From: an uncultured Gammaproteobacteria bacterium
GTDB lineage: Bacteria > Patescibacteriota > Patescibacteriia > JAHIZJ01
NCBI GenBank assembly: GCA_964371245.1
Contig: CAYJKP010000001.1
Location: 53,128-117,127, forward strand
Length of the DNA stretch: 64,000 bases
Direction: 5' to 3'
The notes below the pieces were generated by a model. That model searched no databases, was not told where the DNA came from, and was given only the letters and a program-made list of their open reading frames with translations. A program made the translations under genes and the position numbers. Positions 1 to 64,000 of the stretch are shown here, in pieces. Every line of letters starts with the position of its first letter. Positions within the stretch are counted from its first letter, which is position 1.

Positions 1-57
1 AGCCGACCTTGTTGGTATCAGGGTCGTTCTCTGGCGGATCGTGGTGTTGGCAGCGAA

Positions 58-261
58 TCAGATGCTGTTCGTATCGTTCGGCGCGGATGTCGCGGCCGCA
101 ATGATCACGGGGGATGCAACACGTCGGCCACTGACACGTGCCAAGGTCCGGGTGTTGGCAGACATCTGAATCGCTGGTGCCCAAATCCAACCTCCGTGTT
201 TCTGGATAGGATCCATGTACGTGAACGGGAAAAACGCATGTAACGAGCAGTATATAAACAA
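58..261 (-). CDS. small hypothetical protein (GC-rich patch at window edge)
   Basis: ORF on the minus strand. Its third-codon positions are visibly more G/C-biased than the overlapping plus-strand frame, as in the neighbouring GC-rich gene. No recognisable motif. Confidence 0.2.
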   Translation of the reverse strand: MFIYCSLHAFFPFTYMDPIQKHGGWIWAPAIQMSANTRTLARVSGRRVASPVIIAAATSAPNDTNSI

Positions 262-354
262 TCAGATGCCACAGGCAAATGTGATGAAATATGAGGAAAA
301 TAGAGGTAAAATATATATTTTGGCTAATATTAAGAAAGTACCAGCTTTTAGGTC

Positions 355-383
355 TTGACAATAGCGACAAAATGCGCTATTAT
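355..383 (+). promoter_or_regulatory. sigma70-like promoter TTGACA-N17-TATTAT
   Basis: TTGACA at 355-360, a 17-nt spacer, and TATTAT at 378-383, within an AT-rich spacer upstream of the GC-rich gene at 648. Confidence 0.5.
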
Positions 384-647
384 GCCTAGTTATTAGATGG
401 AGAGGGGTCTTTTCATGGAGTAATTAGAGCGCTGGGTTGTACTGGATAACGGGTATCCAATGTATCCCAGCGCTTTGATTCATCTAGAATCAAGGAGCAA
501 TCAACCGCGCGATGTCTTCATTGCGCATGCACCTTCCACTATAAAAACCCAGTTATTTCACCGCTTCACGAGAAGCATCTACCATACAGGAATGTCACGG
601 CTTTCGAGCCACGGTCCAACCACGGATACGAAACAGGGGGTGTTCAG

Positions 648-1238
648 ATGCCACAGATTTCGTCAAAGGGAATCGTCCAGGGTAACTTTCCGCTGGAAGA
701 GGTGTGGGTGAGGTTCTACACGCGCGCTCCGGAGGGGACGGCCATTCGCGACGGTCAGTACGACGATGCAGTCGCGGCGGCCAGGCACAGGGCTAAGGCC
801 ACCGCTTTGGGAGTCGACTCCGAACGGATGGGGCGCGGCAAGGACGACTCGGGCAGCCAGCTCAAGGATGTCCGGATGACCTCGATCGAGCTGCTCATCG
901 CCGATCTGCGGGGCCTCGGGTACCGCCTGATCGACGCGTTCCAGAAGACGACCCCTCGCGCGGGCGGCGGTCCGGACATGGGCGTGGTCACGTTCGTCTT
1001 CAGCAATGAGGGCGACGAGATCACTCTGTCGCCGGTGGACGCGATCTGGTTCGCGCGTCGGATCACTCTGACGCACGAGAAGGTCACGATCTGGGCCAAC
1101 GCTCAGACTCGGCCTGGCTCGGAGGAGTTTACCTGGCGGCGCGACACCATCAACGCTCGCGGCGCCAGGCCCGATCAGCCGCCCCGCCTCAAGTCGCGGA
1201 TGCTGGCCGTCGGCGAGTACTCGCACGACGAGCAGTAG
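648..1238 (+). CDS. hypothetical protein in a compositionally atypical GC-rich patch
   Basis: 196-aa ORF with strongly G/C-biased third-codon positions. Bounded upstream by an AT-rich promoter region and downstream by hairpin terminators. No recognisable family motif. Confidence 0.6.
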   Translation: MPQISSKGIVQGNFPLEEVWVRFYTRAPEGTAIRDGQYDDAVAAARHRAKATALGVDSERMGRGKDDSGSQLKDVRMTSIELLIADLRGLGYRLIDAFQKTTPRAGGGPDMGVVTFVFSNEGDEITLSPVDAIWFARRITLTHEKVTIWANAQTRPGSEEFTWRRDTINARGARPDQPPRLKSRMLAVGEYSHDEQ

Positions 1239-1309
1239 CCGCGCTACGACTTCAACCCAACTGGGTTTCGCACATCGTAGACCTCGCTAGGTTCTACGCA
1301 ACGCTTCAT

Positions 1310-1352
1310 GGCCGGCCTTCCTTCGGGAATGTGCCGGCCTTCAACTTTTTTA
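1310..1352 (+). terminator. rho-independent terminator (GGCCGGCC...GCCGGCC stem followed by TTTTTT)
   Basis: GC-rich inverted repeat followed by a T-run immediately after the stop codon of the 648..1238 gene. Confidence 0.5.
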
Positions 1353-1362
1353 TAATAATAAC

Positions 1363-1388
1363 GTAGGCGAGCGTTAACGCTCGCCTAC
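1363..1388 (-). terminator. perfect hairpin GTAGGCGAGCG-TTAA-CGCTCGCCTAC between convergent genes
   Basis: 11-bp perfect inverted repeat directly downstream (minus-strand sense) of the truD stop. The U-tract is weak. Confidence 0.4.
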
Positions 1389-1396
1389 GGATGGTA

Positions 1397-2830
1397 TTAT
1401 TCCTCGACCGTGTTTGTTTCGGCCGCTACGCCGCTCAGGTCCAGCCGTGAGAGCATGTATTTGCCGAGCACGTCTTTAACCGGTTTGATCGAGCCGAGGC
1501 CGACGAGTGCCAAAGTATCTTGTTCATCCGTTTTCACCCAGCTCGGCACAGTCTGGCCGGAAACAAGGTCGAAGAAATGCATCAGGAAGGTGGTGGCATA
1601 AACGCCTTTCGGAAGGGTGAAGCTTAGTATCACGCCCTCAGGCGTTATCCGCGAGGCGTGAATATTTGGTTTAATGATTGTAGCCACGTTCCGTTTGGCC
1701 GGTCGGATAAACGGGAAAGGTTTAATATGTTGAAGAAAGTTTTCGGTTTGATCCGCTTGCAAATACGAGGCATACGGTTGGTGGTCGGCCGGGTCAGCGC
1801 TTAACAGCAGGGGCAATGTTTCGGGCAGCGGTTCACCATTTATTGTGGCGTCGGATAGTTTCTTGTTGAAGAGATAGCTGACGTAGGCATAGACCCAGAG
1901 CCGCACATGCTCGGAAATGCACGCCAGCGCGCCGATCGGATCGTCCGGGCGCTGTTTTAGATATTCCAGGACTTTAAGCTCGTTTCGGAACGAATACGGG
2001 AAACGTTGGAATTCGGCCAGCATGGCCCGGCCATTCTCGAACAGTGTCTGGACTTTTTTGCGCACCGCCTGGAAATACGGCGGCTCGGACTCGTTCGTGC
2101 CGGCTAGGTACATCCGCAGCGCTTCAACATATTTCCCTTGCATGACCAGCCGGCCGAATTGATGGACGGAAAAGCGGCTGCCGAATCGCTGGACGCCATA
2201 GTAGTTTAAAAACCCCTTGGTGCGATATTCCTCTAGTCGCTGGTCTAACCATTTTTGCTCGACCGGTTTTTCGGTCCGGACAAAGATGGTGAAACGGTTG
2301 CCGAAGAGTTCACCGACATTAACCACGCCCTTGCCATAGGAAAAGTTCTTCAGGTACAGCCCCGGTATTGAATGGCTGGTCAGTTCTTCGTATTTCACGT
2401 TTCGAAGGCTGATCCGCTGGCTGGTGACGGCAACGGCGTCTTTGATGCCAGCGTGCCCGACCCGTTTTGGCTCCAGCTGCAACGTTTCACACAACCGTTG
2501 GATGGCCTCAAGCGTGAACACGCCGACTTTGATCAAATCAAAAAAAAGCGTTCGTTGATCGGTGGCGTCGGAAGGCGGCGCGGGCGCTTCGGGGATAACC
2601 GTTCTCACCGTCCCGTCGAGCGCCACTTCCTCGACGATAAAATCTTGAAGATAGAGACGATAATAGCCGCGCACGCGATCGGCCGGCAAGGCGGTGATGC
2701 CAATGTGTTCGAGGATGCGCCGGGGATTGAGCTTTTCGTCATATTGAAACCACTCCGGTTTTTCGCGGCGGAGCTGGTCAATGTATTGGCGCTCTTGTTC
2801 CCAGAGTTCGTGGGAAGAGGTATGCGTCAT
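1397..2830 (-). CDS. truD: tRNA pseudouridine(13) synthase TruD family
   Basis: 477 aa. Contains the GIKD-like region and the NYYGVQRFG motif characteristic of TruD/Pus7 pseudouridine synthases. Confidence 0.8.
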   Translation of the reverse strand: MTHTSSHELWEQERQYIDQLRREKPEWFQYDEKLNPRRILEHIGITALPADRVRGYYRLYLQDFIVEEVALDGTVRTVIPEAPAPPSDATDQRTLFFDLIKVGVFTLEAIQRLCETLQLEPKRVGHAGIKDAVAVTSQRISLRNVKYEELTSHSIPGLYLKNFSYGKGVVNVGELFGNRFTIFVRTEKPVEQKWLDQRLEEYRTKGFLNYYGVQRFGSRFSVHQFGRLVMQGKYVEALRMYLAGTNESEPPYFQAVRKKVQTLFENGRAMLAEFQRFPYSFRNELKVLEYLKQRPDDPIGALACISEHVRLWVYAYVSYLFNKKLSDATINGEPLPETLPLLLSADPADHQPYASYLQADQTENFLQHIKPFPFIRPAKRNVATIIKPNIHASRITPEGVILSFTLPKGVYATTFLMHFFDLVSGQTVPSWVKTDEQDTLALVGLGSIKPVKDVLGKYMLSRLDLSGVAAETNTVEE

Positions 2831-2953
2831 ATCAGCTTGAGCGTATAAAGGGCGGGCGGTTTTGTCAAACGTGGCGTTTTGACATGGGTAACAAACGGTG
2901 GTATGACGGCAGTAGTACGGATCGAAGAGCGTCGGCTCGTCGAAGGAGGTGAG

Positions 2954-3133
2954 ATGCGTATGCCCCAGTCATTGATCCAGTTATGGGATGCGACCTGGCA
3001 AATGGTCTGTCACGGGCTGTATGCCGGTTTGATGCTCGGTCTGTTCGTCGCGGCGGTGGCTCTGACAAGCCTCTTGCCGAGCCCACGTCGGTCGGCGAGT
3101 AACGAGGCCTGGCAATGGGATCCGCCGCATTAG
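2954..3133 (+). CDS. small hypothetical membrane protein
   Basis: Short ORF with one hydrophobic helix (LYAGLMLGLFVAAVALTSLL), lying between truD and the uvrA promoter. The start codon is uncertain. Confidence 0.25.
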   Translation: MRMPQSLIQLWDATWQMVCHGLYAGLMLGLFVAAVALTSLLPSPRRSASNEAWQWDPPH

Positions 3134-3220
3134 CGGTGACGGAGAATCATGAAACAAGCGCTCATTCGTGGGTCTTCAAAAGACCCTTTTTGTATACCTG
3201 GACAATCAGGACTTAGGGAC

Positions 3221-3249
3221 TTGTCAGACTTGACAGGCGGGTGTATACT
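3221..3249 (+). promoter_or_regulatory. sigma70-like promoter TTGTCA-N17-TATACT upstream of uvrA
   Basis: TTGTCA at 3221-3226, a 17-nt spacer, and TATACT at 3244-3249. The ATG of the MADKITIKG start lies at 3277. Confidence 0.45.
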
Positions 3250-3276
3250 GTCTCTCAGTTATTTTTCAGAAAGAAT

Positions 3277-6177
3277 ATGGCCGATAAAATCACAATCAAG
3301 GGCGCCCGCGTCCATAATTTAAAGAATATCAGCCTGGAAATACCCCGAGACAAACTGGTGGTTATCACCGGCATCTCCGGCTCGGGAAAATCGTCGTTGG
3401 CTTTTGATACGATTTACGCCGAGGGGCAACGTCGCTACGTCGAATCACTTTCGGCGTATGCCCGCCAGTTTTTAGGTTTGATGGACAAGCCGGACGTGGA
3501 TCAAATTGACGGTTTGTCGCCAGCCATTTCGATTGATCAAAAATCAACCTCGCATAACCCGCGTTCGACCGTTGGTACGGTAACTGAGGTGTATGATTAT
3601 CTCCGGCTGCTCTTTGCCCGGATCGGAATCCCGCATTGTCCGAAGTGCGGCCGCGAAGTCTCGCGTCAGACCGTCGATCAGATTGTTGAACGGCTTTTGG
3701 ATTTGCCAAACGGAACGAAAATCCACCTTCTCGCCTCGTTGATCAGGGATCAGAAGGGCGAGCATAAAAACGTGCTCGAAAAAATCCGCCGCGCCGGCTA
3801 CGTCCGCATCCGTTTCGATAGCCTCATCTACACGCTCGAGGAAGCGGCTGAGCTGGTGGTTGATAAAAACAAGAAACATACGCTCGAAGTATTAGTTGAT
3901 CGCTTGGAGATATCGGATGACATGCGAAAGAAAGCGGCGCGCAAGGAAGCGCAAACAGCTGATCGAACACGCCTGGTTGAGTCAGTCGAAACGGCGCTTG
4001 ATCTCGGTAGCGGAGTGATCTATATCCAGGTTGAGGGCAAAGACGAAGACCTGATCTTCAGCCAGCACTTTGCCTGCACCAAGTGCGATATCAGTTTGCC
4101 GGAAATCGAGCCGCGCAGCTTCTCATTCAATAATCCCCACGGCGCCTGTCCTGATTGCACCGGTCTTGGCACCAAGCTCGAAATTGACGCCAATTTAATC
4201 ATTCCCAATAAAAAGCTGACCCTGGCTGAAGGTGCGGTCCGACCGTGGTCGCGGACCTCGGCCAACCAAACCTGGTATTTTCGGGTGCTTGAAGCGGTGG
4301 CGAAAGCGCACGATTTTTCTGTCAATGTGCCGATCGAAAAATTGACGAAGGAACAGCTGAAAATCGTGCTCTATGGTACCGGCGGCCAGACCTACGACGT
4401 GAACAACGAATTCGCGGGTGGAAAAGTGCGCGAACTCTGGACGACCTTCGAAGGCGTTATCCCGAACCTGGAGCGGCGGTATAAGGAAACCGATTCTGAT
4501 TACATCCGTTCGGAAATCGAGCGGTATATGCGCATCTATCCCTGCCCGACTTGCCAGGGGAAACGCTTGAAACCGACTGCTCTGGCGGTAACCGTCGGCG
4601 GGAAGTCAATTGACAAGGTTGTCGCGTTGACGATCGACCAAACAATGGAATATTTTGACGGTCTGACGGTGAAGAAAGGCAATCCGGCGGTACTCTCCGA
4701 ACGCCATCAATTCATCGCCCGGCAGATTATTAAGGAAATCAAAAGCCGCTTGCTTTTCCTCCACAATGTTGGTCTTGATTACCTGACCATTGATCGGGCG
4801 GCGGCCACTCTTGCCGGCGGCGAAGCCCAGCGGATTCGGCTGGCCACCCAAATCGGCTCGAGCCTGACAGGTGTGATCTATATCCTTGACGAACCGTCGA
4901 TCGGCTTGCATCAGCGCGACAACGATAAATTAATTGATACGCTCAAGCGCCTGCGTGACCTGGGAAATACCGTGATTGTCGTCGAGCACGACGAGAATAC
5001 GATCCGGACGGCTGATCATGTCGTTGACGTCGGTCCCGGCGCCGGCGAACACGGTGGCGAGATCGTCGCGCAAGGGACGCCCGCTCAGATCATGAAGCAT
5101 CCAAAGTCATTGACCGGCAAATATCTCTCGGGCACGCTTTCAATCGACCCACCGAAGAAATATCGGTCGGGGAACGGCAAAACGTTAAAAGTAATCGGCG
5201 CCGAGGAATTTAATCTGAAAAAAGTCGATTTAACGATCCCGCTCGGAAAATTTGTTTGTGTCACCGGCGTCTCCGGTTCGGGCAAGTCGACCCTAGTGAC
5301 AGAAATCCTGGCGCGGGCGCTTTCGCAGTATTTCTATCGCTCAAAGGAACTGCCGGGCAAGCACAAGGAAATTCAAGGCCTCGAACATCTTGATAAGGTG
5401 ATCAATATCGACCAGTCGCCGATCGGCCGGACGCCGCGCTCGAACGCCGCCACCTACACTGGCGTCTTCACCTATATCCGCGACCTTTTTACCCAGATTC
5501 CTGAGGCAAAAATCCGCGGCTACAAGGCCGGCCGATTTAGTTTCAATGTGAAAGGCGGACGGTGCGAGAATTGCCAAGGCGAAGGCTACACCCGGATCGA
5601 AATGCAGTTTTTGCCGGACGTGTATGTTGAATGCGAAGAATGCCACGGACAGCGCTATAACCAGGCGGCGCTTGAAATTCATTATAAAGGCAAGAACATC
5701 GCCGATATTCTTGACTTGACGGTTGAGGAAGGCTATAAATTTTTCGAAAACATTCCGGCCATCCGCCAAAAACTTCAAACCCTGATTGATGTCGGTTTGG
5801 GTTACATCCATCTCGGTCAATCAGCCACGACCTTGTCCGGCGGCGAAGCTCAGCGGATCAAATTGGCGACCGAGCTTTCCCGGCGGGCCACGGGTCGAAC
5901 GCTCTATATTCTGGACGAGCCGACGACCGGTTTGCACTTCGAAGACGTCAAGCGTCTGCTCCACGTTTTGAACAAGCTGGTTGACAAAGGCAATACCGTC
6001 CTTATTATTGAGCACAATTTGGACGTCATCAAATCCGTTGACTGGATTGTTGACCTCGGTCCTGAGGGCGGAGACAAAGGGGGAGAAATTATCGCCGAAG
6101 GTACACCGCATGAAGTGGCTAAGGAAAAAAAGTCATACACCGGGCAATATCTGAAAAAAGTGTTCGAGATAAAGTAA
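3277..6177 (+). CDS. uvrA: excinuclease ABC subunit A (UvrA)
   Basis: Two ABC ATPase modules with GISGSGKSS and GVSGSGKST Walker A motifs, LSGGEAQR signatures and zinc-finger Cys clusters. Start chosen at [15 protein letters not shown]; the ORF track begins at an upstream GTG. Confidence 0.95.
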
Positions 6178-6249
6178 CGAACGGAAAAGGCGGCGCGAGC
6201 CGTTTTTTGCGTATGTGAAAAGACTTCCGCGTTTCCGCAGAAGTCGGCG

Positions 6250-6693
6250 TTACAGGTACGAGACGGTGGCGACAATGACGCCGAGCAGCAGACCCGCAAT
6301 GACCTGCGGGTAGGTGTGCCCGAGCAGTGTTTTCATGGTTTGTGGGCGGTAATCGGCACGGAGCAGGTGTTGGAGATCCAGCACAAGCTGATTGAGGAGC
6401 TCGGCTTGTTGGCCAGCCGCTCGGCGAAGGTTTGCCGCGTCGTACATGACGATGTAACTGAAGACAACGGTCATGGCGAAAAACGTGCTGCCCCAGCCCA
6501 GGTCATGGCCGACACAGATGGTCAGCGCCGAAACGGCGGTCGTGTGTGCGGAGGGCATGCCGCCGGTATCGAGTAGCTTTGTCAGGTCCCAGCGGTGTTC
6601 GGTGGAAAGGCAGAGGACGACCTTCAGGCATTGCGCGGCCAGGCTGGCGATTGCGACTGTCAAAAGAACGTGGTTGTGAAATAGTTCACCCAT
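6250..6693 (-). CDS. DUF212 / acid phosphatase-vanadium haloperoxidase-related membrane protein
   Basis: GGMPSAHT motif (GGMPSSHS-like, typical of the DUF212/PAP2-related family) plus several hydrophobic helices. Confidence 0.55.
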   Translation of the reverse strand: MGELFHNHVLLTVAIASLAAQCLKVVLCLSTEHRWDLTKLLDTGGMPSAHTTAVSALTICVGHDLGWGSTFFAMTVVFSYIVMYDAANLRRAAGQQAELLNQLVLDLQHLLRADYRPQTMKTLLGHTYPQVIAGLLLGVIVATVSYL

Positions 6694-6887
6694 TGCAGCT
6701 CCTTTTCGGTAGCGTCTTACGAACGCTGGAATTCCATCAGTCTCTATCTATATTCTGGCATCATGCGCCGGTTCAAGAGCGCGGGAAGACTATGACGTTG
6801 GGCAGTGGCACAATACTCTATTGCGGCGAGTATTTCAAGGGGTGGCTGAAGATTGCTTTTCTGAAATAAAACCGCCATAATGGAGGC

Positions 6888-7832
6888 ATGACACCGCCCG
6901 GCGAATTAGCGAAATCAATCTTGTCTGAACTGGCGTATTTTGATATTTTTGAGCATCCGTTAACGCCGATCGAACTCTGGCGGTATGCCAGCCCACGGAC
7001 GGCTACTCTCGCCGAGGTTATCACCGAACTTGCGCAAAGCGATTGGTTACGCGAACGAATTGATCAGAAATGGGGTATGTATTTCCTGCGCGGCCGCGAT
7101 CATGTCGTCGAGCTCCGCATGGTTCGGTACCGCGAGTCTGAAGCAAAGTATTTGAAAGCGCTGCGTTTTGCCAATCGCCTGGCGACCTTTCCGTTCATTC
7201 GGATGATTGCCGTCTGCAACTCGTTGGCGTACAGCAATTCTCGCTCCGACGGGGACATTGATCTGTTTTTTATCGCTGCGCCCGGTCGGATCTGGACCAC
7301 CCGGTGGCACGTGACCGGCTATCTGAAAGTGTTGGGCGAACGACCGACACGCCAGGTGACGCGGGACAAGATTTGCGCCAGTTTCTTTATCGCGCCGGAA
7401 GCGTTTGATCTTCGAACCATGAAAATATCCCGGTCCGATATCTATCTGGCACATTGGGTCAAGCAACTTGTGCCGATTTACGATTCAGCTGATTGGTACG
7501 AAAAATTCATGGCGGCAAACGTCTGGGTGGAGGAGTATTTTCCGCACGGCTATCCAATCCAGCCAGCCCTGACGCGCCGCATCGCTTCGTCTCGCGCACG
7601 TGTGGCGATGCAAAAAACATTTGAAACCGTCTATCGAGGCGTGGTCGGTGATGCGTTTGAGAAAATGTATGAGCGGATCCAGCGCCGCCTGTTGCCGAAC
7701 GATCTTCGCCGCTTGGCCGGTCAAGACACGCGCGTGGTGATGACGCCGACGATGCTGAAATTTCACGAAAACGACCGGCGCGCCAGGTACCAAGAACGCT
7801 GGCTTGAGAAATGCAAGGAGTTGGGCGTATGA
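6888..7832 (+). CDS. hypothetical protein with minimal nucleotidyltransferase-fold motif
   Basis: SNSRSDGDIDLFFI fits the hG[GS]...D.D NTase signature. Overlaps the downstream ligase-like gene by 22 nt. Confidence 0.45.
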   Translation: MTPPGELAKSILSELAYFDIFEHPLTPIELWRYASPRTATLAEVITELAQSDWLRERIDQKWGMYFLRGRDHVVELRMVRYRESEAKYLKALRFANRLATFPFIRMIAVCNSLAYSNSRSDGDIDLFFIAAPGRIWTTRWHVTGYLKVLGERPTRQVTRDKICASFFIAPEAFDLRTMKISRSDIYLAHWVKQLVPIYDSADWYEKFMAANVWVEEYFPHGYPIQPALTRRIASSRARVAMQKTFETVYRGVVGDAFEKMYERIQRRLLPNDLRRLAGQDTRVVMTPTMLKFHENDRRARYQERWLEKCKELGV

Positions 7833-9223
7833 AAAAACTTTGGCACCATCTGCCGGCCGTTGGGCTCTACCTCTACGTCTTTCTTTTGCCGTGGCAGACG
7901 CGGCTGATTGTCCGGCAAGGATATCTAAATGGTGGAAATTGGGAATATGGTTCAGCCAGTTTATACGGCACCGAAATTCTCCTGCTGGCGGTGGTCATCG
8001 TCGAGTTGTTTCACCGGCGGAAAAAAGCATCGGCCAAGCGGCTTGGGTATGATATTGCGCTGATTGCTTTCTTGGTGATCGCCGGACTGTCATTTCTCTT
8101 TTCGATAAAACAGGAACTGACCCTGGCAGCGTTGATCAAGCTGCTCGAAGGTATTTGTCTGATTTGGCTCGTTACCCGAATTCCGTTTTCCTGGCGCTGG
8201 CTGGCGCAGTCCTGGGTGGCCGGGGCGCTTGTGCAGGCTGGTTTCGGTATCTGGCAATTCTTTAGCCAGCAGACGATCGTCAATAAATGGCTTGGCTTGG
8301 CCGCTCATGATCCAGCTCAGCTCGGCACGTTTGTGATTGAAACCGGCGGTGAACGGTTTTTGCGGGCCTATGGCGCGCTTCCGCATCCGAATATGCTCGC
8401 CGCCTGGTTGGGGTTGGCGATATTTCTCATTTTTGGTCTGTATTTTGACCTCTATCGGCGGATCTACCACTGGTTTGCCGCACTCCACCCGTCTCAACAA
8501 AAGAAATTCTGGTCGGCGACCGGCAATCAAGCGATCAAATTCTCGCTCGAAATTATCTGGTATCTTGTTTGCCTGGGCGTGTTGACGATTGGCTTACTGC
8601 TGACGTTTTCACGCGGGGCGTGGCTCGCCTGCCTGATCGGTATTGGCGTGATGGCGATTATCACTGTCGTAAAGAATGACGCAAAAAAATTCTTAGCGCT
8701 AGTCAAACTCGTCATTGTCATCGGCGTCGTGGCCGCGGCGACCGTGGCCATTATGCCACAGCCGTTTTTCACGCGCTTCCAGCCCGAGAGCCGGCTTGAA
8801 AAGATTTCGATCGATACGCGGCTGACCTATCAAGACCAAGCCCTGACCCTGCTAAAAAAATATTGGATCGTCGGCACCGGCCTGGGGACGTACACCCAGG
8901 CGGTCCACGACAAAATAGACAACAGTCTCAAGACCTGGGATTACCAGCCGGTGCATAATATCTATTTATTGATCGCCGTCGAGACAAGCGTTATCGGATT
9001 GATTGTTTTCGGCTTTTTACTCTTTGAGGTCTTTCGTGAAACCGTGCGGCGGCTGAAAAAAAGCAAGGTCATTGATCGCTGGCTTGTTGTGATCATCGGA
9101 CAAATCGTGTTTGTGGTCGTGATGGGCTGGGTTGACCATTTTTGGTGGACACTGGCCTTTGGCGTCTGGGCCTGGTGGCTGATCTTCGGTTTGTGGCGGA
9201 GAGAAGTAGCCGTAAAGCAATAA
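7811..9223 (+). CDS. O-antigen ligase (Wzy_C)-like polytopic membrane protein
   Basis: Multi-TM protein with the LLTFSRGAWLACLIG motif typical of the O-antigen ligase / Wzy_C family. Confidence 0.55.
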   Translation: MQGVGRMKKLWHHLPAVGLYLYVFLLPWQTRLIVRQGYLNGGNWEYGSASLYGTEILLLAVVIVELFHRRKKASAKRLGYDIALIAFLVIAGLSFLFSIKQELTLAALIKLLEGICLIWLVTRIPFSWRWLAQSWVAGALVQAGFGIWQFFSQQTIVNKWLGLAAHDPAQLGTFVIETGGERFLRAYGALPHPNMLAAWLGLAIFLIFGLYFDLYRRIYHWFAALHPSQQKKFWSATGNQAIKFSLEIIWYLVCLGVLTIGLLLTFSRGAWLACLIGIGVMAIITVVKNDAKKFLALVKLVIVIGVVAAATVAIMPQPFFTRFQPESRLEKISIDTRLTYQDQALTLLKKYWIVGTGLGTYTQAVHDKIDNSLKTWDYQPVHNIYLLIAVETSVIGLIVFGFLLFEVFRETVRRLKKSKVIDRWLVVIIGQIVFVVVMGWVDHFWWTLAFGVWAWWLIFGLWRREVAVKQ

Positions 9224-9294
9224 TTTTACTGTTCAGCAAATATATCCATATTTAAAGGGCGAGGACGGTCAGCAGGAGAGCGCCTAAAACGAGC

Positions 9295-9327
9295 GGGGAA
9301 GCGGCCTTGACGTGTTCCTTTTTTTTG
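9295..9327 (+). terminator. weak hairpin plus T8 run after the ligase-like gene
   Basis: Short GGAA/TTCC stem followed by TTTTTTTT. The stem is weak. Confidence 0.3.
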
Positions 9328-9346
9328 CTAAAATAAAGAAACGGAA

Positions 9347-9373
9347 TTAGCACTCGAATTTATGGAGTGCTAA
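9347..9373. promoter_or_regulatory. CIRCE operator (HrcA binding site) TTAGCACTC-N9-GAGTGCTAA
   Basis: Exact match to the CIRCE consensus inverted repeat with a 9-nt spacer, 55 nt upstream of groES. Confidence 0.85.
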
Positions 9374-9427
9374 TATTCGAGAAAAATAGGCTAATTTAAG
9401 GTTAATTTATCCACAAAGGAGAAATGT

Positions 9428-9703
9428 ATGAAGCTGAAACCATTAGGCGATCGCGTGATCGTCAAACCTCTCAAAGACGAAGAGGTGACGAAATCCGGCA
9501 TCGTGTTGCCCGACACGGTTGAAAAAGAGAAGAAAGAACAGGGCGAAATCATAAGCATCGGCAACGGCGAGAAGATTGCCAAACTCGGTCTTACGGTCGG
9601 CGATAAGGTCCTCTTCGGAAAGTATTCCGGTGAAGACGTAAAGGTCGGCGAGGTTGAGTACAAGGTACTCAAAGAGGAAGACGTCTTAGCCGTCATGGAA
9701 TAA
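9428..9703 (+). CDS. groES: co-chaperonin GroES
   Basis: 91 aa with MKLKPLGDRVIVKP...GIVLPD...GDKVLF, the canonical Cpn10 sequence. Sits directly upstream of groEL. Confidence 0.92.
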   Translation: MKLKPLGDRVIVKPLKDEEVTKSGIVLPDTVEKEKKEQGEIISIGNGEKIAKLGLTVGDKVLFGKYSGEDVKVGEVEYKVLKEEDVLAVME

Positions 9704-9715
9704 TTCGAATATTAA

Positions 9716-11374
<1,659 letters not shown>

Positions 11375-11393
11375 AAAGCAACACGATATACGA

Positions 11394-11417
11394 AAAACGG
11401 GCAGCCAGCCCGTTTTT
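11394..11417 (+). terminator. rho-independent terminator after groEL
   Basis: AACGGGC-AGCCA-GCCCGTT hairpin followed by TTTTCG. Confidence 0.6.
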
Positions 11418-11473
11418 CGTTAGCCGAGATCCGTTGGAAGAGACATTGCTTGCCAATACGTGCCACGCCGTCC

Positions 11474-11502
11474 TTGCCTTTTTAATAAAAATAGTGTATA
11501 AT
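11474..11502 (+). promoter_or_regulatory. sigma70-like promoter TTGCCT-N17-TATAAT
   Basis: Near-consensus hexamers with a 17-nt spacer, 40 nt upstream of the 11543 gene. Confidence 0.5.
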
Positions 11503-11542
11503 ATACTAAGTTCAAAGACAAAGACTAACAAAAACAACAGAA

Positions 11543-12013
11543 ATGACACACCAACACCAATTTTTACAACCCGAATTAAAGCTATTACCCGCGCCGAAGC
11601 AATCAGAGGCTGAGGCGGTATTGGCCGGTAAGCCGCTGAGCGACTATTTGCGATTAATCATGAAGCCGGTGCTGGTGGCGCTCGCCTTGCTCATGGCCTC
11701 GGAGTTTACCGACGTCTTTCCGTATTTCAATCTCGTGATCATGGCCAGTTTGTTTGCCTATCTGGGACTGGCCGCTCGGAATCGGACCTTTCATACGGAG
11801 GCGAGCATTATTGCCGGTGGTTTCGCCGGCGGCGTGCTCGGTCTCGTCTACGCATTCTTCCGTTTCATGGTCCACTTGAAATTTCCCATGTTTTTTCAGA
11901 TGATTACCGAGCCGGTCACGCTGGCTGTTCTGGGGATGTTCTTAACCGGCCTGGTGGGCTGGCTAGCAACTGAAAGTGCGGTGAGTCTGCGTCAGGTGTT
12001 TATAAAAAAATAA
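11543..12013 (+). CDS. hypothetical polytopic membrane protein
   Basis: 156 aa with four predicted hydrophobic helices. No conserved motif recognised. Confidence 0.5.
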   Translation: MTHQHQFLQPELKLLPAPKQSEAEAVLAGKPLSDYLRLIMKPVLVALALLMASEFTDVFPYFNLVIMASLFAYLGLAARNRTFHTEASIIAGGFAGGVLGLVYAFFRFMVHLKFPMFFQMITEPVTLAVLGMFLTGLVGWLATESAVSLRQVFIKK

Positions 12014-12074
12014 TAACTATCATTTCTTCGGAGGAATACGCCTCAAGAAGAAAACTAAAAAAGGAGAACATTTT

Positions 12075-12377
12075 ATGCCAAACGGTAAACCGACAATGTC
12101 TCAAGACGACAAGCTCATGGGAGCGCTCTCGTATCTTTGGATATTGAGCGTCGTTATGCTGATTGTTAAGAAAGAAAGTCCCTTTGTAAAATTTCACGCC
12201 ACCCAGGGCCTCATCCTTTTCGTGGTATCAATCATCTTCTGGTTCATTCCGATTGTCGGCTGGATTTTAAACATCGGTGTCGTTATCCTTGTGATCATCG
12301 GTTTCTTAAAGGCGCTGTCCGGCGAGCAGTGGGAAATGCCGGTCATTGGTCTCTTGGCCAAAAAAATCAAACTTTAA
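12075..12377 (+). CDS. small membrane protein, DUF4870-like
   Basis: 100 aa with LSYLWILSVVMLIV...HATQGLILF, resembling the DUF4870 family. Good RBS (AAAGGAGAA). Confidence 0.45.
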   Translation: MPNGKPTMSQDDKLMGALSYLWILSVVMLIVKKESPFVKFHATQGLILFVVSIIFWFIPIVGWILNIGVVILVIIGFLKALSGEQWEMPVIGLLAKKIKL

Positions 12378-12397
12378 TATCATGTGACGACATAAAG

Positions 12398-12432
12398 ACA
12401 GCTCTTCCTGACAACTTCGGGAAGAGCCTCTT
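12398..12432 (+). terminator. hairpin GCTCTTCC...GGAAGAGC downstream of the DUF4870-like gene
   Basis: 8-bp perfect stem. The U-tract is weak (CTCTTTAT). Confidence 0.35.
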
Positions 12433-12464
12433 TATACGCACTTACAAGTTGTTGTTAAAAAAAT

Positions 12465-14870
12465 ATGCCTACAAAAAACAAGAAACTTGTTCTCTGGTTT
12501 AAAGAACTTCGAAAAACCGATGTCGGTTTAGTCGGCGGCAAGAACGCCAGCCTCGGCGAAATGTATCGTTTTCTCGTGCCGAAAGGCGTGATCGTGCCGA
12601 ACGGATTTGCGATTACCGCCTCGGCCTATCAATATTTTCTGAAAGAAGCCGGTATCAAAAAAAAGATCCAGCAGATTCTCAAGGAAACAAAAATTCATAA
12701 TATTACCAGCCTTATGGCCGGCGGCCGGAGAATTCGCGAAACAATTCTCAAGGCCCAGTTTCCGGCCAAGCTTGATGCTCAGATCATTGAGGCGTATCGG
12801 AAGCTCGAAAAAGAATTCGGGAAAAATTGCGACGTCGCGGTTCGGTCGTCAGCCACGGCCGAGGATCTGCCGGATGCCTCTTTTGCCGGTCAGCAGGAGA
12901 CCTATCTCAATATTCGCGGGCCAAAGCAACTCCTCGAGGCGTGTAAAAAGTGTTTTGCCTCGTTGTTTACGAATCGGGCGATCTCCTATCGTGCCGACAA
13001 GCATTTCGACCATTTTAAAATTTCTCTTTCAATCGGCGTACAGAAAATGATCCGATCCGACCTCGCCGCCTCGGGCGTTATGTTTACGCTTGATACCGAG
13101 AGCGGCTTCAAAGATGTCGTGCTCATCAACGGCTCGTACGGTCTCGGCGAAAATATCGTTCAGGGCAAGGTAACGCCGGATGAATTCACGATTTTTAAAC
13201 CAACCCTCGCCCAAGGGTACAAAGCAATCATCTCGCGTCGCCTCGGTCAAAAGTCTCCGAAGATGATTTACAGCAGGAATCCAGCGAAACCAACCGTTGA
13301 TGTGCCGGTGAAACCGGCCGACCAGGAGAAGTTTTGCATCACCGAAGCCGAGGTTTTAAAGCTGGCGAAATGGGGCGTCATTATCGAAAATCATTACCAG
13401 CGGCCGATGGATATTGAGTGGGCCAAGGACGGACAGACCGGCAAACTCTTCATTGTCCAGGCTCGACCTGAAACGGTCCAGTCGCAGCGCGACTATTCAA
13501 TCCTCGAAGACTATACACTGGCCAGTCGCGGTAAGATACTCGCTACCGGCTCGCCGGTCGGCTCAAAGATCGGCGCTGGTATCGCGAACGTGATCAACAA
13601 CGTCAAGGATATCGGCAAGTTTAAGAAGGGCGAAGTCCTGGTCACGGACATGACCGACCCTGACTGGGAGCCAATTATGAAGATCGCCTCAGCGATCGTC
13701 ACCAACCGGGGCGGCCGCACCTGCCACGCCGCAATTGTTTCGCGCGAACTCGGCATTCCCTGCCTCGTCGGGACGGAAAACGGAAGCAAAAAGATCCGAA
13801 CCGGCCGCAAAGTTACCGTCTCCTGCGCCGAGGGCGAGAACGGTTATGTTTATGATGGCCTCCTGAAGTTTACGGTCCATCGGACGAGTATAAAAAACCT
13901 CAAACGGCCGAAAACCAAGATGATGATGAATCTGGGCGATCCGGATCAAGCCTTCGCCTACAGCTTTATACCAAACGATGGCGTCGGGCTGGCACGCGAG
14001 GAGTTCATCATCAATTCATACATCAAGGTTCACCCCGGCGCGTTGATAAATTTCGCCAAGCTCAAGGACGCCAAGGCAAAAAAGACCATCACCGAGCTGA
14101 CCAAGGGCTATCCGAACAAGAAACAATATTTCATTGATCAGCTGGCGTCCGGGATCGCGACGATCGCCGCCGCGTTTTACCCGAAGGACGTCATTGTCCG
14201 ATTATCCGACTTTAAGACGAATGAATATGCTGGTCTGATCGGTGGCCGGCAGTTTGAGCCAGTGGAGGATAATCCGATGATCGGCTGGCGCGGCGCTTCC
14301 CGATATTACGACCCGAAATTCGCCCAGTCGTTCGGTCTTGAGTGTCTGGCCTTGAAGAAAGTCCGCAACCAAATGGGCTTGAAGAACGTCAAAGTCATGG
14401 TGCCATTTTGCCGGACAGTTGAAGAAGGCAAGAAGGTGCTGGCCGAGATGGCCAAATATGATTTGATCCGCGGGAAGGACGGTCTAGAGGTGTATGTGAT
14501 GTGCGAAATCCCCTCGAACGTCATCCTGGCTGATGAATTTTCAAAGATCTATGACGGTTTTTCGATCGGCTCAAACGACCTCACCCAACTGACGCTCGGT
14601 CTCGACCGCGACTCGCAGCTGGTCAGCCATATCTACGACGAGCGGAACGAAGCTGTGAAGACGCTGATTGCCGAAGTGATTCGAAAGGCTAAGAAGAACA
14701 AACGGAAAATCGGTATCTGCGGTCAAGCGCCATCTGATTACCCAGAATTCGCCCGCTTCCTGGTGCGCGAAGGCATCGACAGCCTGTCACTCAACCCGGA
14801 CACGGTCATCCGAACAACGCTTGATATCCTTAAACAAGAAAAAGGTCTGAAGGGCAAGCGTTCGCGATAA
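12465..14870 (+). CDS. ppsA: phosphoenolpyruvate synthase (pyruvate, water dikinase)
   Basis: 801 aa. N-terminal ATP-grasp domain, central phospho-histidine mobile domain (GGRTCHAAIVSRELGIPCLVG) and C-terminal PEP-utilising TIM barrel. Confidence 0.9.
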   Translation: MPTKNKKLVLWFKELRKTDVGLVGGKNASLGEMYRFLVPKGVIVPNGFAITASAYQYFLKEAGIKKKIQQILKETKIHNITSLMAGGRRIRETILKAQFPAKLDAQIIEAYRKLEKEFGKNCDVAVRSSATAEDLPDASFAGQQETYLNIRGPKQLLEACKKCFASLFTNRAISYRADKHFDHFKISLSIGVQKMIRSDLAASGVMFTLDTESGFKDVVLINGSYGLGENIVQGKVTPDEFTIFKPTLAQGYKAIISRRLGQKSPKMIYSRNPAKPTVDVPVKPADQEKFCITEAEVLKLAKWGVIIENHYQRPMDIEWAKDGQTGKLFIVQARPETVQSQRDYSILEDYTLASRGKILATGSPVGSKIGAGIANVINNVKDIGKFKKGEVLVTDMTDPDWEPIMKIASAIVTNRGGRTCHAAIVSRELGIPCLVGTENGSKKIRTGRKVTVSCAEGENGYVYDGLLKFTVHRTSIKNLKRPKTKMMMNLGDPDQAFAYSFIPNDGVGLAREEFIINSYIKVHPGALINFAKLKDAKAKKTITELTKGYPNKKQYFIDQLASGIATIAAAFYPKDVIVRLSDFKTNEYAGLIGGRQFEPVEDNPMIGWRGASRYYDPKFAQSFGLECLALKKVRNQMGLKNVKVMVPFCRTVEEGKKVLAEMAKYDLIRGKDGLEVYVMCEIPSNVILADEFSKIYDGFSIGSNDLTQLTLGLDRDSQLVSHIYDERNEAVKTLIAEVIRKAKKNKRKIGICGQAPSDYPEFARFLVREGIDSLSLNPDTVIRTTLDILKQEKGLKGKRSR

Positions 14871-14899
14871 ACACGCCGTCGATATTGACAAATAGAGAA

Positions 14900-14933
14900 A
14901 AGAGGGCTATATTCGGTATCAGCCCTCTTTTCG
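14900..14933 (+). terminator. rho-independent terminator after ppsA
   Basis: AGAGGGCT...AGCCCTCT 8-bp stem followed by TTTTCG. Confidence 0.6.
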
Positions 14934-15125
14934 CATTCTCCGCTCGGGTACGACGACGCGCTCGAGTGGGGCAGGCTTGGTAGTCAGCAACAACACGGCT
15001 CACAACAACCGGAAAGGAGGTCTACATGACAACATGGCAAAAGATGCCATACTAGATGCGATCGATCCAGGTAGCAGTATCGTACCGTCGATATCGTGTC
15101 TAAGCCAGCAAGGGGGATGTTGAAC

Positions 15126-15473
15126 ATGAAGCGTCGGGTTGCCACGCGCGCTGCTACGGTTCCTCGGAACGTATTGGTGCGCCGAGTCGTCATGCCTGTG
15201 TTCGACCGCGGCCTCGGAAACGTTCTGCCGTTTGTTCACGGCGGGCCAATCCACGGATGCATCTGCCATCGGACGCGTTCCAATGCGATCATTCTGGAGA
15301 CGTCCGATAACCCGGTCAGGGTCAACGGCGAGATCGTCCAGCCGCACATGCGCAGCCGGGTCCCTTCTGGGGCCAGTGTCGTCATCGGTGGCAGGCATGG
15401 TGAGCTTAGGCTCGAACTCGTTGAGATCAGCGAGCCCGATCGCCCAATGAAGCAGACCGCGCAAGCGGTCTAG
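15126..15473 (+). CDS. small FHA-domain-like protein in a GC-rich patch
   Basis: RBS (AAGGGGGA) 9 nt upstream of the ATG. SNAIILETSDNPVRVNGEIV...SGASVVIGG resembles the FHA core (HAxI...LxDLxSxNGTxVNG...GDxIxIG). Confidence 0.4.
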   Translation: MKRRVATRAATVPRNVLVRRVVMPVFDRGLGNVLPFVHGGPIHGCICHRTRSNAIILETSDNPVRVNGEIVQPHMRSRVPSGASVVIGGRHGELRLELVEISEPDRPMKQTAQAV

Positions 15474-15612
15474 ATCGTACGCGCCTTCCGTTCGCGGAAG
15501 AATTGCGCCAGCCCCAGACGAGAAATCAATCTCGACCGGGGCGTTTTATTTTAATGAAAATGACGATTAGAAGGGGCATTGACAAGCTATTTTCTTCAGG
15601 GTAACCTCCAAA

Positions 15613-15972
15613 ATGACCGGCTACAAAGGCATTGTTTGTGAAGGCAGAGACGCGATTGGCAGCACAACCACGGGAGGTTCTTCTATGGGCGGTGGTCACA
15701 GGTCGAAGCAGAAGCACAGCGGAAACGGTAAGTCGGGCACCGACGGCTCTTTGGTTATCAAGCTCTGCACGGGCGTGTGCATCGATCCCCGGCGCGGTAA
15801 CGCGCCAGGCAACATCAGGGTCCATCCGACCGGCGATGGTCTCAGGCTGAATAATCACGGTGGCACAGTCATCGCCGCTGGCCGGCAGCTCCAGGCGTAC
15901 GAGGCGGTGGATCTCAAGCCCGGCGATCGCGTCTCGATCAACGGCACCAACGGCCGGGTTGTGCGCGAATAG
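15613..15972 (+). CDS. Gly-rich hypothetical protein in a GC-rich patch
   Basis: 119-aa ORF with G/C-biased codons and a TTGACA-like -35 upstream. No family assignment. Confidence 0.35.
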   Translation: MTGYKGIVCEGRDAIGSTTTGGSSMGGGHRSKQKHSGNGKSGTDGSLVIKLCTGVCIDPRRGNAPGNIRVHPTGDGLRLNNHGGTVIAAGRQLQAYEAVDLKPGDRVSINGTNGRVVRE

Positions 15973-16067
15973 CACTCCCGTCAAGTTCAATGGTAATTCT
16001 CTCCCTCCGGCGTGCCGGCGGGAGTCTTTATTTCCTAGCCAATTTCAGTTATAGTAAGGGCAGTTTT

Positions 16068-16157
16068 GGAGAGGTCGCATAGTGGTCGAGTGCGCTTGCT
16101 TGGAAAGCAAGTAAGGGTGAAAGCCCTTCGAGGGTTCGAATCCCTCCCTCTCCGCCA
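16068..16157 (+). tRNA. tRNA-Ser (anticodon GGA), type II, CCA encoded
   Basis: Cloverleaf deduced by hand: acceptor GGAGAGG/CCTCTCC, anticodon stem CTTGC/GCAAG, loop TTGGAAA, long variable arm, T-loop TTCGAAT, discriminator G plus CCA. Confidence 0.9.
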
Positions 16158-16356
16158 ACGCTGGAGCGAAGCGGAAGCGAATCTGAAATATTAACAGGGA
16201 TTCGAAGGGCAGAAGCGACCCAGCACCGAAGCGAAGTGCCTAGTGCTGGGGAGCGCCGATCGCTCCGAGCTAGCGTAGGAGCGAGCGCTGCCCCGGACAT
16301 AAATCCCTCCCTCCTAGCAAGCTTAGTGAATAATTACGTAACCACGGAGTAAAAAA

Positions 16357-16842
16357 ATGACCGATCAAACAATCAAATCAACCGGCTGTTGCGAGCCGTT
16401 TAACCCCGAACCGTGGCAGGACAAAGAAATTGCCTGGCAGGATAAAATGTTTGTGAAAGACCGCATCACCAGCATTTTTCATATTCCGGTCAACATGGGA
16501 AAAAAGGTAGTCAAGAATATGGCGCTAATTGAAAAGGCAACAGCTAAGGCGCCCCAGCAATTAATGCTGACTGATGAAAAATCGATGTGGGGATCGGACA
16601 TCTATATTGATGTTTCAAAGGAAGTCCCGGGCGCGCAGATGGCCGCGCTGTCAGGCACGTTCCTCACGAAAGTTTTTGAGGGGCCGTATCAAAGAGCCGG
16701 CCAGTGGGCGAAAGAAATGGAAGCGTATGTGGCAAACAAAGGAAGGAAGATAAAAAAACTATATTTTTCTTACACCACGTGTCCAAAGTGCGCCAAGGCC
16801 TACGGAAAAAATTACGTGGTGCTTTTTGCGCAAATAAATTAA
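16357..16842 (+). CDS. hypothetical protein with N-terminal CC and C-terminal CPKC motifs
   Basis: 161-aa ORF with good coding bias. No family recognised. Confidence 0.5.
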   Translation: MTDQTIKSTGCCEPFNPEPWQDKEIAWQDKMFVKDRITSIFHIPVNMGKKVVKNMALIEKATAKAPQQLMLTDEKSMWGSDIYIDVSKEVPGAQMAALSGTFLTKVFEGPYQRAGQWAKEMEAYVANKGRKIKKLYFSYTTCPKCAKAYGKNYVVLFAQIN

Positions 16843-16915
16843 AAGTAATTTACCGCTACCTCGTAGTCGGGACATAAAAACCAAAATGGTATAAAAATTT
16901 ATCGGGCCAATCATT

Positions 16916-17317
16916 ATGAACAAAAAAACAGCCCCAAGAGTAATCGGCTACGGTCTATTGCTCTTTATTATTACCATGGTGCTGCTCTTCGTGATGTCGG
17001 TGATTACCGAGTCGGATCAGCCGTTAGACAAATGGTGGGTGAGCGCGGTCATGGCGATTATCATGATGGCTGTTTCGCTCTGGTTTTCTAGAACGCTCCG
17101 GCCAGGCAGTGCCAGCCAGGCGTTTTTATTCGGCGGTGTTTGGGCAATCATGATCGCCGGGCTTCTCCTCGCCATTGCCATCCCGAACGGCACGACCAAT
17201 ATCGTCTTTGGCCAATGGCCGACGTATCTAGTATTTATTGGTGTGGCCGTAGGACCGGTGTTACTGAAACCAAAAGCGACTCCGCCGGTTGTCGGTGAGA
17301 CTCAAAACAAGGTTTAA
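16916..17317 (+). CDS. small polytopic membrane protein, tandem paralog A
   Basis: 133 aa. Shares the IPNG...FGQW..YLVF.G.A.GPVL.KP architecture with the next gene. Confidence 0.6.
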   Translation: MNKKTAPRVIGYGLLLFIITMVLLFVMSVITESDQPLDKWWVSAVMAIIMMAVSLWFSRTLRPGSASQAFLFGGVWAIMIAGLLLAIAIPNGTTNIVFGQWPTYLVFIGVAVGPVLLKPKATPPVVGETQNKV

Positions 17318-17333
17318 TAACTAAGCCAAAAAA

Positions 17334-17741
17334 ATGAAAACCGCTTTTAAAATCGTTGGCTTCGGTTTGCTTTTATGGGTTGTTATTGTCCTCGTGCAAT
17401 TGATCATCTCTGCCATCACCTCATCCTATGAAACCCTCGATACGTGGTGGGCGAACGGCATCGTTGCTGTGTTCATGGCATTCTTTGCCGGAGTATTCTC
17501 GCGTCTGCTTCACGCCGCGAACATGAAACAAGCGTGGATCCATGGAATCGGTTTTGCCAGCGTTTTAGTGGGTATCAGCGCCATCCTGATCATTCCAAAC
17601 GGGGCGAACGCCATGTTTGGCCAGTGGAGCATGTATCTGGTTTTCGTCGGGGCGGCGATCGGGCCGGTACTAATGAAGCCTAACAGAACATTAATGGCAG
17701 GCAAAAACAATAATGACTTCAATGCCGGTAAAAAACAGTAA
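17334..17741 (+). CDS. small polytopic membrane protein, tandem paralog B
   Basis: 135 aa, clearly homologous to the 16916..17317 product. Confidence 0.6.
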   Translation: MKTAFKIVGFGLLLWVVIVLVQLIISAITSSYETLDTWWANGIVAVFMAFFAGVFSRLLHAANMKQAWIHGIGFASVLVGISAILIIPNGANAMFGQWSMYLVFVGAAIGPVLMKPNRTLMAGKNNNDFNAGKKQ

Positions 17742-18714
17742 CAAATCATTCCTCAAACGCTTCTGGTGGTTTGCTATCTTGATTACGGTTTTTATTTTTG
17801 GCGCTGCCTGCACACGGACAAAAACCGGCGATCAACTGGAAAACCAAAACCAGAATTCGACGCCGAGTTCAGTTTCGCCGAGCGGTAATACCTGGCAGGA
17901 TCAGGGCGTGGTAATTCCAGGCCAATTTGCTGACGCGGAAATTGTCGCTCTGGGAAACGGCCGATATCGCCTCTATCATGCCGCTGAACCGGACAGCCCG
18001 GATTTTCAGGGCCAGGTCTACTCGTCAATTTCCTCTGACGGAATGAACTGGGTCAAAGAGGAGGGAATACGGAAAACCCAGGCAGTCTTTTTCGACGTGG
18101 TACAGTTACCTGACGGCCGCTATCGCACTTATTTCCAAAACGCCCAAGCGATAAAAAGCGCAATCTCAGATGATGGACTAACCTGGACTGACGAACCGGG
18201 AATAAGAATTGATAAAAACGAGCCCGGTTATGTCCTGGACAATGTTGGCGCCCAGAGCACCTATCGGCTGCCGGATAACACTTATATTATGGTTTACCGC
18301 GGCATGATTAATCAGCCCTACGAAACTGCTGAAAAAATTCCTAATGCCACCACCCAGATATATTTCTGGGCGGTCTCAGAAGACGGCCTGAACTTCGAAA
18401 AGAAAGGCCTGGCCATTGATTCGAGAAATGAAACTCTTTATGGATTGGCCGACGGCGCCGAATGGGTAAATTGGGATGATGATGAGCTGCGGCTCTATTT
18501 CTGGAGCTATGCCGGGATCTATCACTCCGTTTATGCCAACCACACCTTCTTACGGCCGGTATTTGACTGGACCAATAATAAAGACAGCCGGGTGAAATTC
18601 GCACCTGATCCGCCCTGCGATCCCACGATATTGAAAATCAACAGCCGATGGTACATGTATTACGGCCAGCACTCCCGGGGAATTTATTACGCCACGTACG
18701 GGGGTGAGACATAA
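17713..18714 (+). CDS. secreted BNR/Asp-box repeat (sialidase-fold beta-propeller-like) protein
   Basis: N-terminal hydrophobic anchor and signal. Asp-box-like motifs SSDGMNWV, SDDGLTWT and SEDGLNF. Confidence 0.55.
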   Translation: MTSMPVKNSNKSFLKRFWWFAILITVFIFGAACTRTKTGDQLENQNQNSTPSSVSPSGNTWQDQGVVIPGQFADAEIVALGNGRYRLYHAAEPDSPDFQGQVYSSISSDGMNWVKEEGIRKTQAVFFDVVQLPDGRYRTYFQNAQAIKSAISDDGLTWTDEPGIRIDKNEPGYVLDNVGAQSTYRLPDNTYIMVYRGMINQPYETAEKIPNATTQIYFWAVSEDGLNFEKKGLAIDSRNETLYGLADGAEWVNWDDDELRLYFWSYAGIYHSVYANHTFLRPVFDWTNNKDSRVKFAPDPPCDPTILKINSRWYMYYGQHSRGIYYATYGGET

Positions 18715-18729
18715 TATTTTTGCCAGCTT

Positions 18730-19071
18730 ATGAAGCTCTTCAAAACCACAATTATCTTCCTCTATCTCATTGCGGCTTTTTGGGTAGCGTTCGGCGCGCT
18801 CTGGCTGTTCCGAGAGTCGGATTACCGGTGGTTCTACGCGATCGGGGCGTTTAGCAATGCCATAGTGCTCTCACTTTTGACGTATTTCATGAGCCGCGGC
18901 CGGCGCTGGGCGTATTGGCTGCTGGTTATTCTCTTAGCCGCGAATGTCATCCTGACCATCATGGACCAGGTCGGCTGGTTTGACCTGGCCTATCTCGTGC
19001 CGGCAATCGCGGCGCTGGTTCTTACCATCGGCGCACGGCGGGACATCCTTCATCGAAACGCGCGGATATGA
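18730..19071 (+). CDS. small membrane protein
   Basis: 113 aa with three hydrophobic helices. Confidence 0.45.
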   Translation: MKLFKTTIIFLYLIAAFWVAFGALWLFRESDYRWFYAIGAFSNAIVLSLLTYFMSRGRRWAYWLLVILLAANVILTIMDQVGWFDLAYLVPAIAALVLTIGARRDILHRNARI

Positions 19072-19802
19072 ATGAAGTCGCATACAAAACGTCATTAGCG
19101 GAAATCCGGCGGAGAAAAAAGGCCAGCCTGGTACTGGTCGCGTCCCTCGTTGCCGGATACATCCTGGCCGGGGGCGTCGTCCGGAACATGAGTCCTCGTG
19201 AAGTCTTCGTGAGCGCGCTCGCGATCGGGTGCGTCTTGCTGGCGTTGCGGGCACTGGCACTGATGCCGTTTGCCCGCCTGGCAAAAAGGGTCGTCCAGGC
19301 GACGGACGAATATCTGAAGATGGATTCAACGGTGTATCGGTACGAAGATATGGCGCGTCTGTCGGTGCGGGAGACGAGCCAGGGCACTTTCCGTGATGTT
19401 CGCATCGTGCTGAAGGACCGTCGGAGCGTCGTGGTTGATGCGCTGGACGATTTCCCTGGGTTTCTCAACGGATTGTCAGCTCATGTTGATAAAAAGATCG
19501 TTGCGATATCGCGCGAACCGCTCGATTATGACCACTTTGTATTTTACCCTATTGTCGGGCTGGTAACCGGCGCCCTGGTCACAGGCGTCATTGAGTATGT
19601 TCAAAAACGTGGTGGAAGCGCTGTCACAGTCATCGCGATCATATCGGCTGTCCTTCTCTTTGCGTTAGGCGCATATTTCATCGCCACGCGGCCGCTCTCC
19701 ATGCGCTATGCCGGGAGAACGAGATTGGCTGAAATTCTTTGCGGTGTCATAAGCGTTTGCATTGGTCTGGCTTGGCTTCTCTGGCCCCGGCTTTCTAAAT
19801 AG
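19068..19802 (+). CDS. hypothetical membrane protein
   Basis: 244 aa with N- and C-terminal TM segments. Moderately GC-rich. Confidence 0.5.
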   Translation: MNEVAYKTSLAEIRRRKKASLVLVASLVAGYILAGGVVRNMSPREVFVSALAIGCVLLALRALALMPFARLAKRVVQATDEYLKMDSTVYRYEDMARLSVRETSQGTFRDVRIVLKDRRSVVVDALDDFPGFLNGLSAHVDKKIVAISREPLDYDHFVFYPIVGLVTGALVTGVIEYVQKRGGSAVTVIAIISAVLLFALGAYFIATRPLSMRYAGRTRLAEILCGVISVCIGLAWLLWPRLSK

Positions 19803-19994
19803 GTTTGAGAAAAAAATCTTATGCCGTTGGAGCTGTTGGTCGGCGGCGATGACAAAACCGCCGCGGTCGTTCAGTTTGGATTTTTTTAAATACACGTCGC
19901 CAGGTGCATATAGCCCGAAGAACGGCCATAGGTTTGTCAGCAGAAACAAAAAACCAGCCATCTCCAGCCGGTATTATTATATTTAGGCGATTAA

Positions 19995-20378
19995 TTAGCC
20001 CCTCTCTAATAGATGATTTACCCGTTGGACGAGCTCCGATGGAGTAATCTGGGTTTTAATAACGAAGTCAGCTGCTCCAAATTGCTTGGCCTGTTCCTTC
20101 ATGTTGTTCTTTGCTAAATTGGTCAGGACAATGACCGGAATCTGGCGCGTTGTCGTTCCGCTTTTTAGTTTTTTTAAGACATCTAGACCGCTTTCGCTGA
20201 CGAGAATCAGATCAAGTAGAATGATATCAGGTTTTTCAGTATTAGCTGCGGCTATTCCTTCCGTACCGTTCCGAGCCGAGACTAAACGAAATCCTTCTCG
20301 CTCAAATTTAAAACGATACATCTCGATTTGATCGTGATCGTCCTCAATAAGCACTATTTTAGGCGTTCTTTTCGTCAT
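19995..20378 (-). CDS. single-domain response regulator (CheY-like receiver)
   Basis: 127 aa with IVLIEDD...DIILLDLIL...K receiver-domain motifs. Confidence 0.85.
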   Translation of the reverse strand: MTKRTPKIVLIEDDHDQIEMYRFKFEREGFRLVSARNGTEGIAAANTEKPDIILLDLILVSESGLDVLKKLKSGTTTRQIPVIVLTNLAKNNMKEQAKQFGAADFVIKTQITPSELVQRVNHLLERG

Positions 20379-20411
20379 AGTAATTGGCGTAATGCTCGGC
20401 TTAAGACTTAC

Positions 20412-21602
20412 TTATTTTTTTGAACTTACCGTCTGGGCGATGGGGAGTTTAATATAGAAATTAGAGCCTTTTTGCAACTCACTTTCAGCCCAGACCTTTC
20501 CATGATGACCCTCTATTATTTCTTTTACAATATACAAGCCCAAACCGCTACCGTCCGTATACATGGCCGTGGCGTTATCAGCGCGGGCGAATTTTCGGAA
20601 AAGCTTACCGACTTCATTCTTAGGGATACCGATGCCATTATCGCTGATCGTGACAATCAGGCTGTGACGTTCCGGTTTGAGCGAAACAGTAACGACGCCT
20701 TTTTGTTTCCGGGTAGCTCGCGCCTCTTTGACCATTACAGTGGAAGGCGTGTATTTCAGTGCGTTGCTAATCAGATTATAGACTGCCTGCTCGAGATATT
20801 TTCTATCACCCTGCATGACCGGCAGCGTGTCTGGTTTCTCCCAGTGTAAATTGATCTGCCGCTGCCTTGCTTCCATCAGCGAGTTCGTTACCGCTTCATC
20901 TACCACGTCTTCGAGCTGGATAAACGGCGTACTCGGTCTGATGGAAAATTTATTGCTGTCAAATTCTGAGGCGCAGAGAATATCATTAATGATCATTTCC
21001 AGCTTAATGCTTTTATCCTCTACGCCTTTTAGAAACTCGCGCTGTTTCTTTTTTGACAGATGGTCCATGTCACCTTCAAGCATCATCGAGATGACGCCCT
21101 TGATGACTGATACGGGCGTGCGCAGTTGATGGGAAGCGATATCGAGAAATTCCGACTGCGTTTTAAGCACTTTTTGCAGATGCTTATTTTTTTCGGTAAT
21201 ATCATGCGTCTGCTCCGTTACCTTCTGCTGCAGCGTTTCAGTAAAATCTTTTAAAGCGCTTTTTGCCTTTTTCTCGGAAAAATTGGCTTCGATTATGTTC
21301 TCCGTGCTTTTGTCGAAATAAAAACCATAAACGATTATGAGCACGAACAACGAAATTATCAGTGTTTTTGAAATGGTGCGCTCGATAGCAAAAGAGGTGA
21401 TGACCAGCAGGACAATTAAGATCATGCTGATCAATAGATAACGGGCGAACAAGCATTGATTAAAACGGGATTCGCAGTAGTGGCAGCGTTTCGAGGGTGG
21501 TCCGCCGACGTTTTTGGCCAGCCAGCAGTTGCGATTTACATACTGCGCACCGCCAATACCCTTATTATTAGACGGAATTTGTTGGTCGGTCGGCGCTGGC
21601 AC
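20412..21602 (-). CDS. sensor histidine kinase (HisKA + HATPase_c)
   Basis: H-box SHQLRTPV. N/G boxes NAlKYT and DNGIGIP...GSGLGLYIV. N-terminal TM segments. The start is uncertain; an alternative ATG lies at 21425. Confidence 0.85.
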   Translation of the reverse strand: MPAPTDQQIPSNNKGIGGAQYVNRNCWLAKNVGGPPSKRCHYCESRFNQCLFARYLLISMILIVLLVITSFAIERTISKTLIISLFVLIIVYGFYFDKSTENIIEANFSEKKAKSALKDFTETLQQKVTEQTHDITEKNKHLQKVLKTQSEFLDIASHQLRTPVSVIKGVISMMLEGDMDHLSKKKQREFLKGVEDKSIKLEMIINDILCASEFDSNKFSIRPSTPFIQLEDVVDEAVTNSLMEARQRQINLHWEKPDTLPVMQGDRKYLEQAVYNLISNALKYTPSTVMVKEARATRKQKGVVTVSLKPERHSLIVTISDNGIGIPKNEVGKLFRKFARADNATAMYTDGSGLGLYIVKEIIEGHHGKVWAESELQKGSNFYIKLPIAQTVSSKK

Positions 21603-22032
21603 TGTCTTTTTTTATTAGTTTTTTAAAAAGAACATACATCAGAGCGGCCAGACAGATATTGGCGAAGCTGGCCAAAAGGGTTAGGAACGATACCAGCAAG
21701 TCGAGACCCCAGGCGAATGTACTGTAGGTATCATAATAGAGCAGGCCGAAGGAGAGCAGGAATAGAGCGGCCGTAAATCCATAGACAAACCGCAGTTCTC
21801 CAGGATCTTTGGTCACCGGGGAGACATTCTTTTTTAAAACCTTTTTTGAAAATAAACCGAAGAGTTGGTAAAGAATGTTAAGTTTCATTGAAAAGACGCC
21901 AAAGAAAAATAGCAGGCCGGTTATTAACACTAGCCAGATGTTGTGGATGAGAAAGGCCAGCAAGGCCAAGAAACCGCACGTGGCTCTGAAAAAATTCAAA
22001 GCGCGATTGTCGTAGATTGTGCATTGGGGCAT
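21568..22032 (-). CDS. hypothetical polytopic membrane protein
   Basis: 154 aa with four hydrophobic helices. Overlaps the kinase start. Confidence 0.45.
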   Translation of the reverse strand: MPQCTIYDNRALNFFRATCGFLALLAFLIHNIWLVLITGLLFFFGVFSMKLNILYQLFGLFSKKVLKKNVSPVTKDPGELRFVYGFTAALFLLSFGLLYYDTYSTFAWGLDLLVSFLTLLASFANICLAALMYVLFKKLIKKDSASADRPTNSV

Positions 22033-22090
22033 AGTTTGTTTTGTTTAAAAAATTATCAAAATAACAGATAGGTGGAAGCTAAGAAGCACG

Positions 22091-23446
22091 TCAATGTTTC
22101 AAGCAGTCTTTCACCGCCGCGCAGGCCTGCTGGACGTCACGAAGATCGTTGTAAATGTAAAAGCTCAGGCGGCAGCTGGCGGCCGGATCCAACCCGTAAT
22201 AGTGATGTGCCAGTGTGGCGCAGTGACAACCAGCTCGCGATTCCACGCCGCGCCGGCTTAATTCCTCGGCGATCGTAAACGGACTAATCCTATTATCGGT
22301 AAACGATACCAGCGAAGTTCTTTTTGCCGGATCTTTTGGTCCAAAAATGCGCAGCGAAGGTAATTGTTCCAGCAAATTCAAGCCCTCAGTAATCAACATC
22401 GTCTCGTGGTGTTCGACTCGTTTCATTGTTTCTTCAATATCGGCGGGCCGCAGATCCCTACCCGTCATAAAATATTCGGTTTTTCCTGGATGCAGGGCAA
22501 AGTCTAGCAAAAGGCGCAACGCCTGGGCTGAGATGATTGTTCCTAATATATTTGGCGTACCCGCCGTGAACTTCCAGGGCAGAGAGTTATACTCGACTTT
22601 CTCAGGGCTGACCATGCCCAGCGCAATCATGTCGCCGCCATAAAGAAAGGGCCGCATGGCTTTGAGCAGCTCGGTCCGGCCATAGAGCGCGCCGACTCCG
22701 AATGGCGCTAGCATTTTGTGGAAAGACCAAGCCAAAAAATCTGCCTTGAACTGATCAATATCTACAAACATATTTGGCACAAGTTGCGCGCCGTCGACAA
22801 GCAGGTAAGACTTTTTCTCGTCGCTCGGTTGGATATAACCGCTGGCATCGGCAATCTTCCTCACCTCGGCGAGCGGATTTTTCGTACCTAAGAAGTTAGA
22901 AGCGCCTACGCAACAGACTAGTTTCGTGCGAGAATCAACCAATGATTGTAAATGGCCGAGATCGAGTTCGCCTGTCTCTTTATCGAACTTGGCTAAACGG
23001 CACTCTACGCGGACGCCGAATTTCGGCAATATTTCTTTCGCGAGGCCATACCAGGGAACATAATTGGAGTTATGTTCCATAAAGGTTGTTACGATGTTGT
23101 CTCCATCCTTAAATTCCGTCAGTAGCGAATACATGACCGAATTGATGGCCTCGGTCGTATTGCGATAAAGAATGATGTTTTCTCGAGAGGGAGCGCCAAT
23201 AAATTGGGCGATAGTATCATAAGAAGCTTCAAAACTCTCAGTTATCTGCAGGGAGGCCTGGGATTGACCGCGATGCACGTTGTCGTATTGCGAACTCAGC
23301 TTCTTCAGAAGGTCAAACAACTGCTGCGGGGGTTGAGAGCTGGCGGCGTTATTCGTAAGAATTCGACCGGCTTTGATTGCCGGGAAAAATTTACGGATTT
23401 TTTTTGTGTCAATTGTTGTCATTTCGTTACCTGGGAATTGTTGCAT
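22091..23446 (-). CDS. cysteine desulfurase-like class V aminotransferase (SufS/CsdA family)
   Basis: PLP-lysine region SFHKMLAPFGVGALYG. C-terminal RAGCHCA (RSGHHCA-like) active-site Cys motif. Confidence 0.75.
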   Translation of the reverse strand: MQQFPGNEMTTIDTKKIRKFFPAIKAGRILTNNAASSQPPQQLFDLLKKLSSQYDNVHRGQSQASLQITESFEASYDTIAQFIGAPSRENIILYRNTTEAINSVMYSLLTEFKDGDNIVTTFMEHNSNYVPWYGLAKEILPKFGVRVECRLAKFDKETGELDLGHLQSLVDSRTKLVCCVGASNFLGTKNPLAEVRKIADASGYIQPSDEKKSYLLVDGAQLVPNMFVDIDQFKADFLAWSFHKMLAPFGVGALYGRTELLKAMRPFLYGGDMIALGMVSPEKVEYNSLPWKFTAGTPNILGTIISAQALRLLLDFALHPGKTEYFMTGRDLRPADIEETMKRVEHHETMLITEGLNLLEQLPSLRIFGPKDPAKRTSLVSFTDNRISPFTIAEELSRRGVESRAGCHCATLAHHYYGLDPAASCRLSFYIYNDLRDVQQACAAVKDCLKH

Positions 23447-23604
23447 TACTCATTCGCACCTTATATTTTAGCACATAATGCAATATTTTTCAAGTCGAAA
23501 TGATTAATTCTGTTTGTATTCAATCCTGGCGCATGTATTAGTATAAGTCGGAATAACAAAACGGTGGTCGAAGCGGTTCGACCACCTTATCGTACAAGAG
23601 CGCG

Positions 23605-24138
23605 TTACTTCAGATGCCGGCGCATCGGATGACACAGTCCGAAGACGGCCAGGGGCAGGCTGTACCAGGCACCATCCCCAGCCCGTGAGAGCAGCCAGAA
23701 CCCGACGAAGCCGAGCGGTACCATGCCGTACCAGAACGATCCATGGCGCTGCCAGTAGCTTATCCGGTACCCTTTTCTTCCGAAGAGCGAATAGGCCACC
23801 AGCGACACCAGTCCGACGAGCCACACGATCACGGCCAGGGCGACCGGCACGTGTGCCAGCGACGAATTCTCCTGGCTATGGAGAACCAGGAACCAGCCCC
23901 AGACGAGCATCCAGCAAGTTATTGCGTCCGTGCTGGTGTCGAGATACTTGCCGAACCTGGTCGCGACTTTGAGCCGGCGCGCCAGCCAGCCGTCGATGAC
24001 GTCCGTCAGGCTGGTGCCGAGAAAGAGCCACCAGGCTTCCGTCCAATCCAGCCGATGCATCGCCGCCACACATAGGGCGGCCATGGCCACACGGCTGAGC
24101 GTAATGGCTGTAACCGCCGATAGTGCAACTGCCCGCAT
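23605..24138 (-). CDS. CDP-alcohol phosphatidyltransferase family protein (GC-rich)
   Basis: Exact D-x2-DG-x2-AR-x8-G-x3-D-x3-D motif (DVIDGWLARRLKVATRFGKYLDTSTD). Polytopic membrane protein. Confidence 0.8.
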   Translation of the reverse strand: MRAVALSAVTAITLSRVAMAALCVAAMHRLDWTEAWWLFLGTSLTDVIDGWLARRLKVATRFGKYLDTSTDAITCWMLVWGWFLVLHSQENSSLAHVPVALAVIVWLVGLVSLVAYSLFGRKGYRISYWQRHGSFWYGMVPLGFVGFWLLSRAGDGAWYSLPLAVFGLCHPMRRHLK

Positions 24139-24264
24139 CGGAAACCTCCTCTTCTGTCCGGTTTGCGCACACCTAGTTTCCGCGATACTATAGTACTGGA
24201 TGAGGGGGAGGTCAAGAGGGGGAAGGTGAGTGAATCATAAAGTAACTAGTTATAAATAAAAGAT

Positions 24265-25218
24265 ATGAATTTTATAATAAAAAGAGAGTTTTTTACGAAT
24301 ATTGTGTTCGAGAAAGACATAGAATCAATTCCATGGGAGGGATGTTTGTTGTCGTTAATGGCAGATCCATCTACAATGCGTGATTATGAAATACGTATCA
24401 CCGGAACTGGTGATTATAAACCATTACTATCTGTCGATAAAACAAAACAATTATTAGAAACGTTAGACATAATAGCGTTTCATAGACAATCCTATATTGA
24501 GCTCGGCGACAATTATGCAATCTATAAAGAGGGCTTGGGCAAAACAAGAGGATTTGAATATTATCCATTTGAAGAATTAAATCCCTCAGGTAATTTAGTA
24601 AACGACGGTAGTATACCCGAGATAATTGATTTATCAGGCAAGCTTGTTAAAGAAGAAATTAAGAATGCTTTATGTTGGTATCGTCGTTCATTGTCAGTAA
24701 AATATGCATATGAATCATTGTTTTTTCATATTCTTGCTGTGGAAGCTTTAGCTGGTGATATAAAAATATATCCTAGGTGTTCGGAAAACGAGGAGATGAA
24801 GGAATGTATAAAACACCACTCGGTTAATAAAATACCTGTTACTAATAAGGATAAATTAAAAAATATTCTAGGAGAAGAAAAATACCGTTTGATTTATAAA
24901 AAACAAATTAGAAACAATTTATTTCATGGTAAATATGTTGATGAAAATGAATGCCATTCATTATTAGATGGTTTTTCTTTAAAAATTAGCGAGCATATAA
25001 AAAAAGAGCTAGGGTTAAGCGTTGCATTACAGAAACAACCGCGAAGTAAATATGCTTGGAAACGGCCAGGGAGGGCAATATGTTTATATGACACATTATT
25101 CCCAACTGAGTCTATTCCTAAAGATACTCCGACAATTGTCGAGTTAATAAATGCATATACAAATGGTTTTATTCCATTAGCACCAAAGAATATTCGTTTA
25201 AAAAGTGATGAAAAGTAG
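24265..25218 (+). CDS. AT-rich orphan protein with a candidate HEPN-like Rx4H motif
   Basis: 317-aa ORF whose codons are dominated by AAA, ATA, TTA and AAT, unlike all neighbouring genes. Contains IRNNLFHG (R-x4-H). Confidence 0.55.
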   Translation: MNFIIKREFFTNIVFEKDIESIPWEGCLLSLMADPSTMRDYEIRITGTGDYKPLLSVDKTKQLLETLDIIAFHRQSYIELGDNYAIYKEGLGKTRGFEYYPFEELNPSGNLVNDGSIPEIIDLSGKLVKEEIKNALCWYRRSLSVKYAYESLFFHILAVEALAGDIKIYPRCSENEEMKECIKHHSVNKIPVTNKDKLKNILGEEKYRLIYKKQIRNNLFHGKYVDENECHSLLDGFSLKISEHIKKELGLSVALQKQPRSKYAWKRPGRAICLYDTLFPTESIPKDTPTIVELINAYTNGFIPLAPKNIRLKSDEK

Positions 25219-25273
25219 TGCTTAAATTACTACGTCCGTCCCCTCCTCTTCCGCCGTGCATTAAACAACGCTT

Positions 25274-25636
25274 ATGTTAATCAAACATCTTTCCCAATGC
25301 CCCGAATTCATCGCCGGAGACAAGACATTGCTCCGTGAGCTGATCCATCCCGCAAATGACAAAGCGGCTATTCGTTACAGCCTGGCGCACTCGATCGTGA
25401 AAGCCGGCAATGCGTCCGTGGCGCACAGTTTGAAAACGACCGAAGTGTATTATATTCTCGAGGGCCAGGGCGTGATGCATATTAACGATGAAACCGCCGA
25501 AGTGTTCCCGGGCGATGCCGTGTATATCCCGCCAAACGCCACGCAATATATCGAGAATACCGGCGATAAGGATTTACTATTTCTCTGCATCGTCGATCCA
25601 GCCTGGCGGAAAGAGGATGAGAGCATAACACCATGA
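25274..25636 (+). CDS. cupin-domain protein
   Basis: 120 aa with HSLKTTEVYYILEG...FPGDAVYIPPN, the cupin 2 conserved barrel motifs. Confidence 0.7.
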   Translation: MLIKHLSQCPEFIAGDKTLLRELIHPANDKAAIRYSLAHSIVKAGNASVAHSLKTTEVYYILEGQGVMHINDETAEVFPGDAVYIPPNATQYIENTGDKDLLFLCIVDPAWRKEDESITP

Positions 25637-26130
25637 ACGGAATAACGAGAACAAAACTCGTGGCCATATCCCTGGCTAAATTTCCGATCATGTCAGTCAG
25701 GGGATTGCGCCGACTGCCTGACCGGGTGGGAAAAACATATACGGTCGATCAAGCCGGACAGTATACGATATTCCGGGAGACAGTCAACCGGCGGGTCAGG
25801 GGCGATGTGCCGATAGTGCTCGTGATCGGGTTCCGGCTAAAGCTGATCGGCTCAAAACCGTTATGGCACTGGCTATTCCAGCGCGTTTGTATCCTGACCA
25901 CGCCGTTCTGGTGCGGCCTGAAAGGCTTCAAGATAAAACTGTGGATGGTTGACCGAAAGACGAAGAACTATATGGGCATCTATGAGTGGCTGGGCGAGGA
26001 AAACGCGCGTGCCTATATTGATTTCCTGATTCCCATTTTGCGATTTTTTTCCATTCCCTCGACTATTTGGCACAAAACGCATAGCAACACGACCGTGGAT
26101 GATTCTTTGCGGAGGATCGAGGTCGGGTAA
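25633..26130 (+). CDS. hypothetical protein
   Basis: 165-aa ORF overlapping the cupin stop (ATGA). No family recognised. Confidence 0.4.
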   Translation: MNGITRTKLVAISLAKFPIMSVRGLRRLPDRVGKTYTVDQAGQYTIFRETVNRRVRGDVPIVLVIGFRLKLIGSKPLWHWLFQRVCILTTPFWCGLKGFKIKLWMVDRKTKNYMGIYEWLGEENARAYIDFLIPILRFFSIPSTIWHKTHSNTTVDDSLRRIEVG

Positions 26131-26401
26131 ACGTGAGCGCGGGCGCGGAGACCCGCGCTCGGAGGATATTGATTTTCTCAAAGCGCATCTCTCCGTGGAT
26201 GCGCGTAGTCAATTATTTGGCACACACCATCAATGACCCAGGTACAAAAAACCAAACCGATCGCACGCTCGAAAGCATGCGCTCGGTTGATACCAATAAT
26301 AATACCACCGAGCGAACCCTTTCTAGGTCGCATTAAATATTAATGTCCCAATTATTATAAAAATATGTTACAATTAATTCCTATTATTAATACTTGAAAA
26401 A

Positions 26402-27022
26402 ATGGAAAAACCCACAGTAGAGGTCGGCAAATCAATCGGCTACGGCTGGGAGACGGTCAAGAAAGATTTCTGGTATTTCGTCGGAATCGCCATCGTCGCG
26501 ATGGTGATCAGCGGTGTCGGCAGCAGCCGCGAAATCGGCCGGACCAGCTGGAATATCATCGGCCTGTTGTTATCGGCCTACATGATGTGCGGCTATATGA
26601 AAATAGTGCTGAGCTACCAGGCGGGCAAGAAATTGCCGTTCGGTGACCTGTTTATGCAGTGGAAGTACTACCTGCGGATTCTGGGCGCCCAGATATTACT
26701 CGGGATCATCATCGGCATCGGATTTATTTTATTGATCGTCCCCGGCATCTACCTGGCGCTGAGATACCAGTTTACCTTTTTGCTGATCATCGACCGGGAC
26801 CTCGGCATCGGCGCGGCCATGAACGAGAGCTCGAGACTGACGCAGGGCATAAAAATGTCGCTCCTGGGATTTGACCTGGCGTGCCTGGGGGTGGTGATTC
26901 TGGGCGCGATCGTGTTCGGCGTCGGGGTATTCGTGGCGACGCCGGTAGTCTGGCTGGCCACGGTGGCGCTCTACCGAAAACTGTCATCAGCGCAGCCCAG
27001 CCAGAACCAGCCCGCTGCCTAA
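26402..27022 (+). CDS. polytopic membrane protein (DUF975-like)
   Basis: 206 aa with four or five hydrophobic helices. Resembles DUF975-type membrane proteins. Confidence 0.45.
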   Translation: MEKPTVEVGKSIGYGWETVKKDFWYFVGIAIVAMVISGVGSSREIGRTSWNIIGLLLSAYMMCGYMKIVLSYQAGKKLPFGDLFMQWKYYLRILGAQILLGIIIGIGFILLIVPGIYLALRYQFTFLLIIDRDLGIGAAMNESSRLTQGIKMSLLGFDLACLGVVILGAIVFGVGVFVATPVVWLATVALYRKLSSAQPSQNQPAA

Positions 27023-27071
27023 AGAAGCCGGCGGTAACAGTAGCGAATATTTTATTTCTGATACGACAATA

Positions 27072-27254
27072 ATGCCAAACGGTATCAAACAAAATGGACC
27101 GGCGGGCGCGGTCTACGGCCTGGGCTTGATTGGCGCGGCCGTGTATTACATCGGCCACGCGGCCACCTTTTGGGTCGGGGTGCTCGGATTTCTGAAAGCC
27201 TTAGTTTGGCCGGCCATGCTGGTCTATCGCGCGCTTGAAGTCCTGTATCAATAG
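27072..27254 (+). CDS. small membrane protein
   Basis: 60 aa with two hydrophobic helices. Confidence 0.3.
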   Translation: MPNGIKQNGPAGAVYGLGLIGAAVYYIGHAATFWVGVLGFLKALVWPAMLVYRALEVLYQ

Positions 27255-27312
27255 TAAACAGACAAAAAAGCCGCCCTCTTGGGGGCGGCTTTTCTTTTTG
27301 TCTATTTTCAGT

Positions 27313-28467
27313 TTATTTCTTCTCTGGTGTTGCCGGCGGAGGCGTTGTCGTACCTTTTTTCTTGCGGGAGACAAGAATTATGACGACAATCAGAATCACG
27401 ATGATTACGCTACCTCCGATAATCAACATGGTTGTCGTGCTCATCCCTTCGTCCTTTGTGTCGGATTTGTCGGTATTTGTGGCGGCGGCGTTGGTCGCGG
27501 CAGTATTGGTGTTGCTATTTGCGACCACGGTATTCGTATTGGCGTTGGCATTGCCCGCGGTATTGGTGTTCACGACCACGGTACCGTTGGTATTGGCGTT
27601 GCCATTCACGACCACGGTATTGGTGTTCGTATTGGTCGGTGTGGTCAGGGCGAGGGAATAATCAACCAGCTGCGAGCTGCAACTGTCGTCGCAGTCGACT
27701 TTTACGTAGACGGGTGAATTTTGATCAGCGCTAAATGTGCTGGTCACGATCGCGCCCGCGTTGGCCGCATATTGTTGATCGACTTGCTGCCGTTGCGCGT
27801 CATAGACTGTCAGGATCATCTGCGCCGCGGCCGGAGGAGTCACTCTGATCTGGTAGGAACCGGTCTGGGTGGGCGTGAAAACGAACATGTCCGTGGAATC
27901 GTTGCCGATCTCGTAACCGCCGCCCAGGTGACCAGCATTCGTTCCGGCCGGCAGGGTCACGGCGCCTTCAAACGAACTCGGTGCGTCAACCGTCGAACCG
28001 GCGTCGTATTTATTATCCAGCGTCGCTGTCATGGCATAGGAAGTAACGCCCTCGTCGTCGGAGTCAATCATCAGATAGTACCGGCTTGAAGCCTGGCTGG
28101 AATCGACCAGCCACGAAACGGTCAGGGTGATTGAGGAATAATTCGCTTCAAATTTATTGACCAGTTCCTCGCGATCCTGTGAATACAACACGATCGAGCT
28201 GAGGGTGCCGTATGAGCTCACCGAATCGTTAAATGCCGTCCTGACGGTAATAAGCTGTCCCTGGCCGGCGGTAATGATGAAGTATTGTGGCGTGTCGGCA
28301 GCCAGCGCTCCGCCAGTGTAGTCGCCAGCTGGCAAGGACACGGCTGTATCAAAACTGTTTCCGCCGGTAATTGGCGTTTGAGCGTGGACCGTGCCGCCGA
28401 TCATCAGCAGTCCTCCCAGCATGAAAATAATGTACATTGCATACCTGACTGGTGCAAATCCTTTCAT
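27313..28467 (-). CDS. cell-surface protein with two PPC-like (pre-peptidase C-terminal) domains
   Basis: Signal peptide. Two GNSFDTA...LPAG...D..D.Y.I modules. An N/T-rich low-complexity stalk, a C-terminal TM helix and a Lys-rich tail. Confidence 0.6.
   Translation of the reverse strand: MKGFAPVRYAMYIIFMLGGLLMIGGTVHAQTPITGGNSFDTAVSLPAGDYTGGALAADTPQYFIITAGQGQLITVRTAFNDSVSSYGTLSSIVLYSQDREELVNKFEANYSSITLTVSWLVDSSQASSRYYLMIDSDDEGVTSYAMTATLDNKYDAGSTVDAPSSFEGAVTLPAGTNAGHLGGGYEIGNDSTDMFVFTPTQTGSYQIRVTPPAAAQMILTVYDAQRQQVDQQYAANAGAIVTSTFSADQNSPVYVKVDCDDSCSSQLVDYSLALTTPTNTNTNTVVVNGNANTNGTVVVNTNTAGNANANTNTVVANSNTNTAATNAAATNTDKSDTKDEGMSTTTMLIIGGSVIIVILIVVIILVSRKKKGTTTPPPATPEKK
27470..27660. repeat. 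intragenic imperfect tandem repeats encoding the N/T-rich stalk
   Basis: Repeated units of the form CACGACCACGGTATTGGTGTT / GGTATTGGCGTTG are visible on the plus strand. Confidence 0.5.
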
Positions 28468-28686
28468 AGTTTGTAAATTTACTTATCAATCCTACATAAA
28501 AAGTGTACAACGATGCAATGTGAGCGTCAAATATTGCTGCGTTATTTTTTCAATGGCGTCCATTATAATGTATGGTTCATAAATGGATTTATTGCGTCTT
28601 TTTCTTGCAAGCAGGTGATTTTAATAAAAAAGTGTTACAATACAGATACCTGAGGACAGGAATATCAAAAGTAAACAGGAGGCATT

Positions 28687-30225
28687 ATGAAAAAACCACT
28701 CTTCATCATTCTCGCGGTAATCATTTTAGCCGGCGCGGTTGTTGCTTTCCTCCGCTTTGGTTTGGGCGGGGATGAAGATACCTGGATTTGTTCGAATGGC
28801 CAATGGGTTAAGCACGGCAATCCCTCGGCTGCCAAACCGACAACCGGGTGCGGCCAGGCGGAAACAACGAATCAGAACGTAAACACGTCAAACAATACCA
28901 ATCTTCCGGTACCGAACGTCACCTACGCGACGAATACCGATCGAAGCCCGCTCTATGTTTTTGACACCGTCGATGAATGGACCTCGATCGCGCCCGAAGA
29001 AATACAAAAATCCGTGACGGCTGAACAGCGGCATGGGTATGAGATACAATATTTTGCCTCGAACACGGACGCGGTCACGTTTTCGGTCTCGGAAAAGAAA
29101 TCAACCGAGCTCATGAATATTGCGGCCATCGTGGCTGACGACCGGTCGGTTTCAAAAAATAATACGAGCGTTACCTGGCTTAATGAGCGTCTCGGCCAGA
29201 ACGATGCGCGAACCGAGTTGCGACAAGTTGTCGGTACGGCTGATTACACCGTGTATTCCCGCTATCTTATTGTTTCCTCGGCGGGCGGAGAAACGCGCTG
29301 GGCGCTGGCGGAAATCGGCGTACCGGCGGCCAAGAAAAACCAATATACCGGCGTGGTCGCGCACCTGCTCGACGCGCTCATGCTGGCAGACGGCTCGGCG
29401 AGCAATGTCGATCTCTCGGGGCAATTCAACTGGTCGACGATGAACCAAGGGCCGTACAACGATAAGGTTACCTATGCGACGAGCATCAATCTGACAAATT
29501 GGACAGCGTCAGGAAAAATACTGGCTGAACACGCGTCTGTGCCGGGCGCGGTGGTGAAAGATGGTACAATCTTCGCTTATTTCGTCGACGTCTCGCAGGA
29601 CGGCCTGAAAGAACAGCTCGGCCTGGTCAAATCGACCGACCAAGGTCTGACCTGGTCAGCACCGACGCGACTGACGATTTCCGGTCTCGGCGACAAAGCC
29701 ACAGCTGATCCGGCGCCGGTGCTGTTGGCTGACGGCCGCATCCGTCTTTTCTACTTTGACATCAATGAGTCGCGGATAAATAAGCCAGCGATCGGCACTG
29801 AACCGGTGAATACGATCTATTCGGCGATTTCCAATGACGGTATAAACTTCACTCAGGAAGCTGGCGTGCGGTTTCAGCGTCAGGGCGTATTTGACCCGGA
29901 CGTGGAATTGGTTAATAACACCTGGTACATGTACACCGGAGACGTTGAAAGCAATCAGGTGATTGTGGCTACGTCAACTGACGGTTTAACCTTTACAGAA
30001 AAAGGGGTTGCCTTTTCAGGCGGAGCCGTACCCGATGTCTGGTATGAAAGCGGCACCTGGTATCTCTATACCGCCGGAATTGGCATGGCCACCTCGACGA
30101 ACGGCGTAACCTTCACGGACGCGAGAGTGCGTTTCAGCGATCCTAATTATCAGGCGACAGCCGATCCGTCGGTGGTAAAACTCGCAAACGATTCATATTT
30201 GATGCTGTATAAAGTAAAACAATAG
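28687..30225 (+). CDS. secreted BNR/Asp-box repeat protein (sialidase-fold-like)
   Basis: Signal/anchor. Asp-box-like motifs STDQGLTWS, ISNDGINFT, STDGLTFT and STNGVTFT. Confidence 0.6.
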   Translation: MKKPLFIILAVIILAGAVVAFLRFGLGGDEDTWICSNGQWVKHGNPSAAKPTTGCGQAETTNQNVNTSNNTNLPVPNVTYATNTDRSPLYVFDTVDEWTSIAPEEIQKSVTAEQRHGYEIQYFASNTDAVTFSVSEKKSTELMNIAAIVADDRSVSKNNTSVTWLNERLGQNDARTELRQVVGTADYTVYSRYLIVSSAGGETRWALAEIGVPAAKKNQYTGVVAHLLDALMLADGSASNVDLSGQFNWSTMNQGPYNDKVTYATSINLTNWTASGKILAEHASVPGAVVKDGTIFAYFVDVSQDGLKEQLGLVKSTDQGLTWSAPTRLTISGLGDKATADPAPVLLADGRIRLFYFDINESRINKPAIGTEPVNTIYSAISNDGINFTQEAGVRFQRQGVFDPDVELVNNTWYMYTGDVESNQVIVATSTDGLTFTEKGVAFSGGAVPDVWYESGTWYLYTAGIGMATSTNGVTFTDARVRFSDPNYQATADPSVVKLANDSYLMLYKVKQ

Positions 30226-30227
30226 CC

Positions 30228-30833
30228 GTGCCGTATTCGGCCGTCTTACAATTGAAAAATCTCGCCTCGGACAAGCCGTCGGTTAAATACTGTACCGCCA
30301 AGCGGGCTGTGGAATTGTCCAAGGAAAAACCGCGCGCCCTCTATCCGAAGCTCGACGTGTTTGTGCCGTTTCTCGACGGCGACAACCGGATTTTCAAATG
30401 GACGGCGATTATAATAATCGGAAATTTAGCGATTGTTGATAAAAACAACCGGATTGACCGGTTGGTTCCGAAACTTATTTCTTTCCTGCATGGCCAAGAA
30501 TTAATCACGGCGGCAAATTCTATCAAAGCACTGGGGCTCATTGCTCAGGCCAAGCCACGGTTCAAGGAAAAAATATTTACCGAGCTTATCGCCGTAGAAA
30601 AAGCGCGGTATTACAATAAAGGCAAGGTATCGCCTGAATGCCGGAACGTGGCGTTGGGACAAGTTATTGATGTGCTGAATGGTTTCAGGGAAGATATAAT
30701 AAGCCGGCGCGATCTGATGGCGTTTGTCAAACGACAGACGAAGAACAGACGGTTGGCGGTCAAGAAAAAGGCTAAAGAGCTTATTCACTTATGTAAAAAA
30801 CCGTGGACGAAAGAAGTCACTGGAAAAAGCTAG
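30228..30833 (+). CDS. hypothetical protein
   Basis: 201-aa ORF, probably alpha-helical repeat. No motif recognised. Confidence 0.45.
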   Translation: MPYSAVLQLKNLASDKPSVKYCTAKRAVELSKEKPRALYPKLDVFVPFLDGDNRIFKWTAIIIIGNLAIVDKNNRIDRLVPKLISFLHGQELITAANSIKALGLIAQAKPRFKEKIFTELIAVEKARYYNKGKVSPECRNVALGQVIDVLNGFREDIISRRDLMAFVKRQTKNRRLAVKKKAKELIHLCKKPWTKEVTGKS

Positions 30834-31348
30834 CCTCTCGCGTTTCTTACAAAAACCCCTATTATCAGATACGGGAAGATGATGTGATCCAACCCGACGG
30901 TAAAAGAGGAAAATATTATCTTATTGATGCCCCGCCATCGGTTTTTATCGTGCCGGTCACGTCAGATAAGAAAATTTGTCTTATTGGCTTATATCGATAT
31001 ACCACCGATACGTATTCATGGGAGGTGCCAGCGGGAGGGATCGACAATGACGGCGTATTAAAAGCGGCAAAACGCGAATTGCTCGAAGAAACTGGTTTAA
31101 AATCAGATAACTGGACCAAGCTGGGAAAATTACAGGCATTTAACGGCCGGTCAAACAATCGGCAATATGTTTTTTTAGCAAATAACGTCAGACAGACGTC
31201 GGATAACAAAAAAAAGGAAGAAGGAATAACAAAGACAAAAAGAGTGACTTATCGCGAGGTGTTATCAATGATAAGACGCAACAAGATAACCGATAGTGAG
31301 TCGATCGCCGCGCTTTTCCTGGCCGGACTTCATCTAAAGCTATTATGA
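30803..31348 (+). CDS. NUDIX hydrolase (ADP-ribose pyrophosphatase-like)
   Basis: Nudix box AGGIDNDGVLKAAKRELLEETGL. Confidence 0.8.
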   Translation: MDERSHWKKLASRVSYKNPYYQIREDDVIQPDGKRGKYYLIDAPPSVFIVPVTSDKKICLIGLYRYTTDTYSWEVPAGGIDNDGVLKAAKRELLEETGLKSDNWTKLGKLQAFNGRSNNRQYVFLANNVRQTSDNKKKEEGITKTKRVTYREVLSMIRRNKITDSESIAALFLAGLHLKLL

Positions 31349-31809
31349 AAAAGCAATCCGCTAAGGCAAAGTCGATGGCAGTCATCGGACTGATCGCACC
31401 GTGCGGCATGAACTGCGGTTTGTGCGCTGCGTATTTGCGCGAAGCGAAGAAATGTCCCGGCTGTCGCGGCGGCAATACCGATAAATCGCCCGCGTGTGTT
31501 CATTGCCGAATCAAAAATTGTCCAAAGCTGAAAAAATCCAAATCGGCGTTCTGCTATGCCTGTGACAGCTTTCCCTGCGATCGGGTAAAACATCTGGATG
31601 CGCGCTACCGGACGAACTATCATATGAGTATGATCGAAAATCTTCAATATATAGAGGACAAGGGTATTGATGCGTTTCTGCACAGTCAAAAAAAGACCTG
31701 GCAATGCCCGACCTGCGGCGGGATGATCTGTTGCCACAACGGGCTGTGTTACAGGTGTGATATAATGAAACTGAAAGCGAAAAAGAGAAAATATCGCTGG
31801 GAAGAATAA
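31345..31809 (+). CDS. Cys-rich DUF3795-like protein
   Basis: Multiple CxxC/CPxC pairs (CGMNCGLC, CPGC, CVHCRIKNC, CPTCGG). Confidence 0.5.
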   Translation: MKKQSAKAKSMAVIGLIAPCGMNCGLCAAYLREAKKCPGCRGGNTDKSPACVHCRIKNCPKLKKSKSAFCYACDSFPCDRVKHLDARYRTNYHMSMIENLQYIEDKGIDAFLHSQKKTWQCPTCGGMICCHNGLCYRCDIMKLKAKKRKYRWEE

Positions 31810-31833
31810 TTATCATTAGCGAAACAATCACGT

Positions 31834-32391
31834 ATGAAAAAATCCTATCAAAACCTCCTCAAGGCCATTGCCGGCGAATCAATGGCCCGAAACAAATATA
31901 CTTATTATGCCGAGATTGCCATGAAAGAAGGCTTCGTCTGGATCGCACGAGTGTTTGAGGAAACGGCTGACAATGAACGCGCCCACGCCCAGGAAGAATT
32001 AGAAAAGTTGCCGGAAAAAACCGAGATGACCAATACCTACGACATTCATCCGCTGGGAACGACGCTGGAAAATCTCCGCAATGCCGAATCAGGCGAACGC
32101 TATGAATTTGGCACGATGTATCCGAATTTCGAAAAAGAGGCGCGCGCCGAAGGCGAGACGGAAATTGCCGTCCTCTTCAAGGAGATCAGCGAAGTCGAGG
32201 AAAAACACGCCGAGCGCTACAAAATTTTGGGCGACAAGCTCGAAGCCGGAACGCTCTACAAAAGCGAAGAGGAAACGGAATGGAAGTGCTTGAACTGCGG
32301 CTATGTGCACAAGGGAAAAAACGCACCGGGCAAATGCCCGGTTTGCCAGAAGCCCCAGGGATATTACATGCAAATCGGCGCGGTCCGATAA
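31834..32391 (+). CDS. rubrerythrin
   Basis: Ferritin-like diiron E..E..H motifs and a C-terminal rubredoxin-like CxxC...CxxC. Confidence 0.85.
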   Translation: MKKSYQNLLKAIAGESMARNKYTYYAEIAMKEGFVWIARVFEETADNERAHAQEELEKLPEKTEMTNTYDIHPLGTTLENLRNAESGERYEFGTMYPNFEKEARAEGETEIAVLFKEISEVEEKHAERYKILGDKLEAGTLYKSEEETEWKCLNCGYVHKGKNAPGKCPVCQKPQGYYMQIGAVR

Positions 32392-32395
32392 TGCC

Positions 32396-32800
32396 ATGGA
32401 TTACGGCGTTTATATCATTATCGGCATAACGATTGCGCTTGTCGTTCCATACTTCATCCGACTAGCCAAGCGCCGGACGTGGGGACAGGCGCTTGGGGAA
32501 TCACAGCGACGCGGGCAGTTCATGGTCAAACTGCCGGCTGATCAGATCCGGGCGAAATTATTGGAACTAGCGAAATCAAAAGGCTATACAATAGAAGAAA
32601 CAAGCGAACTTCAGATCGTTCTCGCCGATCAGCCAACGGCTACCAGCTGGGGATTTTTTTATCCGATAACACTGTCAACGAAGCCAGACGGCACAACGAT
32701 CCTAACGATCGGTATCAAAAGCCGGCTAATGCAATTCGGACCGGTTGTATCGAAGCACCATAAGCGCCTCATGGAGCAGATTACGTCAGCATTCTCATAA
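32396..32800 (+). CDS. hypothetical N-terminally anchored protein
   Basis: ATG at 32396 follows the rubrerythrin stop. One TM helix. The ORF-track start at 32303 lies inside rubrerythrin. Confidence 0.4.
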   Translation: MDYGVYIIIGITIALVVPYFIRLAKRRTWGQALGESQRRGQFMVKLPADQIRAKLLELAKSKGYTIEETSELQIVLADQPTATSWGFFYPITLSTKPDGTTILTIGIKSRLMQFGPVVSKHHKRLMEQITSAFS

Positions 32801-32834
32801 AAATATTTTTCCACACGCTGAGAAGTAGATGTTG

Positions 32835-32857
32835 GGTTATTTTTGAAAAATAACCCA
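32835..32857. repeat. perfect 10-bp inverted repeat GGGTTATTTT-TGA-AAAATAACCC
   Basis: Perfect palindrome in the intergenic spacer. Could be a terminator hairpin or an operator. Confidence 0.5.
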
Positions 32858-33112
32858 AGATACTGCATTTGCGACCGCCGAATCGCCGTTTTTTAGCCAA
32901 AAAATATCTTGACATCAAAAAAACTATTTTACAATTTGTTTGTCTTAACAAAAACGAAAAAAACGTCCTGGCGTTACACTCAACTCGCTACCATAATCAT
33001 TTCAAGGAGAGCGTGCCAGAGAAAAAAGTACAGCGTAGAAAAACTTCAAAGGCGTTTGAAGATATGATATACTGTGAAAAGTAAAAATTTTATCACTAAG
33101 ACCTCTCATTCT

Positions 33113-33766
33113 ATGAAGCGCAAACTTGCTATTCTCGTCGTTGTCCTGGCCATCCTATTGCTTGGAAGCATGCCGTTTTGGGGAAAGAGCAAAAGCAAGC
33201 CAGCGGCTCAGGAATCAGAAGCGGTTCAAGGAGCCAATACCATGACTGTACAAACCGAGCAAGAGCAACTGTCTCAGCTAGCCGAACAGCCGTCCGTCCG
33301 GGTTGAGACAAGTCTGGGCAGTTTCACGATCAAACTCTATACCAAAGTCGCGCCGGAGCTGACCAAGAACTTTCTCGAACTCGCCCGCGGCGGGTATTAC
33401 AACGGGCTGACCTTTCATCGGATCGTACCGGGATTTGTCGTCCAGGGCGGCGATCCGAGCGGCGATGGGACAGGCGGGCACAGCTATCGCGGTGACGGGA
33501 CCGGACTGGCCGACGAGCCCGGGGCGTTAGCCTTAAAGCATTATCGCGGAGCGGTCGCCTGGGCAAAGTCGTCTCTACCGAATTCCATCGGCAGCCAGTT
33601 TTATATCGCCTTAGATGACCTCACGCAATTAGACGGCAGCTACTCGGTCTTTGGCCAAGTGGTTGATGGGCTTGATATTGTTGATCGTATCGCCGCGGCA
33701 AAAACCGACGCCAGCGACCGGCCCGTTGAGCCGATTAAAATGCTGACCGTTACGGTTACCGAATAA
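33113..33766 (+). CDS. peptidyl-prolyl cis-trans isomerase, cyclophilin type, secreted
   Basis: Signal peptide. FHRIVPGFVVQGGDPSGDGTGG cyclophilin signature. Confidence 0.85.
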   Translation: MKRKLAILVVVLAILLLGSMPFWGKSKSKPAAQESEAVQGANTMTVQTEQEQLSQLAEQPSVRVETSLGSFTIKLYTKVAPELTKNFLELARGGYYNGLTFHRIVPGFVVQGGDPSGDGTGGHSYRGDGTGLADEPGALALKHYRGAVAWAKSSLPNSIGSQFYIALDDLTQLDGSYSVFGQVVDGLDIVDRIAAAKTDASDRPVEPIKMLTVTVTE

Positions 33767-33946
33767 ACGTAGACCTGCTTGTCTTGCGGCGTCTAACTGT
33801 GATATAATCGGTTCATCCTGCGCCTGACGCACCACGATGGCTTTGCTTTCGGGGTGCGCGGTCGAGGCCAGGACGGCTAATATCTAATGTGTGCGCTCCA
33901 AAAAAGTTACATATAAACTTTCAACCGCGCACCGGTACAACAACGT

Positions 33947-34237
33947 ATGGCGTCTCAAACGCTCTATGTCGGAAACCTTCCCTACAGTGCCACCGACGAC
34001 CAGCTCAAAGAGCTTTTCGGACAGCACGGCACCGTGAATTCGGCCTCGGTCATTATCGACCGATTTTCAGGCCGGAGCCGCGGGTTCGGCTTTGTCGAAA
34101 TGGGCTCCGAAGAGGAAGCCAGCAAGGCGCTCGAAGCCACCAACGGCTACGAGATGGACGGTCGGGCTCTGAAGGTCAGCATCGCGCGCCCGCGCGAGGA
34201 GAAAAAAGGGGGGTTTGACGGGGATCGCGGTGCCTAA
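33947..34237 (+). CDS. RNA-binding protein with RRM domain
   Basis: RNP2 LYVGNL, RNP1 RGFGFVEM, and a Gly-rich tail. Confidence 0.8.
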   Translation: MASQTLYVGNLPYSATDDQLKELFGQHGTVNSASVIIDRFSGRSRGFGFVEMGSEEEASKALEATNGYEMDGRALKVSIARPREEKKGGFDGDRGA

Positions 34238-34380
34238 AGCAACACGATAGTCCACGACAATAACCATAAAACGGACGTACCTGGTCCGTTTTTTGGCGCC
34301 CGGTGGTTTGACCGAGACGGCGCTTTTCTTCATACTTAGATTGACGTCAGCCGTAATCATTAATAATAACCATAACTCCA

Positions 34381-34722
34381 ATGTCAACCGGAGCCGCCTT
34401 GCACCATCTTCATACTCGAAAAAGAATTTACAAAAATTTGGAAAAATATCCCCATCCGCAGCGACTGAAGAACCTACTGGATCGGTCGATGTACGCAGTC
34501 GGCATTATCATGCCGGTTATGACCATTCCCCAGATCCTGAAAATCTGGCAACAACAGGACGCGGCCAATCTTTCCCTGATCACCTGGGTCGCCTCAGCCT
34601 TATCGGGGTTGTTTTTTCTGGGCTACGCGGTTGTTCATAAAGATAAGCCGCTGGTGGCGGTCTATAGCGCGAGTTTTGTCACCACCTTGGTCGTCGTAAT
34701 TGAAACTATCGTCTTCGGATAA
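34381..34722 (+). CDS. PQ-loop / SemiSWEET-like small membrane protein
   Basis: PQILKIW motif in the first helix of a 3-TM core. The probable true start is MYAVGI at 34489, giving 78 aa. Confidence 0.45.
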   Translation: MSTGAALHHLHTRKRIYKNLEKYPHPQRLKNLLDRSMYAVGIIMPVMTIPQILKIWQQQDAANLSLITWVASALSGLFFLGYAVVHKDKPLVAVYSASFVTTLVVVIETIVFG

Positions 34723-34726
34723 GATA

Positions 34727-35110
34727 ATGACCCGCGAATATTTTGAAGAAAATATCAATGCTGCTATTGCCAGTATCCCGGAGAAAATCAGAGAGCGCTT
34801 TAACAACGTTGCTTTTGTGGTTGAAGACGCCCCGCGCCCAGCGGCGGCGACCGAACGCCTGGTGCGGCGGGGCAGTATCTTGCTGGGCTTGTATCAGGGC
34901 GTGCCCCTGACACGCCGCGGTCCGGGCTACTCCGGCGTGCTGCCTGACAAGATAACGATTTTCCAGCAGGCGATTGAATTTTTGGCGGGTCCCGATGAAC
35001 GCCGCATCGGCGCCCTTATTCATGACGTTGTTCATCATGAGATTGCCCATCATCTTGGATTTTCAGAGCGCGAGGTTCGCGCCTGGGAGCGGAAACGGAA
35101 GAAACCATGA
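34727..35110 (+). CDS. minimal zinc metallopeptidase-like protein (HExxH)
   Basis: HHEIAHHLG motif in an approximately 128-aa protein. Start chosen at MTREYFEE. Confidence 0.5.
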   Translation: MTREYFEENINAAIASIPEKIRERFNNVAFVVEDAPRPAAATERLVRRGSILLGLYQGVPLTRRGPGYSGVLPDKITIFQQAIEFLAGPDERRIGALIHDVVHHEIAHHLGFSEREVRAWERKRKKP

Positions 35111-36309
35111 AAATCAATTTGAAGGATATGAAGAAATTGCGCATCCGACGGAAGAAGAAATCCGGCTGGAAATATTATGGTCGAATCGCCCTGATTCTTC
35201 TGGCGGTCGTGATCGGCGGCGAACTGGTTGCACTGACGGTAGGTTTTTACGCCGTAAAGTGGCACTATACCGATGTGCCCGGAACCGTCGATAGCCGGAG
35301 TGACGTGTATCAAGCCCAGGCCGAGACCATCAAACGTCAACAGGCCCATTTGCCGATCAGCGGCGAGCGACAAATTCCCGAAGCGCAGCTGCTCCGAAAC
35401 GCAATTTTCTGCCAAGTCAATGCCTTAAAGGGGTATGCGCCATTGAACACCAAGCGTATTCTCGAAGCGCAAATCAGTGGCACCAACACGGCCGTGTTGA
35501 CGAATATGATTTTTGCGGTTCAGCTGAGATTGGAAAATCAAACGAACGCCCAAGCCACTCTAAAGCAATGCACGACCGCGCCCGCGAACAGCCGGCCCCA
35601 GCTAGTCGATTCGGCGGTCATCCTCTCGGTGCCCGAAGCGACGCCGAACGCGTTTGCCTGGGCGAATACTGAAGAGTGGCGGATTGTCCGTGAAGCGTTT
35701 ACAAAAGACAAGGATACGGTCCAGCGCGCCGCCGCTGACGCTGGCGTAAACGCTCGGATGATTGTGGCGGTTGGCTTGGTTGAACAATTCCGGTTGTATT
35801 TTACGCAGCGGGAGCTTTTTGAAAAATTCTTCAAGCCTTTGAAGATCCTCGGAAACGCCACCAAGATGGCCATGGGAGTGATGTCGATGAAAGAAAGCTT
35901 TGCCCTCGACATCGAACGACATTTGGGTGAAAGAGGTTCACCATATTATCTCGGTTCCGCGGCTGAACACCAGTTGGATTTTCAAACCAGCGATCCGAGT
36001 GCCGAGCGGTATCGGCGGCTGACGGACGAAAAAAATCACTACTATTCGTACCTCTACGGCGGTCTCGCGTTGGCCCAATACGAAGCGCAGTGGCAGCACG
36101 CCGGGCATGATATTGCCCAGCGGCCGGAGATCCTGGCCACCTTATATAATATTGGTTTTGCCCATTCGAAGCCGAATCCCGTCCCTCAAGTTGGCGGCTC
36201 GGAAATCACCATCAACGGCACGACCTACACGTTCGGCTCGCTCGCCCATGAGTTTTACTATTCCGGAGAACTACTCAATGAATATCCCTACCCATTACCA
36301 GCCAAATAA
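35107..36309 (+). CDS. hypothetical N-terminally anchored protein
   Basis: 400 aa with a basic N-terminus plus one TM helix. No family recognised. Confidence 0.5.
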   Translation: MKINLKDMKKLRIRRKKKSGWKYYGRIALILLAVVIGGELVALTVGFYAVKWHYTDVPGTVDSRSDVYQAQAETIKRQQAHLPISGERQIPEAQLLRNAIFCQVNALKGYAPLNTKRILEAQISGTNTAVLTNMIFAVQLRLENQTNAQATLKQCTTAPANSRPQLVDSAVILSVPEATPNAFAWANTEEWRIVREAFTKDKDTVQRAAADAGVNARMIVAVGLVEQFRLYFTQRELFEKFFKPLKILGNATKMAMGVMSMKESFALDIERHLGERGSPYYLGSAAEHQLDFQTSDPSAERYRRLTDEKNHYYSYLYGGLALAQYEAQWQHAGHDIAQRPEILATLYNIGFAHSKPNPVPQVGGSEITINGTTYTFGSLAHEFYYSGELLNEYPYPLPAK

Positions 36310-36322
36310 TTTGAATAATTAT

Positions 36323-36844
36323 ATGGCATCTATGGGCGATCAAACAACCAATCGAAGCTGGAGAGACGATGGCCTTGTTATTCTCGTTTTGACCTTCTGT
36401 CTGGTGATGGTTGGTATTCAGCTGTTGCTCAGAGATGAGTCAGGGACGGCTGGAAATGTAACGACCGATTCGAACGGCATCCGATTTGAAAGCCTAGTAC
36501 GCGGCTGTAATAGCGACTCGGAAAAAATATCCCGAGAAGTGGGTTTAAACGTTCCCGAAAAAGAAGTCAGTCTAGAAATAGATCGAGCCGCTTTGATCTA
36601 TCGCCGCACGGTTAGCCACGCTTGTTGTCTGACGGTTACGTTGAAACACGAACAGGCGCAGAATGCTATTACCATCGATGAAAAATGGAGCGGAACACCA
36701 TGTCGCTGTCTTTGCACGACCCAGCTTCAAGCTTTATTCACCAATGTCCCGGCCGGGGCGTACACGGTTACCGCGGTTGAGCAAACACCCCAAGGTCAGA
36801 AAAACACGCTGCGACAGCAACAGGTCACTTTCGGGGACGATTGA
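36323..36844 (+). CDS. hypothetical membrane-anchored protein
   Basis: Start chosen after the upstream stop. One TM helix. Confidence 0.4.
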   Translation: MASMGDQTTNRSWRDDGLVILVLTFCLVMVGIQLLLRDESGTAGNVTTDSNGIRFESLVRGCNSDSEKISREVGLNVPEKEVSLEIDRAALIYRRTVSHACCLTVTLKHEQAQNAITIDEKWSGTPCRCLCTTQLQALFTNVPAGAYTVTAVEQTPQGQKNTLRQQQVTFGDD

Positions 36845-36941
36845 ACCGGCATTAAACCCTATACAAAAGAATATTTTTACGTTATGATATAAATGAAAGT
36901 AATCAGATATTTTTGTTTTTATCTAACAAAGTACCAACGAC

Positions 36942-37364
36942 ATGATTTTAAAAGAATGTCAATCGTGCCGCGGCTGTTGCGGGTCGGACGGATACGTCGA
37001 TATTCTGTTGACGCAGAACGATCTCGTCTATATTCCGAAACGGTTGGTGAAAAAAAGCAATTCCTTGTGGAAGTTCAAAAAAAGCCGGACCGGAGTCTGT
37101 TATTTTCTCACGGCCAAGGGCTGTTCGCTGGCTTATAAAAAAAGACCGTTGGACTGCCGTATTTATCCGCTAACCTTCGTTATAGAAAACAGTAAAATAC
37201 AGACGCGAATATTCCGCAGTTGTCCCTTGGCCGGAACAATATCAAAAGAAATTCTGGCTGAGATGAAAAAAGAATTAAGGCGCGGACTGAAGCAGTGGCA
37301 GCCGGAGGAAATCGTAGCATATGCCGGCAGTACAAATACCTGGGCTTGGTTAAAACCGGAATAA
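36942..37364 (+). CDS. YkgJ-family Cys-cluster (putative Fe-S/zinc) protein
   Basis: CQSCRGCCG N-terminal cluster plus downstream Cys residues, typical of UPF0153/YkgJ. Confidence 0.55.
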   Translation: MILKECQSCRGCCGSDGYVDILLTQNDLVYIPKRLVKKSNSLWKFKKSRTGVCYFLTAKGCSLAYKKRPLDCRIYPLTFVIENSKIQTRIFRSCPLAGTISKEILAEMKKELRRGLKQWQPEEIVAYAGSTNTWAWLKPE

Positions 37365-37369
37365 TATAA

Positions 37370-38488
37370 TTGCTAATCAAATCAAAGAATATGCGGAATA
37401 AAAAACGAGCAACCATTCAATCGAAATCGAGAATCAGGTCACTTAATCTAAAAAAACAACTAACGGTCAGCGAACTGGTTAATAATTATTATCAGGCCTA
37501 TAATTCGGCCCGGCTCAATGAAGCCTGCCGCTTGTTGGCTGAGAAAATGCTCGATCCGCGCCGCGACGTCACCGTGGGGCTGACGATTGCCGGCGCGCTG
37601 ACCCCGGCCGGATTATCAGGTGCAGTGGTTTCAATGATGCAGGCTGGTTTCATCGATTTTATCATTTCGACCGGGGCAAATCTATATCATGATATTCATC
37701 ATGCGCTTGACCTGCCTTTGACTAAAGGCGACTTCAAGGTTGATGACCGCGAATTGTTTAAGAAAGATGTCGTTCGCATCTACGATATTTTCTTGAAAGA
37801 AAAAATGCTGCTCGGCACGGATCAGTATTTCCGCAATTTTATCGAGAGCAGCAAGTGTCCGAAAAAGCATATGGCTTCCAGCGAATTTCATTATCGTATC
37901 GGGCGCCATTTACTGAAGCAATCGCCGAATCCGGAACGGTCGATTCTCGCCCAAGCCGCTCGTTTCAATGTTCCGGTCTACACGTCTTCGCCAGGTGATT
38001 CCAGCCTGGGCATGGAATTGGCGCGTTTTTCGCTGGATCAGCCGGGATTGATGATCGATCCGAATCTAGACGTTTTAGAAACCACGGCCATTGTCGCGTA
38101 TGCTAAGGAAAACGGCGTCATTCTGGTCGGCGGCGGCTCACCCAAGAATTTCTATATGCAGACCCAGCCGATGCTCTGGCAATTTTTGAACATGAGCCGC
38201 GGCGGCCACGATTATTTCATTCAGATGACAATGGACTCGCCGCAGTGGGGCGGTCTGTCCGGGGCCACGCCGGGCGAGGCCGTGTCCTGGGGCAAAATAA
38301 ACCCCGAGGAATTAAAAAACACGGTCGTGGTTTATTCAGACTTCACCCTGGCCCTGCCGATTTTATTCACCTATGCCTTTGACCAGGCCAAGCCGCGGAT
38401 CAGAAAAAACCTTTATCTGCATCGCGAGGAGCTGATGAAAAGAATGGAGAAAGAATATCGGAAAAAAAGAACAGTATCGTATCTATAG
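37370..38488 (+). CDS. deoxyhypusine synthase family protein
   Basis: LSGATPGEAVSWGKI matches the conserved DHS GSDSGARPDEAVSWGKI segment. NAD-binding STGANLYHD region. Confidence 0.7.
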   Translation: MLIKSKNMRNKKRATIQSKSRIRSLNLKKQLTVSELVNNYYQAYNSARLNEACRLLAEKMLDPRRDVTVGLTIAGALTPAGLSGAVVSMMQAGFIDFIISTGANLYHDIHHALDLPLTKGDFKVDDRELFKKDVVRIYDIFLKEKMLLGTDQYFRNFIESSKCPKKHMASSEFHYRIGRHLLKQSPNPERSILAQAARFNVPVYTSSPGDSSLGMELARFSLDQPGLMIDPNLDVLETTAIVAYAKENGVILVGGGSPKNFYMQTQPMLWQFLNMSRGGHDYFIQMTMDSPQWGGLSGATPGEAVSWGKINPEELKNTVVVYSDFTLALPILFTYAFDQAKPRIRKNLYLHREELMKRMEKEYRKKRTVSYL

Positions 38489-38504
38489 ACAATAATTTGT
38501 ATTT

Positions 38505-39815
38505 ATGTCAAACGGAAACGCTGCAACAAATCACGTTAAGTCCAGAAAGTTTCTTTTCGTGTCCTGGGAAAGCGTTAGCGGCGATTTAGCTTGGCAGGTC
38601 CAGAAGGAGGGCAATCAGGTGAAAGTTTCGATTGCCAGCAGGGAAGACGAAGATGTGTATGACGGCATTCTGGAAAAGGTTGAAAAGTGGGAGGATTATA
38701 TTGACTGGGCGGACGTGATTATTTTTGACGACATTGATTTCGGTCCGATTGCCGAACGATTAAGGAAAAAGGGTAAACTCGTGGTTGGCGGATCGGTTTA
38801 TACCGACCAGACCGAGAACGATCGTGAATTTGGTCAGAAGGAAATGGAGCGTTTGGGTATGAATGTATTGCCTCATTTTCATTTTGACAATTTTGATGAG
38901 GCAATAGGTTTTCTGAAGAAAAACCCCGGCCGATATGTCATGAAACCGAGCGGGAGCGCGCAAAACGAAAAAAACCTACTGTTTATCGGCGAGGAAGAAG
39001 ACGGCCGTGATTTAATCGAGCTGATCGAGCACAACAAGGTTTCTTGGACCAAGAAGATAAAAAATTTCCAGCTGCAGAAATTCGTCGCCGGCGTGGAAGT
39101 GGCCATCGGTTCGTTCTTCAACGGTCAGAATTTCATTCGCCCGATAAATATTAATTTCGAACACAAGAAGCTGTTTCCGGGCGACCGCGGCCCGTCGACC
39201 TGGGAGATGGGCACGCTCATGTACTGGACGAATACGAGCAAAATTTTTACCAGCACGCTGGCGAAAATGGAGGGAGCACTGGCCGAGAGTGGGTACATTG
39301 GCTACTACGATATTAATTGCATCGCCAACAGTCGCGGAATTTACCCCCTGGAAATTACCGCGCGATTTGGCTATCCCACAATCAGCGTGCAAATGGAAGG
39401 TATCCTCTCGCCGATGGGAGATTTTTTATATGATCTGGCGAGTGGAAAAAATTTCGAGATCAAAACAAAAAAGGGATTTCAAATAGGCTTCGTCGTAGCG
39501 GTGCCGCCGTATCCGTTCAGCAGCGACCGGATATTCTCTATTTACAAAGATTCGTCAATCCTGTTCAAGAATTCTAGTCAGGTTGACGGGTTGCATATCG
39601 GCGACGTGAAAAAAGTGAACGGCGATTTCAAGCTGGCCGGAAATACCGGTTATGCTCTGGTTGTGACTGGTTCAGGTATCACCGTGGAAGAAGCACGGAA
39701 ACAGGTTGAACATCGTTTAAGGAATATACGTTTGCAGGGCATGTTTTATCGAGTTGATATTGGGACGCGCTGGCTGAAGGATAGCGATAAGCTGCAGGCC
39801 TGGGAATACCTCTAG
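38505..39815 (+). CDS. PurD-like ATP-grasp protein (phosphoribosylamine-glycine ligase family)
   Basis: YVMKPSGSAQNEKNLLF (ATP-grasp) and EHKKLFPGDRGPSTWEMG, matching the PurD DHKRVGDKDTGPNTGGMG block. Confidence 0.6.
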   Translation: MSNGNAATNHVKSRKFLFVSWESVSGDLAWQVQKEGNQVKVSIASREDEDVYDGILEKVEKWEDYIDWADVIIFDDIDFGPIAERLRKKGKLVVGGSVYTDQTENDREFGQKEMERLGMNVLPHFHFDNFDEAIGFLKKNPGRYVMKPSGSAQNEKNLLFIGEEEDGRDLIELIEHNKVSWTKKIKNFQLQKFVAGVEVAIGSFFNGQNFIRPININFEHKKLFPGDRGPSTWEMGTLMYWTNTSKIFTSTLAKMEGALAESGYIGYYDINCIANSRGIYPLEITARFGYPTISVQMEGILSPMGDFLYDLASGKNFEIKTKKGFQIGFVVAVPPYPFSSDRIFSIYKDSSILFKNSSQVDGLHIGDVKKVNGDFKLAGNTGYALVVTGSGITVEEARKQVEHRLRNIRLQGMFYRVDIGTRWLKDSDKLQAWEYL

Positions 39816-40049
39816 CTGGATTCCCGCGCTTGACCGGAGGCCAAGAGAAAATTCGAGGCAGGAAATCCTAAATCAGAAACGATAACAATTGTTCAAAATT
39901 AAAATAACCGAAACCGTTTGGAATATTCGAACAAAAAAATTTTGATATTGTTTCAAATATAATGTTTTGAATTTCGGATTTTTTCCAACACGTGAAGGGC
40001 AGAAGCTATTGAGACGTTGTCGATAAAAGATCAAATTAAGCATACGTAA

Positions 40050-40934
40050 TTGAGAGTAACGAGAAATAATCTGTTTTATCTCCCGCCGGAGTATTCGGCC
40101 TGGCGAAATTCGAAGGTGATCGCGGTGCCTTTGGGTTTCGAGAAATCGGTAACCTTCGGAACGGGCACACGAACCGGTCCGGCGGCCATCGTGGCCGCTT
40201 CCCAGCAGGTCGAACTTTTTGACGAGGAACTCTGGCAGGAAACCCAGAAGAAAGTCGGCGTGGCCACGCTCCAGCCATTTCCGGCGGCCAAAAGCTATAA
40301 CGCCCTTGAGGAACAGATAGAAACGATCATACCGAAAATTTATGGCGAAAAAAAATTTCCTCTGATTTTGGGCGGCGAGCACAGCCTGACGCCTTTTATT
40401 ATCAAAAGCCTAATTCGATCAGGGCTGAAAGGTTTCAGTATTCTGCAGTTTGACGCACACGCCGATCTGCGCGACGGCTATCTCGGCCAAAAGTATTCCC
40501 ATGCTTCAGCTATGCGACGTTGCCTTGATTTCCCCGATGTCAATCTCGTTCAAATCGGTATCAGAAATATCAGCAATGAGAACGACGAATTAGTTTATTG
40601 GCGGAAGAATCAACGCCGCATCAAAACTTTTTGGGCAAAAGACAAAAAACGCTGGCTGATTAATAACCTTATAAAAGGCTTGAAAAAAAACGTCTATCTC
40701 ACCATTGACGTGGATGTTTTTGATTCATCTATTATGCCGTCGACTGGCACGCCTGAACCGGGCGGGCTTGATTGGTACGAGGTTTTGGATGTTTTACGCC
40801 CGATTTGCCGGCAGCGAAATATCATCGGCGCTGATGTCGTTGAGCTGGCGCCAATCAAGGGATTGGTCGCGCCCGATTTTCTAGTTGCCAAATTGATATA
40901 TAAAATGATCGGGTATATTTCCCGACACGCATAA
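40050..40934 (+). CDS. agmatinase/arginase-family ureohydrolase
   Basis: Mn-binding motifs GGEHS, DAHAD, DVDVFD and STGTPEPGG. Confidence 0.85.
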   Translation: MRVTRNNLFYLPPEYSAWRNSKVIAVPLGFEKSVTFGTGTRTGPAAIVAASQQVELFDEELWQETQKKVGVATLQPFPAAKSYNALEEQIETIIPKIYGEKKFPLILGGEHSLTPFIIKSLIRSGLKGFSILQFDAHADLRDGYLGQKYSHASAMRRCLDFPDVNLVQIGIRNISNENDELVYWRKNQRRIKTFWAKDKKRWLINNLIKGLKKNVYLTIDVDVFDSSIMPSTGTPEPGGLDWYEVLDVLRPICRQRNIIGADVVELAPIKGLVAPDFLVAKLIYKMIGYISRHA

Positions 40935-40938
40935 CGGC

Positions 40939-41330
40939 GTGAGAATGAACTTATTAACGAACGTTTTACAAAGACTTCCTTTATTGGTTTTATTCCTAAT
41001 CAGCGCCGGGTTCATCATCATTGGTGATTATTTTGCCAAATATTGGTCATTGCACCGGCGAAATATTTATCTCGCGCCGACGCTTTTTGTGTTATGTGAT
41101 ATCTGGTTTTTTATCCGCCCTCTTTTTAAAAGACGGTTTTACCGTTACGGCCTTGATTTGGGTTGTTTAATGTAATTGGCTTTATCCTGATCGGCCTAAT
41201 CATTTTAGGGAAACGCTCACCAGCGGTGAAATTATTGGTGCTGTATTAGGCGTTGTTTCTCTGATTATTCTTAGCCTGAAAAAAATAAACCAGGCCGTTT
41301 TCAATAAAGATCAGGAAGCGTGGTATAATA
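40939..41330 (+). pseudogene. possible disrupted small multidrug resistance (SMR)-like membrane protein
   Basis: Hydrophobic helix-encoding segments resembling SMR helices continue in shifted frames after the 78-aa ORF (GFILIGLIILG..., LGVVSLIILSLKK). Confidence 0.25.
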
Positions 41331-41356
41331 ACTTCGTTAACATTACCTAGGCTAAT

Positions 41357-42187
41357 ATGTATCTTCTCTTCGATATCGGAGCCACCAACCTTCGCCTCGC
41401 CGTTTCGAGTGATGGGAAAAAGCTGGAACATTGTTGTAGCATTCCAACGCCACAAAATTTTCGCGATGGCCTCGAGATACTGAAAGATATGACAAACAAA
41501 CTTACCCATGGCCAGAAGATAAAGGCTGTCGCCGGTGGTACCCACGGCATGCTAAATAAAAATAAAACCAGCATCGTCAGCTGCCCGCATTTGCCCGGTT
41601 GGATCGGGAAACCGTTAGTACCGGCATTGCGGCAGATGTGGCACTGTCCCGTCTCACTTGAAAATGACGCGAATCTTGCCGGTCTCGGGGAAGCGACCTA
41701 TGGCGCCGGCCGTCGCTACCCAATTGTCGCTTTTTTAACGATCAGTACGGGTGTTGGCGGTACGCGCATCTATAATAAACGTTTTGAGGCGAATGCCATC
41801 GGTTTCGAGCCTGGCCAGCAAATTATAAACGCGGATCGTCCAGCTTTTCTGCCGAACCAGTCCGGCCGTCTCGAAGGGTATATATCAGGCACGGCGCTGG
41901 GGAGGAAGCATGGCCGAACGTCAAATAAAATTACCAATCAGAAGGTCTGGCGGGAATTTGAACAATACCTCGGCTATGGCCTGGTAAATGTCGTGCGTTT
42001 TTGGTCGCCGCATGTTATAGTGTTGGGAGGCGGCGTGATGGAAAATCGGCATATTTCGTGCCAACGGTTGAATAACAACCTGCGTCGTATGTTGCCAAAG
42101 ATTCCGATTTTGCCGCGTGTTGTCCGCGGTAGGCTGGGGCAACGGGCGGGGTTGTACGGCGCCGTAGCCTGGCTCGCCCAAAGATAA
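41357..42187 (+). CDS. ROK-family sugar kinase / regulator
   Basis: LFDIGATNLRLAV N-terminal ATPase motif, LENDANLAGLGE and ISTGVGG. Confidence 0.7.
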   Translation: MYLLFDIGATNLRLAVSSDGKKLEHCCSIPTPQNFRDGLEILKDMTNKLTHGQKIKAVAGGTHGMLNKNKTSIVSCPHLPGWIGKPLVPALRQMWHCPVSLENDANLAGLGEATYGAGRRYPIVAFLTISTGVGGTRIYNKRFEANAIGFEPGQQIINADRPAFLPNQSGRLEGYISGTALGRKHGRTSNKITNQKVWREFEQYLGYGLVNVVRFWSPHVIVLGGGVMENRHISCQRLNNNLRRMLPKIPILPRVVRGRLGQRAGLYGAVAWLAQR

Positions 42188-42204
42188 TACGTACTATCAA
42201 TCAT

Positions 42205-42342
42205 ATGCCAAAACCCATTACGGAATTACAGGTAAAGACGAAACCCTCAGTCGGACGCGTGATCGTCACCATTCTTTCGGTGGTATTTGTGGCTTCCGTG
42301 TTCGTTCTCTTTGGCTTCATCGTCTTAACGTCACGATCGTAA
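42205..42342 (+). CDS. very small hypothetical membrane protein upstream of dnaG
   Basis: 46-aa ORF with a single strong TM helix (VIVTILSVVFVASVFVLFGFIVL). Not in the ORF track, and the RBS is weak. Confidence 0.25.
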   Translation: MPKPITELQVKTKPSVGRVIVTILSVVFVASVFVLFGFIVLTSRS

Positions 42343-42385
42343 ACTCGTTCCGCCATCATGAAGGTGTGCCAACCCGAAAGCACTC

Positions 42386-44224
42386 TTGTCAAACAAGACG
42401 CTTTTTGATTATATAACCCTGCAGAACATTACAATACACACTGTGGGAAACCCAACCGAAGAAATAAAAGCAAAATTGGACATTGCCGAAGTGGTTCAGG
42501 AATACGTTAAACTGACGCGCGCCGGCACGAATTACAAAGGACTCTGTCCGTTCCATCGGGAAAAGACCCCTTCTTTTATGGTTTCTTCGGACAAGCAGAT
42601 ATTCCATTGTTTCGGCTGCGGCGAGGGCGGGGACGTCTTTAGCTTTGTGATGAAGATAGAAGGCGTTGAATTTCCTGAGGCACTCCGGGTGTTGGCGGCG
42701 AAAGCCGGGGTGAAATTGGAACCGCGGAATCCACAGCTGGAAAACCAAAAGACGAAACTGCTGGATATCAACCGATTGGCAGCCGCCTATTTTCATAAAG
42801 TCCTGCTTGAATCGTCGCAGGCGGCGGTGGCACGCGAGTATGTCAAGAAACGAGGCATAAGCGAACTCACGATTGAAGAGTTTAAAATTGGCTACAGCGT
42901 CGAAGACTGGGAAGCGCTCCAGTCGTTTCTCCTAAAGAAGGGCTATACCGCGGAAGAAATTTTTGACGCTGGTTTATCTATTAAGAAAGAACGCGGCGAC
43001 GGCTACTATGATCGTTTCCGCGGCCGGCTGATGTTTCCGCTGGCTGACGTTCATGGTCAGATAGTCGGCTTCGGCGGCCGAATTCTGGTGACGAAGGACG
43101 GGACCGCCGCCAAATACGTCAATACCCCTCAAACGGCGGTCTATAACAAAAGCGCTTTGTTATTTGCCTTAGATCGGGCAAAGAAGGAGATCCAAAAACA
43201 AAAGTTGGCCGTGGTTGTCGAAGGCTATATGGACGCGCTGTCGTCGCACCAGGCCGGGGTGGAGAACGTTGTTGCCTCGAGCGGGACGGCGTTAACCCAA
43301 GATCAGGTTCGGCTGTTGCGCCGGTACTGCCAAACTGCAGCGCTGGCGTTTGATACGGATCCGGCCGGTTCGGAGGCAACGCGGCGAGGTTTGGAAATCG
43401 CCTGGCAGCACGAACTGGAAACGCGGATTGTTGAATTGCCGTTTGGCAAAGACCCCGACGAATGCATCCAGAAAGATCCGGCTGCCTGGAAACAAGCGAT
43501 TGCGAAAGCCCGACCCTTCATGGAATTCTACTTTGACAAAACATTCAAAGAAACGAACTTGGCCACCGTCGAAGGAAAAAAGCAGGCCGCCAAGATACTC
43601 CTGCCGCTGATCAGCCACCTGCCAGATCAAATTGAGCAAACGCATTACCTCCAAAAGCTGGCGTCAGCCATCCATGTCGAAGAACGACACCTGCGAGACC
43701 GTCTTCCAAAAGCCCGCCAGGCGCCGGCGACACCGACAACCGCCGCTCCAACCGTCAGGACAAAAGACCGGGTCGAACGCTTGAGCGAGTTGGTGCTCGG
43801 CATCGCCTTAAAATATCCGGAACACCTTGAATACATTATCCAGAACATACAGCCGGAGTATCTCAAAGGGGAAGGTTTAGCCGAACTTTACAAGATAGTG
43901 GTTATCTATTATACTAAGGCTACCTCAGTAATTAGCGATGAGCTTTTTGCCGAGATTGCACGTCAAAATAGCCAACTTTCAGAAAAAGCGAAAACGCTTC
44001 TTCTCCTGGCTGAGACAATTTTTGAGGAACAGGCCGAGACGGACGAGTACCGCAAAGCGCTGATCGAGGCCGTTCCGGTTCTCAAGAAGCAGTCTTTATC
44101 GCGCACGCTGAGACAGCTCCAGGATGAGCTGAACACAGCCGAAGCTCAGCGCGATCAACCGCGTATTCAAACTCTTTTAGAAAATATTACGAGTTTGACT
44201 GAAGAATTAGGACATCTTTCGTAA
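42386..44224 (+). CDS. dnaG: DNA primase DnaG
   Basis: Zinc ribbon CPFHREKTPSF...CFGCGEGG, TOPRIM EGYMD, and a C-terminal helicase-interaction domain. Confidence 0.9.
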   Translation: MSNKTLFDYITLQNITIHTVGNPTEEIKAKLDIAEVVQEYVKLTRAGTNYKGLCPFHREKTPSFMVSSDKQIFHCFGCGEGGDVFSFVMKIEGVEFPEALRVLAAKAGVKLEPRNPQLENQKTKLLDINRLAAAYFHKVLLESSQAAVAREYVKKRGISELTIEEFKIGYSVEDWEALQSFLLKKGYTAEEIFDAGLSIKKERGDGYYDRFRGRLMFPLADVHGQIVGFGGRILVTKDGTAAKYVNTPQTAVYNKSALLFALDRAKKEIQKQKLAVVVEGYMDALSSHQAGVENVVASSGTALTQDQVRLLRRYCQTAALAFDTDPAGSEATRRGLEIAWQHELETRIVELPFGKDPDECIQKDPAAWKQAIAKARPFMEFYFDKTFKETNLATVEGKKQAAKILLPLISHLPDQIEQTHYLQKLASAIHVEERHLRDRLPKARQAPATPTTAAPTVRTKDRVERLSELVLGIALKYPEHLEYIIQNIQPEYLKGEGLAELYKIVVIYYTKATSVISDELFAEIARQNSQLSEKAKTLLLLAETIFEEQAETDEYRKALIEAVPVLKKQSLSRTLRQLQDELNTAEAQRDQPRIQTLLENITSLTEELGHLS

Positions 44225-44331
44225 ATAATCACGTATACGACTAACTTTGTTCCTACGGGGACACTGATAGATCGGGCCTGTCGTTGGAAGGATAGCGTCG
44301 TCGGATCTATCGGATAGTTAGACATTTTTCT

Positions 44332-45552
44332 ATGTCAAAAACAAGCAAGCCAAAAAAGAAGAAGCCGTTAGTGAAACACAAGACGCTAAAAGCGAAGAAA
44401 CCAAAGGGGAAGGCGCATCCGAAGAAAACCGCCAAGTCGGCTGTTTCCAAGAATCAAATTCAGGAAAAACCGATAATGTCCGAAGGAGCTCAAGCGGCAC
44501 TCGTTCGTAAGGGACGAATGCGCGGTTTTATTACTGAAAAGGAAATTCTCTATGCCTTGCCCGAAGTGGAAGAGTATTTGGAGGCCTATGAACACCTTTT
44601 GGACACGTTTGACGAGCTGGGAATTCGAGTCATGGAGACCGACGCGGGCATTCTTGATCATGCCGTCGGTGATCAGCAGTTTCTTGATCGCGGTAAGGTT
44701 GACAGCCAGCGTTTTGACCTGAGCGACATTTCAGACGATTCAATTCAGATGTACCTTCGAGAGATTGGAAAAGTACCGCTCCTAACTGCTGATGAAGAAA
44801 TTCAGCTCGCCAAGCGGAAAGAAAAAAGCGACGTAGAAGCCGCCAAGCGCATGGTCCAGGCGAATCTGCGTCTCGTCGTCTCGATCGCGAAAAAATTCAC
44901 TGGCCGGTCGCTCTCCCTCCTTGATCTGATCCAGGAAGGAAACATTGGTTTATTCCGAGCTGTTGAAAAATTTGACTATCGGAAAGGATATAAATTTTCG
45001 ACCTACGCTACCTGGTGGATCCGACAGGCCATCACCCGGGCCTTGGCTGATCAATCTCGAATTATCCGTATTCCCGTGCACATGGTCGAGACGATCAATA
45101 AATTTCAACAGATTGAACGGCAGCTGATACAGGACCTGGGACGCGAGCCGCTGCCTGAGGAGATCGCGGCAGAGATGGGTGAGGAAGTCGAGAAAGTCCG
45201 CCACATCATGAAAATATCGCAGGACACGGTTTCCCTGGAAACGTCGGTCGGCGAGGATGACGAGGACTCGACACTCGGCGATTTTATCGAGGACGAAAAA
45301 ACAATCTCGCCCGATCGCGTGGCCTCACTGCAGTTGCTCAAGGATCACGTCAAGGACATTATTAGGGAACTGCCGCCCCGGGAACAGAAAATACTTGAGA
45401 TGCGTTTTGGTTTGATGGACGGCGTGTCGCATACGCTTGAAGAAGTCGGCCAGGAATTTGGCGTGACGCGTGAACGTATCCGGCAGATCGAGGCCAAGGC
45501 GCTTGAAAAAATCCAGGAACACGTGGGCATGAAGAAACTGCGGGATTATTGA
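44332..45552 (+). CDS. rpoD: RNA polymerase sigma-70 factor RpoD
   Basis: Basic N-terminal tail. Region 2 ([38 protein letters not shown]), region 3, and a region 4 HTH. Confidence 0.95.
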
Positions 45553-45579
45553 GTCGACTAAAAGCATAGGCCCCTCTGC

Positions 45580-45651
45580 TCCGCGATAGCTCAATGGTAG
45601 AGCAACCGGCTGTTAACCGGTAGGTTGTCGGTTCGAATCCGACTCGCGGAG
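45580..45651 (+). tRNA. tRNA-Asn (anticodon GUU), no encoded CCA
   Basis: Hand-folded: acceptor TCCGCGA/TCGCGGA, D-stem GCTC/GAGC, anticodon stem ACCGG/CCGGT, loop CTGTTAA, T-loop TTCGAAT. Confidence 0.88.
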
Positions 45652-45659
45652 CTGAGGGG

Positions 45660-45878
45660 CTTTGTTGTTATGATTTATAGCTCAATGGGTCGAAGCGGCC
45701 GCTGCGAGCGACTGAACTGCTTCAGTCGCGTGCCGCTGAGACGGGCTGGCCGATGTCTTTGACCGGCCAGCACCGGAAGAGCAACCCCCACCAAAGACGG
45801 GTGAGCCTCTGGCTGAGGCTGTTAACCGGTAGGTTGTCGGTTCCCCCGGATCAGGGTCCGGTGCGACTCGCGGAGCAC
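45660..45878 (+). other. structured partial duplicate of tRNA-Asn with three hairpin-rich insertions
   Basis: Repeats ATAGCTCAATGG, GAGCAACC and a 27-nt exact copy CTGTTAACCGGTAGGTTGTCGGTTC plus CGACTCGCGGAGC. Inserted segments contain perfect hairpins (GCGACTGAA/TTCAGTCGC; CTGGCCG/CGGCCAG; CCGGA/TCCGG). Confidence 0.4.
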
Positions 45879-45938
45879 CGCAGGGATTTGTTTATTATAT
45901 GGAAAAAGCAAATAATGCGCACAATATTGTTGAAATAC

Positions 45939-45967
45939 TTGCTATTTTAATATTTTTGTGATATAAT
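45939..45967 (+). promoter_or_regulatory. sigma70-like promoter TTGCTA-N17-TGaTATAAT (extended -10)
   Basis: Hexamers with a 17-nt spacer and TG at -15/-14, 60 nt upstream of the protease gene. Confidence 0.45.
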
Positions 45968-46027
45968 AGAAACGTCAATTAGAAACAAAAGACGTAGAAA
46001 AAACAGAACCCATTTAAACAAAGCCAT

Positions 46028-49000
46028 ATGAATAAGCCTATAAAGCTTGGTCTCGCTCTCCTTCTTGGTGCAGCGTTTTTTATTTTGCATAGTAATACCG
46101 CCAGCGCCGAAGATGTAGTCTTACATGGTCGTGAGGCGCAATTGCCGCTCTCAACGTCTGGAAAGGTGGTTGTGAAATATAATGAGCAACTCGTGAAACT
46201 AGCGGAAGAAAGCGGTCAGTATCAGGCTTCGGTCATGGCCGGGGTGCATGCCCTTACCGAAGACGCATTACACGAAGACCAAAACCTTGGCGTTTTTTCG
46301 ATCCGTGACGGCAAAACCATTGCTTCAAAAATTGAAGAATTGCAGCACAACCCACTCGTCGATTACGCCGAGCCGGAATACCTATATTATCCCGAAAGCA
46401 CGACGCCAAATGATTCATACTATTCTCTTCTTTGGGGTTTGAATAACACTGGCCAAACAGTCAACGGCACGAGCGGCACGGCTGATGCTGATATTGACGC
46501 GGCCGAAGCCTGGGATATTGCACGAAACGCGAGCGATACCATCGTGGCGGTCATTGATACGGGCGTCAACCTCAGTCATCCCGAACTATCGGCCAGCATT
46601 GTTCAGGGCTATGATTTTGTTGACGATGATACCTCACCGTATGACGTCGGCGGTCATGGCACGCACGTGGCCGGTACAATCGCCGCGCGTGGGAATAACA
46701 GCGACGGCGTTACCGGTGTTTCCTGGAGCGCGAAAATTATGCCGATCCGCGTCCTCGGCATCGGGGGCGGCACGAACTCGGATATTGCCGACGGTATCCG
46801 CTACGCCGTCGATCATGGAGCAAAAGTACTGAACATGAGTTTGGGCGGGACCGGCTATAGCCAAGTGTTGTATGACGCAATTGATTACGCGAAGACACAC
46901 GACGTGTTAGCCGTGGTCGCCGCCGGAAACGACGGTCGGAACAATGACGGCGGTACCCACACCTATCCCTGCGATTATGACCTCGACAATATTATCTGCG
47001 TCGCAGCAACAACGCAAACTGACGCCCTGGCCAGTTTTTCCAATTACGGTACAACCTCGGTCGACGTGGCGGCGCCGGGTACAAACATCATGAGCACCTA
47101 TCCCGAGCCGGCGCTGATCGAATATTTTGATAATGCCTCGCACGCGACGATGTACGGGTACGATTTCACCGGTACGGACTTTACGGTCAGCGGCGATTCC
47201 GCGCCACAGGGCTGGATCGTCACCGACGTCTCGGGAGACAAATGGGCGCAGGCGTGGTATGGCGGGCCGTACAATAATGTTGATACGTACATTACGTCGA
47301 CGAGCATCAGTCTCAGCGGAGAGCATTCAATTCTCTTGAAATTCACCTACGATTTTTTAACAGAAAGTTCACCCACGGAGGCGTGCGAATACGATTATCT
47401 CGGGATCGACGTGTACAACGGTTCCAGCTGGACGACAGTCGATAAATTATGCAATTATTTCGGTGATCCGTGGGGCGGCGGCGAGGCGTTGGATGTCGCT
47501 GAATATGATCTGTCGGCGTATGCGGCGAGTGCGACCAAGGTCCGATTTCATTGGCACACGGATGCGACGGGCGGCAGTGCAGGCTTTTTTATCAATAATG
47601 TCTTTGTTTATAAAACCGGCGAAAGCTACACCTATCTCAATGGAACTTCAATGGCCACGCCGCACGTCGCCGGTCTGGCCACCTTGCTCCGGGGGTACAA
47701 GCCGAGCGCGAGTTATTCGCTGGTCAAAGAGGCGATAACCGATTCGGTCGACGCAAAGAGCTCACTGAGCGGAAAAATAGTGACCGGCGGCCGGATCAAC
47801 GCCTATGCCGCTGTGTCCTCGCTCGACGGAACGCCACCGACGACGTCGCTGTCGCGCAATCCCAGCGGTCCGAATGGCGACAACGGGTATTATGTGACCG
47901 TTCCCTCAATCACGCTGCGCGCCACCGATTCCGGCTCGGGAGTGGCGAAAACATATTATAAATGGGACAGCGGCACATATTCCGAGTATCACGGCTCAAT
48001 TCCGGCGCCGGAAGGGGTTCATGTGCTCAAATATTATTCAACTGATTTGGCGGGAAATCGCGAAACGACCAAGAATAAAAAATTCAGGGTCGACACCCAT
48101 CACCCGCGGATAGAATTTACCCGTTCACTGTATCGAAACACGACCCTTTCCGCCCAGCGGACAATATCCGGAACGGGCAAGGATGGCGGCTCTCGGCTGA
48201 AGTATGTCATGATGAACGGCACGCTGCTGCCACTGAGCAAAGGGGTATTTAGCACGGCTGTAACCCTGAAGGATGGTTTAAATAAATATACGTTCGTCGC
48301 GAAAGACAACGCTGGCAATAAAACCACAGTGATTAAGTATGCGTATTACCGAAACGGACGCGTGCTCGGCACGGCCGCACCCGTCGAACGTATCATCACA
48401 ACCGCTCATCCCGGTCGTCCTCCTCAGGTCAGGATTTTTGACAAAAAAGGGACGTTGAAAAATCAATGGTTTGCCTACGGGCAAGATTTCAAGACGGGCG
48501 TAAGCTTGGCCACCGGCGACGTGAACAACGACGGTCAAGCCGAGGTGATCGTCGGTCCGGCCGGCGTTGACGCGTCGCTCGTAAAAGTGTTTACCCAGAA
48601 AGGTACCCTTCTAAAACAGTGGTATGCCTATCCGGCTGAGTGGCAGATTGGCGCCACCGTGGCAACAGGCGACGTCAACGGCGACGGGACAATCGAAATC
48701 ATTGTTCTCCCGGCCGTAAAAAAACCGGCCCAAGTAAAAGTATTTACGTATTCAGGCAGGCTCAAATATCAATTCTTTGCTGACACGGCGCCCACCTTGC
48801 TGAATCTGGCCGTCGGCGACGTCAACGGCGATTGGAAAGACGAAATCATTGTTTCAGCGACAGCCGGCTCCGGACCTGAGGTGCGCGTTTATACCTACAA
48901 AGGGAAATTGGCTTATCGCTTCAATGCCTATGCCCCGGGTTTCCGCGGCGGCGTTGAAATTGCAGCCGGTGATGTAAATAACGATAAAAAAGACGAGATT

Positions 49001-49270
49001 ATTACGGGCGTCATGGGTGCTGGCACCAGCCAGGTTCGGGTTTTTAAAAGGGATGGTACGGCCATAAACCAATTTTTTGCCTATGACCTGAGTTACCGTG
49101 ACGGCGTGACGATGGCCTCGGCCGACATCAATGGTGACGGCAAAGATGAAATAATCACTGGGACGGCGCCGGGGCAATCAGGCATTGTTAGGACGTTTAA
49201 GAAAGACGGTTCGCGCGTAAGCCAATTTTTCGCCTTTCCAAAGGAATGGCCGATCGGCGTGAAACTATAA
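46028..49270 (+). CDS. secreted subtilisin-like (S8) serine protease with C-terminal FG-GAP repeat beta-propeller
   Basis: Signal peptide. I9-like propeptide. Catalytic triad motifs AVIDTGV, HGTHVAGT and GTSMATPHVAG. Five or more GDVN(G/N)DG..EII FG-GAP repeats. Confidence 0.85.
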   Translation: MNKPIKLGLALLLGAAFFILHSNTASAEDVVLHGREAQLPLSTSGKVVVKYNEQLVKLAEESGQYQASVMAGVHALTEDALHEDQNLGVFSIRDGKTIASKIEELQHNPLVDYAEPEYLYYPESTTPNDSYYSLLWGLNNTGQTVNGTSGTADADIDAAEAWDIARNASDTIVAVIDTGVNLSHPELSASIVQGYDFVDDDTSPYDVGGHGTHVAGTIAARGNNSDGVTGVSWSAKIMPIRVLGIGGGTNSDIADGIRYAVDHGAKVLNMSLGGTGYSQVLYDAIDYAKTHDVLAVVAAGNDGRNNDGGTHTYPCDYDLDNIICVAATTQTDALASFSNYGTTSVDVAAPGTNIMSTYPEPALIEYFDNASHATMYGYDFTGTDFTVSGDSAPQGWIVTDVSGDKWAQAWYGGPYNNVDTYITSTSISLSGEHSILLKFTYDFLTESSPTEACEYDYLGIDVYNGSSWTTVDKLCNYFGDPWGGGEALDVAEYDLSAYAASATKVRFHWHTDATGGSAGFFINNVFVYKTGESYTYLNGTSMATPHVAGLATLLRGYKPSASYSLVKEAITDSVDAKSSLSGKIVTGGRINAYAAVSSLDGTPPTTSLSRNPSGPNGDNGYYVTVPSITLRATDSGSGVAKTYYKWDSGTYSEYHGSIPAPEGVHVLKYYSTDLAGNRETTKNKKFRVDTHHPRIEFTRSLYRNTTLSAQRTISGTGKDGGSRLKYVMMNGTLLPLSKGVFSTAVTLKDGLNKYTFVAKDNAGNKTTVIKYAYYRNGRVLGTAAPVERIITTAHPGRPPQVRIFDKKGTLKNQWFAYGQDFKTGVSLATGDVNNDGQAEVIVGPAGVDASLVKVFTQKGTLLKQWYAYPAEWQIGATVATGDVNGDGTIEIIVLPAVKKPAQVKVFTYSGRLKYQFFADTAPTLLNLAVGDVNGDWKDEIIVSATAGSGPEVRVYTYKGKLAYRFNAYAPGFRGGVEIAAGDVNNDKKDEIITGVMGAGTSQVRVFKRDGTAINQFFAYDLSYRDGVTMASADINGDGKDEIITGTAPGQSGIVRTFKKDGSRVSQFFAFPKEWPIGVKL

Positions 49271-49295
49271 TTTGCGAGTAATAACGCAATAACAA

Positions 49296-49322
49296 AAAAC
49301 CGGCTATGAGTCGGTCTTTTGT
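49296..49322. terminator. possible bidirectional terminator between convergent genes
   Basis: AAAAAACCGGCTATGAGTCGGTCTTTT: a short stem flanked by A- and T-runs. Confidence 0.3.
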
Positions 49323-49996
49323 TATGAATTTTCTAATCGGCGGTGTCTGATATGTCGCCAGACATACCAGATTATTACCAGTATGATGAAAAGCCCGATA
49401 GTCAGATCAAATTTATGCAGTTTTTCACGAATCAACTCCCAATGGTCACCCATTTTTATTCCGAGCCAGGCAAAGAGAGCGGTCCAGGGCAGGGCGCCAA
49501 AAAAAGTGAAAATCGAAAACCGTTTCAGATTCATCTTCGCGATGCCAGCCGGAAAGGAAATGTATGTTCGCACGATCGGCAAAAGCCGTCCGAAGAACAC
49601 GGTCCAGTCGCCGTACTTCGTGAACCAGCGGTCAGCCAGGTCGAGATCGTGTTTGGAAATTAATATGTACTTGCCGTATTTTTCGATCAGCGGCCGTCCA
49701 CCCTTCAGGCCGATCCAATAGGCGAGCAGTGAGCCAACGAGATTGCCGAATGTTCCGGCCAGCGTAATCAGCCAAAACGACATCTTTCCTGCCGAAACCA
49801 AAAAGCCGGAAAACGGCATGATCACCTCGGAGGGCATCGGAATTCCGCAACTCTCAACCAGCATCAGGAAAAATACGCCGGGATAGCCGATGGCGTCAAT
49901 TGTTTGCGTTACGATTCGCGCGAGAAAATCTATTACGTCGGTCACCATAATGATAGGTTCGTTGTTGTTTGCATCATTGTACCATAAAGTTGCCAA
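49322..49996 (-). CDS. DedA/SNARE-associated (TVP38) family membrane protein
   Basis: FFLMLVESCGIPMPSE and GRLLPIVRTYISFPAG motifs. Confidence 0.75.
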   Translation of the reverse strand: MATLWYNDANNNEPIIMVTDVIDFLARIVTQTIDAIGYPGVFFLMLVESCGIPMPSEVIMPFSGFLVSAGKMSFWLITLAGTFGNLVGSLLAYWIGLKGGRPLIEKYGKYILISKHDLDLADRWFTKYGDWTVFFGRLLPIVRTYISFPAGIAKMNLKRFSIFTFFGALPWTALFAWLGIKMGDHWELIREKLHKFDLTIGLFIILVIIWYVWRHIRHRRLENS

Positions 49997-50051
49997 TGAA
50001 GATAGACAAAACGGGGAAAAACTGCTATAATGAAGGAGTTAAAAAAACGAA

Positions 50052-51935
50052 ATGAAGACAAAACGAATAATAATTATTGCCACATCATTCATTATCGGTC
50101 TGCTTGTGGTTTCCGGAGCAGCCGTTTATTTTTTTCTCTGGCAGCCAAAAGTAACATTGGTTTCGCCGGCGGACGAGGCGACTCAGGTTGCGCTTGACGC
50201 AACGATTCTCATCCGGTTTGATAAACCAATCAATCGCCGCGCGCTCGTTCCGAGATTGACACCGGATTTGGACGGCGAGTGGAGTTATGAATCGCCGCTG
50301 GCTGGCCGTCAAATGTATCAAGCCATTCGGTTTGTGCCCAACCGCGTTTTTGAGCCGAGCACCCGGTACACTGTGGCCCTGGAAGGAATTACTGACCTGG
50401 CGCAGTACGCGCAGCCAAAAACCTATACCATTACCTTTATCACCCAAGAATTGCCAACAGTCTCAAGCGTGGCGCCAGCTGACGGCTCAACGACAGTGTC
50501 ACCGCAGACGAACATCGAAATCGCCTTGACTGGAGCGAATCACGACTATGCCGAGTTTGAGGTTGTTTTCGATCCAGCGATTGCCTACACGCCGCGGCAA
50601 AACGAGACACTGGATCGATATACGATTATTCCTGATACCAAGTTCAACCAGGGTGCAACCTATACACTGACCATCAACCGTTCGTTTGTTGTCCGGGATC
50701 GACAAACGCAGGTCATTACCTATCGAGGCGAGCCCGAAAAAATGTATCAGGGAACTTTTACGATCGCGCCGCCGCCGCGGGCTGAAAAAGTATATCCGAC
50801 CGGCGAACAGGTATTCACTGACGAAAAACCGACGCTAATGTTTACCGAACCGATGGATAGCGCTAGTTTAAATGAACATTTCATCGTCACGCCCGTTATC
50901 GCCGGGGAGCTCTCATTGTCTGATGATCAATCGACCGCCACCTTCACGCCCGCCGTCGCGTTGACTTTTGATACCGACTATCGCATAACAGTCACCGCTG
51001 GCGCCGAAAATGCGAATGGGGGATTTTTACCGGAAGACGTTACCTACACGTTTCATACCATCGGCCCGGTCGAGGCGACGCACCATGCACCGTCGGACGG
51101 AGCCACCGGCGTAGCGATCGGCAGCAGCATCGCGGTATCGTTTAATCAGGCGGTTGATCGCGCCTCAGCTGAAAAGGCGTTCATTACCGAACCGGCGATC
51201 TACGGATCATTTACCTGGAACGATCAAACCATGACGTTCAAACCAAACAACGCGCTGTTGTTTGATACAACCTATCAGGTTCGGCTCACCAGCGGCATTC
51301 AAAGCATTCGTGGCCAAAATTCCCGGGCAACCTACGGTTTCACATTCGCAACAGCGCCGTCGACCGTGAAGCTCAACGTTGCCATCGACTTACAAGACCA
51401 CGCTTTATCATGTGAAGCCGCCGCGCTGAAAATGGCCCTGGCAAATAAAGGCGTGCGCGTGTCAGAAAACGATATTATGAACTATGTCGGATTCGATCCG
51501 ACGCCACACAAGGGCTCAACCTGGGGCGATGCCTATCGCGCATACGTCGGCGACATCAACGGCCGGCAAAATACTACCGGTTATGGCGTCTATTGGGATC
51601 CGATCGCGCAAGCGGCCAATCATTGGCGCCCAAGCCAAGCCTTCACTGGTTGGACCGCGAGCCAGGTCGCTGAGGAAATTGACAGCGGAAATGCCGTTGT
51701 GATCTGGGGAGTGTACGGCCGGGGCTATGAAGATTCATGGTACACGCCGACGGGAAAATACATCTATGCTTGGAAAGGCGAGCATGCCCGAACGGTCATC
51801 GGTTTTATTGGGAGCGTCGACAATCCGATCAAGTTTATCATCAATGATCCCTATGCCGGTCAGATAACCTGGACGAAAGCGCAACTTGAAAGCAACTGGG
51901 GAATATTTGGCAATGCTGGAGTAGTCGTGCGGTAG
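50052..51935 (+). CDS. secreted protein with SbsA-type Ig-like repeats and C-terminal peptidase C39-like domain
   Basis: Signal/anchor. Four or more repeats of the P.DG.T.V.....I...F...M type. C-terminus has Cys (HALSCEAAALKMAL) and downstream His/Asp, resembling YvpB/C39_2. Confidence 0.5.
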   Translation: MKTKRIIIIATSFIIGLLVVSGAAVYFFLWQPKVTLVSPADEATQVALDATILIRFDKPINRRALVPRLTPDLDGEWSYESPLAGRQMYQAIRFVPNRVFEPSTRYTVALEGITDLAQYAQPKTYTITFITQELPTVSSVAPADGSTTVSPQTNIEIALTGANHDYAEFEVVFDPAIAYTPRQNETLDRYTIIPDTKFNQGATYTLTINRSFVVRDRQTQVITYRGEPEKMYQGTFTIAPPPRAEKVYPTGEQVFTDEKPTLMFTEPMDSASLNEHFIVTPVIAGELSLSDDQSTATFTPAVALTFDTDYRITVTAGAENANGGFLPEDVTYTFHTIGPVEATHHAPSDGATGVAIGSSIAVSFNQAVDRASAEKAFITEPAIYGSFTWNDQTMTFKPNNALLFDTTYQVRLTSGIQSIRGQNSRATYGFTFATAPSTVKLNVAIDLQDHALSCEAAALKMALANKGVRVSENDIMNYVGFDPTPHKGSTWGDAYRAYVGDINGRQNTTGYGVYWDPIAQAANHWRPSQAFTGWTASQVAEEIDSGNAVVIWGVYGRGYEDSWYTPTGKYIYAWKGEHARTVIGFIGSVDNPIKFIINDPYAGQITWTKAQLESNWGIFGNAGVVVR

Positions 51936-51953
51936 AGATTGTTAAGCAATAAA

Positions 51954-51986
51954 AAATGGCTCATTTGCAGCCATTATTTTTTATTT
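51954..51986 (+). terminator. rho-independent terminator
   Basis: AATGGCT-CATTTGC-AGCCATT stem-loop followed by ATTTTTTATTT. Confidence 0.6.
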
Positions 51987-52211
51987 GTCTCCAAAAGAAA
52001 AACTCCCCAGCGGTTCTCGGGATGAACCACTGAGGAGCGTGTGGCCGGTCCCCCCTCCGGACTGTGTTTCGGCCACGTTACTATGGTATGAACGAATAGA
52101 CACGTTCTGATAGCGTTTAATGACTTCTATTGATAGGGCACCAGTTGTTTCGGATTCAATGGTAGGGATTAATTGACGCCGTGTCAAGACTACCGCGATC
52201 GGGTTTGAATA

Positions 52212-52220
52212 TGGTATAAT
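52212..52220 (+). promoter_or_regulatory. extended -10 element TGgTATAAT upstream of the giant gene
   Basis: TGnTATAAT 36 nt upstream of the ATG. No good -35. Confidence 0.35.
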
Positions 52221-52255
52221 AACAGCACCTTTTTTAATACTAAATCAAGAAAACC

Positions 52256-55200
52256 ATGAACTCAGTAAAAAATTCCAGTCAAAAAACCGGGAAATTTTTA
52301 CGCGCCCAGAAAAAAGTAAAAGGTCCGGCGTCGTCTTCTCGAACCTTGCGAAAAACACAGGGTGGATTTGCCCTACTCGGAAAGCAATTTTTACCCATTA
52401 TTATTGTTCTCATTATAGCCGTCCTGGCTGCGGCTGTACTGCTCTATCGCCAGTCCAGCCAGTCAAACTATGCCGGCATTACTCGACCGGAGCTGACCGG
52501 ACAATTCGGATTGAAGGCGGTTAAGACCGATTCGGCCGGGATTGAGCCAACCACTACCTTTTTGTTAAGCTCGAATCGATCACTCTCAGCCGATGTTATC
52601 GAAGAATTGGTTACTTTTTCGCCGGAAGTGAAATATAAAGTCCGCAAACTGAAGGAAGAATCTTCTTTTAACGGTTTTTTGAGCAAAGTATTCGCCCAAG
52701 AGCCCAATACGAACAACACGAATGGGGAATCAGCCGTTAGCTCATATGAATTAAAGCCTGTCACGGCGCTCCACGAAGACACGAACTATCAAGTAACCAT
52801 TGCAAAAACAAAGTACTCGGACCGGGAATATCAGTGGGCTTTTCCGGTAAAGGCAAAGTTCCAGGTTCTGGAATCGCATCCTCGGCACCAGGCGACCTAT
52901 GTGCCGACAAATTCTACCGTTGAGATCACGATGAATCGAGAGAAATTTATCACCCCGGAAAAACATTTCTCACTCTCCCCGAATGTTGAGGGTACGCTCG
53001 AGCAGCACGGCAACCGGCTTGTTTTTTTGAGCAACCAACTGGCTGAAAAAACAGTTTATACCGCAACGCTAAAAAAGGGATTGAAGGTTGAGGGCAGTGA
53101 TGAAGAATTAACGCAAGACTATACCTTCAGTTTTGAGACAAGCGAATCGACGTATTCGTCGGGCCGAGCTCAATTTCGATTTAATTCGGACTTCCTGGAA
53201 TTTCTGCCGGACAAACAACCCTATTTCAGCGTCTACTATTATAATTTTGAACCCAAGGATCTCCAGGCAAATTTATACCGCTTTGATAAAGCCGATCAGT
53301 TTATATCCGCCTACCAAAACAGCCGCAACTGGAATCTCCGCTGGACGCATTTCACCTGGGAGGGAGCGGGCAGCCAATATGAGCCGGATCCCGATCAGCT
53401 GATGCTTACGTTTCCAGTCAATATTGTCCAGGTTGATTATCAGAAATTTTTTGAGGTGCCCCAAAAACTTGACCCGGGCTATTATCTCATCGATCTCCAG
53501 GCGGCTGACCAGCGTCACCAAGTCTGGTTGCAAATCACCCCAGTCTCACATTATTTTTCGGTCACGCACGAAAACAGTCTTGTCTGGCTGGCTGACTTTC
53601 CAAGTAAAGAGCCAACGCAGAATACCCAGATAACCTTTGTTGATCAGGCTGGTGAAGACGTAAAACTTGGCAAAACTGACTCGAATGGCCTGATCCAATT
53701 TGCCACACCAACGAGCCTAACCCAGTCCGTCATCGCTTCCCCGACGCCAAAATTTATCAAAGCCGCAACCGAGGACCAGCCGCTCTATATCCGGGTAAGC
53801 GACAAATACGGCTATCGCTCGACAGCGGCCGAGGGTGATCCGTACTGGGACTACTTGTCACTTGATCGCTATGTCTATCAGATGACGGATACGGTTCGGT
53901 TTTGGGGCGTTGTCCAAGGGCGGACCGAGGACATGCGCGAGAAAAAGGTGACGGCGGCAATTACGAGCGGGTATTATTATTACAATGAAGACGGATCGCA
54001 ATCGGATTTGCCGGTTCTGCAAAGCAAAGAGGTCGTTGTCTCGCCGTTTAACACGATTGAAGGCGATCTCTCGTTTACCGGATTAACGCCTGGAACGTAC
54101 AACGTCATGGTTCGTGACGGCGAGCGAACAATTTCCTCGGCGACCTTTGAAGTCATGACCTATATCAAGCCGGCCTATCAAATCACCGTGACGCCATCGA
54201 AACAGGCTATTTTTGCAGGCGAGCCGATCGACTTCGCGGTCCAGGCGAAGTTCTACGACGGTACGCCGGTACCGAATATCGCGCTGAAATATTACAGCTG
54301 GTGGAACGATGCCGTCCAAGGCGAGCTGAAATTGGACAGCGACGGCGAAGGTACGTTTACGTACACGCCAGCCTATACCGAGAGCGACTATCAATACTAT
54401 CCACGATACTTCGAAATGACGTTTTCGCCGTCCTTGGCTGAGGAAGGGGAGATTTCCGGCGCGGGCGGCGTCCTCGTTTTCGGACCGCATATGTCGCTTG
54501 AAACGAAATCAACCTACACCGGCGATCATAACTATCTCTTTACTGCGAAACTGAATTCGATCGTGTTGAAAGACTTGCCGACCAGTAATAATGGTAATTC
54601 CGATTCGTATTCCTTGTTGTCCGAATACATTGGCGAGCCTGTGCCGGACCACGTTCTTAACGCAAAAGTAGTAAAAACAACCATTCAAAAGATCGAGGAC
54701 GGGACATACTATGACCCGATCAATCGAGTCAACCAGAAGAAATATCGGTATGAATCGAAAGACGATATCATTGAGGAGCTGCAGGGGAAGACTGACGCAA
54801 ACGGCGAGTGGAGTTTTACCAGAGAATATCCCTATCAGGAGCTTGTTGGTTACCGAGTTGAATGTACGGGTCAGGATCAAGAGGGTCGGAACTTCAAATC
54901 CACCCAGTACATGTATTCTGGCGAAGGGTATATTCCGGGCAAGGAATTTAATGCGATACTCAGCCTGAACAACAATAACGGGACGACCCAATATTCAGTC
55001 GACGACCCGGTCAAACCTGAAGTACGCATTACCCTGGGACAATTGCCTGAAAAGTCGAAAATACTTTATTATCGTCGCCAAAACCAGATCGACAAAACCT
55101 GGGTGACGTCGGATCTAACGCTGGAAGAGAATTTTTCCCAGCAGTTTGTTCCCTCTGTTACGTATCGGGCAGTAATGCTCGGTCCGACTGGTTTTGTGGA

Positions 55201-57799
55201 AACGGGTGACGAGACGGCAGCATTTAAGAAAACCGACCGAGCGCTGTCAATAGAAATAAATCCGGATAAAACCGGCTATCGACCGGGTGAAAAAGTTACT
55301 CTGAACGTAGCCGTAACCGATAAAGACAAGAAGCCGGTTGCGGCCCAGGTCAATCTGGCCGCTGTTGACGAGGCGCTCTTCCACGTCGTGCCGTATTCTT
55401 GGCAACCAAAGATTCTCGACAGCCTCTACCGGAACGTAACCGTGTGGCCGCTTTCCGGCGCATCTGATTACGCCTTATTGGAGCAGGGGGCTGAACGCGG
55501 CGGCTGTTTCGGGGCGGATACCGCCATCCTCATGGCTGATAAAAAGACCAAGCCGATCCAAGATATCAAAGTGGGCGATACCGTTCTCGCTTCAGCGGGC
55601 GATGGCACAACTGTCGTGAAACCAGCCGTCGTTCAAGGGACGTCCGTTCACCTGGTGAATACGTTCCTCGTCATTAACGGCTCGCTCGTCGTCACGCCGG
55701 AACACCCACTCTTTGCGAATGATCGCTGGCAGCCGGCTGGAAACCTGAAAACAGGCGATGTCTTATTGGGCAGCGATGGAAAAGCCAAGCCGATTGAGTC
55801 AGTCGTGACGACGACGGATCGCTCAATCCCGGTCTATAATCTCGTTGTCGGCACGTATCATACCTATTTTGCCAATGGCCTCCTGGCTCATAATGCCGAA
55901 AAGGCCGGTGGCCCACGTTCCAACTTTGTCGATGTTGCGCTCTATCAGACCATTGAAACCAACATGAGCGGCCAAGGTTCAGCTACCTTTACCGCACCCG
56001 ACAATCTTACCTCCTGGCGGGTCACTGCCCTGGCGTACGACCCTGATCTGATTCTGGCTGGCCAAACGGCCAAGCTCGTGCCAGTCGCACTGCCGCTGTT
56101 CGTCGACAGTACCTTGAACTCATTCTATCGGACAAATGACAAACCGATTGTTCGAGTACGCGCCTTTGGCAACGATTATCAGGTCGGTCAGGCGACGGAT
56201 TTCGCTCTAACCAGCACCTCGCTCAACCTCAATCTCGCCAAAACCTCGACTGACCGGGAAGTACGTTTTGATCTCGGCGCAATCCCGGCCGGTGACCATG
56301 ATATTACGGTTGGCGTAAAGCAAGGTCAGGCTCAGGATTCCGTAAAACGTCAACTCCAGGTAATCGATAATCACTTCCGGATCGTTCAAGCCAAAGAATA
56401 CGCCGTCACCAATGACCTGAAAGACATCGAAGGGAACACCCAGGCCTACACCCACCTGGTATTTGCCGACGCCGGCCGTGGCAAATATTTTCAGCCACTC
56501 CTTGAGCTCAGTTACGAAACGGGCGTTCGCTCGGATCAAACGGCGGCTGCGTACACGGCGAATGCGTTGCTCGAAAAATATTTCAAATACCCGGCGCCCG
56601 AGCCGCTTGATCTCTCCGGGTTTCAGGTCCAGGATACCGGCGCTTTAGCGCTCTTTCCGTATAGCGATAGCGATTTAGAAGTCTCGGCAAAACTCGCTGA
56701 TTTGGCTCGAGCCAACGTGCCCGAAGCCGAGCTGAACCGGTATTTCACAACCTCTCTCTCGGACGATAAAGCCGATCTCAATCGGATTAGTAAGGCACTC
56801 TATGGCTTGGCGAGTCTGGGCGAGCCGGTTCTCGCGAAGATCCAAACCGTGCTTCAGCAATCAGAGTTATCAGTGGAAGACCGTCTCTATCTGGCCATCG
56901 GTTTGATCAGGCTGGGCGATCAGGAAGGGGCGAGACTCGTGTATCAAGATGCCATTCGAATAAATCTCCGTTTTGAAGGGGGCGAGGCGTGGCTGGAAAG
57001 CGAGAGCGATCTGACGCGTCGAGTAAAACTCACCGGTTTATCGGGCATTCTCGCGGCTGAGTTAAAATTAACGGATGACGCCAACGCACTCTGGAGCTAC
57101 CTGTCTGGTCACTACCCAGAAACCGATCTTGACGGTATCGAGCGCGCCTTGATGATCCGGGCGCTCCTGGTCATGGCCGATCCGTCGGCAGCCAGTTTTA
57201 CCTACGATACCGGTAGCCGAAAGGAAACCGTCAAATTAGAGAACGGCGCTACATACGCGCTTGATTTGGCGGCTGTGGAATTGACTGCTCTCCGTTTCAG
57301 CGATGTCACAGGCAATATCGTGCTGGTCAGCTGGTTTGAGCGGAGTAAGAATCCGGAGGAACTCCCCCGCAACCCCGATCTCGTTTTGACTCGAAAGTAC
57401 CTCGTGAATGATAAGCCGACGACGACGTTTGCTGAGGGGGATATTGTTAAGGTTCGCCTCGATCCGAATATTGGCGCGAACGCCATCGACGGCTTGTACC
57501 AGGTGACGGATTATCTGCCGAGTGGCTTGCGACCAATCACTCAACTGTATAATCGAAATTTATCGTCTGGTACGGAATGCGATCCGATCTGGTACCCGTC
57601 CATGATCATGAACCAGAGCGTGTATTTCACCATCGGAAAGGACTTTGATCGCACCCCTGACTGCACAAACCGAACGCTCAACTATTACGCCCGGGTTGTT
57701 AGCCCCGGCGGATACTCGGCCGAACCGGCAGTCATCCAGTCGCTCAAGAATCTCACGAGCTTAAACTTAACCGACGCACATAATATTACGATTAAGTAG
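52256..57799 (+). CDS. giant alpha-2-macroglobulin-family protein (thioester-less) with embedded Hint domain
   Basis: 1847 aa with an N-terminal TM anchor. RSNFVDVALYQ...TAPDNLTSW matches the A2M-domain start (RxYFPETWxW...VPDxITxW). No CGEQ motif seen. Confidence 0.7.
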   Translation: MNSVKNSSQKTGKFLRAQKKVKGPASSSRTLRKTQGGFALLGKQFLPIIIVLIIAVLAAAVLLYRQSSQSNYAGITRPELTGQFGLKAVKTDSAGIEPTTTFLLSSNRSLSADVIEELVTFSPEVKYKVRKLKEESSFNGFLSKVFAQEPNTNNTNGESAVSSYELKPVTALHEDTNYQVTIAKTKYSDREYQWAFPVKAKFQVLESHPRHQATYVPTNSTVEITMNREKFITPEKHFSLSPNVEGTLEQHGNRLVFLSNQLAEKTVYTATLKKGLKVEGSDEELTQDYTFSFETSESTYSSGRAQFRFNSDFLEFLPDKQPYFSVYYYNFEPKDLQANLYRFDKADQFISAYQNSRNWNLRWTHFTWEGAGSQYEPDPDQLMLTFPVNIVQVDYQKFFEVPQKLDPGYYLIDLQAADQRHQVWLQITPVSHYFSVTHENSLVWLADFPSKEPTQNTQITFVDQAGEDVKLGKTDSNGLIQFATPTSLTQSVIASPTPKFIKAATEDQPLYIRVSDKYGYRSTAAEGDPYWDYLSLDRYVYQMTDTVRFWGVVQGRTEDMREKKVTAAITSGYYYYNEDGSQSDLPVLQSKEVVVSPFNTIEGDLSFTGLTPGTYNVMVRDGERTISSATFEVMTYIKPAYQITVTPSKQAIFAGEPIDFAVQAKFYDGTPVPNIALKYYSWWNDAVQGELKLDSDGEGTFTYTPAYTESDYQYYPRYFEMTFSPSLAEEGEISGAGGVLVFGPHMSLETKSTYTGDHNYLFTAKLNSIVLKDLPTSNNGNSDSYSLLSEYIGEPVPDHVLNAKVVKTTIQKIEDGTYYDPINRVNQKKYRYESKDDIIEELQGKTDANGEWSFTREYPYQELVGYRVECTGQDQEGRNFKSTQYMYSGEGYIPGKEFNAILSLNNNNGTTQYSVDDPVKPEVRITLGQLPEKSKILYYRRQNQIDKTWVTSDLTLEENFSQQFVPSVTYRAVMLGPTGFVETGDETAAFKKTDRALSIEINPDKTGYRPGEKVTLNVAVTDKDKKPVAAQVNLAAVDEALFHVVPYSWQPKILDSLYRNVTVWPLSGASDYALLEQGAERGGCFGADTAILMADKKTKPIQDIKVGDTVLASAGDGTTVVKPAVVQGTSVHLVNTFLVINGSLVVTPEHPLFANDRWQPAGNLKTGDVLLGSDGKAKPIESVVTTTDRSIPVYNLVVGTYHTYFANGLLAHNAEKAGGPRSNFVDVALYQTIETNMSGQGSATFTAPDNLTSWRVTALAYDPDLILAGQTAKLVPVALPLFVDSTLNSFYRTNDKPIVRVRAFGNDYQVGQATDFALTSTSLNLNLAKTSTDREVRFDLGAIPAGDHDITVGVKQGQAQDSVKRQLQVIDNHFRIVQAKEYAVTNDLKDIEGNTQAYTHLVFADAGRGKYFQPLLELSYETGVRSDQTAAAYTANALLEKYFKYPAPEPLDLSGFQVQDTGALALFPYSDSDLEVSAKLADLARANVPEAELNRYFTTSLSDDKADLNRISKALYGLASLGEPVLAKIQTVLQQSELSVEDRLYLAIGLIRLGDQEGARLVYQDAIRINLRFEGGEAWLESESDLTRRVKLTGLSGILAAELKLTDDANALWSYLSGHYPETDLDGIERALMIRALLVMADPSAASFTYDTGSRKETVKLENGATYALDLAAVELTALRFSDVTGNIVLVSWFERSKNPEELPRNPDLVLTRKYLVNDKPTTTFAEGDIVKVRLDPNIGANAIDGLYQVTDYLPSGLRPITQLYNRNLSSGTECDPIWYPSMIMNQSVYFTIGKDFDRTPDCTNRTLNYYARVVSPGGYSAEPAVIQSLKNLTSLNLTDAHNITIK
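55505..55894 (+). other. Hint / bacterial intein-like (BIL) domain inside the A2M-family CDS
   Basis: In-frame 130-aa segment CFGADTAIL...VVTPEHPLF (TxxH block B)...VYNLVVGTYHTYFANGLLAHN (blocks F/G ending His-Asn). The +1 residue is Ala. Confidence 0.7.
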
Positions 57800-57815
57800 A
57801 CTCGCGTCAGTCAGT

Positions 57816-58700
57816 GTGCTAATTGGGCTCCTCTGCCTCATTGGCGGAGGAGCTTGGTTGATACTGGCGCCAAAAAAGTCGACCGGGGAAAATGTAGCCA
57901 GCGTAAATTCTCAACAGCCTCAAACGATCCGGTCAACTGGTTTTTTTGAATACACGGAAGCCATTGACCGTGTTTTTTCTGAAACGCAACCGGCGTCGTT
58001 TGCCGACCAGACACCCGTTCAGCTTGGCCTTACCTCGCATCATCTTCCGACCGCCGCTCCATTGATCGCACGATTTTATGCCACTCTGCAGAAGCAATTG
58101 GGACCGCGAAAAACGTTCGTTATTGTTGGGCCCGATCACGCTGAACGTTGCCCTCAATATGTAACCACGACCGCTCTTCCATATCAAACACCCTACGGTC
58201 TGTTACCGATTGATCCGGAGGTATCAGCGGCCGCGCAGGCGGCTGGCGCAGCCATCAGCGAAGGTTGTTTTATAGGCGAGCATTCAACGAGCGTTCAAGC
58301 ACTCTTTGTTCGGCGGAACTTTCCCGAGGCACTGGTCGTGCCGATACTCTTATCCTCAGCGACAAGCGATGAGTCGCTGCGCCGACTCGCCCAAGCGCTC
58401 TCGGCCCGGTCGGATTCGATCACCGTTATTGGCAGCGTCGATTTTTCTCACGCCCTGCCAGCAGCCGAGGCGCGACAACGCGATGCTGCAACCGATCAAA
58501 TATTGCTCAAGCAAAACGTATCTAGCCTAACACTTGATCAGGTCGATTCGCCGCCGACATTGAAACTCCTGTATTTGTTAAATCAGCGGTTAGGGAATAA
58601 CCCCCCGGTAATTTTTGATCGTGCAAATACAGTTGATTATACCGGTGCGGCTGAGAACACAACCGGCTATAGAAACATGATGTTTTTTAATTCGGAGTAG
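57816..58700 (+). CDS. Memo-like (AmmeMemoRadiSam system protein B-like) protein
   Basis: N-terminal TM helix. LTSHHLP and VIVGPDH resemble the MEMO1 APHAGYTY / ILGPSHH blocks. Confidence 0.45.
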   Translation: MLIGLLCLIGGGAWLILAPKKSTGENVASVNSQQPQTIRSTGFFEYTEAIDRVFSETQPASFADQTPVQLGLTSHHLPTAAPLIARFYATLQKQLGPRKTFVIVGPDHAERCPQYVTTTALPYQTPYGLLPIDPEVSAAAQAAGAAISEGCFIGEHSTSVQALFVRRNFPEALVVPILLSSATSDESLRRLAQALSARSDSITVIGSVDFSHALPAAEARQRDAATDQILLKQNVSSLTLDQVDSPPTLKLLYLLNQRLGNNPPVIFDRANTVDYTGAAENTTGYRNMMFFNSE

Positions 58701-58744
58701 ACAAAAATAATAAAACATGGTAAAATAGATATGAAGGAGAAACC

Positions 58745-59005
58745 ATGACTGCTAATTTAACACAAAAAACGATCGAGCAGTTTTTTCAGGAAAATAATGT
58801 ACCTGAGGATAAACGGGAGAAGGTACTGATGACCGTGACCAATCTGGTCTATGAACGGAACATGCACGTGATCGATTGGGAGAAGGCGGACGGCGAGGAA
58901 AAAGCCAAGCTCGAAGTGCTTATTGCCGACAAAGAGAAAACCATCAATCAGAAGGTCGCCGACATTCTCAACGGCAAAGACGTGGAAATTCATTATGACT
59001 TCTAA
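58745..59005 (+). CDS. small hypothetical protein
   Basis: 86-aa acidic ORF with an RBS (GAAGGAGAAACC). The stop overlaps the gpmI start. Confidence 0.4.
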   Translation: MTANLTQKTIEQFFQENNVPEDKREKVLMTVTNLVYERNMHVIDWEKADGEEKAKLEVLIADKEKTINQKVADILNGKDVEIHYDF

Positions 59006-60572
59006 ACCAGTTGTCCTGATTATCATGGACGGCTGGGGGGTGGCCGCTCCATCGAAAGGCAATGCCACGACATTAGCGCATATGCCTTTTATTGATTACC
59101 TCCTGGAAAACTACCCGGCTGTATTGCTCGAGGCTGGCGGTATTAGCGTCGGCTTGCCATGGGGAGAAATGGGCAATTCTGAGGTCGGCCACTTGACGAT
59201 CGGGGCCGGCAAAACCGTTTACCAGAGCCTGGCTCGGATCACAAAGGCGGTTGAAAGCGGCGAATTTTTCAAAAACTCGGCGTTTTTAATGGCGCTCGAG
59301 CACATAAAACATAATAATGGCAAACTTCATCTGATCGGACTACTGGGGTACGGCGGCGTTCATGCCCACCAGCTCCATTTAGAAAGCTTGATGCAGCTCG
59401 CTCAAGATCAAGGTTTGGCCAACGTCTATCTGCATTTGTTTCTGGATGGACGCGATACGCCGCGCAAGTCCGCTTTTAAATTTCTCAAAAGCTTACAGGA
59501 ACGGATCCATGAACGGTCGTATGGAAAAATTGCGTCATTATGCGGGCGTTTTTGGAGCATGGACCGGGACAATAAATGGGAACGAACCCAACGCGGGTAT
59601 CAGCTGCTGCGCGATGGTAAGGCTGAGTATACAAGTGAAGATCCAGCGCAGGCGATCCAAGCGTCCTATGACCGGGGAATCTATGACGAGGAGTTAGAGC
59701 CGACGCTCATCACCGAATCAGGCCAACCCGTCGCGACAATTCAGGATAATGACGCGGTTATCTATTTCAATTTCCGGGCAGACCGCGGCCGCCAACTGAC
59801 CCAGGCGTTTGTCGAGGATGATTTCGAAGGATTCGCGCGAGGCCAAAAGCCGAAAAACCTGTTTTTTGTCACCATGACCGAATACAAAAAGGATCTACCG
59901 GTCCAGGTTGCTTTTCCGCGTGAATACGTGCGTGAACCATTGGCCAAGGTTGTCAGTGAAAATAACGGCAAGCAGCTCCATGTAGCGGAGTCGGAGAAAT
60001 ACGCCCACGTGACTTTTTTCATCAATGGGCTGCAGGAAAAAAGTTTTGACGGTGAGGAGCGGGTGCTCATTCCTTCGCCCCTGGTTGATACCTACGCGAA
60101 AACACCGGCGATGTCGAGCGAGCAAATAACCAAGGCTGTCCTAACGGGTTTGCGCAAAAACGAATACAGTCTCGTTATCGTCAATTTTGCCAATCCGGAC
60201 ATGGTCGCGCATACCGGCAATTTGCAGGCAACGATCCAGGCGCTTGAAGCCGATGATACGTTTTTGGAGAAAATAATTACTCATGTTCTTGATCAAGACG
60301 GAACCGTGATCATCACCGCCGACCATGGCAACGCTGAAGAAGTCGTCAAACTGCAAACCGGCGAACCGGACAAAGAGCACAGCTGCCGGTCAGTACCCTG
60401 TTTAATAATCAACAACGCCTTAAAAGGCCGGACGCCGCCCCTGACCAGGGATCGGTTGTATACCCTGCAGAGCCGCGGCACGCTGGTTGATGTCGCCCCG
60501 ACCGTGCTCGCGATTATGGGACTGCAAAAACCGCGTGAGATGGTGGGCATTAATCTACTTAAGGTACTTTAA
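58995..60572 (+). CDS. gpmI: 2,3-bisphosphoglycerate-independent phosphoglycerate mutase (iPGM)
   Basis: KPVVLIIMDGWG N-terminus, Mn-binding DGRD, and ADHGNAE near the C-terminus. Confidence 0.9.
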   Translation: MTSKPVVLIIMDGWGVAAPSKGNATTLAHMPFIDYLLENYPAVLLEAGGISVGLPWGEMGNSEVGHLTIGAGKTVYQSLARITKAVESGEFFKNSAFLMALEHIKHNNGKLHLIGLLGYGGVHAHQLHLESLMQLAQDQGLANVYLHLFLDGRDTPRKSAFKFLKSLQERIHERSYGKIASLCGRFWSMDRDNKWERTQRGYQLLRDGKAEYTSEDPAQAIQASYDRGIYDEELEPTLITESGQPVATIQDNDAVIYFNFRADRGRQLTQAFVEDDFEGFARGQKPKNLFFVTMTEYKKDLPVQVAFPREYVREPLAKVVSENNGKQLHVAESEKYAHVTFFINGLQEKSFDGEERVLIPSPLVDTYAKTPAMSSEQITKAVLTGLRKNEYSLVIVNFANPDMVAHTGNLQATIQALEADDTFLEKIITHVLDQDGTVIITADHGNAEEVVKLQTGEPDKEHSCRSVPCLIINNALKGRTPPLTRDRLYTLQSRGTLVDVAPTVLAIMGLQKPREMVGINLLKVL

Positions 60573-60577
60573 TCTCC

Positions 60578-61057
60578 ATGCGTGAAAAAGAGTTTAACTA
60601 CAGTCAAATAACGAAATACATCTATCTCAGCTCGCGCTTGTACACGCGCAAGGATCTTGAGCAAATTTTACGTTTGGGCGTGCAAGCGAATGTTGATCTT
60701 GAGATGGAAAAAATGGACCGGCCGAAAGACCTCCTGGCCTATCTCTGGATTCCGGTCAAGGATTTTAACTCGCCCTCGCTGGAACAGTTTTTCCTGGGAG
60801 TCGATTTTATCGACCAGCTGGTGCGACGCCGGATTAAAACCATTGTGCATTGCAACGTCGGGTACGGCCGAGCGCCAACATTGGTCGCCGCCTACCTGAT
60901 GGCGATAAAAGGATATTCGTTGAAACGCGCCGTAACGTTTTTAAGCCACAAGCGCCCGGGTGTCCATCCGAGTCCTGGGCAGATTCGCGGCATGAAAACG
61001 TTTATCCGTGCCTTTCGGTTGACCCAAAAAAAGAGCAAGAGCAAAGTGGTTATATAG
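60578..61057 (+). CDS. dual-specificity protein phosphatase (CX5R)
   Basis: HCNVGYGRAPT active-site P-loop. Confidence 0.75.
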   Translation: MREKEFNYSQITKYIYLSSRLYTRKDLEQILRLGVQANVDLEMEKMDRPKDLLAYLWIPVKDFNSPSLEQFFLGVDFIDQLVRRRIKTIVHCNVGYGRAPTLVAAYLMAIKGYSLKRAVTFLSHKRPGVHPSPGQIRGMKTFIRAFRLTQKKSKSKVVI

Positions 61058-61122
61058 GACTTAGACGTCAACGGCCGGAGAACGTTCTAGCCGTTTTTAT
61101 ATTTTCCCGGTATACTAGCACT

Positions 61123-61821
61123 ATGCGTCTCCATGTTTTTTTAGCCAAAGCCGGCATTGCCTCACGACGGACCTGCGAAGAATACATCCGCCGCGGTTTT
61201 GTTATGGTGAATGGAAAGAAAGTAACGGCCATGGGCGTGACGGTTGAACCGGGGAAAGACGTGGTCGAATATAAACACCGAGTCGTAACCCTGGCTCAAT
61301 TACACCGCTTAATTGCCTATTATAAACCTGTCGGGGTTGTTTCGACGATGCAGCGGAGTCAAGAACGGGGCAAGTCGCTGAGCGAAGCGCTGCCGTTTTC
61401 CGAACGACTTTTTCCGATCGGCCGGCTTGATAAGAATTCCGAGGGTCTGTTGCTGCTCACCAACGACGGTGCCCTAGCGCTGCAATTAAGCCATCCGCGC
61501 TACGAGCATGAAAAGGAATACGAGGTTACGGTGGCGCGGCGGTTGGAACCGAATGAACTTGAGCGGCTGCGCCAACCTTTCTCGCTAGACGGCTATCGGA
61601 CCCAGCCAGCACAGATTGAACCAGTCGGTGAGCGAACCTACCGTATTATCTTACACGAAGGTCGGAAACGACAGATTCGGCGGATGTGCGAAAAAATTGG
61701 CGTCCCTGTTCTGCGACTCATTCGCGTGCGTCTGGGCCCGTTCGCGCTCGGCACGCTCCAACCGGGCGCTTGGCAAGAGCTTGATATTCAGCAGGCCCAG
61801 CAAGTGCTCGCCGAAACATGA
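61123..61821 (+). CDS. pseudouridine synthase, RsuA/RluB family
   Basis: S4 domain (RLHVFLAKAGIASRR) and catalytic GRLDKNSEGLLLLTNDG. Start chosen at MRLHV; the ORF-track start is further upstream. Confidence 0.85.
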   Translation: MRLHVFLAKAGIASRRTCEEYIRRGFVMVNGKKVTAMGVTVEPGKDVVEYKHRVVTLAQLHRLIAYYKPVGVVSTMQRSQERGKSLSEALPFSERLFPIGRLDKNSEGLLLLTNDGALALQLSHPRYEHEKEYEVTVARRLEPNELERLRQPFSLDGYRTQPAQIEPVGERTYRIILHEGRKRQIRRMCEKIGVPVLRLIRVRLGPFALGTLQPGAWQELDIQQAQQVLAET

Positions 61822-62492
61822 TACCGTTACGCGATCACAATCCGTCGGGGAAAACCCCATATGTAACGTACGGCCTGATTTGTATTAACGTCGCCGTTTT
61901 TGTCTATATGCTGACCCTTGGCAGTGGGGTTGATGCGTTTATCAGCCGCTACGCGCTCACACCAGCCGATATCCTTCGCGGAACAGGTTGGCTAACGTTC
62001 ATCACCTCGATGTTTATTCACGGTGGCTTTTTGCATATTATTGGAAATATGCTTTTCTTTTATATTTTTGGCGACAACCTGGAAGCGTACCTCGGACGAC
62101 TTAAATTTATCGGTTTCTATCTTGCCAGCGGTATTGTTGCCACGGCTGCGCAATTTCTCATCGCGTCGCATTCCACGGTTCCGCAAATTGGCGCCTCGGG
62201 CGCAATCGCCGGCATCATGGGCGCGTATCTGGCCCTCTTTCCAGAGGCGAGAATTGAAACACTCTGGACGCTGGGTTTTTGGATTCAACGGGTTACTGTG
62301 TCGGCCCGATTCATGCTCCTGTACTGGATCATATTCCAGTTTTTCTACGGTTTTGGCAGTATCGGCGCGCAGGGCGGCGTCGCGTATTTTGCGCATATCG
62401 GTGGTTTCATATTCGGCTACGGATTAATGAAAATCTTCGCCCGCAACCAGGGAAGGAAGATACCGCCGCCGACTCGATACTTCTATCAGTGA
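61818..62492 (+). CDS. rhomboid-family intramembrane serine protease
   Basis: GASGAIAG (GxSG) and AHIGG His motif. Six TM helices. Confidence 0.8.
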   Translation: MIPLRDHNPSGKTPYVTYGLICINVAVFVYMLTLGSGVDAFISRYALTPADILRGTGWLTFITSMFIHGGFLHIIGNMLFFYIFGDNLEAYLGRLKFIGFYLASGIVATAAQFLIASHSTVPQIGASGAIAGIMGAYLALFPEARIETLWTLGFWIQRVTVSARFMLLYWIIFQFFYGFGSIGAQGGVAYFAHIGGFIFGYGLMKIFARNQGRKIPPPTRYFYQ

Positions 62493-62646
62493 CGCCTAGC
62501 GCTTGACAGGAAGAGCGAAATCCTATTAGATACAGACGAAAATAGCAGTGTTGCTCGATAGATTCGGGGACGATCTTTGTCATTGTCCATTCACTCACGG
62601 CTTCGGATACCAGCGGGGCGCTACTCAGTCTCGCAGGAGGCAAGTC

Positions 62647-63762
62647 ATGCCAGGTGTCAGAGTGACCGGCTTTGGTTCTTATGTTCCAGAGCGGGTTGTT
62701 AACAACGCGGAGTTTTCAGATTTGATGAATGCAGAACTTCGTCGTCTGGCGGCGGAGGGACGTATCAATCAAGCGGATCTCGAAGGACTACTGTGTAAGC
62801 CGGACTGGATCGTTGAGCGGACCGGCGTTGAAGAACGCCATCTGGCTGCGCCCGATCAGGCCACAAGCGATCTGGCGGTACCGGCGATCAAGTGTTGCCT
62901 CGGCTGGTCGGGATACCAGCCGATGGATCGGAGCGCACTTGTTGTCGGCACGGTCATGGGTGACGAACCGACCACTCCGACGACGGCAGCGAGAATTCAG
63001 CACAAACTGGGCTGGCCGGTTCGCCATGACGACGGTCGGCTGGTTGACCGCATGATGTACGATACGAGCGCGGCGTGCACAAGCTTTGGCATGGCCCTAG
63101 CGCAACTCGAAGCGCTGATCCGCTCGGGCAACCGAACGGGCGGCGTCGCTGTCGGCGTTGACGTGATGTCGCGGCTGAGGAATCCTTTGCGACGCGGGAT
63201 CGCTCCGCTCTTGGCTGACGCGGGTTTTGCCGTGAGTCTGGAAGCGACCGACGATCCAGCACTGGACTGTTTCCTGCCCGACGGCCAGAGTTTCTTCTTC
63301 GGCGGCGACGGCCAATATGCCGAGGAGATCATCGTTCGAGCTGGTGGCACGAGACAACCGGTTACTCCCGAGATGCTGGCCGACCCGCTGTGCTGGGATA
63401 CCGGCATCTATATGAACGGCAACTCGGTGTTCAGGCTGATCGTCAACCTGGTCAAGAACGAGATCATCCATCAGGCGCTCGCGAAGGCCGGGCTGACCCT
63501 GGCTGACATCGGGCAGTTTATCTTCCACCAGGCGAATCTCCGCATGATTACGCCAATTACGGACAAACTGAAGATCACGCAACGGACCTACAACAACGTC
63601 CAGCGGTATGGGAATACCACATCTGCGTCCGTTGGTCTCTGCTTGGACGAGGCGTATGCGGCTGGCCGGCTGCAACCGGGCATGAATGTCATGATCGTCG
63701 TCTTCGGCGGCGGGTTCACCTGGGGGACGATCATCCTGAAGTGGCCGGAGCTGAGGGTATAG
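62647..63762 (+). CDS. FabH-like 3-oxoacyl-ACP synthase III (KAS III) family, GC-rich
   Basis: AGGAGG RBS 7 nt upstream. Catalytic Cys (AACTSF), His (HQANLRM) and Asn (YGNTTSASV). Confidence 0.75.
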   Translation: MPGVRVTGFGSYVPERVVNNAEFSDLMNAELRRLAAEGRINQADLEGLLCKPDWIVERTGVEERHLAAPDQATSDLAVPAIKCCLGWSGYQPMDRSALVVGTVMGDEPTTPTTAARIQHKLGWPVRHDDGRLVDRMMYDTSAACTSFGMALAQLEALIRSGNRTGGVAVGVDVMSRLRNPLRRGIAPLLADAGFAVSLEATDDPALDCFLPDGQSFFFGGDGQYAEEIIVRAGGTRQPVTPEMLADPLCWDTGIYMNGNSVFRLIVNLVKNEIIHQALAKAGLTLADIGQFIFHQANLRMITPITDKLKITQRTYNNVQRYGNTTSASVGLCLDEAYAAGRLQPGMNVMIVVFGGGFTWGTIILKWPELRV

Positions 63763-63888
63763 CTGTTGAATCGCACAACCAACGAGGGGTTTGCGGGAGA
63801 GTCTTCGGACGGCTCCCTTTTTTCTTGCCAAACGCCAGGTACTTTGGTATGATGCGGGCAAGAGTAATTATCCATAATTTTTTTTACC

Positions 63889-64000
63889 ATGAAAATACAA
63901 GTTCAACGTGACCTGTGCATCAGCGCCGCTTCATGCGTAGCGGTGGCGCCAGGGGTATTTCAGCTCGATACCGAGGGTAAGGTGTACGTTGTTGATCCAA
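63889..64000 (+). CDS. ferredoxin-like protein, partial (runs off window end)
   Basis: MKIQVQRDLCISAASCVAVAPGVFQLDTEGKVYVVDP resembles small single-cluster ferredoxins (DLCIGxGxCxxxAPxVFxxDDDG). Confidence 0.45.
   Translation, partial: MKIQVQRDLCISAASCVAVAPGVFQLDTEGKVYVVDP

Follow-up and report, generated by a model that had tools for sequence, protein, structure and literature searches.

Gene content and base composition

The window, the whole 64,000-nucleotide stretch that we analysed, is ordinary chromosome of a Patescibacteria (candidate phyla radiation, CPR) bacterium with a genome of ∼1.2 Mb, and is 100% identical to an uncultured Patescibacteria contig, ENA ERZ13693045 NODE_11 (918 kb, 48x). 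Its main features are collected in Table 1. Whole-window GC is 0.507, and the per-gene medians (n = 62) are 0.514 for GC (robust sd 0.039) and 0.579 for third-position GC, or GC3 (robust sd 0.0615). We computed for each gene a GC3 z-score corrected for amino-acid composition; these scores are overdispersed, with a robust sd of 1.9 instead of 1. No inverted repeats of at least 30 nt occur in the window.

Table 1. Features of the window (z, corrected GC3 z-score)
Feature	Coordinates	Strand	Remarks
Promoter-like site and ∼260-nt leader of 196-aa gene	355..647	+	Promoter scan, conservation, fold
196-aa gene	648..1238	+	Small family, named members so far only Patescibacteria; strongest GC-rich patch
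115-aa hypothetical gene	15126..15473	+	First of GC-rich pair; GC 0.62, GC3 0.71, z +2.2
119-aa Gly-rich hypothetical gene	15613..15972	+	Second of pair; GC 0.61, GC3 0.72, z +2.7
tRNA-Ser(GGA)	16068..16157	+	Directly 3' of GC-rich pair
244-aa membrane protein	19068..19802	+	GC 0.554, GC3 0.61, z +0.09
Response regulator, histidine kinase, DUF4395, class-V aminotransferase block	19745..23526	-	Pfam matches; GC 0.43–0.49
CDP-alcohol phosphatidyltransferase family gene	23605..24138	-	PF01066, 53 bits (cut-off 22)
AT-rich cassette	24225..25273	+	Carries 317-aa gene, 24265–25218
IS200-like Y1 transposase gene relic, internally deleted	26228..26323	+	tblastn E = 6e-7, collinear fragments
DUF975 membrane protein	26402..27022	+	PF06161; GC3 0.78, T3 0.07, z +5.5
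FabH-like (KAS III-type) condensing-enzyme gene, 371 aa	62647..63762	+	Pfam ACP_syn_III and ACP_syn_III_C

The first-pass annotation had described a mosaic of five GC-rich patches bounded by AT-rich spacers. The mosaic is real, although weaker than described, and its odd patches are single genes; the spacers are not specific to them, since non-coding DNA has a GC content of 0.436 across the entire window as compared to 0.516 for coding DNA. The strong GC outliers are the 196-aa gene and the CDP-alcohol phosphatidyltransferase (hereafter CDP) gene, the latter just as proposed (GC 0.622, GC3 0.75–0.77, z +3.4). Within the patch placed at 1..1240 only the 196-aa gene is GC-rich, bases 1–500 having a GC content of only 0.47. 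The GC-rich pair and the FabH-like gene (GC 0.595, GC3 0.70, z +2.9) are moderate outliers: the FabH-like gene is the true extent of a patch drawn at 62500..64000, while the enrichment of the pair, proposed as 14940..16000, stems partly from codon positions 1 and 2, and the “FHA-like” label given there finds no supporting Pfam or NCBIfam match at E ≤ 0.01. The remaining proposed patch, the 244-aa gene, is of ordinary composition and no outlier. At the other extreme, the 317-aa gene is indeed AT-rich (GC 0.32, GC3 0.22, z −12.3). Beyond these patches, DUF975 is also GC3-rich, as are the smaller RRM (33947–34237) and DUF212 (6250–6693) genes and a gene at 18730–19071.

Comparison with related genomes

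We compared the window with a single closely related sister species and with two genomes at greater distance (STA_36 and GCA_016294925.1). Window and sister are collinear at ∼88–92% nucleotide identity, with a median dS of 0.41 (IQR 0.31–0.54) over 33 orthologues, whose GC3 values correlate at r = 0.92. Every GC-rich gene has a matching slot in the sister with equal GC3, and all the GC-rich patches are older than the split.

The 196-aa gene has a GC content of 0.655 (GC1/2/3 0.63/0.49/0.85, A3 0.036), and its GC3 of about 0.84–0.85 gives a z of +7.0, or about +3.7 robust sd. A word-indexed protein search matched its own cluster alone; phmmer, run against 1.84 billion representative proteins, retrieved 13 relatives, these being ∼185–250-aa proteins or short matches, and those with a named source are all Patescibacteria, Parcubacteria or Kerfeldbacteria. 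An AlphaFold model of the product, built on the family alignment (pLDDT 86.6), matched no solved or viral fold, and no signal peptide or membrane segment is visible. Upstream, a promoter scan found a TTGACA-17-TATTAT promoter-like site at 355–383 (11/12 matches), the core of which is kept in 4/4 genomes; the leader (fold MFE −82.9 kcal/mol, z = −3.3) matched no Rfam family. Identity to the sister is 93–96% over 350–550, as compared to 57–74% within the gene.

In the sister (L074), STA_36 (L075) and GCA_016294925.1 (L077), homologues of the 196-aa gene, all GC-rich, occupy the syntenic interval from uvrC to truD, such that the uvrC-x-truD-uvrA slot holds this gene in 4/4 genomes, among which TruD identity falls to 50%. 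GC and GC3 of the gene are 0.655 and 0.848 in the window (local GC 0.52), 0.670 and 0.876 in the sister (0.54), 0.638 and 0.842 in STA_36 (0.478), and 0.602 and 0.700 in GCA_016294925.1 (0.440); the enrichment thus travels with the gene, at 60–67% GC while local GC is 44–54%. The protein has only 42–45% aa identity to that of the sister, with 0.34 mismatches per site in the gene versus 0.04–0.10 in its flanks, and dS is beyond the measurable range. This divergence extends over the full coding sequence, affects each of the three codon positions and includes insertions and deletions. The gene tree conflicts with the species tree: the 196-aa gene groups window with STA_36 and sister with GCA_016294925.1 in 2000/2000 bootstraps, whereas flanking TruD joins window and sister in 1000/1000.

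Two further genes form divergence islands, which, like that of the 196-aa gene, terminate at gene ends in sliding identity against the sister (45–72% aa identity for the three). DUF975 has 70% aa identity to its sister orthologue, with dS 1.35 and dN/dS 0.15, and nucleotide identity rises from 0.61–0.73 within the gene to 0.91–0.96 right after it. The FabH-like gene, likewise syntenic, has 72% aa identity (dS 1.22, dN/dS 0.18) between flanks that are 0.96–1.00 identical. Its called start was verified by exact look-up, and its dinucleotide-signature distance ranks second-highest in the window. NCBIfam FabH models score under their cut-offs for this protein; its closest relatives, at 85–52% identity, include both named Patescibacteria matches (from the sister and from a Nomurabacteria member), and ordinary bacterial FabH appears from about 35–45% identity.

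The CDP gene, whose translation legibly carries a DxxDGxxAR-x8-G-x3-D-x3-D motif, shows the opposite anomaly: the protein is 98.9% identical to that of the sister, with dS 0.07 versus the median of 0.41, and it lies in a near-identity island (23550–24150, 96–99% nucleotide identity) bounded by two rearrangement breakpoints. On one side is the four-gene block, missing at the corresponding sister position as an alignment gap; its aminotransferase–DUF4395–kinase core, usually together with the response regulator, occurs in about 30/37 of the Patescibacteria loci fetched. The adjoining 244-aa protein has 81% aa identity to that of the sister (dS 0.41), the end sequences differ, and the sister-type 3' end of its gene survives as a relic at 23527–23547; insertion of the block has remodelled that end. 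On the other side lies the AT-rich cassette, real and lineage-specific, with the 317-aa gene found amid identical context in independent contigs. The 317-aa protein retrieved only its own cluster among 5.8 billion proteins, and the gene has no match in Pfam, NCBIfam, PHROGs, PADLOC, phage records, plasmid records or IMG/VR. The sister has an unrelated 220-aa gene (GC 0.31) in this slot, and sister homology restarts exactly at the start codon of the downstream cupin gene. Further downstream, the sister counterpart of the transposase relic is intact (184 aa, matching PF01797).

The GC-rich pair has no family in Pfam, NCBIfam, PHROGs or PADLOC. Substitutions against the sister concentrate at third positions in both the 115-aa gene (22/40; dN/dS 0.34, dS 0.25) and the 119-aa gene (18/30; dN/dS 0.27). 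This excess confirms the + strand for the former, whereas in an antisense 154-aa ORF it falls at position 1. We considered the 119-aa gene as a duplicate of the 115-aa gene and rejected this on comparison. Sister alignment stops precisely at the 3' end of the adjacent tRNA-Ser gene.

Explaining the heterogeneity

The analysis shows that the patches exist and are correctly assembled, that relatives carry them in synteny with conserved GC3, and that their divergence and phylogeny are discordant. With moderate confidence we favor an explanation in three layers, in which alleles are replaced within the clade by homologous recombination. The first layer would be a mild, normal spread of GC3, partly linked to expression (GroEL, GroES, PpsA, rubrerythrin). 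The second would consist of a few single genes with their own histories in conserved syntenic slots. Here the 196-aa, DUF975 and FabH-like genes would be very old alleles amid almost identical flanks, as indicated for the latter two by a dS about three times the genome median together with low dN/dS, while the CDP gene would be the reverse case, a nearly identical segment amid diverged flanks. Both patterns are the expected outcome when homologous recombination swaps a gene-sized allele for that of a different lineage within the clade, and recombinational allele replacement is the mechanism that we infer. The third layer would be the non-homologous cassette slot, which holds unrelated AT-rich genes in two sister species.

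Outliers in dS make up 4/8 genes with GC3 ≥ 0.70 versus 1/26 others (Fisher p = 0.007, with thresholds set post hoc). Exchange is not limited to GC-rich genes, since dS is low as well in three genes whose GC3 is ordinary (Bact_hydrolase, 0.086; hyp134, 0.10; hyp133, 0.15). The GC-rich pair has no divergence anomaly (dS 0.20–0.25), and is thus left uncovered by allele replacement. A locally raised mutation rate could in principle produce the high dS of DUF975 and the FabH-like gene, and no donor genome emerged for any of the patches. The GC enrichment of the 196-aa gene would be compatible with a GC-richer reservoir lineage that has escaped sampling, or else with GC-biased gene conversion at a locus prone to recombination. 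The repeated horizontal acquisition proposed in the first-pass annotation holds as exchange, seen in the divergence islands, the incongruent quartet and the near-identity island, yet within the clade and at conserved loci.

Among the alternatives, the best survivor, though unlikely, is that there was no transfer, and that native genes evolving rapidly in place owe their composition to expression-linked codon choice, membrane-protein amino acids or mRNA selection. GC3 is indeed a stable gene-specific trait shared with the sister, highly expressed types (GroEL, PpsA, RRM) are likewise raised in GC3, a strong promoter-like site is conserved ahead of the 196-aa gene, and several patch genes encode membrane proteins, with expected GC3 climbing with hydrophobicity (rho 0.58). 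Yet expected GC3 varies with amino-acid composition only from 0.54 to 0.63, and hydrophobicity shows no correlation with the residual z (rho 0.02). Moreover, patch genes are poor in both A- and T-ending codons, whereas chaperonin-type genes (GroEL, GroES, PpsA, rubrerythrin) are depleted in T-ending codons only. The dS of 1.2–1.35 with dN/dS of 0.15–0.18 points to old divergence under purifying selection rather than rapid adaptation. The 196-aa quartet contradicts its flank at full bootstrap support, and the CDP gene is anomalous in similarity, not divergence.

Recent acquisition from a high-GC partner or host, as the first-pass annotation had suggested, for instance from the actinobacterial host of an episymbiont, we regard as very improbable. 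The 196-aa gene does show GC3 > GC1 > GC2 and is rich in Gly, Ala, Arg and Pro, as is typical of ∼65% GC genomes, and the word-indexed search found no relative. Against such a donor stand the synteny of that gene in four Patescibacteria genomes across deep TruD divergence, the exclusively CPR origin of its named relatives, the closest named FabH-like relatives, also Patescibacteria, and the age of the patches, which are older than the split from the sister and share slots and GC3 with it.

Extreme divergence restricted to single genes might also suggest targeted hypermutation, and diversity-generating retroelements are common in CPR bacteria. This is still less probable: no template/variable repeat pair in the window touches any patch gene, no reverse transcriptase is among the called genes, dN/dS is low, and the divergence extends over whole coding sequences and all codon positions, with indels. 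Finally, the chimeric merging of reads from other organisms, also raised in the first-pass annotation in view of abrupt composition shifts at gene borders, has a negligible chance of being correct, refuted as it is by independently assembled contigs from at least 10 other samples (99.88–100% identical over every patch junction) and by the same gene order in the sister, assembled from landfill metagenomes of a separate project, while GC skew stays positive throughout the window with no inversion.

Relation to known systems

In the Lawrence–Ochman amelioration framework, compositionally atypical genes and genomic islands are signatures of horizontal transfer. Similarly, single genes here lie 3–6 robust sd off the backbone GC or GC3, and the AT-rich cassette is lineage-specific with no detectable relatives in the collections searched. 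Unlike such islands, the GC-rich genes occupy conserved slots without integrase, flanking repeats or att-like sites, and their GC deviation persists where TruD is only 50% identical; they are thus not drifting to host composition as that framework expects. Another parallel is offered by the hypervariable capsule, O-antigen and surface-protein loci of pathogens, where recombinational replacement occurs within conserved flanks: here too, the flanks are near-identical while the alleles they enclose would be old and deeply diverged, and allele lineages cross species boundaries, although these are single small genes, and the 196-aa product has no visible signal peptide or membrane segment.

Across bacteria, gene GC content has been reported to be positively related to recombination, and this was ascribed to biased gene conversion (Lassalle et al. 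2015, PMC4450053). In keeping with this, signs of recombination or allele replacement are overrepresented among our highest-GC3 genes, whose GC enrichment is of another nature than the codon choice seen in highly expressed genes; unlike that statistical shift over many genes, however, one gene here stands 13–16 GC points above its genome. Hypothetically, these genes may belong to that phenomenon. Gios et al. (2025, PMC12455944), who catalogue islands, transferred genes and prophages, found gene transfers of Patescibacteria to be mostly with other Patescibacteria. Our phylogeny likewise points to other Patescibacteria as partners, and the IS200-like transposase relic adjoins one patch; the main signal here, however, would be homologous allele replacement at fixed loci rather than the gain of new genes.

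Identity and assembly of the window

Megablast of positions 1–25000 against Escherichia coli genomes and phage records gave no match. The window carries housekeeping genes (GroES/GroEL, UvrA, TruD, PEP synthase, DnaG, sigma-70, PurD, deoxyhypusine synthase and similar) and matches a stretch of ENA contig ERZ13693045 NODE_11 (918 kb, 48x coverage) at 100% identity; a 1.18-Mb contig carries the same proteins. A scan with one genome per species returned relatives of Patescibacteria type only, the best at 79% protein identity, and the cluster names for the window proteins read ‘Patescibacteria group bacterium’. The window thus belongs to the chromosome of an uncultured bacterium in the candidate phyla radiation (CPR), with a genome of ~1.2 Mb.

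The first-pass annotation, which described a mosaic of GC-rich patches, had offered assembly chimerism as one possible source. Exact-protein look-ups retrieved 18–23 contigs per gene from many samples, and at every patch border the fetched contigs are 99.88–100% identical to the window; no junction went unreproduced, all being present in other samples and kept in a second, collinear species (the sister). Because independent contigs reproduce the borders and the sister keeps the gene order, mis-assembly appears excluded for practical purposes, and chimerism is disfavoured as an origin of the mosaic. The CDP-alcohol phosphatidyltransferase gene (CDP gene) is called as a truncated form (101 aa) in two contigs; we rejected a real truncation, as the DNA is identical and the gene calls differ.

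Composition of the patches

GC and GC3 were computed per gene, using the gene calls that accompany the public contigs, and GC3 was corrected for amino-acid composition by leave-one-out window-wide codon usage and expressed as z. Gene GC has a median of 0.514 (robust sd 0.039) and GC3 a median of 0.579 (robust sd 0.0615). The proposed patches are of unequal strength: the excess is strong at the 196-aa gene, clear at the CDP gene and moderate at the 15–16 kb gene pair and the FabH-like gene, whereas the 244-aa gene is ordinary. The AT-rich gene is indeed the opposite extreme that it had been taken for.

Features of the window and their base composition (strand in brackets; z, GC3 corrected for amino-acid composition)
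Feature	Window position	GC	GC3	z	Remark
Promoter-like site TTGACA-17-TATTAT	355–383 (+)				Near-consensus
Leader of 196-aa gene, ~260 nt	to ~650				
196-aa gene	648–1238	0.655	0.84	+7.0	Strong outlier
Gene pair, first	15126–15473 (+)	0.62	0.71	+2.2	Moderate
Gene pair, second	15613–15972 (+)	0.61	0.72	+2.7	Moderate
Variable spot	16157–16313				
Low-dS genes	16357–16842, 16916–17317, 32396–32800				Ordinary composition
244-aa gene	19068–19802	0.554	0.61	+0.09	Ordinary
Inserted block, 3.8 kb	19745–23526 (−)				Lower GC
CDP gene	23605–24138	0.622	0.75	+3.4	Clear
Cassette slot	24225–25273				
AT-rich gene, 317 aa	24265–25218	0.32	0.22	−12.3	Low extreme
Transposase fragments	26228–26323				Decayed
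DUF975 gene	26402–27022	0.562	0.78	+5.5	Strong in GC3; overlooked in the first-pass annotation
384-aa protein	27313–28467 (−)				Length difference at 28131–28176
1847-aa protein	52256–57799 (+)				
Segment lacking in a strain contig	62414–62640				~216 bp
FabH-like gene	62647–63762	0.595	0.70	+2.9	Moderate

Composition outside the host range, a feature of genomic islands, is seen for the 196-aa gene (+3.7 robust sd), the DUF975 gene (+2.9) and the AT-rich gene (−6.4); the deviation is weaker for the CDP gene, the FabH-like gene and the gene pair, and absent for the 244-aa gene. In dinucleotide-signature distance, the FabH-like gene ranks second-highest in the window. AT-rich spacers had been read as bounding the patches; they are a property of the whole window (GC 0.436 non-coding vs 0.516 coding) and not patch-specific.

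Hydrophobic membrane-protein composition was rejected as the main cause of the high GC3: expected GC3 does increase with hydrophobicity, only within 0.54–0.63, and the residual is uncorrelated with hydrophobicity. In chaperonin-type genes (GroEL, GroES, rubrerythrin) GC3 is raised via loss of T-ending codons only, whereas in the patch genes A- and T-ending codons are both depleted (A3 0.036 and T3 0.117 in the 196-aa gene). What marks the patches is hence a shift in composition and not an expression signature.

Genes of the patches

The CDP gene product scores 53 bits against PF01066 (cut-off 22), and the motif DxxDGxxAR-x8-G-x3-D-x3-D reads DVIDGWLARRLKVATRFGKYLDTSTD in translation; profile and motif together place the predicted protein in the CDP-alcohol phosphatidyltransferase family, while none of the substrate-specific NCBIfam models comes near its cut-off. 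The FabH-like gene has its Pfam domains and falls below the NCBIfam cut-offs (NF006829, 234 vs 249; TIGR00747, 185 vs 292). The condensing-enzyme motifs AACTS, HQAN and GNTTSAS are legible in its translation and would be the equivalents of the catalytic triad Cys-His-Asn. Its nearest relatives are 85–52% identical, the named ones among them being the sister and Nomurabacteria only; ordinary bacterial FabH proteins stand at ~35–45%. A low-coverage strain contig is missing DNA just upstream, comprising the end of a rhomboid gene and the spacer that leads to the FabH-like gene.

The gene pair at 15–16 kb is coding on the forward strand, as seen in an excess of third-position substitutions; this periodicity led us to reject the minus-strand reading of the sister’s gene caller (a 292-aa antisense ORF). 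A tandem duplication was likewise rejected, there being neither repeats nor similarity between the two. With dN/dS of 0.27–0.34 and no divergence anomaly, the pair evolves under relaxed constraint. The first of the two had been labelled FHA-like, a label that has no Pfam or NCBIfam match at E ≤ 0.01 behind it, and we found no family assignment for the pair. The pair abuts tRNA-Ser(GGA). Exactly at the 3′ end of this tRNA gene the sister alignment stops, to restart ~155 bp on, leaving a small variable spot.

Comparison with the sister species

A variant of the CDP protein led to the sister, represented by a 364-kb contig (ENA ERZ27247363) and by JGI contigs of metagenome 3300029288, from a landfill leachate well. 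The sister is collinear with the window at ~88–92% nucleotide identity; among 33 orthologue pairs the median dS is 0.41 (IQR 0.31–0.54), and GC3 is correlated between orthologues (r = 0.92). The sister has every GC-rich patch gene at the corresponding place, its GC3 equally raised, and none of them is a recent gain of the window genome. Absence from the same site in relatives, another genomic-island feature, was found only for the AT-rich cassette, the GC-rich genes all being present in the sister. There is no integrase among the called genes and there are no flanking repeats at the patch borders; the sole hints of mobility are the tRNA-Ser adjoining the gene pair and a decayed IS200-like gene adjoining the DUF975 gene.

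Divergence from the sister is discordant with the flanks, with sharp borders, in four segments: high in the 196-aa, DUF975 and FabH-like genes and low in the CDP gene. The three divergent islands are gene-sized, sliding identity returning to 0.93–1.00 at the gene ends. For DUF975 (dS 1.35) and the FabH-like gene (dS 1.22), both about 3x the median, dN/dS of 0.15–0.18 indicates a divergence that is probably old and under purifying selection. The CDP gene is their mirror image, with 98.9% protein identity and dS of 0.07; its segment of 700 bp, at 96–99% nucleotide identity, ends at two rearrangement breakpoints. Four of the eight orthologues with GC3 ≥ 0.70 are dS outliers, as compared to 1 of 26 others (n = 34; Fisher p = 0.007, with thresholds set post hoc).

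Three further genes, of ordinary composition, have dS to the sister of only 0.09–0.15 (vs the median of 0.41), which suggests additional recent exchange between both species. Some 2.7–7 kb past the window end (12657–13271 and 15767–16999 on L056, the contig that runs on there), PurH is reduced to 204 aa, vs 535 aa in the sister, and its gene is probably in decay. The M20 peptidase gene there adds one more GC-rich case (GC 0.62, GC3 0.74), seen in both species.

The 196-aa gene between uvrC and truD

Between the window and the sister, the 196-aa protein is 42–45% identical, and its gene shows 0.34 mismatches per site besides numerous indels; the intergenic DNA to either side has 0.04–0.09 differences per site, and the adjoining TruD is 94% identical. 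A word-indexed protein search retrieved only its own cluster. With phmmer, 13 relatives turned up among 1.84 billion representatives; their length is mostly 185–250 aa, and those that carry a name come from genomes of Patescibacteria, Parcubacteria or Kerfeldbacteria. In JGI metagenomes the protein had no match, and the sister copy was found via TruD instead. In both contig-placed relatives, from the more distant genomes STA_36 and GCA_016294925.1, the slot reads uvrC - x - truD - uvrA - 314-aa gene - Wzy_C - groES - groEL.

The gene is a GC-rich outlier in all four genomes: GC is 0.655 and GC3 0.848 in the window (local GC 0.52), 0.670 and 0.876 in the sister (0.54), 0.638 and 0.842 in STA_36 (0.478), and 0.602 and 0.700 in GCA_016294925.1 (0.440). 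The amino-acid composition of the family is also of GC type, with predicted GC at codon positions 1+2 of 0.47–0.565 and only one of the 13 aligned members not exceeding 0.48; the median for the window proteome is 0.462.

Protein identity is 51% between the window and STA_36 and 60% between the sister and GCA_016294925.1, and only 42% between the window and the sister. The quartet (window, STA_36 | sister, GCA_016294925.1) was recovered in 2000 of 2000 bootstraps, whereas TruD groups the window with the sister in 1000 of 1000. The tree of the 196-aa gene, the one gene for which this was shown, thus conflicts with the species tree and the flanking-gene tree; such a pattern is that of allele lineages swapped between species at a fixed locus. 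Among the genomes compared, the gene has reached saturation.

The promoter-like site upstream is kept in all four genomes. The leader is 93–96% identical to that of the sister, exceeding the conservation of the coding sequence, and its fold is more stable than that of shuffles (z = −3.3); an Rfam search of the leader matched no family.

An AT-rich cassette and its neighbourhood

For the AT-rich gene, no relatives were found in any library or collection searched, and neither tblastn against phage and plasmid records nor an IMG/VR scan gave a match. In the same slot of the sister, from the CDP gene to a cupin gene, lies an unrelated 220-aa gene (GC 0.31, GC3 0.24). Homology between the two species ends a little upstream of the cassette gene, to restart exactly at the cupin start codon; the interval is a cassette slot, independently filled with AT-rich cargo. 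No recombinase genes or repeats were seen at the slot.

Relative to the sister, the 244-aa gene has the 3.8-kb block inserted in its 3′ end. The block encodes a response regulator, a histidine kinase, DUF4395 and a class-V aminotransferase, and its core recurs in ~30 of 37 Patescibacteria loci fetched. Upstream of the DUF975 gene, an IS200-like Y1 transposase gene survives only as collinear decayed fragments; the sister has it whole (184 aa; positions 7720–8274 of its contig L060). Since cassette slot, block insertion and transposase relic fall together, 19.7–27 kb is a rearrangement-prone region.

Two other proteins of the window are recorded here. The 384-aa protein begins with a signal-like N-terminus, ends in a C-terminal membrane anchor and contains a long Asn/Thr repeat; on one sample’s contig it is 376 aa long, owing to the length difference at 28131–28176. 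The 1847-aa alpha-2-macroglobulin-like protein has Hint, PT-HINT and Vint (intein-like) domain matches and is 95.7% conserved in the sister.

Origin of the GC-rich genes

In part, the mosaic is real: it is assembled correctly, is kept in both species, and is concentrated in genes that disagree with their flanks in divergence and phylogeny. We infer that these genes have rather probably been exchanged as gene-sized alleles among related Patescibacteria: alleles would be swapped at fixed loci between lineages by homologous recombination. Their GC richness may come from an unsampled GC-richer reservoir lineage or, in line with a proposal for bacteria in general (PMC4450053), from GC-biased gene conversion at loci prone to recombination. 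Most detected Patescibacteria transfers are reported to come from other Patescibacteria (PMC12455944), with which exchange within the group agrees here.

Selection acting purely in place is disfavoured, as the 196-aa gene tree contradicts the TruD tree. The first-pass annotation had pictured repeated acquisition from a high-GC partner or host. Horizontal exchange survives from that proposal; the high-GC host donor is disfavoured, as the sister has the GC-rich genes in matching slots, and Patescibacteria supply the named relatives of the 196-aa protein and the closest named ones of the FabH-like protein. Closest homologues in another identifiable donor taxon were not found for the 196-aa gene, the FabH-like gene or the AT-rich gene; the CDP gene, DUF975 and the 15–16 kb pair were compared with the sister only. 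For a defence or phage origin of the patch genes, PADLOC gave no match and PHROGs only weak matches, to families of unknown function. Hypermutation of the divergent genes by a diversity-generating retroelement is disfavoured, with neither a template/variable repeat pair nor a reverse transcriptase in the gene tables.

The case is a further example of a known phenomenon, horizontal exchange, with neither a high-GC host donor nor a chimera. Two features are of moderate interest: a syntenic gene whose GC richness persists across genomes as its alleles pass from lineage to lineage, and the fold of the uncharacterised 196-aa family, which merits flagging for a structure that is predicted with confidence and has no counterpart among known folds. 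A bolder and, in our estimate, unlikely reading is that the family is CPR-restricted, with an unseen fold and a strong conserved promoter, and that the uvrC–truD slot is a long-lived recombination hot spot where repeated allele exchange, tied to GC-biased gene conversion, has brought the gene to GC3 of 0.70–0.88 and keeps it there in genomes of 44–54% GC. If true, the slot would offer a natural case of biased gene conversion at a single locus, unusually clean, in bacteria whose genomes are ultra-small. The locus would be a convenient test case for base-composition evolution if its GC excess proves recombination-driven.

A gene of 65% GC in a 51% GC genome has the look of something newly imported from a GC-rich host; here, instead, the clade has had it for long and in a syntenic position, which calls for caution in genome scanning. 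For candidate-phyla bacteria, whose hosts many seek to predict, inference of donor or host from composition alone would mislead. For CPR biology, the window offers concrete loci at which to measure gene flow: three putative deeply diverged allele swaps, one apparently very recent exchange and one cassette slot.

Follow-up and report, generated by a model that had tools for sequence, protein, structure and literature searches.

[quoted passage not shown] HEPN RNases are metal-independent and have a composite site in the HEPN dimer; in non-catalytic HEPN families, the Rx4-6H motif has typically been lost (PMC3710099). ApeA, a stand-alone defence protein of known structure (9hxm, 9hxi, 9hxj and 9hxn), forms a decameric or dodecameric ring, cleaves tRNA anticodons or phage RNA, and protects from phages (bioRxiv 10.64898/2026.01.26.701840). 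Its N-terminal domain makes up one half of the pocket for the activating ligand and contributes to the interface through which the ring forms, and zinc is bound by some ApeA proteins (bioRxiv 10.64898/2026.01.26.701840).

Here, a gene for an ApeA-like HEPN protein was analysed in its genomic setting, a 64-kb stretch of DNA from the small genome of a member of Patescibacteria (CPR); this stretch is referred to as the window. Patescibacteria are episymbionts of extremely small size, little is known of their immune repertoire, and few defence systems are recognised in them. A first-pass annotation of the window had singled the gene out as a recently acquired single-gene defence or toxin candidate.

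Results

The gene and its surroundings

The coordinates of the gene, its flanks and the parts of its product are listed in Table 1. No other ORF of at least 60 aa overlaps the gene on either strand. GC content inside the ORF is 0.29-0.34 versus 0.45-0.62 in the flanks, and the 1-kb bin of the gene has the lowest GC content (0.371) among the 64 bins of the window. When compared with the 51 other non-overlapping ORFs of at least 100 aa, the gene deviates strongly in both GC (0.320, z -4.27) and GC3 (0.240, z -5.21), while the second-lowest GC content among these 52 ORFs is 0.433. The initial impression that the ORF is strikingly AT-rich relative to every neighbour was thus borne out, the gene being the most extreme outlier of the window, and Pfam matches confirmed that it is located between genes for a GC-rich CDP-alcohol phosphatidyltransferase (CDP-OH) and a cupin. 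The GC content of the CDP-OH gene is ca. 0.62 (window mean, 0.51); the gene with the lowest GC content in the window thus adjoins one of those with the highest. No tRNA, Rfam element, integrase or significant flanking repeat was found at the window locus, and no clear sigma-70-like promoter or Shine-Dalgarno sequence was seen upstream of the gene.

The same protein (100% alike) is encoded on 18 contigs from one population, which come from many samples. Since these contigs are 99.98-100% identical to the window, they provide no comparative information; apparent "variant" gene calls upstream of the gene on them proved to be gene-caller differences. On contig L072, which was assembled from the same population at 2.8x coverage, five substitutions within 19 bp (window positions 24784-24802) break the gene into ORFs of 145 and 109 aa. 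This interrupted allele is probably an assembly error, rather than an inactivated allele.

Table 1. Position of the gene, its flanks and the segments of the encoded protein in the window.
Feature	Coordinates	Strand	Remarks
ApeA-like HEPN protein gene	24265..25218	+	317 aa; ATG start; stop codon within coordinates; from ORF listing
N-terminal alpha/beta domain, ca. residues 1-110	24265..24594	+	similar to ApeA Mid domain
HEPN helices 1-2, residues 117-163	24613..24753	+	alignment A1; AF2 helices 130-142 and 148-163; ApeA match
Cys/His-rich beta-hairpin insert between HEPN helices 2 and 3, residues 164-194	24754..24846	+	alignment A1; AF2
Predicted catalytic motif R216-N-N-L-F-H221-G222, end of HEPN helix 3	24910..24930	+	R, H and G invariant in 30/30
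C-terminal beta/alpha extension, residues 250-317	25012..25215	+	conserved columns of alignment A2
Left flank, CDP-alcohol phosphatidyltransferase (CDP-OH_P_transf) gene	23605..24138	-	Pfam E 6.5e-14
Right flank, Cupin_2 gene	25274..25636	+	Pfam E 6.4e-14
Strain-variable AT-rich cassette	24220..25270	.	blastn, breakpoint alignments, GC steps
10-mer CCTCCTCTTC, copy 1	24145..24154	+	outside cassette; equals the CDP-OH Shine-Dalgarno sequence in reverse complement
10-mer CCTCCTCTTC, copy 2	25242..25251	+	inside right end of cassette; not in L073

A rare family with an invariant motif

Searches of Pfam, NCBIfam and PADLOC with the 317-aa protein produced no matches at E<=10, and the best match in PHROGs was only at E 0.15. 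In a word-indexed search of 5.8 billion clusters, the protein matched itself alone, and the same search using the family profile returned five proteins only. When 1.84 billion representatives were searched exhaustively with phmmer, 30 proteins were identified at E<1e-3, each ca. 300 aa long and with 27-41% identity over the matched stretches. The family was not found by tblastn against phages and plasmids or by a scan of viral contigs, and a Foldseek structure search of BFVD gave no significant match. The family is extremely rare and uncatalogued. The first-pass description of an orphan with no family signature is correct with respect to the curated libraries but only partly right in the word "orphan", as 30 homologues exist. 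When all 30 members were scanned against Pfam at E<=1, nothing real emerged (one member matches HepT-like at E 0.091). The kinship with Abi_2 and Swt1-like proteins that had been proposed was not upheld, since neither the protein (E<=10) nor any of the 30 members (E<=1) matches these families in Pfam, and the nearest relative is ApeA.

The 30 homologues, which are 17-41% identical to the query, were combined in an alignment, A1. Only four of its columns are invariant (E160, R216, H221 and G222), and four more are nearly so (R140, C172, I201 and L219); 25 of the 30 members have N or H at position 217, directly after R216. The IRNNLFHG sequence, with its R-x4-H pattern, had been pointed out earlier and is indeed present in the protein. 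Because R-x4-H arises in 27% of shuffles of the 317-aa protein (3.8% in the case of R-[NDH]-x3-H), its occurrence in a single sequence is weak evidence; the RNNLFHG motif is above chance because R216, H221 and G222 are invariant in all 30 homologues at 17-41% identity. Judged by alignment columns, R-x4-H-G is the most constrained feature of the family.

The C-termini differ between branches of the family. In the distant members (P0015-P0035), an aromatic residue (Y, F or W), often preceded by P-x-x, ends 20 of 21 C-termini, and this tail might be a docking or autoinhibitory one. In the subfamily of the window protein, PPK[YN]IR and, after it, a short tail of basic character take the place of the terminal aromatic residue.

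Predicted fold

An AlphaFold2 (AF2) model built on the family alignment had a pLDDT of 94.5 and a pTM of 0.87. In the model, an alpha/beta domain (residues ca. 1-110) is followed by helices (117-163), a beta-hairpin segment (165-193), a second set of helices (195-249), and the C-terminal beta/alpha extension. The helices form a four-helix up-down core with the features that define HEPN domains. The R216-N217-N-L-F-H221 motif, in which a polar residue follows the arginine, is located at the end of helix 3; since this helix spans residues 215-220, H221 and G222 lie in the loop after it. Invariant E160 (nt 24742-24744) is located in helix 2 (residues 148-163), though the basic residue expected at position +4 from the glutamate is missing (E-A-L-A-G); the segment of HEPN helices 1-2 also contains near-invariant R140. 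Residues 164-214, a Cys/His beta-hairpin (strands 165-168 and 190-193) plus short helices, correspond to the variable insert between helices 2 and 3. The HEPN-like reading of the gene, for which structure prediction had been named as a check and the lack of a HEPN fold as grounds for dismissal, is therefore supported by the four-helix core, the invariant R and H, and the conserved E160 of helix 2. We place the family within the HEPN superfamily as a variant not catalogued before. A Foldseek search of the PDB with the model gave no significant match; distant HEPN domains of AbiA and AbiV were among the best structural hits.

The remaining parts of the protein are more particular to the family. 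In many relatives, the hairpin insert has the form of a C-x2-C...C-x2-C zinc ribbon (four Cys residues in 9/30 members, none in 2/30); a reduced set, C172, C181, H184 and H185, is present in the window protein, and C172 is found in 28 of the 30 members. The C-terminal extension contains the subfamily motifs IPxDxPSIxEL and PPK[YN]IR (alignment A2). The N-terminal alpha/beta domain could serve as a dimer contact or as a sensor.

Distant relationship to ApeA

Among PDB sequences, a profile search produced one suggestive match, to Ec4ApeA (9hxm, E 0.012, ApeA residues 222-384). Complete E. coli genomes yielded no intact Ec4-type ApeA by megablast, and a search with the Ec4ApeA fragment returned fragments only. 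An Ec4-type ApeA was taken from metagenomic contig L062 and, together with seven full-length plasmid homologues, formed alignment A3. The match of A3 to the Ec1-Ec4 ApeA structures ranged from E 1e-267 to 6e-26, and its members matched the PADLOC ApeA model PDLC02157 (E 1e-8 to 1e-5 for the true ApeA proteins from plasmids). Neither half of the ApeA from L062 has a Pfam match at E<=1. One homologue of Ec4-type ApeA, encoded on Enterobacter IncHI2 plasmid NZ_CP042489.1 (locus L065, 128630-133307), is annotated only as "hypothetical protein" and adjoins the anti-phage gene ppl.

When the family was compared by hhalign to a single ApeA sequence, the probability of a match was 78%. Comparison of A1 to A3 raised it to 92.6% (E 4.6e-7, score 59.7), versus scores of 13 for reversed profiles and 21.8 +/- 2.8 (maximum 29.3) for 30 block-shuffles. 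The signal came from family residues 21-163 aligned to ApeA residues 233-387, which comprise the Mid domain and HEPN helices 1-2; on separate pieces, the probability was 68% for HEPN helices 1-2, where the family matches the ...AFRFFR...ALESL... segment of ApeA, and 47% for Mid. The catalytic motifs are in register (LY..RNxLFH in the family and LYLLRNxIVH in ApeA), a short match that is not significant alone. Based on these profiles, the family is distantly related to ApeA, which is its closest characterised relative.

The relationship does not extend over the whole length of ApeA. Neither residues 1-198 of ApeA (hhalign probability 0.6%) nor its tail had a match in the family. The window protein had no matches at E<=10 to PADLOC PDLC02157 or to the Pfam models HEPN_Apea and ApeA_NTD1, nor did homologues P0007, P0016 and P0024 match ApeA family models at E<=1. 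ApeA proteins of ca. 600 aa consist of an N-terminal domain, a Mid domain and a split HEPN domain; the window protein, at 317 aa, does not have this three-domain layout, and the N-terminal domain that contributes to the ligand pocket is missing from it, although the protein may have a pocket of another kind. The family would work as a HEPN/ApeA-type RNase, yet it is placed outside ApeA as that family is defined, because nothing in it matches the ApeA N-terminal domain or tail.

A strain-variable slot

A scan with the cupin gene identified a 312-kb JGI sister contig, L073, with the same gene order as the window and high protein identities (CDP-OH, 99%; cupin, 88%; o165, 84%; o60, 100%; o384, 92%; BNR512, 93%). 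According to blastn, L073 DNA matches the window at 96.7% identity as far as ca. position 24224, and homology restarts at the start codon of the cupin gene, 25274, which places the cassette breakpoints at ca. 24219-24225 and 25266-25273. In the same slot, L073 contains an unrelated cassette of ca. 720 bp with a 222-aa AT-rich gene (GC ca. 0.3; L073:1769-2437, + strand). Since a different, unrelated AT-rich gene occupies the exact slot in L073, the HEPN-like gene is strain-variable and acquired; it is therefore one alternative cassette of a CDP-OH/cupin swap slot. This, together with the extreme composition, agrees with the first-pass view of an acquired single gene, and universal conservation at the locus in relatives, which would have spoken against that view, is not observed. 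Family genes in four other loci have a GC content 5-12 points below that of their surroundings, so that the composition is foreign in five loci out of five. The 222-aa protein of L073 had no match to the family HMM, Pfam, PADLOC or the PDB; it has a D...E-V-K pattern (TDIFAEVKE), whose resemblance to PD-(D/E)xK nucleases is no more than visual.

More distant loci were retrieved through a class-V aminotransferase gene near the slot, whose best match (79%) is from Patescibacteria, which assigns the window to this group. A block of response regulator, histidine kinase, DUF4395 and class-V aminotransferase genes (RR-HK-DUF4395-AT5) is conserved in 48 related Patescibacteria loci. These loci contain no family member, have no CDP-OH homologue within 10 kb of the aminotransferase block, and have nothing in common on the other side of the block; as only the block is common to them, there is no clean empty site among them. 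A metagenome search for the empty-site pattern found nothing. The four genes, which occupy window positions 19745-23526, form a unit in most of the 48 loci. They are missing from L073, between homologues of window 18717-19744 and 23527 onwards, which amounts to an indel between close relatives. L073 also carries, between its o165 and DUF975 homologues, an IS200-like Y1 transposase gene (Y1_Tnp, E 1.5e-8; L073:3400-3954, + strand), which is not present at window positions 26141-26326.

Two kinds of repeats were considered. G-rich and C-rich stretches flanking the gene were rejected as inverted repeats, as 57% of shuffles score as high. The 10-mer CCTCCTCTTC occurs only twice in 64 kb, versus 0.08 copies expected (two copies were reached in 0/100 shuffles), and its two copies flank the HEPN-like gene in direct orientation (Table 1). 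It was rejected as a target-site duplication, since copy 1 is located ca. 70 bp outside the breakpoint and copy 2 is missing from the sister contig.

Neighbours of the homologues

No conserved neighbour or possible antitoxin was found beside family members in any locus examined, which indicates that the gene acts alone. Several homologues are located in contexts that look conflict-related or mobile, including a MazE-PIN pair, a group of nSTAND1, AEP primase, Rad52 and PIN genes, and an MT-A70 gene with a Zeta-like gene. The closest homologue, P0007 (41% identity, locus L008), lies in a low-GC patch with an HTH_17-Fic pair. Directly upstream of P0007, within this patch and after the HTH_17-Fic pair, a 220-aa ORF (L008:9305-9967, + strand) has an R-x4-H-G motif of its own, LRNDAVHG, and no Pfam or PADLOC match; perhaps this is another HEPN-like gene that has not been catalogued. 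Two ORFs adjoining P0007 (321 and 333 aa) were rejected as paralogues.

Discussion

Most likely, this single gene was acquired by horizontal transfer and encodes a toxin or defence effector, and its product is probably an RNase. The first-pass proposal of such a candidate gains support, as a prediction, from the HEPN fold, the solitary gene and the variability between strains. We favour, with moderate confidence in the whole, the following explanation. The protein consists of two modules, an alpha/beta N-terminal domain related to ApeA Mid and a HEPN domain bearing the Cys/His hairpin between helices 2 and 3 and the family-specific C-terminal extension. Two copies may pair via their HEPN domains, as in characterised HEPN enzymes, which would unite both R216/H221 motifs, with E160 near, in a composite metal-independent RNase site. 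RNA would be cut to leave a 2',3'-cyclic phosphate; the anticodon loops of tRNAs are a possible target, as are other RNAs of the cell or of a phage. Since family members have no conserved partner or antitoxin gene next to them, self-inhibition of the protein is probable; a signal of infection or stress, sensed via the non-HEPN parts, would activate it, and the outcome would be translation arrest or destruction of the invader's RNA. The gene itself is, most likely, a horizontally acquired cassette in the CDP-OH/cupin swap slot. Of this explanation, the analysis shows the fold, the invariance of the motif, the distant link to ApeA, the variability between strains and the foreign composition, whereas dimer formation, RNA cleavage, its target and trigger, and a part in defence are inferred from HEPN and ApeA biology.

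On a selfish reading of the same facts, the gene would serve a small mobile cassette as its addiction or toxin module and stabilise the cassette or its carrier without protecting from phages, the HEPN RNase being restrained by an antitoxin that has escaped recognition, such as a small ORF or an antisense RNA, or by autoinhibition. We consider this unlikely, given that neither an antitoxin-like neighbour nor an MNT gene accompanies the family, that the window locus has no mobility gene or terminal repeat, and that ApeA, the closest characterised relative, acts as a stand-alone defence protein. It is highly improbable that the HEPN domain is a non-catalytic module which binds a ligand or nucleic acid in the manner of nucleotidyltransferase-associated HEPN domains: such families typically lost Rx4-6H (PMC3710099), whereas the R, the H, the following G and the helix 2 E are all invariant here, and N or H mostly follows the R (25/30).

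The strong constraint on the catalytic residues, and the ordinary metabolic and membrane genes that neighbour the gene in the window, would also be expected of a housekeeping or regulatory RNA-processing enzyme, like Las1 or Swt1, with no role in conflict. The extreme rarity of the family (30 clusters among 1.84 billion representatives), its absence from the same slot of the sister genome and from the 48 related loci, and the foreign composition in five of five loci make such a role highly improbable. The slimmest chance is left to a decaying remnant of foreign DNA without current function. Although the extreme composition, the lack of a clear promoter or Shine-Dalgarno sequence, and fewer zinc ligands than in relatives would suit a remnant, the ORF is intact, full-length and identical on 18 contigs from many samples, all family-invariant residues are kept, and the predicted fold is very confident.

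If the preferred explanation, a silenced and signal-triggered HEPN RNase carried by an acquired cassette, is true, the protein is a stripped-down relative of ApeA, in which the Mid-like and catalytic modules were kept and the domain for the pocket and ring contacts is gone. It would then be a natural test that separates the parts of ApeA needed for regulation from those needed for catalysis, and one more defence or toxin gene for Patescibacteria. The swap slot is precisely bounded and could be mined across strains. A more ambitious proposal is that the protein is the founding example of a minimal, single-protein immune sensor-effector that derives from ApeA and dispenses with the N-terminal pocket domain, with sensing by the Mid-like domain, the zinc hairpin or the C-terminal tail, and that the CDP-OH/cupin slot is a hotspot of defence cassettes in Patescibacteria. 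We offer it tentatively and regard it as somewhat doubtful; if the hotspot part is true, a survey of the slot could reveal further CPR defence genes, e.g., the 222-aa gene of L073. HEPN accessory toxins are common, and what this one adds is a minimal ApeA-like architecture, a CPR host and a sharply defined swap slot; should the prediction fail, it is merely another uncharacterised HEPN-like accessory gene.

Comparison with known systems

The HEPN-MNT toxin-antitoxin systems, in which HepT (5yep, 7ae2, 8xdj) is accompanied by an adjacent MNT nucleotidyltransferase antitoxin, differ from the window locus, where no MNT gene adjoins the HEPN-like gene and the neighbours encode a CDP-OH transferase and a cupin. 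Compared to HepT and to HEPN-T proteins (2hsb, 1ylm), to which it has no sequence-level match, the window protein has an extra N-terminal domain, the Cys/His insert and the C-terminal extension. The Abi_2 (AbiD/AbiF) and Swt1-like proteins are likewise single-gene HEPN abortive-infection proteins with R-x4-H, so the logic of the system is similar, but, apart from the distant HEPN domains of AbiA and AbiV, they are missing from the best structural hits of the window protein.

In comparison with ApeA, the window protein is half as long (317 versus ca. 600 aa), and its family is without the ApeA N-terminal domain (residues 1-198). Its insert consists of 56 aa with a Cys/His hairpin versus ca. 127 mostly helical residues in ApeA, and its C-terminal extension is unrelated to ApeA. 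Yet both are stand-alone HEPN proteins, and both have a large insert between the helix with the acidic residue and the helix with the motif. Their motifs have the same form, LY..RNxLFHG in the family and LYLLRNxIVHNA in ApeA, and at the level of profiles, family residues 21-163, including the ...R...AxExL... segment, are homologous to the Mid domain and HEPN helices 1-2 of ApeA.

Follow-up and report, generated by a model that had tools for sequence, protein, structure and literature searches.

Deoxyhypusine synthase (DHS) homologues of the SpeY type have recently been placed in an agmatine-dependent pathway in which two agmatines are converted to bis(guanidino)homospermidine and then to homospermidine (PMC13625781). 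All of the bacterial SpeY enzymes assayed, among which there is none from a CPR bacterium, couple two agmatines to this intermediate (G44G), and need a ureohydrolase alongside them for homospermidine to appear; the SpeY-associated 'agmatinases' hydrolyze G44G and are inactive on agmatine (PMC13625781). Neither ATP-grasp enzymes nor PurD are mentioned in the text of that report (PMC13625781). There is precedent for clustering of a homospermidine synthase gene with that of an amide ligase, as hss is found with gss (PMC9992855). Literature searches that combined PurD or DHS with CPR, Patescibacteria, or DPANN yielded no account of the ligase family or of the operon considered here.

The window, a 64-kb stretch of DNA, derives from a Parcubacteria-type CPR genome, and contains a block of four codirectional genes. 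The reading frames between 37391 and 40934 correspond to a DHS homologue, a PurD-like ATP-grasp protein, and an arginase-family ureohydrolase, all on the plus strand, and are preceded by a gene for a small cysteine-rich protein. The features are as follows:

36942..37364, plus strand: small Cys-rich CxxCxxCC protein (Pfam PF03692), the first gene in the conserved block
37391..38488, plus strand: SpeY-type deoxyhypusine-synthase homologue, predicted diagmatine/G44G synthase (Pfam DS, NCBIfam NF001980)
38505..39815, plus strand: PurD-like ATP-grasp ligase from a separate family found in CPR and DPANN (GARS_A and GARS_C; below the TIGR00877 cutoff)
39816..40049, no strand: AT-rich spacer separating the ligase gene from the ureohydrolase gene (base composition)
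40050..40934, plus strand: ureohydrolase of the arginase family, homologous to agmatinase and predicted to act on G44G (diagmatine ureohydrolase) (Pfam Arginase, TIGR01230)

The DHS-like frame can be read from a TTG at 37370 to 38488 and contains GATPGEAVSWGKI, but the ATG at 37391 is the likely start, because the database protein P0121, which matches it at 100% identity, has a length of 365 aa. Its stop codon is 16 bp from the start of the ATP-grasp gene, and 234 bp separate the latter from the ureohydrolase gene; the spacer is 35% GC overall and 29% in its core, against 47 to 49% in the flanking genes. The three genes and the AT-rich spacer are thus much as an earlier note on this DNA had described them, and the Pfam and NCBIfam scores of the genes are far beyond chance. 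A riboswitch such as one of the guanidine type was considered upstream of the ureohydrolase gene, but is unsupported, as an Rfam scan of 36500-41500 gave no match; promoter and terminator scans at the locus gave signals no better than those from shuffled sequence. No PHROGs family was found for any of the four proteins, no SET-domain gene was found in the 64-kb window, and tblastn with the pyruvoyl arginine decarboxylase (ADC) of a related locus, L083, gave no match in the window. Pfam scans of about 50 further open reading frames from all parts of the 64 kb, almost every one of them 150 aa or longer, revealed no purine genes other than the PurD-like one, in agreement with the earlier note's statement that there are none nearby. 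The explanation we favor, by a little more than an even chance, is that this four-gene block combines an agmatine-dependent homospermidine route with a ligase that is not PurD and that perhaps amidates an amine made by the operon.

The arrangement of the block recurs in its two closest relatives, L083 and L086, where the gene order is CxxCxxCC, SpeY, (M29), ATP-grasp, arginase. The CxxCxxCC homologues directly 5' of SpeY in these loci are 38 to 42% identical to the window protein, which itself matches PF03692 at 32.7 bits (cutoff, 23). The Fe-S cysteine motif of the lysine methylase FliB is reported to be similar to the PF03692 motif (PMC8598068); motif resemblance is all that is on record for a FliB-type methylase here, and we retain it as a lead and not as an assignment. 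In the window, L083, and L086, the ATP-grasp gene lies no more than 16 bp from its upstream neighbor, and in L083 and L086 it also abuts the arginase gene (gap of ≤13 bp), compared with the 234 bp in the window. The surroundings differ: L083 is flanked by MurB, HPF, and ADC genes upstream and SecA downstream, none of which are matched in the window by tblastn or Pfam, and L086 is too short for comparison of its flanks.

Conservation of the trio, to which the earlier note looked for support, holds for these closest relatives, but the trio is not a conserved unit. Reverse synteny used seven informative SpeY loci, six from nine look-ups of DHS and ATP-grasp homologues and one from a metagenome scan with the DHS protein that yielded only two short loci, and the ATP-grasp gene is absent from five of them. 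Pyruvoyl ADC, SpeY, and arginase form a core operon in L084, L085, L087, and L088, with ADC directly upstream in these and in L083; the arginase gene adjoins SpeY in L081, L084, L085, and L087, and lies between two DS paralogues in L088. Viewed from the ligase, only 6 to 8 of the 80 ATP-grasp loci (counted at species level) have a polyamine gene within 6 kb, and the other 72 to 74 do not. Nonetheless, close ATP-grasp relatives (72 to 78% identity) adjoin polyamine modules that are not homologous to one another: ADC with SpeY and arginase (L083 and L086), ADC alone (L095 and L096), and SpeD with SpeE (L097). Archaeal-type DHS and arginase genes are also beside ATP-grasp in L002, L004, L017, and L036. 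As judged from gene order, the link between ligase and polyamines is real but partial.

An alternative account, which is possible although we think it somewhat doubtful, is that the ATP-grasp enzyme is unrelated to polyamines and works with a SET-domain partner on another amine, such as a protein lysine or another macromolecule, and that its place in the speY operon reflects hitchhiking in a shared, variable hpf-secA interval. SET-domain genes are the commonest neighbors of the family, flanking it in 20 of the 80 loci, and one protein (P0330) is a natural fusion of ATP-grasp and SET domains. In Parcubacteria, the polyamine and ATP-grasp modules occupy the same MurB-HPF...SecA interval together with clearly unrelated genes (LarB/LarC-like, NUDIX, ECF, and TM1506), such that adjacency may be inherited synteny rather than function, and the scarcity of polyamine genes near most family members points the same way. 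The 234-bp gap that parts the ligase gene from the ureohydrolase gene in the window, and the failure to find an ADC gene there, also count against our favored explanation. At 90% identity the family splits into more than 6,000 clusters, but at 50% into about one; its members are 57 to 78% identical throughout CPR bacteria and DPANN archaea, and include intein-bearing alleles; very slow change over two domains together with inteins is typical of proteins with macromolecular partners. Phage relatives are found in virion structural modules, among portal, adaptor, and tail-fiber genes and with no polyamine genes there, and one of them is fused to portal and Mu-F. Several observations argue against this account. 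First, the CxxCxxCC-SpeY-ATP-grasp-arginase block is conserved even though the flanks of the window and L083 differ. Second, the ligase gene lies inside the polyamine module, with speY on one side and the arginase gene on the other, and is tightly spaced from its upstream neighbor in all three loci. Third, the adjacency repeats with nonhomologous polyamine modules and in an archaeon (L036), and no SET gene was found in the window.

We therefore return to a ligase that acts on an amine of the operon. In the lineage of the window, the ligase gene would have been inserted between speY and the ureohydrolase gene, and its product could attach an amino acid or another acid to agmatine or homospermidine through an amide bond; an amidated polyamine, as suggested in the earlier note, is a reasonable guess for the product. 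In close relatives, the ATP-grasp gene is accompanied by one for an M29 aminopeptidase or an aminoacyl-transferase-like protein, and the peptidase genes near it are of M29, M20-like, or DUF1749 type. Amidation of an operon amine, with reversal of the amide bond by such a peptidase in analogy with glutathionylspermidine synthetase/amidase, is our best guess at how these genes might work together. More speculatively, and with rather low confidence, the 'PurD' of thousands of annotated CPR and DPANN genomes may be a separate PurD-derived amide ligase that joins a carboxylate to a cationic amine, which could be agmatine, homospermidine, or an amine of lysine type methylated by SET partners. In the window lineage, the product would be a new polyamine conjugate or a macromolecule modified through a polyamine or lysine, in either case peculiar to ultra-small symbionts and the phages that infect them. 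We note that a saccharopine-dehydrogenase-like gene (c19) adjoins ATP-grasp in four loci. It was considered as a further polyamine link, and was not counted as a polyamine gene because its only NCBIfam match, carboxynorspermidine synthase, scores 57.6 bits against 800.

The polyamine half of the block is more readily interpreted. The DHS homologue matches Pfam DS at 255.7 bits and passes the NCBIfam model NF001980 ('homospermidine biosynthesis protein') with 467.9 bits (cutoff, 450), but falls below every canonical DHS cutoff (250.5 versus 434, 224.5 versus 304, and 221.4 versus 364). Among PDB entries, an archaeal DHS matches it best (E value of 1.6e-30), and the catalytic lysine of the (E/D)xVSWGK motif is kept, with GATPGEAVSWGKI aligning with GAPPREGVSWGKI of PDB 7cmc. 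These features strongly suggest that the protein is of SpeY type, with its SWGK lysine intact, and a partner arginase-family gene is present 1.5 kb downstream on the same strand. The ureohydrolase scores 195 bits with Pfam Arginase and 193.2 bits with the agmatinase model TIGR01230 (cutoff, 174.3), is 60 to 73% identical to the arginases of L083, L086, L088, and L089, and has agmatinases and guanidinobutyrase as its nearest PDB relatives. Its translation carries the GGEHS, DAHAD, and DVDVFD motifs that provide ligands for a binuclear manganese center, as the earlier note had recognized. Taken as sequence matches, the two proteins argue strongly for an agmatine-dependent ('diagmatine') route to sym-homospermidine: SpeY would join two agmatines to form N1,N9-bis(guanidino)homospermidine (G44G), and the ureohydrolase would strip two ureas from it to yield homospermidine. 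The preference of the ureohydrolase for G44G over agmatine is predicted from the SpeY context. As the window lacks an ADC, agmatine is presumably either taken up or made by an arginine decarboxylase whose gene lies in another part of the genome.

The earlier note had suggested homospermidine as a possible product of these genes, which is supported here, but with agmatinase supplying putrescine, and the match to the published agmatine-dependent route indicates that this step is probably wrong. That reading, in which a true agmatinase supplies putrescine and the DHS homologue builds homospermidine from it, either alone or together with spermidine, is consistent with the passing of the 'agmatinase' cutoff and with the finding that eukaryotic DHS can form homospermidine from spermidine and putrescine (PMC13625781). 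[quoted passage not shown]

It is very unlikely that the DHS homologue instead modifies EF-P or another translation factor in a hypusine-like manner, with the ATP-grasp enzyme and the ureohydrolase elaborating the modification, although retention of the catalytic SWGK lysine and the adjacency of archaeal-type DHS and ATP-grasp genes in other CPR loci would be compatible with this, and a haloarchaeal agmatine-based deoxyhypusine route with an agmatinase homologue may exist (PMC5178350). Passing the SpeY-type equivalog while failing the canonical DHS models makes the hypusine-like modification raised in the earlier note improbable for this paralogue; in addition, its orthologues reside in operons with ADC, SpeY, and arginase genes, an arrangement typical of free polyamine synthesis, and no EF-P gene is seen beside it.

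The ATP-grasp protein (38505-39815, containing EHKKLFPGDRGPSTWEMG) resembles PurD in fold but not in its substrate site. Pfam recognizes GARS_A and GARS_C at about 39 bits each and gives no GARS_N (PF02844) match, and the protein fails the purD model TIGR00877 (100.1 bits; cutoff, 288). An AlphaFold model (pLDDT of 80) has the PurD-like N-B-A-C four-domain fold, and the best 15 Foldseek matches in the PDB are all PurD (E values down to 3e-26; TM scores of 0.67 to 0.74), the best folds superimposing with a TM score of about 0.72 at 18 to 20% identity. Real PurDs are 19 to 23% identical to it and form a separate clade, the outcome of the phylogenetic comparison proposed in the earlier note; a Pseudomonas 'phage' record was left out of the PurD references because its frame had been wrongly chosen. 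A 45%-identical protein of the haloarchaeon Halorussus (P0246) falls in the same non-PurD clade, and its neighborhood (L098) provides no functional clue. By sequence, the family is thus a distinct sister of PurD. The proposed roles of the substrate-site residues, numbered here as in human GARS, are taken from PMC2978367 and PMC8880213. The GGREHA loop is ES(V/L)SGD throughout the family (Arg13 and Glu14 of human GARS become Val/Leu and Ser), ARFGDPE is ARFG(Y/F)PT (Asp295 and Glu297 become Tyr/Phe and Thr), and the C-domain GGR is GY (Arg385 becomes Tyr). The segment after GPE (PL(I/V)xG in PurD) is about 5 to 7 residues shorter in the two alignments made, and the C terminus has an extra conserved tail, ...DSDKLQxWGYL. 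The ARFG arginine (Arg292), Lys219, and the B-loop lysine are kept, and Asp217 is conservatively replaced by Glu (DHK to EHK). Because five residues with proposed roles in glycine or phosphoribosylamine (PRA) binding or as a base are replaced, and the ATP/acyl-phosphate machinery is kept, the protein is very probably an ATP-dependent carboxylate-amine ligase with a substrate pair other than that of PurD, and, as the earlier note had supposed, not a purine enzyme. A genuine but divergent GAR synthetase, relict of or serving a partial purine pathway, agrees with the full four-domain fold and the public annotation of family members ('phosphoribosylamine--glycine ligase') but is scarcely credible given the purD score, the replaced substrate contacts, a clade apart from PurD that includes the Halorussus protein, and no pur genes in 64 kb.

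A 'PurD' annotation in CPR or DPANN genomes therefore cannot be assumed to denote a GAR synthetase, which corrects metabolic reconstructions. De novo purine synthesis is generally reported to be missing from both groups. The ligase family is among the most conserved uncharacterized enzymes common to CPR and DPANN, and the locus offers a place in which a new polyamine conjugate might be sought. What the locus shows of polyamine synthesis is biology that was known before; it extends the newly described homospermidine route to CPR bacteria.

Compared with canonical archaeal and eukaryotic DHS (TIGR00321, NF002006), the window protein has in common the fold, the NAD-dependent aminobutyl-transfer chemistry, and the SWGK lysine, but scores below all DHS cutoffs and above the SpeY-type cutoff, and its operon context is that of free-polyamine synthesis. 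The closest described pathway is that of SpeY and diagmatine ureohydrolase (DUH) in Thermus thermophilus, Anabaena, Caldilinea, and Winogradskyella (PMC13625781): in both, DHS-homologue and arginase-family genes share an operon, the window SpeY passes the SpeY-type NCBIfam model, and the pyruvoyl ADC directly 5' in relatives of the window is one of three ADC folds in the published SpeY clusters. The window differs in its CPR host, which is outside the groups assayed there, in lacking an ADC, and in having the ATP-grasp ligase and CxxCxxCC protein embedded in the operon. With PurD (EC 6.3.4.13; TIGR00877), the ligase shares the N-B-A-C architecture, for which PurD is the best structural match, together with the ATP-site lysines, a DHK-type motif (here EHK), and the ARFG arginine; it departs from PurD in its low identity and score far under the model cutoff, in replacement of GGREHA, GDPE, and GGR, in the short post-GPE segment and extra tail, and in occurring where other pur genes are missing, in genomes as well as in the window. 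Finally, the locus has a parallel in the hss-gss clusters known from beta-proteobacteria and phage Motura (PMC9992855), where genes for a homospermidine-forming enzyme and an ATP-dependent amide ligase likewise lie together; here, an amide hydrolase is also nearby in the form of the relatives' peptidase genes. The ligase itself is unrelated to glutathionylspermidine synthetase, with Pfam giving only GARS_A and GARS_C, and the likeness is one of logic, not of family.

What stands out at this locus is the gene that resembles purD. It belongs to a ligase family derived from PurD that is exceptionally well conserved, carries the wrong annotation, and is common to CPR bacteria, DPANN archaea and phages. 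The gene lies within a block of four forward-strand ORFs spanning positions 36942-40934 of the window:

36942-37364, forward strand: CxxCxxCC protein, 140 aa (Pfam CxxCxxCC, 32.7 bits)
37370-38488 (ORF), forward strand: DHS-like protein, SpeY (Pfam DS, 255.7 bits), likely start ATG 37391
38505-39815, forward strand: PurD-like ATP-grasp protein, 436 aa (Pfam GARS_A and GARS_C, ~39 bits each)
39816-40049: spacer between the ligase and arginase-family genes, 234 bp, 35% GC
40050-40934, forward strand: arginase-family protein, 294 aa (Pfam Arginase, 195 bits)

The start of SpeY is probably at ATG 37391, because an identical database protein (P0121) has 365 aa; 16 bp separate the DHS stop codon from the ATP-grasp start. 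These data confirm the three-gene arrangement described in an earlier note, and all of the peptide blocks quoted there are present in the window. The note also reported that no other purine-biosynthesis gene is nearby, and Pfam scans across the 64 kb, covering ~50 more ORFs, similarly found none; the genes identified include those for TruD, UvrA, GroEL, a PEP-utilising enzyme, DnaG, RpoD, iPGM, FabH, and surface proteins. Downstream on the forward strand are a large secreted subtilase with C-terminal FG-GAP repeats (46028-49270) and a large secreted protein that combines Big_5 repeats and a C39-like peptidase domain (50052-51935); CPR genomes typically encode such proteins for the cell surface or for interaction with hosts. 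Next comes a 1,847-aa alpha-2-macroglobulin-like protein (52256-57799; domains bMG3, A2M_BRD, A2M, and bMG10), interrupted at about residues 1080-1213 by a Hint/intein-type domain. Among named homologues, those closest to the DHS and ATP-grasp proteins are in Patescibacteria (Nealsonbacteria, Portnoybacteria, Parcubacteria group).

The ATP-grasp protein is almost certainly not a GAR synthetase (GARS, or PurD). It scores 100.1 bits against TIGR00877, for which the cutoff is 288, GARS_N is absent from its Pfam result, and PurDs of known structure in the PDB align with it from residue 82 onward only, with E values of 1e-21 or weaker. An AlphaFold model (pLDDT 80) has the full PurD-like fold, and the top 15 Foldseek matches are PurDs (TM 0.67-0.74, 17-21% identity), with biotin carboxylases next. 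Alignment of the protein and its family members with three genuine PurD sequences, obtained from 'phage' records with contamination, reveals family-wide changes of GGREHA to ES(V/L)SGD, ARFGDPE to ARFG(Y/F)PT, and GGR to GY, and in two alignments the stretch after GPE is ~5-7 residues shorter than in PurD. The altered positions correspond to Arg13, Glu14, Asp295, Glu297, and Arg385 of human GARS, which are proposed to act in PRA phosphate/ribose binding, as general base, and in glycine binding (Welin et al., PMC2978367); the glycine ligands of Aquifex PurD are Asp212, Arg287, and Glu292 (PMC8880213). ATP binding and acyl-phosphate chemistry are nonetheless plausible from the sequence, because the protein keeps Arg292, Lys219, and the B-loop lysine, and has Glu in place of Asp217. 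Relative to PurD, aromatic or neutral residues stand where basic ones were, and the N-domain loops gain acidic residues (SGD, FDD); we infer from these swaps that the co-substrate may have switched from anionic to cationic. The family and its relatives at 30-48% identity all lack the GGREHA, GDPE, and GGR motifs. The earlier proposal that the PurD-like gene acts outside purine synthesis is thus upheld by the failed TIGR00877 match, the swapped substrate motifs, and the lack of pur genes in the 64 kb, and the comparison with PurD that the note had put forward as a check places the real PurDs in a clade of their own in a neighbour-joining tree. The ligase also has a conserved C-terminal tail (residues 414-436, ...DSDKLQxWGYL) that is absent from PurD, is modeled with low AlphaFold confidence, and can still be made out in the Halorussus and phage relatives; it may serve in docking or dimerisation.

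The ligase family is large, with matches in more than 6,000 clusters at 90% identity and in at least 593 species-level genomes. We examined 80 of these loci, about half from CPR bacteria and half from DPANN archaea, whose proteins are 57-70% identical to that of the window; clustering at 50% collapses the entire core to one full-length representative (P0241, 61% identity). A paralogue at 45% identity is present in the haloarchaeon Halorussus. Several representatives have 750-1,120 aa (long alleles P0242, P0243, P0244, P0247, P0262, and P0280), and their match to the query breaks near TGEMG, at about residue 235, or immediately ahead of the ARFGYPT arginine, at about residue 286. The insert in P0242 is an intein, as it carries a LAGLIDADG domain, and the long alleles look like genes in which inteins interrupt the two active-site motifs that are conserved best. 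In P0330 (578 aa) the ATP-grasp protein is naturally fused to a minimal SET domain; the last 133 aa are similar to the commonest neighbour gene, a ~140-aa SET gene beside the ligase in many loci (E 5e-13). Relatives are also encoded by phages, with 41 IMG/VR contigs carrying relatives at 22-52% identity (L099-L139), and another in MW202796.1 (L094). In the recurring IMG/VR contig groups their neighbours are head-tail adaptor/portal and tail-fibre genes, with no polyamine or SET gene directly adjacent, and P0310 has the ATP-grasp domain fused between phage portal and Mu-F domains, which suggests a virion-associated or packaged enzyme. We found no description of the family in the literature on PurD or DHS in CPR, Patescibacteria, or DPANN.

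The two genes flanking the ligase are more readily placed. SpeY passes the NCBIfam model NF001980 ('homospermidine biosynthesis protein'; 467.9 versus a cutoff of 450), falls below cutoff on every canonical deoxyhypusine synthase model and on the Thermus-type NF002699, and retains the SWGK catalytic lysine. The arginase-family protein passes TIGR01230 (193.2 versus 174.3) and has the Mn-ligand motifs. All bacterial SpeY proteins tested make N1,N9-bis(guanidino)homospermidine (G44G) from two agmatines, and yield homospermidine only when a ureohydrolase is present (PMC13625781; JBC 2026). The two SpeY-associated 'agmatinases' assayed in vitro, from Caldilinea and Winogradskyella, hydrolyse G44G with no detectable agmatine activity, and a canonical agmatinase would draw on the agmatine that SpeY needs (PMC13625781). 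The pair is thus most simply the SpeY/diagmatine-ureohydrolase route, and it is likely that the two enzymes make homospermidine via G44G. The earlier suggestion that an agmatinase supplies putrescine is probably wrong at this locus, because the published SpeY partners cleave G44G and not agmatine (PMC13625781); the interpretation in the note as a whole is supported in part, for the homospermidine module and for a PurD-like gene outside purine synthesis. The pair itself would be an ordinary representative of this newly described pathway, found in a CPR bacterium and lacking a local arginine decarboxylase (ADC), with tblastn finding no match to pyruvoyl arginine decarboxylase (PvlArgDC) in the window.

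In four CPR relatives (L084, L085, L087, and L088) the core operon is PvlArgDC, SpeY, and arginase, located between MurB/HPF and SecA. This murB/hpf-secA interval is a variable region in Parcubacteria (L083-L088, L095-L097, L008, and L048), collecting genes for ADC, SpeY, arginase, SpeD/SpeE, the PurD-like ligase, an ECF S-component with TM1506, Amidohydro_2, and NUDIX proteins, and in L084 also LarB/LarC/LarE-like genes. A Portnoybacteria locus (L088, 5986-9125; also L089) has the order ADC, DS1, arginase, DS2, ECF, TM1506, such that one arginase gene is flanked by two DHS-family paralogues; their identities to the window SpeY are 60% (DS2) and only ~30% (DS1). Three CPR loci (L002, L004, and L017) encode a DHS that scores best on the NCBIfam model NF002006 (archaeal deoxyhypusine synthase; 277-403 bits versus a cutoff of 434), adjoining an arginase-family gene; this DHS may act on a bacterial translation factor or may produce a free polyamine.

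Is the ligase tied to these polyamine genes? The loci with the closest SpeY proteins, L086 (75-77% identity) and L083 (71%), share the block with the window, but carry an M29/NicX peptidase gene between SpeY and the ATP-grasp gene (order CxxCxxCC, SpeY, M29/NicX, ATP-grasp, arginase), and the flanks of L083 (MurB, HPF, and ADC upstream, SecA downstream) are unlike those of the window. Synteny of the three genes is thus conserved in these two loci, but five of the seven informative SpeY loci (L081, L084, L085, L087, and L088) lack the ATP-grasp gene. Three further ATP-grasp relatives at 72-73% identity adjoin other polyamine genes in L095 (ADC, LPG_synthase_C, ATP-grasp), L096 (ADC, M29, ATP-grasp), and L097 (SpeD, SpeE, SpeD, SET, ATP-grasp), and the archaeal-type DHS (best model NF002006, under cutoff) and arginase adjoin the ATP-grasp gene in L002, L004, L017, and the archaeon L036. 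Among the 80 species-level ligase loci, however, a polyamine gene is within 6 kb in only six to eight, and immediately adjacent in four. Much of the adjacency could simply be inherited, because both modules occupy the same Parcubacteria MurB-HPF...SecA interval, along with plainly unrelated genes. The commonest neighbours are SET-domain genes (20 of 80 loci), followed by LPG_synthase_C/FemAB-like acyltransferases, a class-I methyltransferase, and peptidases (M20-like, DUF1749, and M29).

Our reading is that the protein is a putative amine-carboxylate ligase whose general role would not be polyamine synthesis. In the window lineage it is probably co-transcribed with the homospermidine genes and may well act on what they make; we hold action on a polyamine or agmatine to be less likely than not. 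The recurring amide-bond hydrolases and aminoacyl-transferase-like neighbours would be consistent with cyclic formation and cleavage of aminoacyl- or acyl-amine conjugates. Glutathionylspermidine synthetase/amidase, and the hss-gss clusters already described (PMC9992855), would offer parallels to such a cycle.

Follow-up and report, generated by a model that had tools for sequence, protein, structure and literature searches.

The 64-kb stretch of DNA analysed here (the window) comes from a Patescibacterium (CPR) and holds a functional tRNA-Asn(GUU) gene downstream of rpoD, its neighbours being the genes for ROK, DnaG, RpoD, an S8 protease and a VTT protein. A lookup of the exact RpoD protein matched no record. 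A first-pass annotation had placed a clean tRNA-Asn(GUU) at 45580..45651, and ARAGORN and Rfam agree on this gene (Table 1), which at 45580-45652 leaves CCA unencoded. A repeat search found a 17-nt inverted repeat (I2, 45570-45586/45644-45660, 94% complementary) comprising leader and trailer arms that lengthen the acceptor stem, and the leader/trailer stem is present in both the MFE and centroid folds. In relatives (designated by L numbers) the arms pair alike with differing sequences, and a stem and T-run likewise lie 3′ of the live tRNA in L001, L006, L011, L021 and L012. Leader arm, trailer arm and T-run together look like an intrinsic terminator of an rpoD-tRNA transcript.

Anatomy of the second copy

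A second copy of the gene, which we call the ghost, begins 25 nt beyond the live tRNA-Asn. Four collinear blocks of the tRNA recur at 45677-45876 with 61/62 nt identical and three GC-rich inserts between them, the whole spanning tRNA positions 7-73 and thus nearly full length. The repeat search thereby recovers the D-loop, D-stem and 3′ acceptor strand that had been seen to recur downstream of the tRNA. A 27-nt exact copy described with them stands as well, its extent corrected to begin at position 30 in the anticodon stem and end at position 56 in the T-loop. Block 2 belongs to a longer repeat (GGTAGAGCAACC; D8, 45596-607 versus 45775-86, 11/12), and block 4 repeats 45640-52 at 45864-76. Elsewhere in the window, 9-mers common to the tRNA number about 23 in 62,509 positions, and the four-block match is far beyond chance. 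The 5′ acceptor strand, already noted as a mismatch, is absent, with ATGATTT where the live gene has TCCGCGA. At the other end, 45877-45900 may represent the trailer and T-run that the ghost once had, by analogy with those of live copies. A small ORF at 45753-45950 has no Pfam match and is treated as spurious.

Table 1. Coordinates of features at the tRNA-Asn locus (window positions)
Feature	Positions	Strand	Evidence
Leader arm (GCCCCTCTGC)	45570-45579	+	Pairs with trailer, lengthening the acceptor stem of the live tRNA
Functional tRNA-Asn(GUU)	45580-45652	+	ARAGORN tRNA-Asn(gtt); Rfam RF00005, 76.1 bits at 45580-45651
Trailer arm (TGAGGGGC), then T-run (TTTGTTGTT)	45653-45669	+	Terminator-like site 45646-45665 and T-rich tail
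ATGATTT in place of 5′ acceptor strand TCCGCGA	45670-45676	+	Sequence
Ghost block 1 (ATAGCTCAATGG), tRNA positions 7-19	45677-45688	+	Repeat D7; 45586-97 = 45677-88, 12/12
Insert A, 89 nt, GC-rich, in D-loop	45689-45777	+	Hairpins 45701-45736 and 45745-45771; repeats I3, I11; fold
Ghost block 2 (AGAGCAACC), tRNA positions 21-29	45778-45786	+	Direct repeat D8; k-mer map
Insert B, decayed 30-nt double-hairpin element, between positions 29/30	45787-45816	+	26/30 identical to the element of L009
Ghost block 3, tRNA positions 30-56	45817-45843	+	Repeat D1; 45608-34 = 45817-43, 27/27
Insert C, 20-nt hairpin CCGGA-TCAGGG-TCCGG	45844-45863	+	L001 4575-4594, 19/20
Ghost block 4 (CGACTCGCGGAGC), tRNA positions 62-73 and one base	45864-45876	+	Repeat D5, 13/13
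Probable old trailer and T-run of the ghost (ACCGCAGGGATTTGTTTATTAT...)	45877-45900	+	Sequence; homologous in L001

The three hairpins named in the first-pass annotation (GCGACTGAA/TTCAGTCGC, (G)CTGGCCG/CGGCCAG(C) and CCGGA/TCCGG) are confirmed, each forming in both the MFE and the centroid fold. Insert A takes the place of one D-loop base, and a BLAST search against all fetched loci returned its self-match alone. Insert B is exactly 30 nt long and lies between Sprinzl positions 29 and 30, which agrees with the definition of a family of double-hairpin elements (DHEs) described below. With its flanks it aligns to L009 at 94% over 64 nt (BLAST), where a DHE occupies the identical tRNA position; its stems pair just 4/6 and 5/6, so that it is a decayed member. 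Insert C supplants five bases of the T-loop and T-stem (GAATC), which makes it a substitution and not a clean insertion. No family was identified for inserts A and C. The 64-kb window contains no second copy of inserts A, B or C or of an insert in tRNA-Ser, and on this ground a high-copy MITE in the host genome was rejected as their source. Debris of group I introns was also discarded, as the inserts show no similarity to the introns of relatives.

Coding capacity and divergence of the ghost

The first-pass annotation had raised the possibility of a tRNA gene with multiple intervening sequences. ARAGORN at default settings made no call on the ghost with introns on or off, and Rfam gave no tRNA match to it at the gathering threshold or at E<=10. 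Deleting the three inserts in silico left ARAGORN with 0 genes, and still 0 after repair of the 5′ acceptor; tRNA-Asn was called from the spliced ghost only when acceptor and T-loop were both repaired by hand. No excision can therefore yield a tRNA from the window ghost, as its 5′ acceptor strand and T-loop are missing. The inserts fold as self-contained hairpins without pairing to exon sequence, and the exon set is incomplete. Group I intron model RF00028 had no match in the window in either Rfam mode. For YrlA, a bacterial Y RNA (RF02553), the best score was 15.2 bits, where the gathering score is 69, mostly over the real tRNA, and no rsr-like gene is among the neighbours of the locus; Rfam matches to YrlA, IRES and other models were all set aside as far below threshold, and no model matched the ghost. 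The segment 45670-45900 is a dead, displaced tRNA-Asn copy and not an intron-bearing gene, and it is probably not a working RNA either.

Comparison with L001, the closest relative (rpoD 96% identical), gave no support to a conserved unit: L001 keeps just the 3′ third of the ghost. The two loci have in common, on the left, the leader and tRNA positions 1-19 and, on the right, positions 45-55, insert C and the 3′ strand. The middle of L001 is a different nested cassette, its acceptor strand has decayed, and ghost block 4 has become CGACTCGAAAAGC. Over the shared non-coding stretch 172/194 positions are identical, versus an identity of 0.86 for 4-fold sites in the neighbouring S8 gene, a divergence that matches the neutral rate; with that gene as the neutral baseline, purifying selection on the ghost was rejected for the window/L001 pair. 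Identity at 4-fold sites between the window and L001 rises from 0.61 on the rpoD side to 0.86 on the other side, which places a recombination breakpoint at the tRNA-Asn locus. The inserts of L006 and L011 are 88% identical and include a compensatory stem change, whereas 4-fold sites of rpoD are 60% identical, so some ghost structures may be maintained, selfishly or for the host, and may be under purifying selection in this pair, whose synteny ends at the ghost.

Ghosts, hairpin elements and nuclease genes in relatives

Remnants of this kind are very frequent for such streamlined genomes. Across the fetched loci and the window, ghost segments of at least 9 nt lie within 700 nt of 31/51 tRNAs, against a background of about one match per 5,600 positions, and some 19 tRNA-Asn genes have ghost segments of at least 12 nt. 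In a pattern scan of metagenomes, 7/9 matches belonged to an unrelated lineage that carries AGAGCAACC in its leader by chance.

We define a DHE as 30 nt forming two adjacent 6-bp GC-rich stems with 3-nt loops, inserted with no flanking base gained or lost (consensus TCCGCC-AGA-GGCGGA TCAGCC-TCT-GGCTGA). In an alignment of 21 copies, 98% of the cells pair, and the window copy (insert B) contributes 3 of the 5 unpaired cells. Both sides have changed in 7/12 pairs, a count reached by 0/500 shuffles, and G-U or one-sided intermediates number zero. Such covariation argues that the DHE is a real structured family, and the lack of G-U pairs together with the 3-nt loops points to selection at the DNA level. 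In L003, L009 (twice), L021, L081 (twice), L094 and L101, tRNA-Asn ghosts have a DHE precisely at 29/30. In L081 an otherwise complete tRNA-Asn carries two exact 30-nt DHEs, at 12/13 and 29/30, whose removal restores a perfect tRNA; no target-site duplication accompanies the tRNA insertions, and the sole case resembling one is an 8-bp TAATATCT repeat around one intergenic DHE of L006. A further 44-nt hairpin element, about 97% identical in L001, L009 and L003 (inverted), occupies three tRNA positions, and this, with DHEs in intergenic DNA, suggests that the inserts are mobile. They also appear to accumulate in ghosts, the L021 ghost having two more than the homologous L094 ghost and L045 one more than L068.

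The tRNA-Asn gene downstream of rpoD is, in relatives, a hotspot both for group I introns at 35/36 and for a composite in the order displaced tRNA fragment, 30-nt DHE, gene for a GIY-YIG nuclease of about 80 aa, and intact tRNA. The GIY-YIG ORF, its assignment confirmed by Pfam PF01541, is present in L003, L009, L021, L046, L081, L090, L092, L094 and L097-L103. Its stop codon lies between -10 and +45 nt from the tRNA start in 12/12 distinct loci, and the tRNAs concerned are Asn, Pro, Val and Ile (12/12 sampled genes). In 10/12 a DHE stands 14-73 nt upstream of the ORF with a duplicated 5′ tRNA piece directly before it, and DHEs flank both sides of the ORF and tRNA module. NCBIfam has no model for this family of tRNA-adjacent ORFs, and its nearest solved structures are uncharacterised UPF0213 proteins. 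In L009 the leader of the 5′ ghost pairs with the trailer of the 3′ ghost, so the two are halves of one gene split by the ORF and tRNA cassette. The ghost of L031 is a 'window-type' tRNA-Asn and its live gene is divergent in sequence, which suggests replacement by a foreign copy.

The window has a displaced tRNA fragment and a DHE beside an intact copy with its own leader and trailer. Neither an HMM search of the six-frame translation nor tblastn found a GIY-YIG ORF or remnant anywhere in the 64 kb, and we therefore regard the locus as a footprint of the composite and not a member. No description of a GIY-YIG/DHE/tRNA composite was found in the searched literature. The element family behind the ghost appears new, the ghost itself being ordinary in kind.

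Origin of the ghost and comparison with known elements

We think it probable that the ghost is a decaying, displaced tRNA-Asn copy left by a DHE/GIY-YIG element whose nuclease gene has gone from the genome. Small selfish elements repeatedly invade the tRNA-Asn gene that follows rpoD in this lineage of Patescibacteria. As reconstructed from relatives, the invading element consists of a 30-nt DHE and, 14-70 nt on, the predicted GIY-YIG nuclease gene of about 80 aa. Directly after the end of the ORF, or overlapping it, an intact tRNA or a tRNA 5′ part would restore function, and pieces of the resident gene would be displaced as 5′ and/or 3′ ghosts with a DHE at the junction. The live tRNA of the window, with its own terminator stem, would accordingly be a functional replacement and probably the incomer. 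The ghost would be the displaced resident, cut at position 7 and tagged at 29/30 by the DHE that is now insert B; inserts A and C would be two later GC-rich hairpin insertions, and the nuclease gene would have been lost since. What links the window to the GIY-YIG element is one decayed DHE and the relatives. An identity of 61/62 in the blocks beside a decayed DHE requires gene conversion or recent origin, one of which presumably accounts for it. The putative nuclease may be what drives the invasions, whether by homing or by recombination, at the tRNA or the DHE, and the hairpins may act at the DNA level.

More tentatively, the ghost could be the footprint of a family of apparently undescribed homing elements specific to tRNA genes, made up of a bare GIY-YIG gene and a DHE in DNA-cruciform shape, with solo-hairpin derivatives. 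The cruciform would serve as junction, recognition or att-like site, and the element would insert into Asn, Pro, Val and Ile tRNAs, bringing a replacement 5′ part or whole tRNA. Solo DHEs and other GC-rich hairpins would then be non-autonomous derivatives that prefer displaced tRNA pieces.

Other origins are less easily reconciled with the locus. A plain tandem duplication of tRNA-Asn followed by decay, in a lineage with no endonuclease element and with unrelated MITE/REP-like palindromes as the hairpins, is unlikely. It suits the nearly full-length ghost in tandem with the live gene, the absence of a GIY-YIG gene from the window and the occurrence of DHEs in ordinary, unrelated intergenic DNA (L006 at 538, L032 at 2959, L026 at 2782). 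However, three inserts fall within the approximately 70 nt of ghost and none in the adjoining 130-nt AT-rich spacer, the 64-kb window holds no other DHE, insert B lies at the exact 29/30 junction as in ORF-bearing relatives, and 10/13 DHE-family copies in 636 kb are inside tRNA ghosts. Still less probable is a functional ghost, a tRNA-derived RNA or DNA element acting as a decoy for a tRNA-targeting nuclease, in the processing or stability of the rpoD-tRNA transcript, or as an immunity or att site that is kept for the mobile element. Near-identical tRNA-like blocks, compensatory changes that preserve the stems across the DHE family, L006/L011 inserts more conserved than rpoD 4-fold sites, the frequency of ghosts in reduced genomes and a ghost 3′ end (TCGCGGAGCA) that is 10/10 complementary to the live leader and 5′ strand (inverted repeat I6) would all fit such a role. 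Against it stand the three stem-breaking changes in the window DHE, a unit unconserved between the window and L001, the neutral evolution of the part they share, a fold z-score of merely -1.78 overall and the lack of an Rfam match. Transcription of the ghost is also improbable, judging from the terminator-like stem and T-run between live tRNA and ghost; no promoter-like site was predicted upstream of the ghost. The structured tRNA-derived ncRNA proposed in the first-pass annotation is left unsupported by its position behind the terminator-like stem, its decayed DHE and the neutral divergence from L001.

Of the three options in that annotation, an att-type duplication came closest, in that the ghost is a displaced tRNA-Asn remnant at a repeatedly invaded locus. 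The element type of relatives is a homing-endonuclease-like GIY-YIG cassette with palindromes and not an integrase island, and the nearly full-length copy is not a contiguous 3′ att core. That an integrase island or prophage in tRNA-Asn, later deleted, left an attL/attR-type partial duplication is very improbable, even though a partial copy beside a complete tRNA is the classic footprint of integrating elements (PMC9897764), many 3′ ghosts of relatives begin in the T-loop and a recombinase-like ORF (Zn_ribbon_recom) adjoins the tRNA in L098. No integrase lies near the locus, whose neighbours are dnaG, rpoD and the S8 protease gene; the duplicate is interrupted and covers positions 7-73 with no contiguous 3′ core; the copies are merely 25 nt apart; and what separates the ghost from the live gene in relatives is a GIY-YIG ORF, not an integrase. 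In archaea (Thermoproteales, Nanoarchaeum), tRNA genes that are split or have multiple introns are complete, their introns being cut at bulge-helix-bulge motifs by a splicing endonuclease, an enzyme not known in bacteria. The ghost is like them in having several short inserts at non-canonical positions, which we take to resemble non-canonical archaeal intron sites, and related inserts at different positions, but the window copy is incomplete and removal of its inserts restores no tRNA. A genuine bacterial tRNA of this type, freed of its intervening sequences at the RNA level, is extremely improbable here: insert B adds exactly 30 nt between 29 and 30 and the L081 tRNA is perfect once its DHEs are removed, yet the 5′ acceptor strand and T-loop are missing in the window, an intact tRNA-Asn stands 25 nt upstream, the DHE features of no G-U pairs and 3-nt loops point to DNA-level selection, no bulge-helix-bulge geometry is evident by inspection, and analogous mitochondrial double-hairpin elements are reported to be retained in transcripts (PMC2800124). 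It is likewise extremely improbable that exact 30-nt inserts are removed from the RNA where the tRNA gene is otherwise perfect, as with the L081 copy.

The displaced-copy reading has partial counterparts in known systems. Partial tRNA genes arise by integration of mobile elements, as attL/attR remnants (van der Gulik et al. 2023, PMC9897764; Williams 2002 cited there), and the ghost resembles them as a non-functional partial copy beside a complete tRNA, a by-product of an element that targets and restores tRNAs. It differs in having no integrase or multi-kb island, in being near full length and 25 nt off, and in its three hairpin inserts, the element of relatives being a GIY-YIG ORF with a palindrome, about 0.4 kb in all. 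Fungal mitochondrial mORFs bring along the terminus of a gene and push the native terminus aside (Allomyces atp6; Glomus atp6/atp9/cox2/nad3; PMC3630166). As with mORFs, an endonuclease ORF moves with part of its target gene to leave a hybrid or replacement gene and a displaced native fragment, and in L031 the displaced copy is native-type and the live copy divergent; unlike them, the targets are bacterial tRNAs, a 5′ part or whole tRNA is carried, the GIY-YIG protein is bare at about 80 aa, and the window has no ORF. Mitochondrial double-hairpin elements, repetitive hairpin-forming elements and yeast GC clusters (PMC2800124 and references therein) share with our DHEs short GC-rich twin hairpins, dispersed and apparently mobile without target-site duplication, a presence in intergenic DNA and structural RNA genes, and a link with mobile ORFs. 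The likeness carries no claim of sequence homology. The CPR elements are 30-nt units with 6-bp stems and 3-nt loops in Patescibacteria, strongly concentrated in tRNA ghosts and at the junction of the GIY-YIG/tRNA cassette.

Group I introns are known at 35/36 of Patescibacterial tRNA-Asn and tRNA-Asp (Nakagawa et al. 2026, PMC13011429), a report that makes no mention of ghosts, hairpin elements or GIY-YIG genes. Locus, phylum and gene are the same, and RF00028 matches at 35/36 in L024 (96 bits), L002, L004 and L028; the window inserts, in contrast, are hairpins of 20-89 nt at other positions, with no group I intron. Free-standing GIY-YIG homing endonucleases also occur in the tRNA clusters of phage T4, where SegB, like the CPR gene, lies among tRNA genes; a gene of the SegB type promotes its own inheritance and that of the tRNA DNA on its flanks, and it can give rise to segmental duplications (PMC2330249, PMC13096335). 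Seg proteins are larger and have DNA-binding domains, whereas the CPR family is a bare putative nuclease of about 80 aa, and neither a double-hairpin element nor displaced pieces of tRNA are described for Seg proteins.

In annotating CPR genomes, tRNA copies riddled with insertions are to be read as relics and not as exotic intron-containing tRNAs or new ncRNAs. Even Patescibacterial genomes streamlined to about 1 Mb host an active micro-ecosystem of selfish DNA at single-copy tRNA genes, in which group I introns occur together with very small nuclease cassettes of the GIY-YIG type and palindromic elements of 30 nt. The essential locus that they remodel coincides with a recombination breakpoint, and the system is a bacterial counterpart of the mobile ORFs and double-hairpin elements of mitochondria. 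It also offers, as candidates, a minimal site- or structure-specific putative nuclease and its 30-bp palindromic partner.

The displaced tRNA-Asn copy and its intron interpretation

ARAGORN identified two tRNA genes in the window, tRNA-Ser(GGA) (16068-16157) and tRNA-Asn(GUU) (45580-45652), the latter scoring 76.1 bits against Rfam. A repeat search of the window revealed that parts of tRNA-Asn recur downstream as four collinear copies, a duplication beyond chance that bears out the first-pass annotation of a partial duplicate with three GC-rich interruptions. This displaced copy, termed the ghost (45677-45876), lacks the 5′ acceptor strand, as the reported mismatch of that strand had indicated. 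The hairpins named in that annotation are likewise present, and they dominate the predicted fold of the ghost. The end of insert A (GCACCGGA, 45770-45777) shows 8/8 complementarity to the end of insert C (TCCGGTGC, 45857-45864), which may be chance. The 3′ end of the ghost (TCGCGGAGCA, 45868-45877) is complementary at 10/10 positions to the leader and 5′ acceptor strand of the live tRNA (45577-45586), because the ghost duplicates tRNA-Asn.

Features around the tRNA-Asn locus of the window (tRNA positions in Sprinzl numbering)
Feature	Window position	Location or tRNA correspondence	Identity or size
ROK		upstream of dnaG	
dnaG	42386-44224		
rpoD	44332-45552	followed by tRNA-Asn, then ghost	
Ghost block 1	45677-88	positions 7-19	12/12
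Insert A		between blocks 1 and 2, in D-loop	89 nt, GC-rich
Ghost block 2	45775-86	GG+21-29	11/12
Insert B		between positions 29 and 30	exactly 30 nt, GC-rich
Ghost block 3	45817-43	positions 30-56	27/27
Insert C		substitutes five T-loop/T-stem bases	20 nt, GC-rich
Ghost block 4	45864-76	positions 62-73 plus one base	13/13
Promoter-like site of S8 protease/FG-GAP gene	45939-45967		
S8 protease/FG-GAP gene	46028-49270	3′ of ghost	

The proposal that the copy is a tRNA gene with multiple intervening sequences was contradicted by in silico splicing and by tRNA predictors. Neither ARAGORN, with intron search on or off, nor Rfam, at the gathering threshold or at E<=10, returned a match in 45653-45900, the intron-aware and family searches that had been suggested as checks. 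Removal of the three inserts in silico yielded no ARAGORN tRNA, nor did further repair of the 5′ acceptor strand; tRNA-Asn was predicted only after the lost T-loop bases were also restored, and therefore no excision can give a tRNA from the ghost.

A leader/trailer stem (45570-86 / 45644-60) surrounds the live tRNA-Asn and, with the T-run that comes after it, forms a terminator-like structure; the T-run falls within 45644-45669. Comparison of the window with L001, L003, L006, L009, L011, L012, L021, L045 and L068 (L-numbers denote loci from related genomes or metagenome contigs) revealed such a stem, of 7-14 bp, and T-run around every live tRNA-Asn at the locus, with pairing kept between lineages and the sequence entirely different. 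The stem may serve in processing, may mark the ends of a cassette, or may be a terminator whose loop holds the tRNA.

The tRNA-Asn locus in related genomes

RpoD was used to retrieve 80 loci from GTDB genomes, all from Patescibacteria/CPR (Kerfeldbacteria, Uhrbacteria and relatives), the best being L001 at 96%. The linkage of rpoD and tRNA-Asn is widely conserved among these relatives. Window and L001 have in common, on the left, the leader and tRNA positions 1-19 and, on the right, positions 45-55, insert C, the 3′ strand and the downstream spacer. The interior of L001 holds a different nested cassette, in which a hairpin and an AT-rich spacer accompany a new leader-tRNA-trailer; the acceptor strand of the L001 ghost has decayed to CGACTCGAAAAGC. 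The common non-coding stretch diverges at the neutral rate, since its identity of 172/194 (0.89) compares with 0.86 at 4-fold sites in the neighbouring S8 gene (n=415). Some ghosts, such as those of L006 and L011, may be maintained; their inserts are 88% identical versus 60% at rpoD 4-fold sites, a non-independent baseline, and include a compensatory stem change.

Identity between window and L001 is only 0.61 at rpoD 4-fold sites (n=128), and overall identity across window 41332-48550 is 88.4% in the left flank versus 94.2% in the right. Because 4-fold and overall identity both jump across the locus, these alignments suggest a recombination or horizontal-exchange breakpoint coinciding with the tRNA.

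The locus is a hotspot in these relatives, and the orthologous tRNA-Asn genes are also targets of introns. RF00028 group I introns occupy the anticodon loop in L024, L002, L004 and L028, and split-exon matches indicate them in L003, L010, L018, L041 and L061. Their positions agree with those of introns described at 35/36 in Patescibacteria (PMC13011429). Some reach 540-670 nt and, given this length, probably carry an ORF. ARAGORN missed these intron-bearing genes, matching the 2026 literature.

Ghost segments of at least 9 nt were found within 700 nt of 31 of 51 tRNAs, and segments of at least 12 nt at about 19 tRNA-Asn genes, relative to a background of about one match per 5,600 positions. 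GC-rich hairpins typically break up these ghosts at 12/13, 16/17, 21/22, 29/30, 44/45, the T-loop, 62/63 and 68/69. Relative to the homologous L094 ghost, that of L021 bears two additional inserts, and L045 has one more than L068; inserts thus accumulate in ghosts. At L031 the ghost is of window-type sequence and the live tRNA-Asn is divergent, which by sequence indicates replacement by a foreign copy.

Several individual loci add detail. Between L045 (4288-4540) and L068 (4211-4400), live tRNA and ghost are the same and the two trailers are swapped, which suggests recombination between the copies in tandem. In place of CTGTTAA, the anticodon loops of the ghosts are CTGCTAA and CTGGTAG. The window tRNA-Ser(GGA) likewise has a 3′ ghost (16198-16314), consisting of T-arm and acceptor 3′ strand with a T-loop insertion, in the order GGGATTCGAA, a 95-nt GC-rich structured insert (16207-16301) and AATCCCTCCCTCC. 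A 16-nt stretch (...GCGCTGCCCCGGACA) is common to this insert and the T-loop insert of the L022 tRNA-Asn ghost, and T-loop inserts of comparably large size are also present in L020 and in the second tRNA-Asn of L094.

A mobile palindrome and a GIY-YIG/tRNA composite

The insert at 29/30 is one 30-nt element, the double-hairpin element (DHE), present in the window, L003, L009 (both ghosts), L021, L081 (twice), L094 and L101. Two adjacent 6-bp stems with 3-nt loops make the whole a nearly perfect palindrome. In an alignment of 21 copies, 98% of cells pair and 7 of 12 pairs (31 cells) have changed on both sides, a value reached by none of 500 shuffles, and pairing collapses in every slid register. 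The alignment contains no G-U or one-sided intermediates. Given this lack of G-U pairs and the triloops, we infer that selection would act on DNA hairpins of both strands, not on RNA. The window copy holds 3 of the 5 mispaired cells and has therefore decayed.

Insertion of the DHE is exact. At L081 (~712-850 of Ga0172362_10297725; identical in L089), a complete tRNA-Asn carries exact 30-nt DHEs at 12/13 and 29/30, and subtraction of both leaves a perfect tRNA-Asn by ARAGORN. Further 3′, a 5′ ghost and a DHE lead into the first part of a GIY-YIG ORF, where the contig ends. Across 636 kb, 10 of 13 DHE-family copies lie within tRNA ghosts, and the family is also represented in ordinary intergenic DNA (L006 at 538, L032 and L026). 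The intergenic L006 copy (538-567) has an exact 8-bp direct repeat, TAATATCT, on both sides, the only possible target-site duplication among the DHEs examined.

At ~97% identity, L001 (4519-4562), L009 (5200-5240) and L003 (4259-4290, reverse) share a 44-nt hairpin element (CCCGCCCGCAACGCCTCGCAAGCTCGGCTTGCGTGGTGGGCGGG), which occupies three different tRNA-Asn positions in both orientations; RpoD of these genomes is 71-96% identical to that of the window. The inserts are therefore mobile DNA, not evolved in place. The motif GCGAAGC / CGAAGCG is repeated in inserts of the window (45689-45720 and 16158-16260) and of L006, L011, L020, L021, L022 and L031. The oligonucleotide d(GCGAAGC) forms a DNA mini-hairpin of unusual stability, and the recurrent motif would fit DNA-level structure.

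In L003, L009 (twice), L021 and L046, a 5′ ghost and the live tRNA are separated by an ORF of ~80 aa, which Pfam identified as a GIY-YIG domain. With the L003 ORF as query, over 260 close relatives were retrieved; most belong to Patescibacteria, and PF01541 is the sole domain in each. Among solved structures, uncharacterised UPF0213 proteins are the nearest. Contexts of nine further family members, together with the rpoD loci, gave 12 distinct core-family genes, and all 12 share one layout: a duplicated 5′ piece of a tRNA; a DHE, usually ending ...GGCT; an ORF starting 14-70 nt 3′ of the DHE (a DHE was counted 14-73 nt 5′ of the ORF at 10 of the 12 genes); and an intact tRNA starting -10 to +45 nt from the stop codon. 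Composites occur at tRNA-Asn, Pro(TGG), Val(TAC) and Ile(TAT), and those at L090, L092, L097, L098, L099, L101 and L102 belong to different Patescibacterial groups plus one MAG labelled WOR-3. In several composites the last ORF codons overlap the first tRNA bases, often the first 9-10 nt, and the 5′ part that restores the tRNA is therefore carried by the element. In L009, L094, L021, L099 and L102, a second DHE and the remainder of the old gene follow the live tRNA. The leader of the 5′ ghost pairs with the trailer of the 3′ ghost in L009, which identifies these ghosts as the halves of a single earlier gene that the ORF and tRNA module interrupts. Directly after the L098 GIY-YIG/tRNA-Asn module, a 314-aa ORF (1486-2430, minus strand) encodes a recombinase zinc-ribbon domain (PF13408), the only recombinase seen beside any such module examined.

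Origin of the window copy

In the window, a 25-nt spacer separates a live tRNA that has its own terminator stem from a ghost in which a DHE occupies 29/30. By layout, this would correspond to the 3′-ghost half of the composite, with the ghost reaching back to position 7 and holding two additional inserts. Neither HMM nor tblastn searches gave a signal for a GIY-YIG nuclease gene anywhere in the 64 kb. We infer that a homing or mobile-ORF type element is the best-supported reading. The predicted GIY-YIG nuclease would drive insertion of its own gene into a tRNA gene, and the element would deliver part or all of a replacement tRNA, by which the host would retain an essential single-copy gene. 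Pieces of the resident gene would be displaced and the junction marked by the DHE, which may be a site of action for nuclease or recombination. Ghost pieces would later gather more palindromic elements and decay, and gene conversion may keep the tRNA-derived blocks like the live gene. The window would represent a late stage, with the nuclease gone and the DHE decaying. That the ghost is a non-functional relic we consider highly probable; the full account, including a GIY-YIG/DHE origin, we favor with moderate confidence.

Partial tRNA genes are well known as by-products of element integration (PMC9897764), and the window feature, a decaying displaced tRNA-Asn copy, is ordinary in kind. The closest mechanistic parallel to the composite is found in fungal mitochondria, where mobile endonuclease ORFs bring a gene terminus and push the native one aside (PMC3630166). 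Mitochondrial double-hairpin and GC-cluster elements, which insert without target duplication and reportedly stay in transcripts, are likewise close (PMC2800124), and T4 SegB is a free-standing GIY-YIG enzyme within a tRNA cluster (PMC2330249). A 2024 study reports GIY-YIG ORFs only sparsely, in rRNA insertions of CPR other than introns. Text searches of the literature found no paper that connects tRNA ghosts of Patescibacteria with GIY-YIG genes and palindromic elements, and the 2026 tRNA intron paper mentions none of the three. To our knowledge, the invader family that the ghost apparently records appears to be undescribed. Overall, the ghost itself is of modest interest; it is the composite family and its 30-nt palindrome that merit attention.
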